Below are positions 1 through 64,000 of a stretch of 64,000 bases of DNA, one piece after another. The position numbers and the translations under genes were made by a program. Under the pieces are notes generated by a model, which was given only the letters and a program-made list of their open reading frames with translations, was not told the origin of the DNA and did no database searches. How positions within the stretch are numbered: the stretch's first letter is position 1; every line of letters starts with the position of its first letter. The DNA comes from Geosiphon pyriformis uo1. Its lineage: Eukaryota; Fungi; Glomeromycota. The stretch lies in contig JAAOMT010000690.1 of NCBI GenBank assembly GCA_016748015.1, positions 248,001-312,000 of the forward strand, read 5' to 3'.

Positions 1-3000
1 GTTTAGTATTAAAATCAATTTGTTTTTATGTTTTATATTTTCTGAATTTAGAGCTGTTGAATTTTATGAAAGCTATTATTATTTTTGCCAATGAATATAA
101 CCAAGTTCATTTTGACTTAAGCATTTAAGTTTTATTCAAAGCATTAAAACATAAAATAATACTACTAGCTGTTGGAATAATTTTATAAGTTTTTGTTTAT
201 ATTTTAAAATCTAGCTTGTAAACAAATCAAATATATTTAAATCTAAAAATAATGCCTAATAGATTACAACCAATGTGATACTCAAATACAACTCCGAACC
301 ATATAGCTAGAACTGATATAATAATTATTTTTATGTTACCAATTCCTTTTTTATTTAAAACTAACAAATTGAAATTGAACCAAAAATTAGTATAAATTTT
401 ATTTTTGATTCATTTTATTATTTATAACCCCATTTGCAATGATTAGATCATGTATCATTTTAAGCTTTTAAGCAATTTAAAATTTACTAAAATTTGAATA
501 GTTTTGAAAATGACTTTTTTAACAAAACTTTAATAAAACAGTTAAAATATATGAAATTAAAAATTTAACTAAAAATTCCTGAAAAATGAATTGCTTTCTT
601 AAAGTATTTAACATTTAAATTGCAAATAGGTTTAAATATTTAGTATTAGCACTATATTAAATTTGCTAAAACAATTAATAGAAAAAGTTTTATTATATAA
701 TTTTCAAAAATTATTGTCACAGATTAAACGATAAGTTAAATAATAACCGAAATTAAAAACAACATTTTTATGGGTCAAAGTAACACAATAATAGATAGCA
801 AAAGAGAACAAATATTGTATGATAAGAAAACAAACAAAAAGAAAATTTATTTTTATAATTAAATTGAATTTGTAGGAATTTAATATGCAAAATTAGTCAC
901 AATTACTATCTTTTTCAAAAGAAACAAGAGAATCTGAAGGTAAAAAGATAGTCAGTACTTTTAATAAAAGATAATACAGCTGCTATAATTTTATATTTTA
1001 TGTTAATGCTTTTAGAATTAAAATAACAGATATTATTTGTATTTTTTAGTAATATATTTCATAAAAGTTAAAAATATACAAATTAAAAGGAAAAAAGAGA
1101 AAAAATAATAATTAAAATTATATTGAAATTGTTGCATTAATTTTTTAACTAATTAAATGATTCAAATAAGAACTTTTTTCTACAGTTTTACTTATATATT
1201 TTTTAAAAAAGACTAATAATTAGATTGGTAATTATATTAACAATTAATTTTTAAATAAAGTAACTAATGTATGTAAATAAATATAATTAAATATTTAATA
1301 AAACTAAAAATTCAATTTTAACATAATTTTTTCCAAAAAGATCAAAGCTTTGGGAAAAAATTTACTAAGAAAAATTTTAGGTTATTTATTTTAAAACTAA
1401 TTTACTGAAGCTTTTGCTAACAAAATATATAATAACTGTGGTAATATAAGTTTTAAATTCATAAAACCAAATTTTTATATAGGCATTTTGACTTTTTTTG
1501 TAATAATTAAGACTTTTGAGACATTTAATTATATAATATTTAAGATTTTCATCTGAATTTTTAAAGTTATTTTCTTTAAAAGATTTATATCATTAATGAT
1601 TTTACCAAGTCATTCATATTATTAAAGTTGTTTTTCATATAGCAAGTTTTTATTAATAAGTAAAACTTTTTAATTATTCTTCTAATTGTGGTAAAAAGAA
1701 AAAATATTTTAGCAGTCATGTATTTAAGCTGTTTAATTGAGTTTTCGTTTTTATTAATAGATATTGCAAATTTTAATATGTTCTGTTATGTTTTTTTAAG
1801 ATTGTTCAATAGTATTATGCTAATGTTTTATTAAAAAGTCAGTGTATATATTGTATATTACAATTTTTTCCGAATTAAAATATTTTTAATATGATTTGTT
1901 TTAACAAATTAAAATAGAAATTTGATTATTTCACAAATTTTCTCTTTGCTGCTAGTTATATTTTATTAAATATGGTCTTTTACTCAAAAATTTGATACAG
2001 TACTAAATAGTTTTTCAAGTTAATTATTATGTATAGTTAAAAGTAAATAAATTGGTTAATTGGTTAAAGTTTTTTAATTACTGAATAGCTAATTAAAATA
2101 GAGAATTTGCATTTCAATTGCTCATTTTTTTAATATTTAAGTTTATAATCATATTTATCTAGTTGGAAAATTTAGCAGCCAATTTATTAATATTCAAGCC
2201 TTTTTTTGTTGCATAATTAGACCAGAGCTTGATAACTTATTATCACTGTAAAATAAACACCTAAAAAATATTGGTTTTAATAATTTGTAAACTAAACTAC
2301 AGAAAAGCACTCTTGTTTAATGACTTTATATAATTTATCAACTATGAACATATTTTTGCTTACTAATTTAAAACAGTAATAACAGTATCATATTTTTTAT
2401 AAACACAAACTTGTGTTTTCTGGCAAAGTAAAAAACAAAACTTATTAAAAATTTTGATTATTACTGTTAATAAAAATAAAGCTTTTTGGAATTTTTTGCT
2501 AAATTTTTGCTATTGTTAAAATTTTTTTAGAAAAACAAACTTTTCTGGTTTGATATTGTAAATATTAAAGTTTTTTAATCTTTTTCATTATTTTAATTAT
2601 GTATTAACTATAATTTTACATATTCAGTCATTTATTTTTAAATTAGTTGCTAGTATAATTGATAATTTGATTGTTTACTTAATTAATCAAACTTTTTTAC
2701 CTTTTTTATTTTTTATTTTCTTGAATTGTATTTAGTAGAATTAATTTTGAATTTGTTATTTTATTTATTAAATAAATAACTATTAAACATAATTAGTATT
2801 CTGTTGTTGAATTTTAAAAATACCAACTAAAATGTAAAATATCGTAACTGTATTATTTTTTATTTATTAAAATTTACAATGTACAATTAATTTTATTAAA
2901 ACAATTAAACAGATATTTACATATAAGCAAATATTTTATATGAAAATTTAAAAAATTAAAATTATGAATTATTATAATTTAAAAAATATTATTATATATT

Positions 3001-3180
3001 GTTCATAATAATTAATTAGTAATATTACCAATTAACTAATTTAAAGACTCAATATTATATTATTTACAAAGAAATATAAAATAAATAAAATAATAATATA
3101 ATCAAATAAATCAAGATTTTTAATTTTTGAATTAAATAATTGTGTACAAAAATCAATAAAGTTTATAATAATAAAAATTT

Positions 3181-3203
3181 GAGAGAGAGAGAGAGAGAGA
3201 GAG
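3181..3203. repeat. (GA)n microsatellite
   Basis: Perfect GA run seen directly. Confidence 0.95.
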
Positions 3204-3669
3204 TTTAAAATAAAATTTTGTAATTTTGAAAAAACTTTTTAGCAATACATTGGTTTTTTATAATAAAGTAAAATTATAAATTCAAAAAATTATGTCAATA
3301 TTGTTCTAATTTGCTTTATATTTTGATTTTTCAAATTAAAATATTATATATTTTAACATGATGCTTTATACAATTTGGTGAAGAGTACCGAATAGTATTA
3401 TAATATTGAGTTAGTTAGTTCAATGTCCTAATTTGAAATAGGAAAAAAGAATTGTTTTAATGAAAACAAAATTTATCAAGAATAGCCTAAAAAAATACAT
3501 TAAAAGCATATATTATAAATTTTTGAGCTTATCTAAAGAGTTAATGTCATTATTAAAATATAAACATATTAATTATTTAATTTGAGTAAATAAAACCAAT
3601 ATAATAATTTATTTTAATAAAAATTAGTCGTGATATTTAAAAATATAATAATATTAATATTTTGGTAAT

Positions 3670-5630
3670 TTACTGTAAAGGCGTGCATAGCCTGCAATAT
3701 GTTTTAATGGATCTGAATTCCTTTCCCAGCTTTTTTATACCATTTAACTGCTTTTGAAAGATCTTTAGTCACACCCATTTTCATAGCAGATTGCAAGATC
3801 ATATTGTGTCTTTGAATGTCCTTTTTCCGTTGCCTTAATATACCATTCAACCGCTTTGGTGAGATTCTTCGTCACTCCATCTCCATCTTCATTATATTGT
3901 GGGTCGGAATTGCCTTTCTCCACTGCTTTAGTATACCATTCAACTGCTTTCTCGAGATTTTTGGTTGCTCCCTCTCCATTTATATAGCAAACTCTAAGAT
4001 TAAACTCTGCATCAGAATTTTCTTTCTCTGCTGCTTTGGTATACTATTCAACTGGTTTGATGAGGTATTTGATCACTCCATGACCATTTTTATAGCAAAC
4101 TCCAAACTAAATTGTGCATCTCAATGTCCTTTTTCTGCTGCTTTAGTATACTATTCGACTACTTTTGCAGGATACTTAGCAACTCCGTTTCCATTATTAT
4201 AGTAATAAGCAAGACAACATTCCCCTGCTTTAATATACCATTCAATGGTCTTTTTATCATTTTTTTTAGTACCGATACCATCTATATAACATTGCCCGAG
4301 AAAAAGTTGGCCCAAAAAGTTTTTTGATCAGGGGTTTCTTGATATTTTATAAAGCCCTGCCTAACGTTGATACATAAATTCCAATTCCAAATTGGTAAAA
4401 AAAGCCATGCAAAAAAGCTGAATTAGATGAGGTTTGGTTAAAATTAATAGAATTGAAAAGATCTGCCCAATGTTTATAGATTTTCTTCTAACTGAGGAAT
4501 CATTTTTGATATATCCCGAGGTTTATAATCGTTAAATGTTTTCTAAAAGAGCCTTGATGGTTGGATCAGTAAAATCCATATATTTTCCTAGAGTGTTTTC
4601 ATTCGTTAACTATAGTGTTAATCCAGCATGATCTTTTTGAAAATTAGAAGCAGGCTTCAAATTCCATTGAATTTCCTTTAGTTGTCGTTTATGGCCGTTT
4701 CTCAGGTAACTGATCCCAACGCTCTTTATACAACATTATATATTCAATTGGTGTATTTTCGATAGGAATTTCTCTTTTACCAGCAATAATTTGTGCTAAA
4801 AATTTGAAGTATAATTTGTAAATAAAATTCTCATAAAATTGTGCTTAGATTCAATTTTCTTCACTGACTAAACCCAGGATTTCGCTGAGATTTCTTGGAA
4901 GGCCAAGATTGGATATTTTTATTGTTCTGTTGTGGGATAAACATTTTAGGAATTCTAAAAATAAATTTTTTAGTAATAGATCAAATGTTAAAATACTTTT
5001 TGAAACTTTAAAGCATCGAACCTACAAGATCTCAATGAATGATTTGGTTTTCATGCAGACATTGAATTCCCCTTGCCAATTCCTGTGCCATCCGTAGCTT
5101 TTCTATTCTATTCATATTCTGAAACTCTAATTATAGATAATTACGCAAAGAACTTCCATTGGCGTATTCAAAAATTATAATATATTTTATAGTATTATCT
5201 ATTACAAGTTTATATAGAAAAGTTAGCGTTTTCTAATATAAATTTTCATAAACTTTGAGAATAAATACCTCTATGGTTTTGCTAAGACAATAAAATCTCA
5301 AAATATTTGGAAAAAATGTATATCTCGCAGGAATTGCATCTAATAGTTTTCGGCAATGTTTTAGCATAAATAATATAGCAATTTAAATTCAAATCTTTTT
5401 TATAAGCTCTTCTATTTCGGTTTTATCGTCTTGTGTGACTCGTTTGAAATTTTTCAATGCAAATATAATATCCATACCACCTTTAGTATACTCCGCCTTC
5501 TCTACCACTCTGGAAGCTCCATCACCAAGCTGTTTTTTGCTATGAAATTATTGTATCCAAAATATTTGATCTGTTTGTCACGAACAGAGGTTTCAAACCA
5601 TTCGGCGACTGATATTGGTAACGTTGGCAT
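3670..5630 (-). pseudogene. Protein kinase (TKL-like) with C-terminal Sel1-like repeats, pseudogene
   Basis: Minus strand from ATG 5630 reads MPTLPISVAEWFETSVRDKQIKYFGYNNF, then LGDGASRVVEKA..FALK (Gly loop and VAIK-like). It continues LRMAQELARGIQCLHENQIIH*DL (HRDL with TGA at 5032-5034), a GT-AG intron at 4955-5025, NS*NVLSHNRTIKISNLG (degenerate DFG) and GKREIPIENTP. At about 3700-4280 there are tandem Sel1-like repeats (GDGVTKNLTKAVEWYIKA; GVxKDLSKAVKWYKKA). Multiple stops and frameshifts. 3' boundary approximate. Confidence 0.85.
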
Positions 5631-7029
5631 TTTTAGTAAAGGTAACTTGGCATCGTTTTTTAATGAAATGCTTGTGAATGTCTAAGACATCTGACAATTT
5701 TAAATATTTGAAAGTCTCATTTTTGTATAGTAAGATGCAGCAATCACAGGAAAACTTGTTAATATAAAATATAAAATAAATTATTATTTTTGAGTTTATT
5801 TTAAGCAAATTTGATATTTTATTAAAGAAAATCATACCTAATTTTATAGTTGCTTTTGACAACAACATATTTTTAGTCTTTTGAAACATTGAGGTTGTTT
5901 TGGTTAACAAAATGATATCACTTTTATTATTTGGGAAATATTCTTAAAATTTAAAAAACGATTACTGCAAACCAATATAATAGCAATTACAAATATTAAA
6001 TTTTCAATTGTTAAAATACTTTCAAATTTTTTCAGCCACATGGTTTTTCAAAAAAAAATAGCAAACAAAGCTGTTGGAAGAATTAACTTGTTGGTTTTCT
6101 ACCATTTCAAATAAAAATAATAAATTTCTTACCATTTAATTTAAAAAAGTTTAAAAGTTTAATTTTAATATTCAAATAAAAAATAAAACTAAAACAATGC
6201 ATCTAAAATTCTGGTAAAATTATAACCAAATATTCCAAAAACAAAAAATTTAAAATCAACTTTTTTCACTTTTTTGTTTTAAAAGATAGTTTTATTCTGA
6301 ATAGAACTAAAGATAATTAATAAATACATTCAAAACCCATAATTTTACTTTTGGTTTCTACCTTAGTTTTCACTATTTATTTTTAAGTGGCCGCTATATT
6401 TTTTGTTGCTTAAACTCAAAATCTAAATAAACAATTAAATATAATATTAGTCCAAGCTGTTTATGAAAACCAAAAATCTTGAAAACTCAATATATGTTTT
6501 AATATAATCATCAATATTAACATCTTTTTGATTTTAAACCACAAAATTGTAATAATATTTTTATTTTCACCTTATCCTAAATTTTTTGGATATAAAACTG
6601 TTAACTACAACCTTCTGGTCATAAACCTTTTTATTTATTCTATAAAAAATGGCGACCTTACCAATAAAAATAAAGATTAAAACAATATTTTCAAAAAATA
6701 TTCTGCACAAAGACTTCATACTATTTTTGATTATTTAAAAATGTCTAGATATTTGCTTTTAAAATCTTAATATTAGTGATTTAATACTTAAATAGCATTT
6801 TGATAAAAATAATATTTATGAAAACAAATTTTTTAGTCATTGAAAAAACTATTTATAATTTACAAAGTTTTAAACAACAGTTTATATATTTTTGAAAATT
6901 AATATAAAATATTTTTTGATAATTATTTTGTTAATAGAACATTTTATTTTGCAATTAAGATATTTATTTTACTATTTTAATCATGTTTTAACCATCAACT
7001 TTGTATATTTAGCCTTTCATATTTAGAAT

Positions 7030-7150
7030 TAATTATTGACTTGATTATTGACTTGATTATTAATCTAATCTTTAAATCTAATTAATAACTTCCATTGTTG
7101 ATCTGATTGTTAACCAAATTGTTGACTTATTTATTAACTTGGTTATTCAT
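7030..7150. repeat. Degenerate ~12-bp tandem repeat within a decayed dispersed element (related copies ~2630-2860 and ~48670-49060)
   Basis: Units like TTGACTTGATTA / TTAACTTGATTA. The same periodicity occurs at 48700-48820, and the 2.6-2.9 kb and 48.7-49.0 kb loci share similar flanks. Confidence 0.6.
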
Positions 7151-7909
7151 TTTTTTTATTAAACATATAAACAAAATTTTTTAAAGCTATAGAAATGTAT
7201 TTGGCAATAATCAAATAGTTTTTTATCTTTGAATCTGAATATTTCTTTAATCAAATTTATATTGTTCTTAAATACTTTTTTCTGCCATTCATTAACATGT
7301 TACTTGATAAAATTATAATATAGTATAAAAATATATCAAGATATTACAATCTATAATGTAAATCAAAATTATTAATGATTAATTAATTGAAAAAAATAAT
7401 AATGTGATTAAAAAATGATATTAATATACTTAGAAAAATAATTTTAAAAGACTCAATTCATGAAGGCCAAGTATTCCGGGGCAGTTAGCTATTCCAAACA
7501 GCTGGATTGTCAAAAACTAAATAAAAAACCATGAAACTTTTGACCTAAAAAGCCATTGGAATCTGTTGGAGGTTTTCTGTACCCAAAGATTCGTCCAAAG
7601 GGAAAATTTCCGGATGCCTTTATAAAAAGTTTAAGCGAAATCTTCAACCTCTGCATCTAAGAGACCTCAAAAGTATAAGCCAGATGCAAAATAGGCAAAA
7701 TTGTTAGTATCGCTAGCCTATAAAAACATTTTCATTTAAAGATTTCTTTATACGATAAACCATTTCTTTCATACTACCAGAATTCGATTATATCATCCTC
7801 TCAAATATATTTTTAGCAATCTCGATATTCTTGAGAAATAACATTTTTTCAATCAATAAAATATCAAAGCACGTTTACTTCAAGCCGTGATGAATAAAAT
7901 CTATGAATA

Positions 7910-8172
7910 CAGTGTGTTGCAAAAAAATTGGAGAAAAATGCACATCACAAAACTTGATACAGTTTATCCAATTTTAGTTCTTGCACAATGTTACCTTCCA
8001 AGCAAGAAACACAGCGCCAAACCGTATAATATTTTTGGAATGAAGGGATACGAGACGCAACTGAAATAAAACAGCGAACAAATATACCACACTCTACTAT
8101 CTATAATATCCTTAAAAAACTCGAAAAAATAGGTAGAGCGTTGGTATAAAGGCCAGAGACAAACTCGTGCTA
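7910..8172 (+). mobile_element. Tc1/mariner left end, internally deleted copy A
   Basis: TA|CAGTGTGTTGCAAAAAAATTGG terminus at 7908-7931. The transposase 5' end MLPSKQETQRQTV*YFWNEGIRDATEIKQRT follows, then the sequence jumps to an internal segment (..CAAACTCGTGCTA) matching 8757-8800 of copy B. Confidence 0.85.
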
Positions 8173-9424
8173 CAGTGTGTTGCAAAAAAAATTGGACAGA
8201 AAAAAATAATCACTGTGCTTTATCCAATGCACCAAAAGGTATAAATTATATAACATTAGAAAGCTAAAAAGCACATGATTTTATTAAAAAAAAATTAGTA
8301 TGATATTCTTTCCCCTTATTCCCAATTATCATCTCATAACGGTGTTTCATTGATCCCACTAACCCAATTAGGGTAGATCGGGGAATATTTCGCCACTCTT
8401 CCTTCATAAACTGCTCTAATTCATCCCGATTTTTGGGCATACGCTTCTCCCATTCCTTTTCACAATAGCCCATAAGTTTTCAATGGGATTCAAGTCAGAA
8501 CTATTAGATCGCCAAGCTATAACTTCAGGCATATTCTCTTGAAGAAAGGCTTTGGCTAAATGGCTTGTGTGTTTTGGGTCATTGTCCTGTTGAAACTGCC
8601 ACTCATTTCCTAACATTCCTCTTATCTCAGGTAAATGTTCACGAATAATCTCTACATAGAACTTAGCATCCATTATTTGGGTAAAACAAAATAAAATTAC
8701 CTTTTCTTTCTAATAAAAACCACCCCATGCCATAATTTTTGTTCGATCTTTTGGTATAGCACGAGTTGGTCGCTGGCTTTTATACAAACGTTCTACTGTA
8801 TTTCGGAATAGACAAAAAGCTGTTTCATCCGAAAAAACAGTTTTTTCCAATTATTATTGAGATGTTCTTGAGCCCACTTTACACGATCTTCCTTGTGGAG
8901 ATTGGTGAGCATTGGAGTTGCCAAAGACAAGTCTTTTTTATATCCATGATTAATTAATTGCCTTTGGATAGTACTAGGAGAAACGTCTACATTCTTTTTT
9001 GCTAATTTTATTTTCAAAGTCCTCAAAGATATTGAAGAATCTCGACAGAGGTATTGTCCTAATGTTCGTGATGTATCTTTAATTTTTCGCGGCCGACCAT
9101 TTCCACCCGCATGCTCCACCATTCCTGTTTTTTCGAGTTTTTTAAGGATATTATAGATAGTAGAGCGTGGTATATTTGTTCGCTATTTTATTTCAGTTGC
9201 GTCCCGTATCCCTTCATTCCAAAAATATTATACGATTTGGCGCTGTGTTTCTTGCTTGGAAGGTAGCATTGTGCAAGAAAATTTCTAAAAAAATTATTAG
9301 TAAAACGCGCGAAAAAATTTATCATATTTAGCCACTTATCTTAACATTCACTTCTTAATTCAACCGCCACAAGCTAACTAAAATTGGATAAACTGTATCA
9401 AGTTTTGTGATGTGCATTTTTCTC
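8173..9424 (-). mobile_element. Tc1/mariner (DD34E) DNA transposon copy B, transposase pseudogene (~8296-9269)
   Basis: TIR TA|CAGTGTGTTGCAAAAAAAATTGG at 8171-8195. Fragments show an HTH region (GRPRK), FSDE across a frameshift, and QQDNDPKH...WRSNSSDLNPIENLW with 34 residues between D and E. There is an in-frame TAA at codon 14 plus frameshifts. The outer TIR at the 9424 end is missing. Confidence 0.92.
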
Positions 9425-9775
9425 AAAATAAAAACGTACCATTTAAATTAAACCTAAAATATTTTGTGAAACCTACTTTTTAAAATTGGCTTTACAATTT
9501 TGCAACAAAGGAGACTAAAGAGTTTAGAAATGATGAAAAAAATGCGTGATCCTTTTTATATAAATGTAGCTATCTTATTTTCTTTTCAACGATTAAATGG
9601 TTTTCGGTCCGCAAGATTTTCCTTTTAATATGCTGAGATTCTATAATGAAATCAAGTTGCATTATACAAAATTTTAGCTATCAGACGAATAGATTTAGTT
9701 ATATAATCTTATTAAAAAATCAAAAGAAATGTAATACATATAAAATTAGCAGGTAAACATAGTAATTAGATATTT

Positions 9776-10998
9776 CTATTGATCTAAAGCTTCGAGAAAA
9801 ACAAAGGCAAGACCGAGGTGGGCTTTTGTAGTTAAACTGATTGGATCCCAAAAAAAGTAGTCTTCAGGATTAGAGCAAGGTTTCGCCGATTTGTCTATAA
9901 AATTATTAAAACAGGCATCTTTTGTATTTGTGATACCAGCGTACTTCTCCAAGCTAGCTGTATTGCTCTGGTATTTATTGAAATCGGCCGTGTAGATTGT
10001 GGCGTCTGGATATTTCGTCGTAAAACTGGCGATTGAATTTTTCAGAGCTTCATTATGTCTGAGATAATATTCAACCCATGATTGTTTTACGTCTTTATAA
10101 AATAATTCGACGAAAGGAAAAAGGGAGAAATCCGGAAGACTTGATACAAGGATATTTCGAACTCCGATTTCGTATAAGCTAACCCAGATTTTATAAAGTC
10201 TCTCTATAACATCCTCAGGCACTACCGTAAAGTTAGAGTATAAAAAATCTGCTCCATTGGGCCATGTCTATAAGAAAGGAAAAACCATATATTTGATGAC
10301 AACTTTGTCCGACATTTTTAATATTCATCTCTTAAATAACAAAGGAAAACGACTCACAGCTACTAAGGTTTTATTTGAAGCAATCACAGATTTCAGTGTA
10401 TCTTTGTATAATTCGACTTGTTGCTTGAGGCCTGGTACGAAAATTTTCGTTCCGTTCACTTCGAGAAAACCTATCCAAATAGATGCATACAAATTCTTAT
10501 TGGTTATAAAAACTCTTAAATTTAAATAGAAAATTTAGAATTTAGAATTTATTTAATTACCTTGAATCACTTCATTGCTTTGGTTTAATAAAAGCCAAGT
10601 TTAACTAATTGGTTAAAAAAATTTTTCAATAAAGATCGATCTCTTTCTTATTACATACTCTGTGGGTGCTTCAGAATACGCAAAGTCCTTAATCTCCGCG
10701 CCTAAAAAAGTACCAAGATATTCTGGCCACATTAGACCATTTGAATAATGGCCTTGGTAGTAATCGTCAGTAAGAAGATCAGGTCCTGCCAACTTGTAGG
10801 CATTTCCAGTATCTAGAACAATAAGCATTTACTCATTTTATCTACTAGGATACGACTTTTCTGATTTTCACACTTACCTGAAAATATATCACCAAATACG
10901 ACCAGCTTATTAAATTTTTTTTTTAACCCAGGAAAGCCATCTATCAACGAGGCAAAAAACAAAAGGGATATGAAAAATGCTAAAAAGTATTGATTCAT
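9776..10998 (-). CDS. Secreted GDSL/SGNH hydrolase-fold protein, paralog 1 (298 aa), catalytic residues lost
   Basis: Exons 10998-10878, 10812-10659, 10577-10561, 10470-10358, 10267-9776 total 897 nt in frame, all introns GT-AG. Hydrophobic signal peptide. Motifs: LVVFGDIFSDTGN, GHYSNGLMWPEYL, DFAYSEA, WPNGADF, YFFWDPISLT. Confidence 0.92.
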
Positions 10999-11734
10999 GA
11001 TGAAATTTTGGAATTTTTTTATAAGGTTCTATTTATGAGTAACGAGACAATTTATATAATTTCGGCAAAATTTTTGATCAAACTTTTTGATTTGTTTCGA
11101 CAAAGAAAATATTGTTGTAATATATCGTTACTAGCTTTTCTAAAGAAGACCTCGCAATATCGACAGAAAACATTCGAAATGTTCTGAGGATATCAAGAGT
11201 AGTTTGATAAACAAAATATTGCTTCCAATAATTTCGATGCATGAAAAAGTTGGCTCTCTGTTGTGATTTGAAATCAAAATTAGCTTCAATAGCTTGAACG
11301 ACCAATTAATAATTTATTTTGCCATGAGTTAGATATTATCTCTTTTTTGTTTATCTTTTACAATTAACCTAAGATTTATCTGTCATTGTTTCTAATTAAG
11401 CGTCCTATTGATTGAAAGGATATGACTTTTCTTGGTCAATTAAGATTAGGCTAAAATCTATACGAGCAAAAGACAATTAAGCGGATTATAAAAAACATTC
11501 CAAGTTGAAGATCGGGTAACCAAAAAATTATTAAGTTTAAACCTTCAAGCTATCTTTTATATTACGGAATGAAATAGATATGTGGATTTGATAAGTATAT
11601 AAATTACTTTTCCTAGTTAAAATATTGAATCCATAAATCATATGAATACTCATATGAATTATGTCAGTATAAAGTATGGTAATGATTTACAGTTTGCTAG
11701 CAGAATAATTAAGAATTTAGACAAGCGCCAAAAA

Positions 11735-12045
11735 ATATTCGTAAAAAAGTCATGAGACACTTTTGAGTTTTTGTAAATAATCCCATAAATGCTCTATTGG
11801 ATTCAAATCGGGTGATTGTGCTGGCCATTTAGAAAGTAAATTGAGATGTTTTTGAGCCATCATTGAACTTAAATATTGTTAATTATATCTTTGTTTTGAT
11901 TAATAATTGTTATTTTAATACATTCCCTACTATTTATAGATAGCTAATATAGTTATAAATAAATTTTTATAGATATTTTTATCATTCATGGAACACAAAA
12001 TAATAAAAATGTAAAATGTCCCATGACTTTTTTCCGCCGAGTGTA
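11735..12045 (-). mobile_element. Short internally deleted Tc1-derived element (MITE-like)
   Basis: Inverted ends AAAAAAGTCATGAGACACTTTT (~11743) and AAAATGTCCCATGACTTTTT (~12013). The internal minus-strand remnant reads KWPAQSPDLNPIEHLWD. Confidence 0.75.
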
Positions 12046-12119
12046 CATTACCTCAAAAATCCTGATACTTTTCCGATTTACTTAATTTCTACAATTTATG
12101 CACCAAATAAAAAATTACA

Positions 12120-12790
12120 TCTAATTATTATTTTATCGGCCCTCCATTTAACAGTAACACTGATTCAGTCTTCTTTGGTATTGAGACAATAACTTCCTCG
12201 AGAAAAGAGGCATTAAAATTTTCCCATTCCTCCTTTAGCGTAATTTCAGGTTCGACCACAGACTTCGGAAAGACTTCATGTTCTTAAATACTGAAGTGGA
12301 AACAAGTTGGCTTTTAAATTTTCAACCAAAGTATTTGTATTTATCATAAAATAATAATGATCCTCCTGCGAAACAACCCCGAACCATAGTATATTTTGTC
12401 CATTTTTGAAAGTAGGGACTGTCATTATTAATAAATTGACCACTATTTACCTTGCGTGATAATAATATGTAAGCTTAAAGTGAAAAAACTCTGAGTGACA
12501 AGATTGTCTTTCTTGTACATAAGAATTCCAGATGCCAACAAAGCATCAATATCTTCTAATGAACCATTATTTGCAATTCCTTCACACACTTAATAAACCA
12601 ATGTTTAGTGCACATTACAAAAGAATAAAGATTGACAATTATTGAATCTTTTGACTAAGCAATTGATCCCATTTAAATTTAATAATGATTAATACAAACT
12701 GGATTGCCAAAATGTAAACAACAGTTATTATAAAACCAAATATCAATTGGCAACTTTTTTAAATAAAGGTGGTTTTTTGGAGAGTTTTAA
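12120..12790 (-). mobile_element. Degenerate Tc1/mariner transposase relic
   Basis: Minus-strand remnants TMVRGCFAGG (MVWGCF-like) and ITLKEEWENFNASFLEEVIVSIPKKTESVLLLNGGPIK (typical Tc1 C-terminus). Boundaries approximate. Confidence 0.65.
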
Positions 12791-14256
12791 GATCTTTGAA
12801 ACTTCAGGAATAGATATCCATAAATATTAATATTATGTTTTTTTATTCGATTTTCAAGTTTTTTATTTAACTAATCCTTATTAACAAAATATCTCAATTT
12901 ATTGTAAGCTAGTAAAAAGCATATCTAATTTTGAGAAAAACTCATAATTTATAAAAATTTAATAATTAAATTTCATTTACTAATAGTTTTCATTATATAA
13001 AGCATTTATCGTAAACATTCGGATCGAGTTGACAATTTATGGGACTGGCTATTCTTTAATCCGATCCGAATATATTTGTGCAGAATCGGATCTCGTTCAA
13101 TCCAACATTTAACTATATACACAAAACCTCTTAAAACTGTAAAATATCATTAAAGAATGATCAAATTGCACTCTTAATAATTTCTTACTTTTAGATTAAA
13201 GTCACCAATATTTTTTTTCTTGAATTTTAAAAACTGTGTTATTTTCTATTGGCAATCACTATTTTTTATTTTTTTATTTTTTTAAAAAAGATTGAAAACT
13301 GTGATTTTAAGATTGATGATATCAATAAAATTTTTGGCACATTCAATTCCTTTCTATTAAGAATTCTTTGATTAAATTTTAGCTACTTTTTTTTGTTATT
13401 TATTAGCTTGTTACTCTAATATATAACAATGTAATAGTCAATAATAAAATTCTGCTGTGTATCAAATTTTCAATTTGTGAAAATAACTTGAGAATAAATC
13501 TAAAGTTAACTTGTTAATATAAAAGTAAAAATAGTAATTCAAATTAGCTTTTGGTATAAATAAATAGTTCAATATTAGCTTTGGTTAAATAAATATTAAC
13601 TGAATTGTTGACAATTAAACAAGTTTTTGTTTTTTTTCTGAATAAAATAATATTTAATTCTGTTTTTTAAAACAATTGAAAATGTATTTTTATTAAATTC
13701 TAATTTTTTTATTTTTTTATTAGGCTTTTAAAAAATTAATTGCTGATTTGTTTTAAATATTTTTGTAAAGTGAAATTTATAAATCTTTATAACATTTAAA
13801 AAATTTACATTATTTTTTGCAATTAATTTAAAATTGTTTGTAATACTTAAGAATTTTTGTTTTTATTATTGGTTAATAGTTATTATTTTGGTCTATTTTA
13901 TTTTAATCTCTATTATATAAGTAATTAATTATTTTACCATTCATACCAGAAAAAATAAAATTATATTGAATCAATTTTTTTTGTTTAATTTGTTTTAAGT
14001 GTTAAAAAAATAATAATTAACAATTCCAAAATTTTTGGAACTGGTTTAAAGAAATATATTAGTAAAAACGTATTAGCCTTATATTAAAAATATCAATAAA
14101 AAAATAGTCCCATTAATTAATTAATCTATTTATTTATCTTTAGTCAAATATCGACAAATTTTAACTACTTAAATTTACATTTAAATAGTTGCTAACTGCT
14201 TAATTAAATTTTTTTAAAAAACCGAAAATAATAAATATACATTTATGCTGTGTTTT

Positions 14257-14463
14257 TATTATAACAAAATAAAACCAAAATCAGATAAAACAAACAAAAC
14301 AATTAAATACGACAAAAATATTTTATTTTTATTTTCATAACTAGTATTAATCTGCTCAAAAGACTAGAAACAAATCCAATTGGGGTTTTTTTTTATATTT
14401 GATACTTTATAAAATAACTAAAATATTCCAGAATGTTTTATAATATTTTGTATGTTTATAACA
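14257..14463 (-). repeat. 3' LTR (more heavily mutated copy)
   Basis: Aligns by eye to 18856-19104 with mostly G>A/C>T differences and a few deletions. Confidence 0.85.
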
Positions 14464-17400
14464 TTATTTTTTCTTAAGTAATGTTTTTTAAACAAGATAA
14501 ATTTGCTAAAATACTGAATATAAAACTTTTAAATCAGTCTTAGTAAATTTACAACCTTTTAATAGCCTTAAAAATCAAGCATCTTTTTTAAAAAACCAAA
14601 TATTTGATTAGCTTAAAATACAGAATTTAATTAATTTTAAATTTAATACTGTTTTTAAATTAAATAAATGGGAATAAATTTTTTGTATAACTAAAAATAA
14701 AAAATTTGTAATAAAATTCTGAATAATAAAACTTAAAAAATTATGAATTTTATAGTATATAAGAAGTTTTAATTTATAGATTACAGAATTAATTCAAGTT
14801 TTTTGTAATCTAATTTTTTAAAAACTTTATTTTTTGATTTTTTATTGTAAAAGCTAAACTTTTATCTATTTTTAAACATTAGTGCTTGATTCTATTGCTT
14901 ATTTATTTATTTTGCATTATTTAATATTGTTTTTGAATTTAAAATTAGATTTCTTAAATTTATTTAAGTTGAATAAAATGTTTTTAAGCAGAAAATTTGA
15001 TTAATTTTTCAGCCATAAAAAAATCGATTTAAAAATTCTATTTTAATTGGTAATAATTATATTTGTTTTAAAATTAATTAACATATTTAATTTGTTTATT
15101 GGTTTAAAAAATTGGTTATAAACCAAAAGTCAAATTGTAATTTTCAATTAAAAATTTTATTTGAAAAATTATAAAGCCTAATAATATTGTAAAAATTATG
15201 ATTTTTAAGCAAAAAATAAAATAATTATTTTAATTAAATAGTTATTCACAATAAAAACCAGGTTTTTTCTTTAACTAAAAACAAATTTGTTATAAAATTC
15301 ATTAAAATAGATTTTTAAAAATATTTTGAAATAAACAAAAATTATATTAAATTAAAAAACTAATAATGTAACATTTTGAATTAAAAGCAGATATTATAAA
15401 ATTTAATATAGTCTTTAACAAACTTTTATTGTCATAATTATTAATAATTTTTAGCAACAAACTTAAAAGTTTTATTAATTTCAAAATAATTAGAAAATAA
15501 GTTATGATGGCTTTTTTTAAAACTTCAAAATATTTTGAATCTTCTAAAACATAAATTAAATTATTATAAAACAAAAGACTGTATATATACTTGAATTTTG
15601 AAGTTAATAAACCAAATATAGAAAGATTATTTAAGCATAAGCATTAAAGATTATCAATTGATTAGTAATTTTAAGTTAATATATAAAGAAAAAATAGCAA
15701 TAATCTTAAAGTATTTAGACTTAAGCAGTATAATTTATTGTTAATTGTAATTTTTTATTTTTTTTGATTTGAATTTTAAATATTATAAAAAACTGTTAAT
15801 TTTGTTTTACAGTAAACTTAATAGTAAAAAATTGAAAAATTGAAGTCAGTTATAAAGATTAACTATTAAACTTAGTGTTATTTAAAAATTTTAATTATTA
15901 TAAGGTATTAAACATTTTTGTAAATACTAAAAACAGTAAATTAATGCTAAATACCAATAAAATAATTCTGTTATTATTCAAAATTAACAATATATTAAAA
16001 GCTTTTTGTTATAAACTTCATAGTTCATTTCTAAACAGAAAACTAACATAAATAAAAAGCAACAAAATATAAATTCATATTATAATAAAACTTTTTAAAA
16101 AACAAAATCTAAAATATTAGTTTTAATAATATATGATTTTGCTAAATTAGTATAAATTAGAACAAAAGAAGTGTAAAAAATTGATTGAAATTTTTTGGTT
16201 TATTAAAATATCTTTTAAAAAAATAATATAACGAAAAATTCTATAAATGTTAAAAACAAACCATATATGTTTATTATGGTTTTTTAATTATTAAAATACC
16301 AAATAATAAATTAATCTGAAAAATAATATTTATTAAAAGGTTAAAAAATAGTAAATATATTTATAGCATATTTGAAAACTGTTTTTTATGCATACATGCC
16401 AAGTTTTTAACATTTTAAAAATCAGTTTGGATAAATATCTAAGCAAATACAGCCAATTCAAAAGATTTAAGATTAAGAGCAGTAAATGAAAATTCTTAAA
16501 TATAATCTGAATAAGACTTCGATAATTAATATAAAGCTTAGAAAAATTATCTTTTCTCTTAATAAAATTATCAGTTGAAATTTGAATTAAAATTCAACAT
16601 AAAAATATTTCTATAATTTTTATTATTAATTACCATTTTATTATTGTTTTATATTTTATTATAAATTGTTCTCTTATTATATAGTTAAATTATTAATAAT
16701 TTTTACTAATTAATAATTAAATTAATATACTGCACACATATAATATTCTAAACTATATAATATTAAAAAGTTTACTAAAATATTAAGATATTTGCTAAAA
16801 TAGTTAAAAGTTTACTAAAATATTTTATATTTTGCTAAAATATACAATTACTTCTTAAATATTAAGAATTCGATATAGTATTATAAAAAATACATAAAAA
16901 AAAAGCTTTGCTTTTTTTAAAAATGTAATTTACAATAAACATTTAACAAGTAGAATTAGTTAAAACACAAAATAAAAAAATTAATTCTTACTTAAAAAAC
17001 CAAATTACAAAAATTAATTATTTCCTATTTTTTAAACTAAGAGCTCTATAAACAATTTTAGTGGATTAATGAGTTTACTAGTTTTAAGTCTAAGTAGTTT
17101 TATCAAAATTAATAATTTATATTTCTAAACAATTTTTTTTAAAACTTATTTTATTTTCTTTCTTATTTTCTTTTATTTATTATTTATTATATATTATTAT
17201 AAATAGTTTAAACTAATTGTGTCTTTGGAAAATAACTATGACACATAATATCAAAGTTTAATAGCTAGTAAACACATTAATCTACAGTTAAAATTTCCTG
17301 TAAAAAATTTGACTTTTATTGCAAAGTAACTATGTATTTGATATAAAAAATTGGTTTTTTTATAATCTTAAAGCATCAATATTTTAAAAGATTAAAACTA

Positions 17401-18855
17401 AAAAAATTAATTTTGATAAGTTTATTAGAGATATAACAACTTTCAAAAACATTAAAATTAAGAACAAAATACTTGTAATATTATTAAAAACAAAATCGTT
17501 TTTTATCAAACATATTAACATGCTTCTAATATTTGTTTGACAATTTAAAAATATTAAAAAGTTCTGGTTTGTTAACTTTTGCTAATAAAATATAAAATAC
17601 AAATGTTAAATTGGTATAAGTTAGCTAAAACATTGGCAAAAAAGATTTTAGTAAACTTTTTATGTTAACAAATACTGACTACTTGAAAATTATTAGCATA
17701 TTTGATTTTGCGAAATTTTCAATCAATTATAATAAACAACTAATATTTTCAAAGACAATAAATTAACTCTTAATAGTTTTTAAATACATAAGATGCTGTT
17801 TTTTAATAAATGGAATATTATATATATTTTCAAAGTTTTTGTTAAGAAAGCAAAAAATAACAGTAAAATTAATTTAAAATTTGAATTTTAATAATATAAC
17901 TGAAGTTTAAGACAGAACTAAATGTTAAACAAAAACTTGGCAAAGACTTAAATTTAAAACTGAAACTTAAGTTAAATTAGAAACTTAATTTAAAATATTA
18001 ACAGAACTTTAAGTACTTAGAATATGTAATTCTTACTGTGTTTGAACTTAATTATTTTTAATGAAACTTTTACAACTTTATTAATCAACTTAATAAAACA
18101 CTAAAAGAAAATATAGCCAGATTTTTACAATATAAGCAAAATTTATTAATATAATAGTGAAATTTTTTAGCTTCTGTAAATGATTTGAAACAAGTTATAT
18201 TAATTACTATTGAAATATAGTTGACTAGTTAATCAATTGTATAAAAGTAAAAAAGAGAATTAATAAAATATTTTTAAAAACATTATTTCTTATAATATTT
18301 AAAAAGTTAATTGTTGTAATAAACTGTTTTATTTAATGGTTTTGCTGAGTGTCGTAGTATTTGATAACATTAATAACAAATCTTAAAAAAATCAAAATGA
18401 AACTAATTAATTAGAGCTTTTTTTTAGCTAATATTGTATACAAGTTGGCAAAATTTAGCAGTATAAATTATGGCAAAGTGGTTTTTTTTAAAAAAAAATA
18501 GTATAGTAGTGGCAGAAATTTAGGTCTTATCTGTATTATCAAAAGTTGCTTCAAATTCTTTAAAAAATCTTGTAAAATCTTAGAGTAATGAGAAAAATAT
18601 TTCAATTAAAGATGCAAATTATACAAACAATATACATAAAAAGTATGCCAATGCGTACAATTTGGTTAACATTATTTGAATTCAGATGCAAAAGTTTAAA
18701 ATAAAATAATTTGAACATATTAGAGCTATACAAAAGACTTTTTTAAAAAAGTGTTCTCTTATTAAACATGTTAAAAGACTTGGAAGAATTAAGCAAGATT
18801 AATCTGTTTCAAAGATATAATAGAATATAAATAAAATAATGGAACCAAATTAAAT

Positions 18856-19104
18856 TGTTATGATAAGATGAGGCTGAAATAGAACCGGAACCAGAACCAA
18901 ATAAAACAAACAAAACAACTAAACAACACAGAATTAATGTAAAGTTTTATTTTCATAATTGGTGTTGATTTGCTTAGGGACTGGAAACAGACCCAACTGG
19001 TTTCTTTTTTTCTATCTGGCATTCACAAAATAGTTTACTAAATTGCGTCTATAAGAAACTAGAATGTTCCAGAATGTTCAATGATATTTTGTATGCCCGT
19101 AACA
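18856..19104 (-). repeat. 5' LTR (better preserved copy)
   Basis: TG...CA termini with an imperfect terminal inverted repeat (TGTTATG/CGTAACA). Homologous to 14257-14463. Confidence 0.85.
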
Positions 19105-19207
19105 GTTTTATATTATAATTATAATTATTAATAAATAAAAATATTCAGTAATTTGCAATTAATTCTAACATCTTTTTATCATAAATATAATGTTAAAAAA
19201 ATAATAG

Positions 19208-19208
<1 letters not shown>

Positions 19209-19295
<87 letters not shown>

Positions 19296-19302
19296 TAATA
19301 AT
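19209..19302. repeat. (AAT)n microsatellite, ~30 units
   Basis: Long near-perfect ATA/AAT run with one AAC interruption. Confidence 0.95.
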
Positions 19303-22300
19303 ATATTTTCTTTTTAATATTGTATCTAAATATTTAAAAGAAATATAAGCAATAGTAAGAATGTAAATTCAATTTATATAAACAATCAACAAATTATTAT
19401 ATATTATTTTTTAAATATTATTTGAATAACATAAAAAATTTAAAATTGTTTATTTGATTAAGCAGAATAAAAGATTATTGAGATTTTTAATAAAAGATAT
19501 ATGACAAAAAAATCAATAATTATAATTGGTAATTATACAGAAATATGCATAAAAAATTAACTCTTTTTATTGGTAATATCGAAAAAAGTATAGGGATAAA
19601 AATATTGTAACAAATGGAAAGAAAGCATTTTATATTTAATAAAAACCATTAAATTTAAGATGCGGTATTTTGAACATGATCACGTTTAAGACTATTTTAT
19701 TAAAGTTAATTTATTTTGAGATTATTTAAAAAAAAATATGAATTTTTAGTGATATGCAATTATTAATTAAATAATTTTTTTTAATATTGTCTCTTCCAAG
19801 TTCGTTTCATTTTTATTATTGTTTTATCCTTAATATATTTGCAATTAACATGACATCTAAATTCTATATTTATAGATATTTATTTTTAAATGAGCCAGAT
19901 AAAAACTTATGAAAAGTTAGAATTTTTAATTTTTTTAAAGAAAACCGGGTACTATTTCTTATCAAACCATTGAAAAATAGTTATTTATTCTCATGATGAG
20001 AAAAATGGTTTTTTTTTTGATTTACCTGATTTAATTAAGCCTTATCAATTAATTTTCAAATTCAACTGTATCTCTATTAGATTAAATTGATTGGAGCTGA
20101 TTAAGCTTGATAGAAATATCATCAAACAATTTTGAGATCGTATCAAATCATAATATTTGAGTTTTAAAAGATGTTTATTTGTTTTAAAAATTTAAATCTC
20201 GATTTCTCAACTTTATTCACTTTCTTTTTTCGATTTAAAAAAGGGTCTGTTCTCTAAAAATATGTTTTACTAGACCTGTAAATTTTTATTATCTATAAAA
20301 AAACCCAAGCAGTCAGGAAAATTAAAAACAGTCAATTTAAACATCAAAGTTTTAGGGAATGAATCCGTCGAAGAAGAGCTCTCCTTTATTTTGAAACCCT
20401 TACCAGATGAAACAACTGTAATTTACCCACATGAAAATTTTGTGAGGCTTTATGATGTGCATTAACATGTAGTACACAATCGACCTTGTTTGGTAAATTG
20501 GTCGAACCAAATCTTTGTTAAGACGTAAATCATCAGCTGGTAATGTCATCGTTACCAACACTACTTTATCAGATTATCACAGGCGGAAACTTTATGCGAT
20601 AGCCAAATTTCTTGGCTAATTGGCAAATAAAAACTTTAAAATTGTAAAAACGTGGTTCATAAATGTTAAAAAGAAGCAAGACTAGACATCGAGTTAAAGA
20701 AATTTTGCCATGTTTTGTTTGTGAGCACTATTTTTTTTGTTATGCATTAAAAACTTTTAAAAATCAAATTTTCTTTGTGCCTATTTTGGGTTTTAGCTTC
20801 TTAATTTGTGATTTGTGATTTGTGATTCAATAAGGAGAGAATTTTGAATAGTAAAAAGTTTTCCAATGGGAATATTAAATTTTAGCGACGCCGTTTTTCT
20901 AAACTTACAAAACTTGTACTTTTAAAGCATAATTTTGATATTAAAAGCAACATATTTATTCTCTCACTCATATTTGCATTTTTTTTGTCATTTCAATTGG
21001 TAACAAACGGGTCTGAATCCTGTTCCTTTGAAAAATTACGTTTTGTGAAGAATAAACAACAGCTTAGATCTTAAAAAATTAGATTGAAATATTCAAAAGA
21101 TTTTTAAGGGTCTAAGTGTTGACTATATAGACTTCTTAATTACCAACTTAACCTATTTTTTCAAATTACATTCCATGTTTAAGATGTATTCAAATTCAAA
21201 GGTGATAAAAGTCAGCACAGTGGCATCAAACCCCTTTAAAATGTTTAATTAAGACACTATTCAAATTTCAATTACTATCTTGTTTACCCATTTATAATTT
21301 AATTGAAAACAAGTGATTTTCATGAAAACAAAGGTCTACAACATATAGTTGAAGAATCTAAAATTATATTAATTATTGGTAAAATATTTACCAATGAATA
21401 TTCACAATAAACCTAGCAAATTAAAAGCTTTAGAAAAAAAAAAATTCGAAACTGTGAGAAAATTGAAAAAGACATTAATATTTCCAAAAGTCATTCCTAA
21501 ATATTTGATTCCTTTTAATTATTATTAGAATAGTCTTTGATAAAACTTTTATTTTTTGAAGACTTAAAGAAAATATTGATTCTTCCAAAGTTTTCAGGAA
21601 TGGTTTTTGTCTATTTCCATAAAAAATAATGAGATAAAATAAGCTCATCTAGGTGATTAAGTAGTACACATGTTTTAAACATTTTAATACCCATTGTTGT
21701 TGCATAAATTTCCCGTTTTTTTTTTTTAAAGGAAAATTTCATGTTCAATGTCGCAGTGTACAAGCCTACATAGAAATTCTCCTGTTTGGTGTAATTCAAA
21801 ATTTTAAAAAGAATTTAAAATTGACAAAGTGTAAACTTTACAAATTGAATTTTTTGATCAATCACAAAACCGTCCCAAAAAAATTGTGAAATCTCAAAAT
21901 TTAATAAAAAGCTTTTATGCAGTGAGATTTATTTTTGGCGATGTTAACTTAGCCAGTTACAGTTACAATCAGAGAAATTCATCTGAATTAATTATTTCGC
22001 TGTTTGTTATCTCTTTTTGCTATTCTCAATGCGACTCTTCTTTTAGATATTCAATGGTCTCTTGCATTAGATGATGATAGTCAATTTGGACATTTTTAGC
22101 TCTAAAGGTAAATAAAACACGTTTTTATTAGTGGTACCCATACAGTTATGATTTCATTTCTTCACCAAAAAAAAAAATTTTTATGAAAAATATGAGGTCA
22201 TTTTTAGAAAGAAATTTAATTACATTTTTCAATACATGCTATTTTTGACGCAATCCCCATTTCACTGGTAGAATAAATTTTCCCGGTATACTTGTCTAAA

Positions 22301-24436
22301 TTCATGTTTATGTGGGAATTTTGATTACAAGAAAACTCGTCATTTTTATGACCTCCATAAAACGTGCTTTAGATTGCTGTTACCTTTTCCTTAAATGGAA
22401 GACACAAATACAAAACTGAACCAAACTAAGCTATCAGGAAACTAAGTATTATTTTGCCGTACCTGGGAGAATGTGGTCACTTGTTTGGAATACAAACCTT
22501 TTTTAAAAGAAAATTTTAAATAATTATCCAAACTATTTTGATGCCAAAAATTCTTAAAATTTCAATAAACTAAAAACAATCGAACAAAGACTGAGAGTTT
22601 TAGATAATCTAGTGTTGAATACAGAAGAGCAACTTTCAAGAATCTATCGACGAAAATTAGAAATTTCTCACCTTTGTGATAAAATATTAATCTCAACAAA
22701 TATAAACAAGTAGGCGGGATTTGATTTTTTTGACGGATATCTCAGTTACCGATCGATCTTCTTTTTATTAATTATTTGACAATAAACTCGTCTAAATTAC
22801 TTTGGCTTTATTCATATTCTTTGATCATAATCTCAATAGTGTTCCATTTAATACATTCACTCATGTTTCTAGAAGCCTCAAACGCAAAAATTCAAATCTC
22901 TTCTAACAAAATGGTAAATCTAGTTTTTTTCAGATAAATGTTTCTCACGCTAGAAGGTATCTTTTATACAACATGATGATTTTCTTCCATAGAATTTTCA
23001 ATAAACTTCTACCTTTTGTAAAAAGCTTATTACATGTATCATACATTCTGCATGGAGATCATTTCAAACAAATAAAGCAAAAAACTCTTACATATCCAAT
23101 CTTGAAATTCTCAAACTTCAAACCCTTTCCCTGAAGTCTCCCTAGAAGATATTTTTTTCAACTATTTTCCCATGACATCAAGTTCAAATATTCTGGTCCC
23201 CTAAGCCATTCTTATCTTTTGATGTTATGCAGAGATGCCTTTATCTGTACACATTTATAAATCAACCTTGTACAAAAAGGGTTTCACACAAAAGTACATC
23301 AGGAGAAAAGGGATTAGAAATCGGTTTTTGTCATAGAAAAAAATTCTGAATTAAAATTTTTTTCTTAAGATTCTTTTTACTTTTGAACTTTTGGATTGTT
23401 TCCTTTTTCAACTTACAATTAATTACTCAATTCTCTACTTCAGCTGTTCGCCTTCGTAAGAAACTCAACATTATTCAAGGAATTATCAAATTTATTATAT
23501 CATGCATCTATTCTTTGACAGATAAATTATGCTATTTACCTATTTCGGCCGCTACCTAAAAACTCGTGCCGAATATATGATTAGTGATAGGGCACAGAAT
23601 TTTTGCATTCCTAATGGTAAACACATACGGCGCTGACCAAAGGGGACTGAAAATTTTTTACAAATCAACTTTTCAATCATCTCTTTAATATGGATACCAC
23701 AATGATGATATTTGTACTCAATATGTCAGCCGACCATGTTTATAGGGATCACGTATCACCGAACGAAACTCCCATTATCGTTAGTTGACAAAGGGGAGTG
23801 AAGGTGGAACAATAGCCACTTATACCATTTTCCGATAAAGTCTACGAGATTATTCTAGTTATAAACCTGATTCAAACAAAACTCCGAAAATATACTAAAC
23901 AAATAAGAAACTAGCCTTAAATAAGGGTAGGCTATATCCTATTTTATCATATTTCATTCACGACTTTATTAGTGTCAAATAGGGGAAACATTTTATAAAT
24001 ACTTACGCCGCCTTTGAACCCTTTTGACGCCCCCAAAAAACAAAAAAGTTCAAAACGTCGCAGTATACGATATTTAACATGTTGGAAGTGGTTTTATATG
24101 TGTATTCGAGAGAAAGCAGTGTTTTCTGATATATGACTTTCAACAAAAACGACCAACCACAATCTTACTATTACCAATATCAACAAAACGAAGAACAAAA
24201 ATAAAATACCATCTAAAAAAACTACTCTGTTGTCCTTTACAATTAAAAGTTAAAGTCGACACAAACAACCTTTTCTTAAATATTATTTCTCCTTGAAAGA
24301 TTTATCGCGCTTTCTTTAGAGCAGCGTCCTGGGCTCTATTTGCGTTTTTAAAAAGAGAACTACCTTCACGTGGTCCGCTATTGTGTACTTTTCTGTGCCC
24401 ATTTAAATCGGTCTTCGGAGTAACAAGGCAACTTCC

Positions 24437-25822
24437 ATGATGTCTGGTGGAAAGGTAAACCGTCCAGGTGTTTATTCTTCTGTGAGGTTATATTAGATTT
24501 GATTTCGTTTAATGAGAAAGGCCCAACCGAAAGGCTCGTATACCTCTAACCAGCTTATCCAATATTATCAATTCAAAAATAGGAGCTTAAAATATTCGCC
24601 ACATGTCTTGATTTAATATTACTGTCTATTCTCCTCTACCAAGTCGTGGTGTATATGCGTCGTTACAAAGAAGACCGTTTACTATTAAAATCATGGATTT
24701 GGACAAACACTGCTCTCGAATTAGGTATTTGATGGATATAATTTGAATGCTCTAATTTTTGTCTCAATATATTTTTTGACTCTTTTTTCCTTTTTAATAG
24801 CTTCAACGGTAGTTTTAATTTTGGGAATATACTATCCAGAAGACTGGCAAGTTACTGACATAGTTATCACGAGCATAATAGTCTTTTTGTGTCAAATATT
24901 TCTTGGGTTTCAAGCCTATCTTGCGTCAAATCAAAAATGGCCTTTCATAATCGGTATTGGGAGTGCCTCAGTCTTTACATTTGTTGCTGGTATATTTTCT
25001 GCAATTAAAATTAAAAATTCTGCTCAAGCACACATTTCATATATCACGTAAGTACCAAAATTTCTCTTGTCTTCCGGAATTGAGTTGTTTATGATCAAAA
25101 AATTGATAGCTTATGCGAATTTATGGGCCAAAAGTACGATTGTTTTTCTATCCTTGTCCGCAGGACTGGACATATTGCTTGCAGTCGTCTTTTCTTATGG
25201 CTTTATTACGGTATGCAAGATTCCTTGATGTATACTTTTTATTCTAACAAATTCAAATACTTACCATAATAGATATTTTTAGGGCAAGAAAACCTTTGAT
25301 CCAGTTGCTTATCGTGTAATGCGTATTCTTCTCTTCACAATGAATTTATTAGCATTGCTAGCTATTTTGGATATTATCACGTTCGCTATGATGCGATCTT
25401 ATTCCGGAGTGTAAGTCTTTAGATTTTTCCTAGTTTCATATCATCAAACGATATTTTGAATTTGAAACTGAATTTTTTCTTTTCCATCCAAAAGAGCACT
25501 CGTCATACACGTAATATCCGTAAAAGCCTACTTACTCACGGTGCTTTGGCCCATCAACAGACGAAATAAATCGGCGAGTATTATATGCTCGGACGAAAAC
25601 CCAAAAAATCTAAAGAAAAATTCGATTGATGTTGAGCCAAGCCGTATTAGTGTGAGTAGTGGCTATGTTTATGATGGAAAAATCAATCAATTAAATGCAC
25701 CTGCGTCCGCATACATCGCTGGATCAAAATCAAGTACAATGACGTCAGCCAATCGTCTCAGCCAAATAAATTTGGGAGCAACCCATGCTGGGTATTGGGC
25801 ATCTCTAAACGATGATTGGTAA
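24437..25822 (+). CDS. Multi-pass (about 7 TM) membrane protein, fungal DUF6534-like / GPCR-like, ~321 aa
   Basis: Exons 24437-24481, 24583-24724, 24801-25047, 25135-25210, 25283-25410, 25495-25822 total 966 nt in frame. Motifs ILLYQVVVYMRRYKEDRLLLKSWIW, LSAGLDILLAVV and KAYLLTVLWPINRR, followed by a Ser-rich tail. The first exon and the intron-3 acceptor (AAG at 25134) were chosen by reading frame and are less certain. Confidence 0.8.
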
Positions 25823-28400
25823 AAAAAGATTTTGAATTTGTAATGTTGCTTGGAAACTAGCAGAGCAAAGATTTTTTCTCAAGGGGGAAATAAGGCTTTA
25901 TTACTTGGAGCCTAGCCATTAATGATTGGGCGATGATAATATCATAATTTCCAATTCTTCCGAAACGTCGACTTCCTTTAATATCAGATACCTTCTTTAT
26001 TGCTCTTTTACTTTCCTCTTTAGAATGTAAAATGGTTTTGGGCGGAGTCAATTAGTTACTCCGTGACATTCCTCATTGTAAATGTCATAGACATTCTCAC
26101 CTTCCTTGTATAAATTTCTCAGGCGATGTAACTTTTGGGCGCAGATATGATGGTTGAAAAAAATAAAATTTCGAGTTTTTCATGTACATATTTAAAACAC
26201 ATGGAAAAGATTAACAATCGGTGCTGAAGATAATACTTACTAAAATTCCATAGAATCGCTTGATGATCCATTGATTAATTTAAGGACTTACTTTCTTTAA
26301 TAAATTAGAAAGATATACATGTATAATGGGTTAGAATGGCTTTGGATTTTGATTAAAAAAGGAGTATAGGTTATTTGATAAACTTGTATACAAAAATAAA
26401 TGAATATGAAGCTATGGCGGTTTTATCTATTATTACAATCAAGTTTTATGAGTTTATTAGTTATATTAATTTGGTAAATAAAATTTTAAGCTTAACTTGA
26501 GAAAAGTTAACTAGCCAATTAATATTTAAAAATAAATAAATATGCGTCCTTAACATTAATGAATTTTATTCAGAAAATTTTTTTTAAAAAATGGATAACG
26601 TTTAAATTTGCCAAAAACTAAAAACAAAACGACTTGGCTAGGCTATTTTATGAATATGTATTCAAACGCGATGTAGCTACTGGACCATAAATTTATCTCG
26701 ATACTTTAGGAAACGAACAACAACAACAACAAATCTTTTTGGCAAAACGCTCAAATCTAAAAGACCTTTTATTGACAACACTATTTAATCCTTTAGGGAA
26801 TTAAAAAATACGGCGCAATATTTTTTAATTAATTTTTAAAAATTCTTTTGATGATATTATTTCTTATATAGTCTTGTTTGAATTAAAATTTTAAAAACAC
26901 AAGTTTTGTATAATGATCTAGTTTTAACTAATATAGATTTTTTTTCTTCACGTTTCCATTTCCTCTTCCGACTTCTTTTTTAATATAAAGGAAACTATAA
27001 TGAACTAAGCAAAAAAGGAAAAATTATAAATCCTTTTTTTCTAGCGTTAAACTATTTTCTTTCGAGGGGAAAAAATCTTGTCATTTTCATTATTGACTAT
27101 AAAGATAAAGTATAATTATGTTTCTTTCATTTGTGTTTTGAAAAAATTTCCGAATTCTAAAATTTTACTAATACATTTGCAATAATAAAAATGAAACTTA
27201 AGGTGTATAAATTTTTATTTCAAGAAAAAAATAATGATTTCTATATAATCACAAATTTTGTGTGATTATATTTTTGAAATTTTAATATGTATTTATCAAT
27301 TTATTTTATTTTTTTATTTCCTATTTAAGGGTTTACAGACCCTTTAAAATGTATCGAATTAAAAAAAAAAGTTTCTCAATTTTCAAAAAAATAAAAAATA
27401 CTAATCATGTTTATTTTAATGTCTTTTTAAATCTTTGTTAATTTCAAAATTTGCTCTTTATTTTTAGAATGAACTTCAATTCTCAAAGAATTTTATAAGC
27501 TTATTTATTCATCCGTTATATGTGAAACCTTATAAAAATTTATCATTTCAATAGCTTCATTTTTCTGACGCTTTTGACACTCATAAAATAAAAGTTTTTA
27601 AATATCTAGGTTTAATTTTGAATTTTAAATATTTTTTTTCCTTCAAACTTAGGACTTGAATTCTCTCAAACTCTTGATTTAACCCATAAAAAAATTGAGA
27701 AAATAAAATCAGAAATTCTATATTTGCCACTATTAGTTATACCATTAAAATGGGCTAAATAATTTTCCGGTTGATCTATCACAAAAAAAGTTTTATTAGG
27801 AGCTTTAATTCATGATTAAAACGCGGAGAGGCGTTTTCAATAAAAAAATTAGTTAGATTTTTTTATTCCCAATCTTTGAAAAATCTCACTTAAGTCATTG
27901 ATTGAAAAAATTAATATTCATCCACTCCATTTCAAAAAATTACCGTTATATTTGGCTTTCATACTGAAACTTGAGATTGAAATTAATTGAATTTTATTGC
28001 CTACTTATAAGTTTAAAATTTTGATGCCCAATGGAATATTTATATTAAATTACAGAGTTTGATTTATTTTCGGTAAAGTGGGATGAGGCTAATAATAATA
28101 ATAATAATAACCAATTTAGGGTAATAAATATATTTTAATAGATAGTTTTTGATCAGACAACAGTCTGGTTAAGAAAGACCATAACTAAAGCAATTCAAAA
28201 ACCTAGATTAAACCGAAATAGTTTGCTAAACTTTGAGGGTTGATGCTCCAATCGCCTAAGATCGTACAACTTGATAATATGATTTTTTCTTTTAAAATTT
28301 TTTATTTAATGCTTAAAATAACGGAATTAAATAATTTCCTCATGTAAGTTGCCCGAAATCAAATGAATCGGTTTGAAACTAATTTATACTTTAGCATATA

Positions 28401-29520
28401 CAGTGGGACAAAAAAATTAACTTTCAAATTGATTTCTCATATCATTGATATATGGTTACAAAGCCAAAACCAACTAATTTTATTAATAAAAAATTTGAGA
28501 TGTATTTCTTTCGTTTTTACTCAACCATTAACTCGCAAAGCCGTGATATCAAATTTAGTAAATTTATTAACATAGTTTTTACCGAAAAATTTTATTTTTC
28601 AACCATATTTCGTTCTAAATTATCCATATCTGGGCAATTGTTTTATACTTCAAATTAACCATTTTCCACAGATTTTCAAAAGGATTTAGGTCCGGACTAC
28701 ACGACGGCCAGTCAATTACTTCAGCTACATTTTCCGCAAGAAACGCCTTAACAATTCGGTCTGTATGCTTAGAATCGTTATTTTGTTCATAAGCGTCACT
28801 TCTTCCCAAGTAACCCATTAACTTCCCTGACATGCTGTTACAAAATTTTAACATAAAACTTAATATGTATAATACGCTGAAAACAAAATAAGCTAATTTT
28901 TCCCTTCGTACAAAAGCTGAGCCCTACGCAAAAATATTTATACAATCTTTTAGTCTTGGACGAACTGGCCGTTTTCCATTTTATCAATATTGTGTTTGGA
29001 AATAGTTGGAATGGCATTTCATTAAAAAATAAGTGTTTTTTCGGTTATAATTAAAATAAAATTTGTCCCATTCAACACCCTTCTGCTTTTAAACTTTCGT
29101 CACAATTGGTGTAGCAATTGGTAAATTTTTCATATATCTAAATAATTTTAAATGTCTGATTCCTTTGTATCTGGTTTAGTAGTAGTAATTTTTTCCAGAT
29201 ACAAAGAAGAATTTTTACAAACATGTTGACCTACTTTTCTCGATACATCCGACTACCATCACCACCTTTGTGCATTGTATCGTACAGTTGAGATAAGTAG
29301 CTTAGTGAGTTTCCTTAAATTTTGAGACGAAAAGTTCATCCTCATTCCAGAAGTCTAATACCTTACGTTCCTTGACCGACATATTTATTTCTAATGTGAA
29401 TTATGTACAAAGCTGCAAACTAGTTCTGCTTTAGAAATAGTGGAAATCCCGTTTATCACATGGGCTTTTATTTGATTCGGATGAGATAAAAAATGAACAA
29501 GTCTTATATTCAGTAACTTT
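28401..29520 (-). mobile_element. Degenerate Tc1/mariner element
   Basis: TA|CAGTGGGACAAAAAAATT terminus at 28399. Minus-strand remnants MSVKERKVLDFWNE (ATG ~29382) and EQNNDSKHT...WPSCSPDLNPFENLW. Many stops and frameshifts. Right boundary uncertain. Confidence 0.8.
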
Positions 29521-31525
29521 TGCCTGTGATACTAAATTATAATTGTTTCTTTATTGAATGTGAATGTCCGAAAAACTAAGTTGTTATTTTTTTCATGTCC
29601 AAGGACGAACTCTGGTAAAGATAAAAGTGATTAAGATGAAAAATTGTAAATCACAAAGTCTTTTACATAGTTTTTTCAAAAGATTTTAAGTTGTAGTTGG
29701 CTTATGGGAAAGGCTATTTACATTATAATTTGCAATGACAAAAAAGTATAGAATATGGATTAATAATAGAGATTTTAAGCTTTTTTAATTAGGAAGATTT
29801 AGTTACTTAACTTAAAATTATTGGATCTCTTCAAATGAAAGTTTTACAGGGCATAAATTTTGCAATAAAACATGCCTGCTTCAGTTTAAAAAGAAAAAAT
29901 TTAATTCTAAAATCATTTTTTTTGCCTAGTCTAATGCCCAATAATTTCTTAAATCATCTTTCAAAGGATTATGAATAAAAATCAGGTATTTTTTTCGAGG
30001 CTTTGTGTATAATCGATCCTATAAAGTGTTGCATCTTTATTTAAAAATACTAAAACAAGTTTGCTAGCAATAACTTTAGAATCAAGTAGCTTGAAACGTT
30101 AGATCATTTAGAAATATTTCAACAAGTCTAGTAATGCTCGAGATAATTTTCAATGTATAAATTACTAGTTTTTCCATTCAAAAATTTTTAATTATAGTAA
30201 AAAATATGAAATAAAATGTATTTTTGGATTTACGAAGAAATGGTTACTAATTCGAAACAAAGATTTTCAACTTTATAACATAAACTTTTTGTAATAAAAC
30301 TTATTTATTTATTAAGATTTTCAAATCATTTCACTTTTATTTGTATAAGTCACATTATGTAAATTTTTGAATATTTTTACTGCCGATACTTTATCAAAGA
30401 TGAATTGGAATTTTTTATTATTTATAATTTATTGATACTTTCAAAATCTTTCTAACAGAAGAATAAATTTGAAATAGCTCAAAAATAGATCAATCGTTTA
30501 TAATTTTATTTTATAAGGTCAAGAGTTTCTCAATTTTTCATGATTTGAAAAGTATTTTAAATGTTGTAATCAATATTAAATTAATCAAATGAAAAACCTT
30601 ACCATATTAAATGTTTAAATAATTTTAATAAAGGAAATATTAAATCTTGTCAATATTTTATACTAATTGAGAATCCTTCAAGATCTCGAGCATCGTTCTT
30701 GATTTGGAAAAATTTAGAAGTCATTTAATGAGAGGTATACAATTATAAATCAAGATTTCTATTTCATTCTGCTGTATGGAAGATAACTTTGATCAAGGGG
30801 TTACTCTGAATATCAGAATTGCGAAGGATAATTGATATGCGACCCCCGGAAGATTTAAACTTAATATATGTAATTTTTTAGTCACCGGATCTTCAGCTTG
30901 GAATTTTATTTATTATCGAAAAAATTCCGCCTAATTAGTTTTTAGCTTCTATAAATTTTGGATTAATCTTGTCGCCTAAAATTGTTCATATCAAATTGAA
31001 ACTCTACATATTAGGAAATCTAAATTTTGATCGAGGTTTGAGCTATATCAACAGCGAAATCGTTTAATAAGTGACAAAGAAAAAATAAATCTTTAGCTTC
31101 AGATTCGATTAAATTTTTAATTGGTCGTAAATTATACACACGAAAAGGCTTCAATTTTTAAGAGACAAATTATTGATAAGTTTTTAAGTCATTATTATTA
31201 TTGAAGGTAATTTTGATTTCAAATCACAACAGATAGTCAATTTTTTTATACATCAAAATTTTCGGAATCAATATTTTGCTTTATCAGATTAACTTAGAAC
31301 ATTTCGATCTATTATTGAATGTTATCATTAAAACTTTGACAAATTAGTACGATATTTGGAAATGATAATTCCTTCTTCGAAACAAATCAAAAATTTTGAT
31401 CAAATATTTTGACTTGATAACACTTATTATGACTATGGGAAATTTTTGCCGGAATTATATAAAATGTCTTGTTACTCAAAAAGTGAAACTATATCAAAAT
31501 TCAAAGTTTATTTTGAAATATCATT

Positions 31526-32735
31526 ATGAATCAATACTTTTTTACATTATTTGTATCCCTTTTAGCTTGTGCCTCGTTGACAGATGGCTTTCCTGGTTTA
31601 AGAAAAAAATTTAATAAGCTGGTAGTATTCGGGGATATATTTTCAGGTGAGTGTGAAAATGAAAAAAGTCTTATCGTAGTAAATAAATTGAGTCAAGACT
31701 CTATTGTTCTAGATAATGGAAATGCCAATAAGTTGGCAGGACCTAATCAACTTACCGAAGATTACTACCAAGGCCGTTATTCAAATGGTCTAGTGTGGCC
31801 AGAATATCTTGCTAGTTTTTTAAACGCGGAGATTAACGACTTTGCGTATTATGGGGCATCTACAGAGTATGTTATAAGAAAGAGATTGATAAAAGTTTTT
31901 AACAAATTTTTTAAACTTGGCTTTTATTAAACCAAAGCAATGAAGTGTTTCAAGGTTATTAGATAAATTTAAAATTCTAAATTTTTCATTTGAATTCAAA
32001 GAATCTTATACCTGATGACAATTTCTATCCATCTATTTGGATAGGCTTTCTCGAAGTGAACGGAACGAAAGTCGAGGTTCCAGGCCTCAAGCAACAAGCC
32101 AAATTATATAAAGATACACTGAAATCTGGGACTGATTCAAACAAAACCTTAGTAGTTGTGAGTATTTTTCCTTTGCTATCTCACAGATGAATATTAAACC
32201 ATATCGGAAAAAGTTATCATGAAAATCTATAATTTTTCCTTTCTTATAGATATGGGGCGGATCAGATTATAAATACTCTAACTTCATGGCAGCACCTGAG
32301 GATGTTGTAAAGAGACTTTCTAAAATCTGGGTTAGCTTATACGAAATCGGAGTCCGAAATATCCTTGTACCAAGTCTTCCGGATTTCTCCCTCTTTCCTG
32401 TCGCCGAATTGTTTTATAAGGATTTAAAACAAGTTTTGTTTGAAATTTATCTCAGACACAATGAAGCCCTGAAAAATTCCGTCACCAATTTTACGGCGAA
32501 ATATCCTGATGCCATAATCTACACAGCTGATTTCAATAAATACCAGACGAACACAACGGGCTTAGAGCAGTATGCTGGTATCACAAATACAAAAGATGCT
32601 TGTTTTAATAATTTTATAGACAAATCGGCGAAACCTTGTTCTAATCCTGAAGATTACTTTTTTTGGGATCCCATTGGTTTAACTACAAAAGCCCACCTCG
32701 GTCTCGCCTTTGTTTTTCTCAAAGCTTTAACATAA
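31526..32735 (+). CDS. Secreted GDSL/SGNH hydrolase-fold protein, paralog 2 (296 aa), catalytic Ser and His lost
   Basis: Exons 31526-31646, 31713-31866, 31938-31954, 32045-32157, 32250-32735 total 891 nt in frame. Motifs: LVVFGDIFSDNGN, GRYSNGLVWPEYL, DFAYYGA, WGGSDY, YFFWDPIGLT. Confidence 0.92.
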
Positions 32736-35700
32736 TAGAAATAATTAATTACTATGTTTACCCTTCTAATTTATATGGGGGAGCCTAGTCATTAGGAATT
32801 TTTTATAATTTTTTAACAAAGCTATACATGTATAAAGAAATTTATTCATCTAATAGCTAAGATTTTTCATAATGAAATTTAATTTCAATATAGAATGCTG
32901 ACATATTAAAATTAAATCTTACAAACTGAAAACCATTTAATCTTTAAAAATAAAATAAGATTGCTAAATTCTATAAAAAAAGGGTTAGGTATTTATTTTG
33001 ATCATTTCTAAACTTTTTAGTCTCCTTTGCTACAAAATTGTAAACCCAATTTTAAAAAGTATGTTTCACAAAATAGTTTCTAATTTAATAAAGTCACCTC
33101 GGTTCAAAAACCAAGATTATTCATTTTATAAAAGCTTTTGATATTTTGATATTTTTTTATGTGTTATATTAAAAGTTATTCCTAAATTTCGTTCGACTGA
33201 ATGTATCACGACTTGAAGTCTGTAAACATGATTTGACATTGGGTGATTTAAAAAGAAATGAGATTTCTTGGAAATTATCGGGATTACTAAATATATATTT
33301 GAATTAAATTTAGAGGATGATATAATCGAATTGTGGTATGATCAAATAAAAAAATGGTTCATTTATGAAGGGAATTATTAGATGATGAAAATGCTTTTAA
33401 GCTAGCAGAACTAATAATTTTGCCTAGTTTGCAATCCTCCTATACATTTGAAGTTTTTAGATGCAGAGCTTAAGCTTTTTAGAAATATACGCGGGAATTT
33501 CCTTATTAGATGAATCTTAGAGCACAGAAAAGCCCAACCGATTGCAACAGCTTCTTTTTGAAAATCCAGCTGTTTAGAATAAGCTAACTGCCCCCGGAAT
33601 ACTTGGTATTCAGACATTGAGAATTTTAAATTAAAATGTTTGGTCATTAAATTTGTTAATCTTATTATTTGCTAAACTAGTCTCAGTATCATCTATAACG
33701 AATTCAAGGAAACAAAGAGCTCGTCATAGTTTTCAGGGTCAGCTGAAAAATATTTAAGCAAAAATATTTGACAGTTATAAAAAAGAGCTTTTAATGAATT
33801 CAAAACCTTTAGATCTTGGATCTAAAAGATATTTTAATTAGAAAAAGAAATCAAAAATTTCCATTGAAAACTTTGAATATAATGAATGTAAATGTATTTT
33901 CCTCTGTTCAAGTAACTACTTGAAACCATGAATGGTCACGTGTTTTCTAAAAATGTAATCATGTGCACATAACCCTATGATTTTCACAAAACCATTTGGC
34001 AAGCTTGTAATAACAGTTATTTACTGAACAACAGATTCTCTTGTATATAGTATAACATGTTGTAATCTATAGTAGATATATAAAAAGAAAACAAAATTTT
34101 TATGATACAATTATTAAAACATCCATGTATTTAATTATTATAAATGGATCTATAACGCTTGCATATATTTGCATTTTTATAAATGGTATTGTATTTACTT
34201 TGAAGCTTTCCATTTAAAAATGGAATGGAAAGGTGACAAATAAACATCATATTGGTTGCCATTAATTGCAATTATAAACATTATACTCGTCACAACCTAT
34301 TAAAATGACATTTTAGTCATATAAATGGCTAATCGAATAAATACAGCCAATATTATTTTTGTGCTATTCAATAGCTATTTTACTAGAATTATAACCAATT
34401 AAAAAATTGAAATTTATGCTACTTTTTGCATAATAAATGGTTTCAATATACACAAATAAAATTCTCCAAATGATCTATTATAAAATGGCTATCATATTCA
34501 AGTTTTATTAAAGAAAATTCAAAAGCTTTCATTTGAAATAAAAATATATAATTCTAGAAAATATATTTCAATGTTTTACGTGTATATCAATGTTTTGAGC
34601 GTAAATTAATTTTTTTTAAACCTTATTATAAAAGAAAATAATATTTATATGTTTTAAGTAATTTATACACACCCTTATTTTATATATTCTAAAATGTTTT
34701 AAAAACCTCTTTAAATTTTGAATTATTATTAAATTGATGATTTTATGTGTTTTTTGCGTAGTTTTATTGAATACTTTTGTTTTTGACTGCAATAATGTAT
34801 CAGTTGTATTTTTATTATACAGTTTTAAACTATTATTTGAGGATTTATTATTCTTGTAATGTTAAATAAAAGTTTTGTTTTTATAAGGGTTACTTTGATT
34901 ACTTTGATTTTTTTGAAAAGGAATATGTTTTTATAATTGACAATCAAATGTCAGCTATTATATTATGTCACATATTTTGTAATAAAAAGTAAATTTTTTG
35001 CAAGTTTTTCAACTTGTCATTGTTAGTACTGAGATTTAAATCAAAAACTCTAAATTGTATCATATTCTTTAAAAATTTATTCTACAAGTTTTGATCCAAA
35101 ATGAATTAACTAATTTTTTTGAACAATTCCCATTTTTTTCAACTTTTTACATGTATTTGTTTTAGAAAAATTGTAAAATGTTTTGAAAGTTTTTTTGCTA
35201 ATGATTTGAATTTAACCTGAACATAGGCCAATTTGGTCTTTGCTTAAATCGTTGCTGTTGGTTGTTATTTTTAAGCATATTATGCACATTTATAAAAATA
35301 GAGTTATTTGTTATTGAAAATCTTGATGAAAACAAGATGATCTATGTCGTAATGTTTTAACAATGACATTATATGTTTTTTTGATTTTGTTCACATTTCT
35401 ATAGACTAAATTCTGGATTATTGTTGAAAAAAAGCCTGAAATAAATAAGTATAGTATTATTTCTATATGTATGTTAATTATAGAGTTAAATAAACAAATA
35501 TATTATAATTGTAATTAACTAACACAAAAAGTTTTGTTTTTTTTTAAATGTTTGAAGATACTGTAATGGTTTATTAATTTTAAATTCTTTTGAAAAAATA
35601 CTTCTTTATCTTATTAATTTCTGATGTTGTATTATAGGAGTGATTATGTGACTATCTCTCAATTTTTTATAGATTACATTAGTTAAAAAGGAATATTCAT

Positions 35701-36236
35701 AACTTGTGTAAAATTAATATTTATTCAAATATCTGTTAAAACATTTTAGCAAGACTATTGTATGTCAAAGCTAAATTAAATTTTTTTATAAACTCTGAAT
35801 TTATAAATTTTGCTTGAAAAAATCTTAATTTCAAATATTTTGCCACGTTCATCTTTTATTTTTCTGAAAGAAAAATTTAGGAAAACCAACTATTTTGTTT
35901 TATATAAAATTAATAATGATGAGAAAAGCTTATTCATTTTCGTAATAGTTTTTGCAAAATCCATTTTATATTACATTTTCAAAAACTCTTGGATTATTAA
36001 ACTTTCAAACCGGTTGATACCATTTTAAGGTAGGTTCATAAATGGTTAGTGATCTTACTTCTATAGAAAAAGGTTAAAGATGAGCTCAGACATTCGAAAA
36101 ATTTTAACGATAACTGAAAAAAGTTCTAATAAAACCTAACAGGTTTATATGATATTAAATCTAAAAAAATCACAGCCAGTTTATTTATATTCAAAAAATT
36201 TTAAAAATATAATACTAATTAACATAAATAGATTTT

Positions 36237-37504
36237 CTACTTGAAAGGGCTCAACAATTTTAGTTTATCCGCGAACACTTGAGCAAGCCGAAAATGAATC
36301 TTGGTGGTTAGATGTTGGGCATCCCAATAAAAATATTGTTGTGGATTCTCACATTCCGTTGGTGGATCAGAATATCGATCGGCACAGGCGTCCGTCGTGT
36401 TGAAAATACCAAACGTTTGCGCCCGATCTGATAGGTCAGTCATAATCTGATTAGTGTCTAAGAATTGAAGATTGATATCTGAATGGTTTTCTATGAATTT
36501 ATCTATCGCGTCTCCGAGAAGGTTGCTATGTTTCACGTAGATTTCGAAAAAATTTCCCTTTTGTTGAGCAAACTGTTTCACTATTGGCAATTTGGAGGTA
36601 TCTGGAAGACTTGGGATTAAAAAGTTTCGAACACCAATTTGATATAGTCTTTCCCAGGATTCAGCAATATGTGGTATAACATCAGATGGTGAGGCAGCGA
36701 AATTTGAAAATACGTAATCACCGCCCACGTGCCATACCTATCATAAAGAATTGTTATAGCATAAAGATTTTTTAATAGTTGTGGAAAAGAGTTGGATCTT
36801 GAATGAAATTGTACGCTTACCGCTACCAGAATTTTGCTAAAATCAGTATTTTGGTTCAAGGTATTCTGCCATAAATCTATTTGCTCTATAACTCCAGGAA
36901 CAGGAATACTTTTCGAATTTTCGATCTTTACAATTCCTAAATGATTTATGAAAAAAATAAGTTAATAATTAAAGCTTTTTTTTTTATATTAAATAACGAT
37001 TACCTTGAATAACGTTACTACTATAATTTTAAAAAACGTTTTTTTTGCGCAGTTTAAGTAAAAATTTTAGTATAACAGAGAGGGTGATGCAAGATTAAAT
37101 TCGCAAGTTATTTTCAAATAGTAAAACTTACTCCGATGTTGCAACACCATAAGCAAAATCTGAAAGTGTTGCACCAATAATTGTAGCTAAATATTCTGGC
37201 CACACAGGACCATTACAATATCGACCTTGATCATAGAAGTTTGGTACATTTTTACCACCCGTCAATCTTCCCGTATTGCCGTTATCTAAAAGCAGTTTTG
37301 GATATGCTATGTGAGAATGATATCCTTTCTCTATCTTCGTTAATTTAGTAAGAAAGATTTTTTTAGAATACCTGAATATGAATCACCAAAAACTACCAAT
37401 ACATTATAATTTGGCCTTACTGGTGCTGTCGTTGTGAGTGGATAAATCAAAAACAAAGATAAAAGAAATGAAATTAACACTTTGAGTTGAGGGTTGAAAT
37501 TCAT
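36237..37504 (-). CDS. Secreted GDSL/SGNH lipase/esterase, paralog 3 (306 aa)
   Basis: Exons 37504-37372, 37285-37132, 37020-37004, 36936-36821, 36737-36237 total 921 nt. Signal peptide. Motifs: [50 protein letters not shown]. Confidence 0.92.
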
Positions 37505-39259
37505 TTTTTATGTATTTGGTTCAATTTTTTAGATTCAAAGAATTAGAAAGTTCAAGTTGAGAAAATAATTGCTTGGTTTTAAATATGCATATTTATTAAA
37601 ATTTGGCCAATTCATGTGGATGATTAAACTCCTTCCATATATTGAACAAATCCTTTCATTCTCGATTTGAAAATGCATATAAAATACCTGGATTTTATCG
37701 AGAAACTCCTAAACCTTGAGTTAATTATCAATTAAGTCAACGCGCAGGCCACTTTTGTTTTCCCTTTTTAATCAAAGTTCATAAACAAAAGACTGTACTT
37801 GATCTAAATACAGTAGATTGACAATATATAAATGTCTTTCGTTGATGATTCATCCAAAAATTTGTACTTAAAAATGTCATTTGCCTTCTTTTGAAATAGA
37901 AATGCCTGGAAATTGATATGATTGTTTGTTTTCTAACTTCCAAGATTTAATTCACTTGCATCACCTATTTGTTAATCTTGGATAATATCCAAATTTTTCA
38001 TTACTCCTAGACTTAACTGTCATTACGAAACCGATCGGCTGCAATATTCGGCTAGCATGGTTCCTATATTTAGCTAAAGTCTGTTTCATTGTTTTTAATT
38101 GTAAATAAAAAAATTCTCATAGAAACATTGCTCTCTGTTTAGAGAAAATATTTATGAAGATTTTTACCCTCTTGGGTTATACCAAAAGCTATCTGTTATC
38201 AGAAGAGTAAGAACTACATTCTATTTCATCTATTAAATTTTTTCTATTATCAAGATCAGCGGCAGCATAAATTGAATTCCGCAGGATTGTATATTCCCAA
38301 TTTTACAAGTTATTTCATATTAGGATTTTTTTATGGATAAAAATAGAGTCTTTGGATTTTTGAATTTTTTCTTTACTAAAATTAAACTTTTTCTTTCTCA
38401 ACGTTTTTTAGCCTTTGTTTCTATTTATGCTGAAAATATTTCTTTTAAAGTTTAGAATTGATCAAGCAATATTATTTACATAAAGAAATGATCTATATTG
38501 GTATATGAAAGTGATCAAAATGATTCAGAACAAGGAAGAGAAAACTCAGTCAGATTAATAAGCTCTTTAAAAATTATTCGGAAAGAAAAATTCTCAATTA
38601 AAATTTGTAAAGTAGCCTTCTTTTCAAAAATTTTCTATTTCATTTCAAGTTTAAAATAAAAATTTTTTAGAAAATTTGAAATAGGCAAAAATATGTTCTA
38701 TTACAACTCTAATTTTTATCCAAGCTCCTAAGCTTGCGATTAAAGGTTTGGTTTGAACATTAATATATATTTATAAAGTGTGTACAAAAAAATTAAACGG
38801 TATTCGTGAAGCCGAGTTGTTTAACTAAAAGGGTGTTTTTTGTTGGAGATTATTGTTATTAATATGACGCCTGTACGAGTTACTGTGAAATGAATGTCAT
38901 GAATAGACCTGAAAAAACATAAACTTAATTGTGCAGATGTTATAGGAAATATGAATGGCTGGGACAGGCACCGGTTTTGTAAAAGATAACCCAAATAATA
39001 CAGAATTCGGGGTTTCACTCTTTATAATCGCCAGATCTGAAACTAAATACAATGTATTTAAGAAAAAAATTTCTTTTTCTTTTTATTAAGAAAATCTCTT
39101 TTTCACTAACCACTACTAATATCTTAAAACTCTAATTTATACAAAAAGATCAGGGGTAAAAATTTTTAATTGTTTTATTGATACAACATAATCCTCAATC
39201 AATTCATAGTTATCTCAATGCCAGGATTTTGTTTGACCATTTTTAGCAAGATATTCCTT

Positions 39260-39480
39260 CATAGCCCTGAGGTCACACCGCCGCTTCAATTTAAATAACC
39301 CAATTAAGGTAGATTCAGGAATATTCTCTCACTTCTCTTGTCATATATTGGTAATAATTGATCACTATTTTTAGACATGTGTCATTTCACATTGTTCTTT
39401 GACAACATTAGTTTAAAAATTTAGACACTTGGGCCATGCTTAAAATTGTTATCTTGTTTGTGGGCGCAAAAAATTTTGCA
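39260..39480 (-). mobile_element. Small Tc1 transposase fragment
   Basis: Minus-strand KQDNNFKH and EK*ENIPESTLIGL resemble the 8.3-8.6 kb transposase (QDNDPKH; WRNIPRSTLIGL). Confidence 0.6.
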
Positions 39481-41512
39481 TAAAACTTACTTACTATTTA
39501 TTATCTAAGAAAAGTAAAACAAAACCTGCCTTATTTAAAAAACTTTTATTTGGTTTTTTGTCAAAAGCATAAATAGTATATAATTATATTAAAAATATTC
39601 AATTTTATTTTAAAAACAGTTTAATTTTAATTATTTTAGTTTCGATGAATTTATTTTACATGTTTTTATTTATGTTCATTAGTAAAAATTATTGTTATTA
39701 ATAGAAAGTTTCTATTATAATAATTAATATTAGATAAAATTTTTATAATTGTTCTATAAATACTTCTTATTCCCATTTTTGAAAACTTTTGTTGTGAAAA
39801 TCTCTATAAATATATTGTGATGAAAAATATTGTTTTTTATTAGAGTTTGAAAATTTTAGAATAAAAAAAAAACATGAAGATTTTAACAACTTTACTATTA
39901 TATTACAAACATTTTTATTATTATTTAAGTTAAATTGGTTAAATCATAAGTATTTATGTGAATGTCCACATTTTTTTTAAAAGTGATTTTCTCAATATTT
40001 TAACTTCTTATAAAATCTAAGGAAATTTAAAATACTAAATTTAGCATTTAATAGCTTGAAATTTTAAAAGAATTAGGCTTTATAGAAGTGATTTTTCATG
40101 AAAGAAATAATGGTAAAATTTAAAAAAATGATTTATCATAATTTTTTGAACACAAAATCTTGCTTTTTTATATCATAAAATTCTATGTAAAGTTTTAACA
40201 TCTTTAAACTTCAAAATTTAATAAATTACTTTTAAATGTCAATGTTTCATTTAATTAAACCTGAAAACAATTATTATAATAAATTATATAGTTTCTTAAA
40301 GGCCCAAAAAACATTGTCGTTTAGAATCCGCAGATCGAAGCATTGGTAGATAAATAAAACAGTTAATTCTTTCTTTAAAAAACGTGTAAAAAACCTAAAA
40401 ATTTTGTTATTTCAATTTTATATAATAAAAAGACTATTACTGGTTGTTGCATTTGTTCTTACTTATTTAATACATCATTGGCTATAATAAATTTCTACTC
40501 TTTTTTTGCAAAGCGTTTAAAATAGATGGAAAAGGTTAAAATTGAAATTAATGATTAAGATATTTTGCCAGAAAATAATCTTTAAATGGGAAAAAATTCT
40601 TTATATTTGTAAGTTTAAATATAAAGCAAGGTTTTGGATGAAATCAAAAAAAGTTCTTTAAAATAATTATTATGTCAAATATTGTATTAAGTTTTCTTAT
40701 CTTGATATTTTCTTTTTAAAATGCAATGTTTAGTTAAATTTCATTTTCTTGGGTGACCTATTCTCCGAATTCATGAAAATTTTTCCATTTTTGTTTTTCC
40801 ATTTTTGTTTACTACTCTAATGTGATCCCATCTGATTTTACACACGTTATATGATAAACATGATTTCTCTTTCTATATGTCTGTTGGTATTCCGGTAATC
40901 AGCATTTGGAAAAACTTCCATTGGTGATCTCGTTCATTGAAAAAATTATAAAAAGCGAAGAAGCACATATTTGGGGATTGCCCAGAAATTGTGGGGAGAG
41001 ATTTTCAAAGGGGTAAAGAGTCTGATCATCAGAAAATAGCATGTATAATCACACTAAATGTGCCTCATTTTTTAAAAGATTATTATGTAAAGCTTTTTTT
41101 CCATTCTTAAATCTTTCCAGATGAAACCTGAAATGGTCAAACAATATGCCGAGTTCCTATTAATAAAAATATTAGGACATTGCTTCATAAAACCTTTTTT
41201 GTGTATTTATCAATTTGAAAAGTAATAAACTTTTATATGCATCAATTATAATTATATAGTTTTATTCTTTTCTAATAAAAACACAAATCTATAAATTTTC
41301 TCTATTTTCATGACCAATGAAATAACATTTTTTTAGGTTTATGTCTCTTTTAATAGGTTCTAAATCTTCAAAAAAAGCCTATGTCTGGTTAGCCAAAAAT
41401 GAATTCTTCAAGGTTAAAATTAGTAATTTATTATATTTAAAAATCTATAATAAGAAATTTTATAATTATTCTACATAATTAAGAAAATTAATTATTATAA
41501 TGGCACAATTCT

Positions 41513-42789
41513 TCAACAATTTTTTTCAACGAATAGCCCGAGCCCTTCCGCAAGTCTATAGTGAATTTTCCCAGTTGGATGAATACTATCCCAAAAATAA
41601 AAATTTTGCGGGTTTTCACAAATTTTTGTTTGGGTTACACATGCATCAAAAAGATTTGTAATTTTATCTGATTTGGCACGAGATTTCCGATATCTAATTA
41701 TGAAAGTTTCAGGTTCAAAGAAATAAACAATAGCATCGGTATACTGTGCTTTGAATTTCTGAATCTCAGTTTTCAGTGCTTCAGTATGTTCGACCAAGTC
41801 TTGTTTAGCTTTCATGAAGAAATTAGTGGGTGATGATTTGTATTCAGGCAAAATTGATAAGTCTGCTAGGCTAGGTACTAGGAAATTTTTGAAACCTCGA
41901 TTGTATAGTTTTGGCCAGAGTGACGCTAAACGGGTCACAATTTTTGTGGGACTGACTGTGAAGTTTGAGTCCCTGTAGTCATTTCCGGCTCCCCAAGTCT
42001 AAGATGGGTAAATAATTTTTTGTAGTAAAGAGTAATTATTATAAGTGATTAAAATTTGAAAAGTTTTCCAGCATCATTTAATCTTGTTATGGTACTTACT
42101 GTGACTAAAGTTTTGGTGATATCAAGCTGTTGAGGAAGGTTCGTTGCCAGAAAACTGTCAATTTGTTGAGCAATCCCTGGAATCACAAGACCTTTAGGAG
42201 TATAACCTGTTTTCAAATTTACAAATAAAATTCATTGATTAATCGATGAATTAAGATATGAATAAAGACAATGATTTTATAGAACTCACCTAAAGTGAAA
42301 TTAACGTCATTACTAAAAATTTTGAAAAACGAAATTGTAATTAAAAATTAATGAAAAGAATATATGACAATAAAAAATTTTAATTTTTTCACTTTGAAAT
42401 AACATACTCAATAACTGCTCCACCAAAGGCAAGATCTATTAAGGATGCATTCCATCTTTGAGATAAATATTCAGGCCAAACCGGACCATTTGAGAATCTG
42501 CCCTTGTAATAAAAAGGTGGTGGATAGGTTTTGTTTGTTAAGTTAAGTAGATTTCCATTATCTGAGGGTAGATTCAGGATAAATGAAATTTGTTACTTTT
42601 TTATTATTATTATTATTATTAAAGAATGCTGTGAGTACATTAATAGAATTAAGTTTTTCGATTCTTTTTACCCGATAATGAATCACCGAATACAACCAAC
42701 GTGTCATATTTAATTTTTGATTTGAAATGAATCGCATATGCAAAAGACGCAAAAAGTTCCAATACGAAAAAAATTGTCAAGCTTGACAT
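41513..42789 (-). CDS. Secreted GDSL/SGNH lipase/esterase, paralog 4 (295 aa), fully canonical active site
   Basis: Exons 42789-42672, 42561-42408, 42312-42290, 42206-42100, 41998-41513 total 888 nt (alternative in-frame ATG at 42804). Motifs: [50 protein letters not shown]. Confidence 0.93.
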
Positions 42790-43443
42790 TAAAAATTCCT
42801 TCATTATTTACTTTCTTTTCAAAATTTGAAAGATATCCAGAAAGTTATACGCTAAACTTGGAATGTGTCTACGAGATGAAAAATTGATTCGAATGAAAAA
42901 AAAAATAATATTGTCCAGAAGATTTATTAAGGTTCAAATATGCGTCAATTTTATGTTTTGTTTTTATATTGTGACTTATCATCCAAAAAAAAACTTTTGA
43001 AACTTTGAATAGTCAATTAAATAAGATTTTTTTCTTCTTTTCGACAATATGTTTATCAAAAATATTCCTCGGCTTTTGCTAAGATTAGAATCAAATTCAC
43101 TTAAGGTTCCAGGTATCACCACTTAAAAGAAGTATTTTTAAATAAATAGTTGAATTCTAACGGAATATTCAATGAAAAATTCTTAAAGAGTTACAATTTA
43201 TGAAGGGATTTGTTTAATTTAATATTTATATATTTCGGATTCTAATTTACATAATTTTAAAATTGTAATCACAATTACTAAAATTTAATAATAATTATCC
43301 CCACACAGGATATCCATCACCTTTGTATATCTCTAATTTTTGATGATAAATGTCTTTTTTGAGAAATTACAAAATATATCTTAATATGTTGATAAGGAGA
43401 TTTTAACCGAACGAGACGGGAAAATTTTAAAACATTCACTCCT

Positions 43444-43469
43444 AAACTAAACTAAACTAAACTAAACTA
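43444..43469. repeat. (ACTAA)n pentanucleotide repeat
   Basis: AACTAAACTAAACTAAACTAAACTA seen directly. Confidence 0.85.
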
Positions 43470-44449
43470 TAGATGTAATAACTATTTGAAGGCAAAATAA
43501 AGTGAAGTGAATGGAAAGATTTTTGATAAAATAGTTTTTAGTAAAGCTGATTTAAAACAAAGAATGAAATGATTTAATGTACAAAGTTAATATGTTACCA
43601 CAATTTTCGATGATTTATATTTTGCTCTCTATTGACAAAATATCGGTGTTGATTGATTATACCGGACCTTTTGTCTGGAGAAATATTATTACTAAATAGT
43701 CTAAAATATTAGATGACTGATCTATTTTAAAGTTTTTTTTTGTATTTAAAATCGCTTAATTTGAATTTTCGATCCTGTTTTCTTTTTCATTTACTCGAAC
43801 GCATGTTGACACATGAATCCTCCGAAACAAAATATAACCCTATCAAATGTGATCGATTTGATTCACGCGTGAATGGAACCTTTACCAGATCAGATATTTA
43901 TTTATTTTTAATCAAAAAAACGGAAAATCTTTCGATTTTATTATATAAACAAAACCGGATTAAATTCCAATAAAAAATTAATTTTGATTTATCAATGCAA
44001 TAGAAAAGAAAATATATTGAAAAGTACCAATTTTTTGTGGATAATAAGGATGATAATGAAGCTGTTAACTTTATTTAGCTATAGTGAGGCTCAAATTATG
44101 ATTAACGTCATAATTTCTTGTTTGATTATAAATGCCACCAAATGGACTGGTATTATTTTTTTTAATTAAATTAATTCTTCAGAAAATAGGAAACAATGCA
44201 AGTTTTAAGAAGTTTGGTAAATGGTTTGGTCAAAAACTTGATGATAAAACGTTGATTTTATTAGGGCTAAATTGGGGCTGTAAATTTAATCAAGTTTCAA
44301 CAATTTGTAAGAGATTTCCAAATAAATCACAATTGGTTCATTTATCACAAGGGCAAGTGACTTTAATGCTTTATATATGGAGCGTGCTGTAACAAGACCA
44401 GACAAAAGTGAACATGTAGAATAAAACAGTCAGAAAAATTAAAAATATC

Positions 44450-44870
44450 CTTACTTACCATATTCATTCATCTCGAATGGAGTCTCGGGTAACCAATTCT
44501 GGTGTCACGACTGAAAGGAATTTGTTTACAAGGTTGTACCTTGTGTGATTGACATCGCGGTGAAAAAGGGGAAGTGGTCGGTGGTCAGACGAGAGGATGA
44601 TGGAGGCCCCGGAAAGAGCAATGTTCACCGCTGTGTTTGCTTCTCTTCCTCTCGTGGTGTGATTGATCCTCCTTGCTAGTCACAGGGGATGAACGCATTC
44701 GACGGCCCCAACGTTATGCCCAGCTCCGAGGTAAAAGTAATTCAAGGCGAATATCTCCTTTATAATTATTAATTCCAGCTAACTTGGCGACAGCCGGGAT
44801 AACAGCGATGGTATTCTGAGTGCTGAGGAGGAAGCCAGCGAAAAGATTAAGAAATACCTTTTCAATAACT
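44450..44870. other. GC-richer island of unknown function (structured RNA or foreign/decayed coding fragment)
   Basis: Clearly higher GC and CpG than the flanks, no long ORF, and several complementary segment pairs. Confidence 0.4.
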
Positions 44871-45084
44871 AAAGCCACAATTGCTTGATGTTAACTTTTT
44901 GCAGCACGCTCACATAAAATATAGTTAACTAGACTTGCTTTTCATTTAAGAATTTAATAAATAAGACTAAAAAAATTTTAATTTCATCTAATAAAGTTTT
45001 TATTATATCAGAAGCTTATTGATTTTTTATGTCAGAAATTTTTAAGACAATGTCAGAAATATTAATATATCAAACCTTAAATGG

Positions 45085-45113
45085 AATTGAATTGAATTGA
45101 ATTGAATTGAATT
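45085..45113. repeat. (AATTG)n pentanucleotide repeat
   Basis: AATTGAATTGAATTGAATTGAATTGAATT seen directly. Confidence 0.85.
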
Positions 45114-45931
45114 TATATTTTATTATTCTCAAAAAATTTATTTAGGCTAACTTTCATTTGATCAGAATTTTTTTGATCTTTGATAGTTTTTCATTATTTA
45201 ATAGATTATTTATTCCGAAAGTATATATGTAATATAATTAATAAGAAATATTTCAAAATTTATATATAAAATATTTCAAAGAATACTGGATAGAATTGAG
45301 AATTTTTGATAAAATATTATTTAAGCAACATATATAGATTGTAAATAAGATATAGTTTAATTATATTGATCAAAGGTTCTCTTAAATTTACATGCTGAAA
45401 TAGTAAAAATAATAATTTATTTCTCAATAACTAAATCATATTCAAGAGTCAAAATCTTCATTGCGATTCGGTCTGGCATTGGTGATCTATTTGGTTAAAA
45501 AGCACGTTAAAAGTTGGGTATCATAAAACACATTGATCTCAGAATACCAGCAATATATGTTTCACTAGCATCAAAAATTAAGATCCAAGTCTTTGGCAAC
45601 AAAATTTTCCAGATTCATAGATTTGGAAATTGATACGAATAATGAAAGTTGCATTTCACGTTTTCCTAAAGCGTTTTTATTAAGCTTCTAATTTCTTTTC
45701 TACTTCTTAATATCGGGTTTTGATGAATCGTCACTAAGATTTGACTATTCTTTGCTTTATATAATACAAAATGTAATCATTGATGCGCACTTTCTTAAAA
45801 AGTGATCTAACTCTGAGTAAGTAAAACGTATCATCAATGATATTGCCTTTTGTTATTTGATGTCATGAAAAATTTCAGTTCAAACTATCACTTTCAGCCT
45901 TTTCCCTTATTCCAAGTAAATTTGAATCAAC

Positions 45932-46634
45932 ATGGCAAGTGTGCTGAATTTACCTGAGCTGATTTCTAAGGTCTTGCAAAATGTGCTAAATACCCAGGGG
46001 TATGTATCCCCGCATTCCTGGTGTTACTTATGTTAAAGACAAACTTTTAAAACTTTTATGTTCACAGTTTTGTTGAATTATGGCGATTGAGACCTACGAA
46101 TCACATTTGGAACGCAACTATAATTGATATAGTTCACCAACAGCTATTATCAAAATTCACATTCACTTTGGTAAGACGACTATTTCATGCCTTATGTTTT
46201 TCAGATTTGTAAATTCATTTATTCTTCACTAGATATTGAAAGATGAATGGAATGGGGTAATGACGATGCCCCTTCAAATCCATAAGCTTTCTCAAGATGG
46301 TACCTTTCATTTGAAGACACCTGAATCGCACTTTCTGACCCTGCACTTGTGTGGTGTAAACGTAGATCAACGTGATGATCCTACTGGCCGGAAATTTTTT
46401 CTTCCGCTGATCCACGATAGAAGCTTTTGCTCAATAGATCAAGGAGGCTTCTTGAAGCTTATTAACGAAGTTGCTGTCGTCTTTATGAATTATAAGCAAG
46501 GACTCGAGCTACGTGAACTAAGAATCCCACAAAATCGGCTTCTTAGACTTATTGATGATTTGTACATGACCATGTTAGAATATAAGTCTATTACTAACAA
46601 TTTGGAAACACATAACGTTGTTAAAGAATGTTAA
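45932..46634 (+). CDS. Small protein (190 aa) with N-terminal F-box-like motif
   Basis: Exons 45932-45999, 46068-46170, 46233-46634 total 573 nt in frame, GT-AG introns. The N-terminus MASVLNLPELISKVLQNV...LWRLRPTNHIWN fits the F-box pattern LPxE(L/I)...LxxVxxxW. The gene model is well supported, but the domain call is tentative. Confidence 0.72.
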
Positions 46635-49600
46635 ACTTGGCCAATTTATCGATATTTTGTGAAAGATACATCTAAATATCATCAAATAGTATTTTGGTTA
46701 GAGATATTTATTGATTTATTTCAATAAACAAATATCAACATTTAATTCTTACTTTAATTAAAAAAAGTACATAATTCAAAAATATTTAGTGTTTAAAATA
46801 AAATAAAATTCTTTTGATCAAATAATGAGAATGTACATAAATATTATGAAAAAAGATTTTAGACAAAGCATTTCATGTGAAAAAATTAATCATAGTTTTG
46901 AAAAACTTTTCAAAAACAGAAACTATTATTTAATTTTATGTGTGAAATGAACACTTATTTCTAAATTTCTATTTGCAGAAATTTCAAAACAAATAAATCA
47001 TATCTTTTAATATATCTAATAATAATAAAACTAAAGCAATTTTATTATTAAATTATATACCTTGGTATTTTTACAATATGGAAACAAACTGACAAAGTTT
47101 CAGTCAAAAGCTATCATGGGTATGTAAAATATCACCGAATTTCCCGAATCTGTTTCCAGCTTTTCAAGCAGATTAACACCATTTATGGAAATAAGCAATT
47201 AGATTATTCTTGTTTTGTTTTTTTAATTGTTTCTTTTAGTTAATAATCTCCAAAATATATTTTTAATGTTATTAAAATTTTTTATCATGTTATTATTGTC
47301 ACAAATCCATAATTTATTTTAAGATTTATTAAAAAAAGTATTCAAATATAAAAAAAAAGCTAAATCTGTTTGCGGTTTTTTAAGTAAATTAACACTAATT
47401 ACAAAAATACTTATTTAAATTAGTTTTGTTTATTTGCTCCAATGTTTTATTTTATTTATTTTTTCAATTCTGTTTTAACTTAATAATTATTTTAGAGCTA
47501 TTATAATTACAAATACATAATTTCTTAATTGATATCTTAGAAAATTAAGTTTATTAATATTCTGTAAATAATAAGTGTTTAGCAATCCAAAAAATCTAAT
47601 AATTTTTTTGTTAATCTTTAGCTATATTACAAGCAGTTCAAAACAATTTTATATATTATGTTTTGTATTATGCCAAAAAATTTCAAAAATAAAATTATTT
47701 TTTATTTCAAGTCTCTAATAAGTACTTTGATAATGTTTGTTAAAAAAAAGTATAGAACTTTTAAATTCTGTATTAACTATTAAAATTTTGACTAAATTAT
47801 TATTAAAAAATATTATCTATTGTCCTAATCTTAAATTTATTGAACCAATTATATTTTGTTCAAATGTTTACAATCTGAGCATATGCATTTCAAATATATT
47901 ATAGTTATATTAAATATTTAATTATGTTATTTGGTTTAAAAAATATATTTATTATGTTTTAATATTTAGTAAATAACATCTTTAGAAATTATTTAGTTTA
48001 ATTTATTGTCTGTTATTTTAATAACATTTTTATTTATTTCCAAAATCAGAAGAATTACAATAAACATGTATATCTTAATTTTAAACAACTACAACAACAA
48101 AAATTATATATTAAACTTGAAAAATACACATTTAACCAATTTCAAATTGAAATTTTTAGCTATATTATTTTATTAGAAAGTATTTCGATGAATTAAAAAC
48201 AATTTTAAATAAAACAGTACTATATTCTGTAAAAAAATATTTAAAATTTTTTAATTTTTATTATTAATTTATTAAGAGCTATTTGAATTTTATTGCTATA
48301 TTAATTGTTTTAACATATAAAAATAATTTTTTTGGATGAATTTAACAAGCTAATGCAGCATTCCAAATTTTAAAACAAATTTTTTCTATTATTTTTATTT
48401 TAATTTATGTTAAATTATATATTGTTAAAACTACTGCCTTAAATTTTGTTTAAAAAGTTATATTATTATAATTTAAATCAGATAACCATTTATATTCTGT
48501 TGTTTTTTATTTGTTAAAACTCTTTATTTATAAAATTAATTATCAAAAAACTTTTAACAATTATTATTGCTTTTAAACAGTAATATGATTTTAATTTAAA
48601 CTTTTACTTTATAGTTTTATTTATTGCTTAATTATAGTTAGTCATATATATTAGCCACTGATGTTATTATATAACCATTTTATTTTTAGAAATTAGTTAC
48701 TAATATAATTATTAACTTGATTAATAACTTGATCATTGACTTAATTGTTAACTTGGTTATTAACATAATTATTAACATAATTATTGACCAAATTACTGAT
48801 TTAATTATTAACTTGATCAATTATTTCTTTTTAATAATTTTAAAGCTGTAGAAAAATATTTTTTAGACAAACCAAAATCACTTAAAACAAAAATTAATAT
48901 GATGATATTAATTTCTTTTTTTTACTATTTTTTTTAATTTGTTAGTTTGTAAAATATATTGAATTAATATTTATTAAAAAATAAAACTGATATTTGATGT
49001 TAAATTTTAAGAATGCTAACATAAGACATAGAATTATATCAGTATGTTATTTTTTTACTTTCAGATTTTTTTGTTATCTTTTAGGAAGAATAGCGATTGA
49101 AATATTTATAAAACTAACTTTGTACATTAAATTTTTATTAATTCAATTTACTCATTAAAGTTGAATTATCATTTTAATTATTTTTATTATCATACAATAC
49201 TGGTTTTCTTTGCTATCTATTAACATATTATATTTAAGTATAACAATATGAAATAATTGTTTTTTATAATTACGAAAACTTTAATATTTTTCAACAACTA
49301 AAATTTTTAAATAATTTCAAGTTTAATAATCGATTTTTATGGTAGATTTCAATTTTGTAATTTTTATAAAACTAGATTGTTATAAAATAAAGCTAATGTT
49401 TATTATATTATGTATAAAAAGAAAAATAAAGTTTATGGCAAACAAAAGATTATATTGCTTAAGATTAAACATTTTTAAAATAGCTATTATTTTTGTATTT
49501 TGTTTGGATCTAAAATTTAAAAAAGCAATTAAACAATATACAAAAATCAATAAATATTTCAAAAAATTGACAATAATATTTTAACTTATAATCTTTTAAT

Positions 49601-52600
49601 TATAAAGTTTTATAATAATTTAATCCCTGTTTTTAAAAATTTTAAATTATTTTCAAATTTAAAAAAAAAAGTTATAGCAGTTTACTTGTTGGTTATTTTA
49701 AAATCAATAAAACTTTAGAACTTATTATTGATAGTTTTGACAATAAAAGTTTGTTTAATTTTTTGTTTTAAACTTTTTATTATATTATAATTTTTTTTGA
49801 CTTATGTCTTTTTAAACACATTATCATTGTTTTTAATTATATATTTGTTTTTTTAGCTATTTATTTATTTTTTTTAATTATATTATTATTATTTAATTTG
49901 GGTTGTTGGTCACATGTAAAAAGTATAGAAACAATGGTAAGTATGTAATTTTTTATGTTATATGTAATAAATAATGGTTGTACTACACTTTTAAAAGCTG
50001 AAAAAAAATTATCTAATTAATTATTTGCTTAGTTAATTACTTTTTAATTAATCGTCTATTTAATTAATTATTTCTTTAGTTAAGAACACTAAATTTTTCT
50101 ATTCATATTATAAGTTACAATGTTTTAATATCACTTTCATATTATATTGTAACTTATAAATAGTTAAATATACAATAACAATTCTTTTTGTCTGATTAAT
50201 ATCAGTTATTACCTTTTATTCTTATAAATATTTGATTTTTTTTTTACCTGAAATTCTTCCAATTTATCTTAATAAAGTTTTCACTTTGTAAAAAATTTGT
50301 TTAAATTAATCGTCGCTTAGTTAAAATTTGGAAATAGTTTTGGAATAATCGCCATTAATTGAAAAATTGGATGATTTTTGTGACAAACATGAGGAGAAAG
50401 ACTGGATATTCTATTTGAGATTAGCAAAGAAATAAGGAGTCTATATAATCTTCTCTGCCAAAAAGTCTAGAATTTAAAAACACGTTAACAGTCAACTATG
50501 TCAATCTTGAAATATTTTAAATGTTAAAGCAATGAAAAGATGAATTTAGAGAAAAGAAAGAGAAAGGAAATACAAAAAAGTAGAAAATTTATCAATTCAA
50601 AAGAGCAAACAAATAAATTAACTAATGAAAAAAACAGATTTGAATCCCTGATTGCTCTTGTGACACCATGTTCACTTTGTTTGGTGTTTCAGCAGTACAG
50701 CATGTCCCAAATAAAATGGTTTATGTAAAAGAGAACAAGTTGTAATACAATTATGGGCGTAAATGTAGAACATCACATGCACTAAAATGGGGTGATTTCA
50801 AAAGCCACCACCACCTAATCCTATAAGGCGCGATCTTATTTTCATTACTTGATGTATGAAAGATAAAATTTTAATCGAAGAAAAATCCAAAATATTTTTC
50901 TTTCCAAAAATTACACACAAAAGCTAAATAAAATTTGATATTGGAAATAACCGCGCGACAAGTAAACAATAATCCTTTTTTTTTTGAAATTTTTAATGGC
51001 AACAGCAGAGGAAACTTATTTTTTAAAATTAGTTTCTGAATGAATTTAACTTCAAGAACTTGCGATAGGACTTAAAACACCATATTTTGGCAAAAAAAAG
51101 AAGTTGAACAAAATTTAACTTTTTCTATCAGCCGAAATAAAGTTTTCTTCTCATTTAATAAAGGAAAATCATTTTACCTAATCAACCTTTTAAATGTTCT
51201 CAATAGAAAGATTGTGCATTCTAACCTTCTAATTTTGAGTATTTATTCGATTCGACTTATCTCATCCTATTACTTAATATTGGTCATATTATAGTTAATA
51301 TAACTACCATAAAATTTCCTTTGTACATGTAGCACGAAATCTCAACGCCCACAAAAAATTTGATATCTTCATTTTTCACTAAAAATCTAGTTTAAAATCC
51401 TCGATTTCAATAATATTTTTTATCGAAAATCGTTAATATTTTCCCTAAAAAAAGTTTATTCATTACAACATCAAATAATCAAAGGTTTATACTCCCAACA
51501 TTTGTGAAAAAAGATTCAAAATATTTCTTATGCATTAATTTAGTTCCAATTGTGAAAAATTTAAAATTCGCTTACATTATACACTTAATAGTATTAAGAA
51601 AGTTTCGACTGTTGATAAAATTAAATACTTTGAATTTATTATGAATTCTCAACGTGGGATTGGGGAATATAAAAAATTAATTTAACATTAAAAATCGAAA
51701 AGGTTTAGCGAGATAAAACCTAATGAGTTCACAAAAAAGTTATGGTATTCTGTGAAAATGAAAAACGCTGATGTAACCCGAAAAATTTAAAATAAGATAC
51801 AAACGAAAGGATAAGTCGTGACCCGAAAAATTGATTTGAACATCCGTGAGTTTCGAAATAAACGTAGTGAAAAATTCTTAGTTTTAAAGGTAGTCATATA
51901 GTAAAAATTGGAAATTGGAATGATGATTGGTAGTAAAAATTTGAACGTGCCAAAAAATAAAGAAGAAAAAGAACAGAAAATTATTTAAATGAATATATAC
52001 AAAATTGTGATTTACAATATTTACAAATAATGAGAGACATATAACCTAGTTTTTTTTGTAGAGCATAAGTATAAAAATTAAAATCTTAGTTGTGAAATGT
52101 TTCACAAGGGATATCTTAGTTGATTTTTGCTTTAGGTAATGTTTTTTTGAATTAGGTAATGTTTTTTCTTTTTTAAGTTAAAAGTTTTTCCTGGACAACT
52201 TTTAACTCGGTAATCAATAATTCCAGAAATAACCTAAATTTAGGTCGAAAGAGACTTATGGTTTTGTCTTTTTTTATCATATTTAGTTGAATGAGAATTT
52301 TGTTTAGAAAGGACTGTATTGATGATGATTATGATGATAGGATAAATATAATAGGTAATTTCGAGTGGGAAGGAAAAATCTTAAAGATATATTTTTAGTG
52401 GTTTGAGCATTTCATTCAGTTTTTCTTAATTGCAAAAATCTATTAAGAAACCCAAGGGAAAGAAAATCAACCGTTGGCACTTGATATAGCTGAAATTTTA
52501 CCAAGTACAGAATATTCCTGATCTAATTTTTTTTTCATTTCAATATGACACAACGCTTGAGCATTTGTTTACCAAACAAAATAAATGCTATTAGGAAAAT

Positions 52601-55600
52601 CTTTTGCACACATGTGTATATGTAGATCTGCCTTTGATGGAAAGACTATAATATACTTCATTTTAAAAATGAGAAAGTTAGTTTTTTTTAATAATAATTT
52701 GCATTTCAATGAAAATTCTTAGGGTATTCCCTTTGCTATAATCTCTCATCAAATTAATATCATTGGTAAACTTCAAGGGAATACAATTGAATAAGATCTT
52801 GTAATTAAAAAAAAATTTCAAATTAAAAATTTTTCCAGAGAATTATGTATCAAATAAAACTTTCTTCGAATTTCCAAGCAAAAGTCAATCTGCAAGGAAA
52901 CTTCATTCACACACACACAAAATTTTAATGCTTTAATAAAAAATTAGTTTTATTTAATACTATTAAAGACTTAATTATTGAGCAACCAAAAATAAAATGA
53001 TTGGTGCTTTAAATGGGAAAAAGCTTTTAGTGCTTGTTGATTAGGTTTTTAACAACGTAGTACAATGCAGAATTCATCTGACCTTGCTTATTCATCCACA
53101 TTTTTTTGTTCAATTTTGTTTACAAACCTTGACTTATTTGATGACTTAAATAATAATTTATAGTTCTTGTTTTATTTTTTTTATTATGCTTTAACAAAGT
53201 ATAATCCAATTACTATTTAAATCCATTTAACATATATGATTTCTAGAACAGTAAAGAATATTAAATTTTTTTAATATTAAAATTATCCTTGGATCAAATA
53301 ATAAATTGACAAAAATTTTCAGAATTTTTTGATTTTCATTCTAGATGCAGTTTCCAAGATCCTTGTGTACAGAAATACTTCATTATTTGAAAATCTAGGG
53401 AACCATTTTTTCAATCCAATCAAATTATTTGTTTATTATGCCATTTTTTAAAGAAACAAATTAGATTTGTCTATATGAATGTTTTATTTCAAAGAATGAA
53501 TCAGACGTACAGAGGAAAATATTCTTGTATTAAATTGATCACTTTGTAAATGGTGAGGCATTCCAAGTATCATTGCACTGAAAATCATGAGAAGAATCCA
53601 GACTTTTAATTTTTTTATTATGTAGCATTTTTATTGGAGATGATCATCAATGTGCGATACCCTGCAGAAGATTAACCGCGCATTTTGCATAAGGCTTGGA
53701 ACTTTATTTACCCACTCCCCTCCCTCACGTGTTTACCATACTTATCCACTTGAGAAAATGGAATCCAACATTACGAATCCTTTTCAGTTTTCAAATAGAA
53801 TATTGATATTTGAATAACTTTTATTGCTTAATCAATTTTCAAAATGAACAGTATCGGTAACATATTTTTAATTCAAAGGTTCCCCTGCATAAAAATAATT
53901 TATTCCGGTTGAGCATAGCTTCTAAGTTTTTTGCGGAAATGCAGACAAAATTACACAACCCCATGAGACGAAATGTTCATAATAAATCAATATTTTTATT
54001 AAAGTAACCATTGAAATCAATGGATCATTTTATGAAGGGCTAGATGTTAATCTAGATGCTTAAAAACATTGCACAAACCGAAGAATATCTAGGGGAAATT
54101 TTTTCTGCATTGAAAATCAGATGATAAAAATTTCAGATTTTTTTTATATAAAATAATTATTATGAAAAATAAAATCTAATTTCAAACATTCTAATTAAAT
54201 TCATTGACCCATTTTTTTTTAGTTTACCGAAATTCCAAAATTCGGGTTTTTTCACGTTTTATTTTCAATTGGACCGAATCTATCAACATTGTGAATAAAC
54301 AAATGATCCTATTGGTTTGTCATGGTATGAATGCAGTGTCTTCATAAATCTCCCCTAGTTATCTTAGACTTAATTGAATAGATTACCGAAATAAGTCAAA
54401 TATTAAGTTCGAAATTAATCCATTTGTATTACAAATATTTAACGTGTTCTAATTCGAAAAAACCGCCCAACCAGCTGACTGTAACATTATTTATCTCGTA
54501 CATATTTCTTCAAAATTATATTCTCTCTATGAAGAAACTAGCATCTTTAGACATAGAAGGTAAGATAGATTTACGTAGTAATCTTGTAATCCTTTCATAA
54601 GTTAAACTTGAAATTAGCTAGAATTCTTGATTATTAATTTTCCTCAACCAGAGAGGTTTAATTCGGGCAAATTTCTATTTATTGCATTATTTATTTAATT
54701 TATTATATTAAAAATTATTTGTCATTCATATTTGTTTTACACACCAAAAATAGTAGATCAAAAAAAAAAGAAAACAAAATAATTTACATTGATATATCCA
54801 TATTTACAAGATTTCTAATAAGAAATCTTTCTTTCTTTCCAAAAATATTTTCGGCTTTAAATTAACCAAAATTGTAAGCGTTACTTATTTGGTGTCAAAT
54901 TGGATATTTTTCTTTTATAAATTCTATAATATCATTTTTCAAAAGTTGTGATTTAGTAAAGCATTGAGTTATTCTATTAATTTTTTTTTATAAAATCACA
55001 ATAAAAATCAAATGTTATGAAAAATATATATTTAAATTATACTTTTGAATTAACAGAAATCCATAGTCTGATCAATATCAATTATTATTTCTTTATATTA
55101 TCTACTTTTGATCCTTGATAAAATTTTCAATTTGTGATAATTATATTCAAACTTTATTTAACCTTATCATACTTGATGATAGTTTGTCTAAAATTTTTAA
55201 TTTAAAAGAATTCATTAAATATAAATGATTACGAATAAAAAAATTATTTTATTATATTTTCAGTTTATTCAAAAAAAAGTTTTAAAAATTCATTATCTTT
55301 TGTAATAAAATAAAACTTATACGATTGGTATTTTTTTTAATAATTTTTATATTTTCACCAAGTGACTCTATTAAGAAATATACTAATATTTATTTACATA
55401 TTACAATTTGTCACAATAATTTAATAAATTTTCTAATAATAAACAAGATTATCATGTTTAGTCTTAGATAGAAATTCATATTATTGTTTTTATAATATAT
55501 AATTGGGTTTCATGATAATATTTGTTACATTGATTATAAATTTAATATTATAAAAAAAATTACAGTTTTAAAAAAATTTTTATTAACAATTTTATGCAAT

Positions 55601-56372
55601 ATAATTATTATAAAATAGAAATGCTTATATCTATGAATATTTTATTCAATTATATAATAAAAGTTTTGAAATTAAATACTATGTTTCTTGGATAAAATTA
55701 AAACTATTTCTTATTTTTTTATCAATAAATATTTCTACAACTATATTATTTTTGCAAACATATTAATTATCAAATTCATAATGTATTATATTTGTAAAAC
55801 AATAATATTTTGATATTAGAATTTTACTGAAATTTAAGAATAAATATTAAGTTTATTAAATACTTTGAAAAAAGGAGTCAAAAAAGAAAAAAAAATAAAA
55901 ATAAATTAAAAGTTTAAAAAAAATGAGCCTTAAAGAATCAAATTTAAAAATTACAAACAAAATTTTGGCTAATAAATTTATTCAACAGATAAAAAACCAG
56001 ATTGAATTATTAGAATGATTAATTCAATATTATAATTTTTAATAAAATCAACACCAGGTCCAATAGATAAATTGGAAACTCAAGAATTAAAATACAGATA
56101 TTAAATATGTAAAAGTAAAAATGAGAAATAAACTAATATTTAAACATCAAAAAATCCAATGTAAAAAATGTTTAAAATTCTTATTTAAATATTTAATTTA
56201 AATTTATTTAAGATTCATCTTTTTGTCTTCAAAAATCTTTTCTATTTCTTGATATCAAAAAATTGTGCATTCAATGATATGACGGCATAATTTTTATTCA
56301 AACTTAAGTGGACTCATATGCTGGCTTCACAGATTTGCTGCTAGGATGTAATTTTCTCTAAATTTCCAAAAT

Positions 56373-56397
56373 ACCCCGCATTCATTGAATGCGGGGT
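56373..56397. repeat. GC-rich perfect inverted repeat (12-bp arms, 1-nt spacer)
   Basis: ACCCCGCATTCA-T-TGAATGCGGGGT. Confidence 0.9.
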
Positions 56398-59300
56398 CTC
56401 TTCCCACGTAAATGCAAGATTTTTGCCAAAAGATCAGAGAAAATTTAAATTTCTTTATTCCATTTATTTGATCATAAACTTAAAGCTATTTTGTAGGAGG
56501 TGCATTGTGAGCCCTATCGATCAAACGCTCCTCAGCCTTGATAACCAATCACTGGGATTGAATGCTTGAGGCGAGACTGAAAACAATGGAAATCTTGTTT
56601 TAGTTAATGCACGAATTTCAACAATCAAAAAATCTAAAGTTCAGCCTGATTAATAAGAACAATGGCCAATCTGGTACGATCCAAATCTATGAAAACTTTT
56701 TTAGTGTAATAGCACTTGCATTATTATGATACACACGTCGATGCTGAATGGTGATCAGAACAAAAATAAAATCGACATCAAGCATTTCCCTGAAAAAGAA
56801 ACCACGTGGAAGCTTCAGTGCACCATAGGCAGAATGGGAATCCGGGGTTGGTGCTGTCGGAAAAACTTTAGAGAAATCGACTGGTTTATTTCCATCTTTG
56901 AATATGTTCAATATATATGAAAGAAAATTTTAAATATTCAAAATGTTCAAGAGTTCTTTAAATGTATTGACGAAAGATTGTATCATTAAGATGATTCAAT
57001 TTTATTCAAATAATTTGAATTTAAATTTAAATTTAAGCTTAATTTTTGATGAGATTACTTGCTTTAAAATTGCAATAAAAAATTATTCTTGAGAAAATCT
57101 TCTTTCAATTTCAAAATTTTGGTTTCAAGAAAAGTAACCACAAATTAAGGCACACATACAGATTTTAGAAATCTAAATAGTTTTCCAAAAACCTTGTTTT
57201 TAATATGAAAAAATTTTAAATTATCAAAATTGATTAAAAGCATTTCTCAAATTTAGATTTTAATTCAAAGTATAAAACTATTAAAAAAAAAAAAAAAACA
57301 AGGGAATATTAAATATTTAATACTTTTCAAATTTATACCAAAAGTTGGATGTGAATTACTGTAAAAAATTTTTGCCTGACTCATTTTAAAAATTTGATAA
57401 AAGCTTTGAAGTCACAAATAATTACTCTATGTAATCCATCCAAGTTTTTAGGAAATTCAAAATTTTTCAGAATTCACTTTTATTAAAAGTTTATTACTCA
57501 TTCTAGAATCACAAAATTATTTGAAGATATGGTTTGTGGAAATAGGATCAAGAATTCTATCAACAGTAGTTTTTTGTAGTTATTCCCCTTATCAATAATG
57601 CATGTCAAAGGTTGAGTATCAACAGCGTGTGAAAACACAAAAATAATTTCCTTTTTTATTATTCCACGTGCCTGTGGCTGACACTGGCTAAGCTACATCG
57701 CATTTTTTGCTTCATACGCGCAAAAATCAAAAAGATGAAAATCAGTTTAGAAAGCAACGTTACATCAACATTGCAGTGTTTCTGAGATTTTCAGGGGAAA
57801 AATGATTCCACTGTTTACTAATTTTCTAGTTCGATTTACAAAAACGCCAAAATTCTAATATTTCAGTTGACTAATAGTTTAGAAATTAGAAAAATTTTCG
57901 TAGAATAAATATAAAAAATAAAATTTTTTTGAGTCACAAAAGTATATCTAAATACTTGAGCAAATATACATAATAGTTTTTAATTATAATAGCTACTCGA
58001 ATGAACAGATGCAGGGCAAAAAATTTTTTGAACTGTATGTGAATCTAAACTCTCGAAAGTCACTAGAATTGATTTGAATTTATTAAAGGGTGCATGTGTT
58101 TCAACTATATTTTATCCCACATTTCCAAAATGTGACAGGACACCGCATTTTTGTTTGTTCTTGAAAACAATTCAATCATTGTCTTACTTAAGGCTATCAC
58201 ATCAGTTACTAATTAAGAATCAGGTACTCTGCATAATAATTGGAAGAATATATTTTTTTAGAGGAAAGCCTTCGGGTTGAAAAAATCTAATTATCGAGCA
58301 CATTCAAAACGCCTTATTGACTATTTATCAAATGAAAATGTCGATTAATTAAAATTGAATTTCTTTTAACAATTTTAATTAAAATATTTATTATAGCTGC
58401 AAAAAAATATGATGCTTGTGTAACAAAAACCATTTTCCTGACCACTCATTCCAAACTCTGGAAAATAAATTTCTTAGCTATATCAATCCCCTTAAATCCA
58501 CTATTTTTCAAATTTTCTTTGGTTGTCTTGTGCAAACAATTCTTCCCATAAGCAAAATAAGAGTGTTTAAATGCCAAAATATTTTCATCGTCTATTCTAC
58601 CTAAGCTATATGATCACCTTTTCAACCTCCTCGTCTGTAGGATGTGAGATGATTTCGATATTCAAACCCTTTGTTATTTTCCTAACGATCTGGCGATAAT
58701 ACAATCAAAATGCAAAAAACTCGATATTTGAAATAGAGATGGCAATTGAGTCATCCCTATTTCCCTTTAGAATATATTATTTCGAACCTATTCAAATTGG
58801 CAGTTAACACGACCTCACACGCTATTTTATCTATGAACGAAACAATCGAACAATTTTTCGAAATTGCCATTTTGAACGAATTGATATGTCATAAACCGGT
58901 TTGTTGCTAGCCTTTTTGGTCTTTTCTTTGATTGTAATTCATTTAAAAGTTATTGATTTGATTATATTTTAAAGGCTTGTATATTCGTTAAACCTAACGC
59001 AATTTACAAACACGAACAGTCGTTGCCAATTGAAAAATTTTTAGATCTTATTTTGAAATTTGAGAAATAATTCGAATTAAAATGAACAAATTATTAATTA
59101 TATTGTAGCAATATGTATCTGATCAATTTTCTTTGACAAAAAAACTTCGAAATAACTGTTCCTAATGTTTATTGGTTAGGTTGGTTCCCAATATCCCTTC
59201 TTTTTCGCTTTACTTGGTATCGTTCTGTTTTCGAGAAATAAAGTACCTCTATTACCAAATTTTTTATCAGCGGTTTCATACTTGATCGAAAAAAAAAATT

Positions 59301-59666
59301 TCCAAATAAATATAAGAATCTAATTGCAAAAACTAAAAGGGACGCAAGTTGATAAATTAGACATAATGACTTTTTACTCGGTTGATTTAATTAAAACTAC
59401 GAGAAGTTATTTTTATTATTTTCCTCAAAACAAAAGTTTTAATTACTTGAAAAAAAAAATTATATAAATCTCAGTTTTAAATGGCAGTAATCATAAAATT
59501 TTAGAAATAGTCAGAAGCACATTCACGATTCAAGATATGAGCAGCTTTTGACAGATTTATTCATTTTTACAGGAAATTTTCCAATGAATTCGGTAAAGTC
59601 ACAGTATTCCTTTTCATGTCACATCCTTTTAAACTCTAAAGATAGTTTTAACTATGTGGCAAAGCT

Positions 59667-59725
59667 ATTATTTATTTATTTATTTATTAATTTATTAATT
59701 TATTTATTTATTGAATTTATTTATT
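59667..59725. repeat. (TTTA)n imperfect microsatellite
   Basis: Run of TTTA/ATTT units. Confidence 0.75.
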
Positions 59726-61850
59726 ATGACATGATAGTATAATTTTAAAATTATCTAGTAAAAAATTTGTCAAGTCCAAAAAAAAAGCTGCAGATGAACA
59801 AACACTTGCTTACTAAATTATTTGTTACTCTGCATAAGAGTCGACTCAATTAAAGAAAAAAAACTTAAAAATTTCTTTTTAGACTAAATCAAATTTGGAA
59901 AGTTTTTCACGGATGATTCAAACTATGTATTTTATATAAATGATGCTAATTAAATTTATTATTACACTAAAATCCAGTTTAGGATTTTTCTTAAAAGCGA
60001 CATTTGTTAAAAAAAAGATCAAACATAGATTTCTAATATTTTAAAGAATGAAAATACTTTTAGATATTTAAATTTGTAAGTTTTTCTTAAGGTTCCAATA
60101 TATCTTAATGATATTAATCTTAAGAAAAAATATAAATTTATGATTCAAAATTTTTGAAATGAATTTCATTGAAATCATATATTAAAAACAAAAGATAATT
60201 TTTTGTTTTAAGCTATAAAAATCATATTTTTTCAGTTGTTAATGTCATTAAGAGTAAATATTATTAATTAAGATCATTCTATTAAAGCTTGTGTTTATTC
60301 TTAAATAAACTAGCTATGTGAGAATAAGTGATTAAATGCACCAAAATTTATAATTTTAAAAATAAGAATTTTTTAGTTTTTTATCATTTAATATTAAAGA
60401 AATGATTCATTAGTTTTAAAATTATGACTATGTACATATATCTTTTACAAAATGCCAAAATTAACAATTTTATATGTTATTTATTAATCTTAATTATTCT
60501 TTAAATTCAATTAAACTAAACCTAACTTTAATTTTTTAAGTTATCACATGAAGTTGATATTAGTGACTCTATATATAGATCAACAATGTTTCCAAGACTG
60601 CAAAACTATAACACCAAACAACTGATACGAGACTTGGAGAAAAACAAATTCGACTTGAAATATTTGCTCTCTATGTCTAAAAAAACAAATTTCCAATTTC
60701 TTTTTTATGTTGAAGATATCTTTTGAATCTAAAATTTAAAGGTGTTGAATTCTTTAAAAGCGCTTTTTTATAACAGTTAAGCATTTTTATTTGAATTTTT
60801 TTCAGCTAATTGAAATTTTTGTTTTAACAAGACTCGCTAATTGTAGCATTCAAGAGAGAACCATTTAATTTTGGGAAATCAATTTTAAACTTTCTCTTTA
60901 GCCAACCTTATGGTGCCTTTGAAAACTATCACGAGCTCTTTTGTTTCCTTGAATTCGGTATGACACCGAACTGGTTTAACAACAATAGTAATAATAAATT
61001 TAATAACCGAATTGCTCCTAAAGATTTTAATTTAAAAGTTTTAATTTCCGAATACCAAGTATTACGGGAGCAGTTGGCGTATTTCAACCAGCTGAATTTT
61101 CAAAAAACTATGCAACTTTTGAACTAAAAGCGGTGGCAATATGTTTTTTAAAGAGATTAAGCAAAATCGATAAGATCGATTGCAAAATATGCAAATTTAT
61201 TGATCTTTCTAGCCTAAAAGCATCATTGTAAATTTCAATTTGCAAATTCCCTTCGATAATGAATAATTTCTTTGATTATACCAATCGATCATATCATCCT
61301 TTAAATTTTACTTCAAAAAGTATTTTTAGCAATCCCGAGAAATATCATTCCCTTTTAAAATCATCAAAACATCAAGGCATGTTTACACACTTCAAACCCG
61401 TGATATGTTCATCTATGAGTAACTGTTAGTATAACACACACAAGATGAAAACATTTCGTTCAAATTAAACTAAACTCAAAGAGTTAATACAAAATGATGA
61501 TTTTAGTTTTTGAACCGAGTGATTTGACCAAAGTAGAAACTGGTTTTGCGAGACCTGCCTTTAATTTTGCGGCAAAGGAAACTAAAGAGTTTAGAAGTGA
61601 TAACGAATAAATGGGGGATCTTTTTATCTCAGAGTTAAGTTACCTTATTTTATTTTCAATGATTAATTGATTGTCGTTCTGCAAGATTTCGAATTTAAAT
61701 GTGCTGAGACATCAAGCTTTATTATGTAAATTTTTAACTGTCACACGAATAAATTTGCTTTTATAGCCTTGTTTAAAAAATTATAAGAAAATGCTAATGA
61801 CCTAGGTTCCCTATATAAAATTAGTAGGGTAGACATAGGTATTGATTATT

Positions 61851-63056
61851 CTATTCAGCTAAAGCTTTAAGAAAAACAAAGGCGAGACCAAGATGGGCTT
61901 TTGTAGTTATATGTTGGGGATCCCAAAAGAAGTAATCTTCAGGGCTAGAACAAGGTTTCGCCGATTTGTCTATAACATACTTAAAACAGGCATCTTTTGT
62001 ATTTGTGATATCAGCGTACTGTTCTAAGCCAGTTGTATTCCTCTGGTATTTATTGTAATCAGCCGTGTAGATTATGGCATCAGGATATTTCGTTTTAAAA
62101 CTGGCGACGGAAGTTTTCAGGGCTTCATTGTGTTTGAGGTAAATTTCAAACGCTGCTGATTTTGATTCCTTCTTATTAACCAATTCGATGATGGGTAAAA
62201 GGGAGAAATCCGGGAGACTTGGTGCAAGGATATTTCGAATTCCGATTTCGTATAAGCTAACCCAGATTTTAGCAAGTCTTCCTACAACTTCCTCAGGCAC
62301 TGCTGATAGTTCAGTGGATTGATAATCTGATCCAACAGGCCAGGTCTATAAGAAAGTAAGAATTTTAAATTTTAATAATAATTTTTTCTGAAATGATTTA
62401 ATATTCATTTTGTCAAATAGCAAAGGAAAAGGACTCACAGCTACTAAGGTTTTGTTCAAATCAGTCCCAAATTTCAGTGTATCTTTGTATGATTCAACTT
62501 GCTGCTTGAGGCCTGGTATCTCGAGTTTCGTTTCGTTCAGTTGGAGAAAGCCTATACAAATAGATGCATATAAATTGTTATTAGGCATAAAAATTCTTGA
62601 TTTTAAATTTATTTAATTACCTTGAATCGCATCATTGCTTTGATTTAACGAAGAAAAAGTTTAACAATTTGTTAAATCTTTATCAGATAAAGATCGATCT
62701 CTTTCTTATTACATACTCTGTAGATGCCCCAGCATAAGCAAAGTCCTCAATCTCCGCGCCTAAAAAACTAGCAAGATATTCTGGCCACACTAGACCATTT
62801 GAAAAACGGCCTTGGTAGTAATCGTCGGTAACAAGATCAGTTCCTGCCAACTTGTAGGCATTTCCATTATCTAGAACAAAGAGAGTTTACTCATTTTGTT
62901 TACTAGGATGCGACTTTTTTCATTTTGACACTCACCTGAATATGAATCACCAAATACTACTAGCTTATTGAATTTTTTTCTTAAGGCAGGAAAGCCATCT
63001 GTTAACGAGGCACAAGCCAAAAAGGATACGAACAATGCAAAAAAGTATGAATTCAT
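61851..63056 (-). CDS. Secreted GDSL/SGNH lipase/esterase, paralog 5 (299 aa), catalytic triad retained
   Basis: Exons 63056-62936, 62870-62717, 62637-62621, 62551-62439, 62345-61851 total 900 nt. Motifs: LVVFGDSYSDNGN, GRFSNGLVWPEYL, DFAYAGA, WPVGSDY, YFFWDPQHIT. Confidence 0.93.
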
Positions 63057-64000
63057 GATAAAATTTCGAAATGAATTTTAAATTCTGACATAGTTTCTTC
63101 TTTTGGGCAACGAGATAATTTATATAATTTCGGCAAAAATTTCCCATAGTCATGACAAGTGTTATCAAGTCAAATATTTGATCAAACTTTTTGATTTGTT
63201 TCGACCAAGAAAATATAGTTATCATGTAACGTGCGGTATGTTTTCTAGCGTGTCGAAAGAAGATCTCGCAATATCGGCAGAAATTTTCATGAGAATCGGC
63301 AATTTCATTCAAAATTTTCTAATTGTGTCGGATATTGTTCCCAAAAAATCTGATGCATAAAAAGGTTGACTGTCTGTTGTGATTTGAAATCAAAAATCAC
63401 TTTCAATAATAATAACTTGAACGATCTATCAATAACTTATTTTGCACACTAGTTAGATTTTGCCTTTTAAAGATTCAAATCTGAAGGCAAGATTTGTCTT
63501 TCTTTGTTGCCAAATAATACTCTATTCATTTGACGCTATTGAATGAAGGTATAAGACTTTTCTTTGTGAATTATTAAGCAATTTCTCTGTTGACCTCTAT
63601 CAAAATTTAGATTTTCTAATACCCATTGTCAATCTGATATGAAACAAACATTGAGCGACAAGCAAAAAATTAACTAGAAGGAATTTTTTCCTTAATGAAA
63701 AACATTCCAAGTTGAAGAATTCTTTTATATGCTTGAATGAAATAGCAATGTGGATTTTTAATTACTTACCTCCCATTATATATCTTCTAAATCAAGAACG
63801 ATGCTTGAGATCTTGAAAGATTCTCAATTAATAATAAGCATTAAAATATTAAATCAATAAATCATACACAATAGTTAAAATTACCCATATCATTGCATGT
63901 AAACTTTAACTATGAAAAATCCTTCTAGTTCCAAAAAATTTCCATTATTAAAATTCTTTAAGTATTTAATATGGTAAGATTTTTCATTTTGATTAATATA

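Follow-up and report, generated by a model that had tools for sequence, protein, structure and literature searches.

Can an enzyme family keep genes whose products have lost the residues needed for catalysis, and if so, what are those products kept for? This question is raised by a 64,000-nucleotide stretch of the Geosiphon pyriformis genome (contig JAAOMT010000690.1, positions 248,001 to 312,000; hereafter the window), in which two GDSL genes carry other residues at the positions of the catalytic serine and histidine.

Two intact GDSL genes with altered catalytic sites

The two genes and their altered sites are located in the window as follows:

9776..10998, minus strand: paralog 1 (G9A89_022996, KAG9287032), 298 aa, five exons
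10998-10878, 10812-10659, 10577-10561, 10470-10358, 10267-9776, minus strand: exons of paralog 1
10885..10887, minus strand: block I nucleophile position of paralog 1, ATA, Ile38
10670..10672, minus strand: block II oxyanion Gly position of paralog 1, GAA, Glu88
10250..10252, minus strand: block III Asn position of paralog 1, GCA, Ala141
9836..9838, minus strand: block V catalytic His position of paralog 1, AGT, Ser279
31526..32735, plus strand: paralog 2 (G9A89_022998, KAG9287034), 296 aa, five exons
31526-31646, 31713-31866, 31938-31954, 32045-32157, 32250-32735, plus strand: exons of paralog 2
31637..31639, plus strand: nucleophile position of paralog 2, ATA, Ile38
32262..32264, plus strand: block III Asn position of paralog 2, TCA, Ser
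32676..32678, plus strand: catalytic His position of paralog 2, GGT, Gly278

Both models agree at every residue with the corresponding NCBI proteins. An earlier, sequence-only reading of this DNA had described the genes as unbroken, which is the case: each has four GT..AG introns, a 17-nt micro-exon and an open reading frame without internal stops, and both cysteines of the disulfide loop are present (254 and 266 in paralog 1). The codons it gave for the lost Ser and His were also correct, with TCA and CAT at these positions in paralog 5. Its account of the losses was right for Ser and His but stopped short, as the block III Asn is gone from both genes and paralog 1 has a Glu at the block II Gly. 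All four SGNH residues of paralog 1 are thus replaced (Ser>Ile, Gly>Glu, Asn>Ala, His>Ser), while the block V Asp is still there. Paralog 2 has changed at three positions (Ser>Ile, Asn>Ser, His>Gly), and has retained both the block II Gly and the block V Asp.

Related copies and the origin of the losses

Three further family members are found in the window:

36237..37504, minus strand: paralog 3 (G9A89_022999), 306 aa; retains Ser, Asp and His, with Val for the block II Gly and Gly for the block III Asn
41513..42804, minus strand: paralog 4, 300 aa (model made here), the only canonical S-G-N-H copy inside the window, ~37% identical to paralog 1
61851..63056, minus strand: paralog 5 (G9A89_023002), 299 aa; retains Ser (62945-62943) and His (61913-61911), with Ser for the block III Asn (62330-62328)

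Two double-loss genes had been counted, and both were confirmed, but a third sister, G9A89_022993, lies 2.3 kb to the left of the window. It encodes Val (GTA) in place of the Ser, Asn (AAT) in place of the His, and Ala at both the block III Asn and the block II Gly; the block V Asp is present in all three double-loss copies. Paralog 5, which had served as the active reference, does keep Ser and His but is without the block III Asn, and paralog 6 carries a Ser at the same position. The sisters that keep Ser and His are 70-76% identical to the dead copies, and the canonical paralogs 4 and 7 are 35-39% identical to them. The same contig also carries a decayed duplicate with 6 frameshifts and 92 nonsynonymous versus 18 synonymous codon changes.

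Among 262 aligned homologs, Ser is kept in 238 and His in 256. Given this conservation, the 79% identity of the paralogs and the coherent series of replacement codons in three separate genes, chance, sequencing error and allelic copies are excluded as sources of the altered sites.

The third copy and paralogs 1 and 2 form a clade (support 99/89) with paralogs 5 and 6 as sister group and paralog 3 outside, and the clade was recovered with most catalytic sites masked as well (92/80). In the order third copy, paralog 1, paralog 2, their codons read GTA/ATA/ATA at the Ser site and AAT/AGT/GGT at the His site. These data show that a duplication in the GDSL/CE16-like family of Geosiphon was followed by a single loss of both Ser and His in one copy, and then by two more duplications. 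The order of splits within the trio differs between methods, with codon maximum likelihood preferring to join paralogs 1 and 2, and protein trees the third copy and paralog 1. The earlier remark that each change needs two substitutions is accurate when end states are compared, but taken alone it is no demonstration of selection. A single substitution suffices to kill Ser or His (TCA>TTA would be plain C>T), and the His codon changed stepwise, from CAT to AAT (third copy), AGT and GGT.

Two further double-loss genes, G9A89_022380 and G9A89_007688, are intact, have five exons and share 33% identity. A single clade of all five double-loss genes was rejected (p-AU 0.0008). By this phylogenetic reading, the double loss of the latter pair is very old and separate from that of the trio, giving at least two origins in one genome; the branches of the pair measure 1.1-1.35 changes per site, and its genes are still intact. 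At least five of the ~13 family members found in Geosiphon are without both Ser and His, and one more is without His. Double-loss proteins made up 5 of 244 scored homologs, all five from Geosiphon, in a sample in which other fungi are thinly represented, and they are recorded from one assembly only. A metagenome scan with the exon-5 alignment returned distant matches only (22-42%), with no ortholog of the trio among them.

Geosiphon pyriformis houses cyanobacteria (Nostoc). A recent transfer of these genes from the partner was rejected, as cyanobacterial GDSL proteins share 27-33% identity with them and group in a separate clade; the five-exon structure common to Geosiphon and Ambispora genes also counts against it.

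An identical, near-palindromic 13-mer, a candidate regulatory site, lies upstream of three of the genes in the window:

11264..11276, minus strand: 13-mer upstream of paralog 1
31214..31226, plus strand: 13-mer upstream of paralog 2
63380..63392, minus strand: 13-mer upstream of paralog 5

It sits within the longest invariant upstream block common to all five close paralogs, and the conservation of this block gave a permutation p of 0.002.

Selection after the loss

The proposed check for dN/dS below 1 was run on the codon alignment. Under three codon models, maximum-likelihood omega for the trio was 0.47-0.53 (p 1e-5 to 1.3e-4 against omega=1), close to the 0.44-0.50 of the pair that keeps Ser and His (p 0.84 for the difference). 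By branch, the third copy and paralog 2 were significantly below 1. The terminal branch of paralog 1 alone, at 0.68-0.75, did not depart from 1 (p 0.2-0.3), and paralog 1 may now be the relaxing copy.

A neutral simulation calibrated on the introns of these genes (1000 runs) came close to the synonymous counts of the trio (36/40/43 simulated, 45/41/43 observed). Nonsynonymous differences came to 111/126/136 under neutrality versus 71/61/72 observed, and about 14 stops were expected versus none observed, a result matched in 0 of the 1000 runs. Across 332 intron columns of the trio there are 6-7 indel events, and its exons have no frameshifts.

Some gene conversion has probably taken place between paralogs (p 0.01). 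Site patterns that set the trio apart from the intact pair are spread along the entire gene, however, so that conversion from active copies was rejected as the source of the low omega. Branch-site tests gave weak signals of positive selection, with uncorrected p values of 0.09 (stem) and 0.03 (trio and stem), and we claim no such selection.

Fold, pocket and secretion

The full proteins carry precomputed PF00657 assignments, which places them in the GDSL/SGNH superfamily, and exon 5 alone gave E values of 9e-4 and 8e-3. The best sequence match of the family profile was PlaA (E 1.6e-39), with the CE16 structures 7ztn and 8p1g at E 5e-17 to 2e-16, and a homolog from Rhizophagus irregularis is annotated as CE16. 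The alpha/beta/alpha fold of SGNH proteins, its blocks I, II, III and V in the usual order, is intact in the AlphaFold model of paralog 1 (pLDDT 93), although such confidence from a deep alignment is no proof of folding in vivo. The model aligns with ChoE, thermolabile hemolysins, PlaA and fungal CE16 at TM 0.72-0.77, and Foldseek matched ChoE, CE16 and PlaA at E 1e-14 to 1e-17. Of the residues that mark an active SGNH enzyme, the block I Ser, block V His and block III Asn are absent from all three copies, and the block II Gly is kept in paralog 2 and replaced by Glu in paralog 1 and Ala in the third copy.

The trio keeps 31-33 of 41 scaffold consensus positions, versus 31-32 of 41 in the intact sisters, and is down to 12-15 of 21 pocket positions. 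Its former active-site loops have accumulated changes at about the neutral rate (17 at 31 sites, versus 70 at 245 sites elsewhere). Stem differences are enriched in the pocket (9/31 versus 17/245, p 0.0007). With paralog 3 as outgroup, however, about five of these nine are derived in the trio, three in paralogs 5 and 6, and one is ambiguous; because the enrichment is only partly trio-derived, we do not take it as proof of a redesigned pocket. Residues beside the lost triad have turned hydrophobic (Ser>Ile/Val, Tyr>Phe/Val, Gln>Ile/Leu), and a Leu directly follows the lost His in all three copies.

Paralogs 1 and 2 and the third copy are probably secreted, judging by sequence features. A hydrophobic N-terminal segment covers residues 5-15 (by a heuristic 11-residue Kyte-Doolittle window, maxima of 2.8 in paralog 1 and 2.4 in paralog 2), sequons at 103 and 130 are conserved, and no ER-retention signal was found at the C-termini of the dead copies. 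A C-terminal helix also has a hydropathy of up to 2.2, which holds for the intact sisters as much as for the dead copies.

Possible roles of the dead copies

The SGNH acyl-enzyme mechanism depends on the block I Ser and the block V His, and by this established chemistry it is impossible for the trio. We consider it highly probable that paralogs 1 and 2 and G9A89_022993 are pseudoenzymes maintained by selection, and we hold this reading as a whole, in which they act by binding, to be probable. What speaks for the earlier proposal that non-catalytic proteins have been maintained is the post-loss dN/dS below 1, the absence of stops and frameshifts, the intact fold and the second independent origin. 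With a signal-like N-terminus, the two sequons, a disulfide pair and no C-terminal retention signal, the three proteins would enter the secretory pathway, where they would work via binding instead of hydrolysis. As the scaffold is constrained and the catalytic loops are near-neutral, the selected function most likely lies on the folded domain, on surfaces away from the catalytic centre. Tentatively, and at somewhat less than an even chance, this could be a protein of the wall or the interface whose ligand is a polymer bearing acyl or acetyl groups, or else the surface of a partner. The fungal wall, the sheath of Nostoc and possibly a plant host are candidates, and the ligand would be left uncut.

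Constraint on the scaffold alongside drift in the catalytic centre would also fit a non-catalytic companion or chaperone in the secretory pathway, bound to active relatives or other cargo that it would help to fold, traffic or stay soluble. The dead copies are clustered with paralogs that keep Ser and His and have the upstream block in common with them, and plants offer precedents in MVP1/ERMO3 and non-catalytic SCPL companions (PMC3947992, PMC4757993, PMC13415971). Their C-termini lack a retention signal, however, and one chaperone job needs fewer than three mutually diverging copies; we regard this role as unlikely. A carrier for fatty acids or lysolipids, in which the old acyl channel captures lipid from the photosynthetic partner, seems decidedly unlikely to us. 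PlaA and the thermolabile hemolysins, the best solved relatives, hold C12-C22 fatty acids in this channel, the replacements around the lost triad are hydrophobic, and fatty acid synthase is absent from Glomeromycota (PMC11134847). This reading is weakened by the near-neutral catalytic loops and by the Leu after the His position, which sits where the PlaA substitution P283L narrows the acyl channel (bioRxiv 10.1101/2023.03.24.534060). Decoys that absorb an inhibitor or protease aimed at active paralogs, the second role suggested in the earlier reading, would fit apparently secreted proteins so similar to, and clustered with, sisters that keep Ser and His, and an omega of about 0.5 is compatible with partner-driven change. 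However, our literature search gave no Nostoc or plant inhibitor of fungal GDSL enzymes, and the canonical paralogs 4 and 7 are too distant for obvious mimicry. The nearest sisters, being without the oxyanion Asn, may themselves be weak enzymes; loss of the block III Asn abolished activity in the SGNH lipase SrL (PMC10779480). We regard decoys as very unlikely.

The family does shed copies, as the decayed duplicate illustrates, and with paralog 1 compatible with neutrality and all its SGNH residues gone, the trio might be pseudogenes in slow decay, birth-and-death duplicates without catalysis in which no stop or frameshift has yet appeared. Against this, the loss of Ser and His is older than the three-way split, and the later branches have an omega of about 0.5 with no stops or frameshifts. 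Conversion from active copies fails to explain this, given the trio-versus-pair patterns along the full gene, and the older double-loss pair has stayed intact over its long branches; we consider slow decay a highly doubtful account. That the copies are still enzymes, with the Ser at +2 from the old site and a His in the C-terminal helix as a shifted catalytic pair, is extremely unlikely. Both residues and the block V Asp do occur in all three copies, and variable SGNH active sites are known (PMC9487903). However, both are the norm in ordinary enzymes of the family (the downstream Ser in 206 and the His in 229 of 262), and PlaA has both, yet its S30N mutant is inactive. In addition, His285 is part of helix 282-297 of the paralog 1 model, and the oxyanion Asn is missing too.

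Related systems are known elsewhere. Fungal CE16 acetylesterases and the GDSL-1 subgroup with Legionella PlaA, Pseudomonas ChoE and Vibrio thermolabile hemolysin share the fold, blocks I-V and the disulfide loop before block V, but the Geosiphon copies lack their nucleophile, catalytic His and oxyanion Asn and are 18-24% identical in structural alignments. The OSK domain of Oskar, an intracellular protein of insect germ plasm, has an SGNH fold without catalytic residues and binds RNA; it is a reuse of the scaffold as a binder, as proposed here, from another SGNH subgroup. Phytophthora PsXLP1 is reportedly a secreted, paralogous decoy of a wall-acting enzyme. Like the beetle GH28 pseudoenzymes (PMC6549527), it is a dead paralog that has been kept at the interface with a host, within a family of secreted enzymes that has expanded, as here. 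Both cases concern glycoside hydrolases, however, for which the involvement of an inhibitor has been demonstrated or proposed. Arabidopsis MVP1/GOLD36/ERMO3 (At1g54030) is a GDSL protein without the block I Ser and without lipase activity that has a non-catalytic role (PMC4757993, PMC3947992), and 3 of 116 Arabidopsis GDSL proteins are pseudoenzymes (PMC4757993). MVP1 bears a signal peptide and, like the Geosiphon copies, is kept without catalysis. It is a plant protein, however, with Ser>Gly as its only change and a vacuolar/ER trafficking role with PYK10, and no orthology is implied; the Geosiphon genes have lost Ser, His and Asn, have at least two independent origins and have multiplied.

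Significance

While GDSL pseudoenzymes are already known from plants, our literature search gave none for Glomeromycota. The genes run from canonical through Asn-less and triad-less to a decayed pseudogene, a compact natural series in which the transition from enzyme to pseudoenzyme can be studied, and counts of CE16/GDSL genes exaggerate the esterase capacity of these fungi. The Geosiphon-Nostoc symbiosis serves as a model of how arbuscular mycorrhiza arose, and if expressed in the bladders, the dead copies would be assayable candidates for its secreted interface. It is improbable, in our view, that Geosiphon repeatedly turned secreted CE16/PlaA-like esterases into binders serving the Nostoc endosymbiosis, through sheath recognition or the carriage of partner lipids. 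Should this be true, these proteins would become candidates for a part in recognising the partner or taking up lipid in a fungus-cyanobacterium endocytobiosis.

Gene structures and catalytic positions

By fold and descent, the paralogs belong to the PlaA/ChoE/CE16 subgroup of GDSL/SGNH proteins. The window holds five of these genes, each with five exons including a micro-exon of 17-23 nt, introns that are all GT..AG, and open frames. Databases were searched with single exons first and then with full-length database proteins, and joined models were used for alignments, trees, and dN/dS. NCBI proteins equal the gene models exactly for paralogs 1, 2, 3, and 5, and proteins retrieved with a profile built from four exon-5 translations were identical to the gene models and carry the annotation Geosiphon pyriformis, contig JAAOMT010000690.1 of GCA_016748015.1. 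The NCBI model of paralog 4 (G9A89_023000, 284 aa) has a distant start and lacks the first exon, with its signal segment and block I Ser; a five-exon reading of 300 aa agrees with the other paralogs and has canonical residues. Full-length search turned up two further close paralogs, p0 and p6.

Residues at block I Ser, block II Gly, block III Asn (oxyanion), and block V His (DxxH)
Paralog 1, 9776-10998, minus: Ile/Glu/Ala/Ser
Paralog 2, 31526-32735, plus: Ile/Gly/Ser/Gly
Paralog 3: Ser/Val/Gly/His
Paralog 4, 41513-42804: canonical
Paralog 5, 61851-63056, minus: Ser/Gly/Ser/His
p0 (G9A89_022993), L002:10001-11219, minus, ~2.3-3.5 kb left of window position 1: Val for Ser, Asn for His
p6 (G9A89_002656), different contig: Ser and His kept

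The sequence-only reading had given the four codons at the Ser and His positions of paralogs 1 and 2 correctly, and its description of unbroken frames with all splice sites and the micro-exon holds for both. In SrL, mutants of Ser, Asn, and His are all without any activity (PMC10779480). The trio of p0 and paralogs 1 and 2 does not qualify as active SGNH hydrolases; at the sequence level, its members class as pseudoenzymes. Retention of the triad over long branches suggests that paralogs 3 and 5 and p6 remain catalytic to some extent, perhaps through a changed oxyanion hole.

Surrounding DNA

The paralogs lie in AT-rich DNA with Sel1 and Tc1 remnants.

3700-4330: decayed Sel1-repeat gene, tandem period 108 bp
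7978-9279: Tc1/mariner element, 156-bp terminal inverted repeats (96% identical), broken transposase (HTH_Tnp_Tc3_2, DDE_3)
19200-19303: AAT microsatellite, 34 copies
24437-25822, plus: called gene, 312 aa, hydrophobic, probably a multi-pass membrane protein; no confident Pfam match
28618-28923: further DDE_3 fragment
30890-33735 and 60920-63718: inverted 2.8-kb duplication block holding paralogs 2 and 5, 73% identity
45932-46634, plus: called gene, 190 aa; no confident Pfam match

The Tc1/mariner element lies 500 bp downstream of paralog 1. The duplication block reaches ~1 kb downstream of paralogs 2 and 5, and a related piece lies at 7443-7891. The microsatellite falls within a very AT-rich stretch at 13-20 kb, mostly of 14-19% GC.

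Loss of Ser and His

The split between the trio and the intact pair (paralog 5 and p6) has 100% support. When the tree is rooted on paralog 3 and other fungi, the trio forms a clade (99/89), also with catalytic sites mostly masked (92/80). Its codons in p0 and paralogs 1 and 2 are GTA, ATA, and ATA against TCA at the Ser position, and AAT, AGT, and GGT against CAT at the His position. Given this clade and codon series, Ser and His were both lost a single time, ahead of the three-copy split, and the freed sites went on changing afterwards. Two substitutions per change had been taken as an argument against C>T decay; since the His series takes one substitution per step, this is no evidence of selection.

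Both columns are filled in 244 homologs, and only five of these, all from Geosiphon, lack Ser and His together: the trio, G9A89_022380, and G9A89_007688. Double loss is Geosiphon-specific only provisionally, as clustering and the use of Geosiphon-seeded queries bias the census. G9A89_022380 and G9A89_007688 are intact, with five exons, 33% mutual identity, and signal-like N-termini (weak in G9A89_007688), and they cluster together (98/95), apart from the trio. A single clade of all five double-loss genes was rejected (p-AU 0.0008).

L005:10001-11287 and L006:10001-11387: G9A89_022380 and G9A89_007688; Ser, Asn, and His lost independently of the trio
L005:2199-3625: Geosiphon GDSL gene, Ser kept, Asn for His; 6 kb from G9A89_022380
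L007:10001-11216: Ambispora gerdemannii GDSL protein, Asn for catalytic His; adjoins a lipin gene

G9A89_007688 has also lost the block V Asp. The last two entries are His-only losses, and one Gigaspora copy has Val for the block I Asp. A Lipase_3 gene lies near both old double-loss loci.

Selection after the loss

Pairwise-count dN/dS is 0.41-0.46 inside the trio and 0.38 between paralog 5 and p6. In maximum-likelihood branch models (GY-F3x4, MG-F3x4, and MG-F1x4; 295 codons), the trio has a dN/dS of 0.47-0.53 (p 1e-5 to 1.3e-4 against 1), no different from the intact pair at 0.44-0.50 (p 0.84), and the stem joining them is at ~1.0. The expectation of dN/dS below 1 is borne out for the trio jointly, for p0, its most constrained member (0.34-0.39, p 0.001 or lower), and for paralog 2 (0.42-0.47, p 0.01-0.025), but in these models not for paralog 1 alone (0.68-0.75, not significant against 1).

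A neutral simulation (1000 runs) that takes its rates and branch lengths from introns of the same genes reproduces the synonymous counts, while expecting close to double the observed nonsynonymous differences and ~14 stop codons; no run was stop-free or came down to the observed ratio. Trio introns carry 6-7 indel events in 332 columns, and trio exons have no frameshifts (probability <0.005 even at one third of the intron rate). A decayed tandem duplicate (L001:14850-16037) of paralog 7, a further canonical copy, lies on the same contig and has 6 frameshifts and a nonsynonymous:synonymous codon ratio of 92:18, though it is a mosaic: introns differ by only 2.7% and exons by 15%. Most of the exon differences are in the last exon, suggesting that the copy is chimeric or has undergone conversion. 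Another GDSL fragment lies near L001:13185-13328. Some conversion among the paralogs is likely (p 0.01); sites splitting the trio from the intact pair are spread over the entire gene.

Conserved scaffold and upstream block

The trio keeps 31-33 of 41 family-conserved scaffold positions (31-32 in paralog 5 and p6) and 12-15 of 21 conserved active-site positions. Its changes number 17 in the 31 sites of four active-site windows versus 70 in 245 elsewhere, a difference not significant by site counts alone (Fisher p 0.09); active-site changes are close to the ~0.6 per codon derived from the neutral simulation. The five close paralogs all retain the two cysteines and the sequons at 103 and 130. For paralog 1, AlphaFold gives a model (pLDDT 93, pTM 0.87) whose structural matches are ChoE, thermolabile hemolysins, PlaA, and fungal CE16.

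All five close paralogs have in common an upstream invariant block (longest-run permutation p 0.002) that includes a near-palindromic 13-mer; the window has three copies of it, each 270-330 bp before a paralog.

11264-11276, 31214-31226, 63380-63392, and L003:9679-9691 (outside the window): near-palindromic 13-mer upstream of close paralogs

Upstream of p0, the 13-mer core is present, followed by a deletion. The shared block hints that regulation is maintained. A second palindrome-like block lies ~130-170 bp ahead of the start codons.

Possible functions

The trio genes are intact, under selection, fold-compatible, and without catalytic machinery. We infer that they encode secreted non-catalytic binders, whose function would lie on the domain surface and not in the old catalytic centre; most plausibly, their target, at the wall or symbiotic interface, would be an acylated polymer or a partner surface. 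An enzyme plus pseudoenzyme system, as the sequence-only reading proposed, is possible. That the dead copies are secretory-pathway companions of the active paralogs seems unlikely, and a fatty-acid carrier slightly less likely still. The carrier reading is attractive because Glomeromycota lack fatty acid synthase, and it is weakened by the trio's Leu at the position of PlaA P283, where Leu moves PlaA to shorter chains.

We give little credence to decoys, a reading weakened by the missing oxyanion Asn of the closest sisters and by the lack of a known inhibitor, and equally little to slow decay of the trio. Least probable is catalysis shifted to a Ser two residues further along and a His in the final helix. 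These occur in 206 and 229 of 262 homologs, respectively, as ordinary features of active members, and PlaA carries both, yet loses its activity through S30N (bioRxiv 10.1101/2023.03.24.534060); rescue by other residues is unlikely.

As a kind, maintained GDSL pseudoenzymes are not new; the standard example is MVP1/ERMO3 (PMC4757993, PMC3947992). What appears to be novel is a fungal, apparently secreted, and repeatedly evolved set with demonstrated selection, in a fungus that takes in Nostoc.
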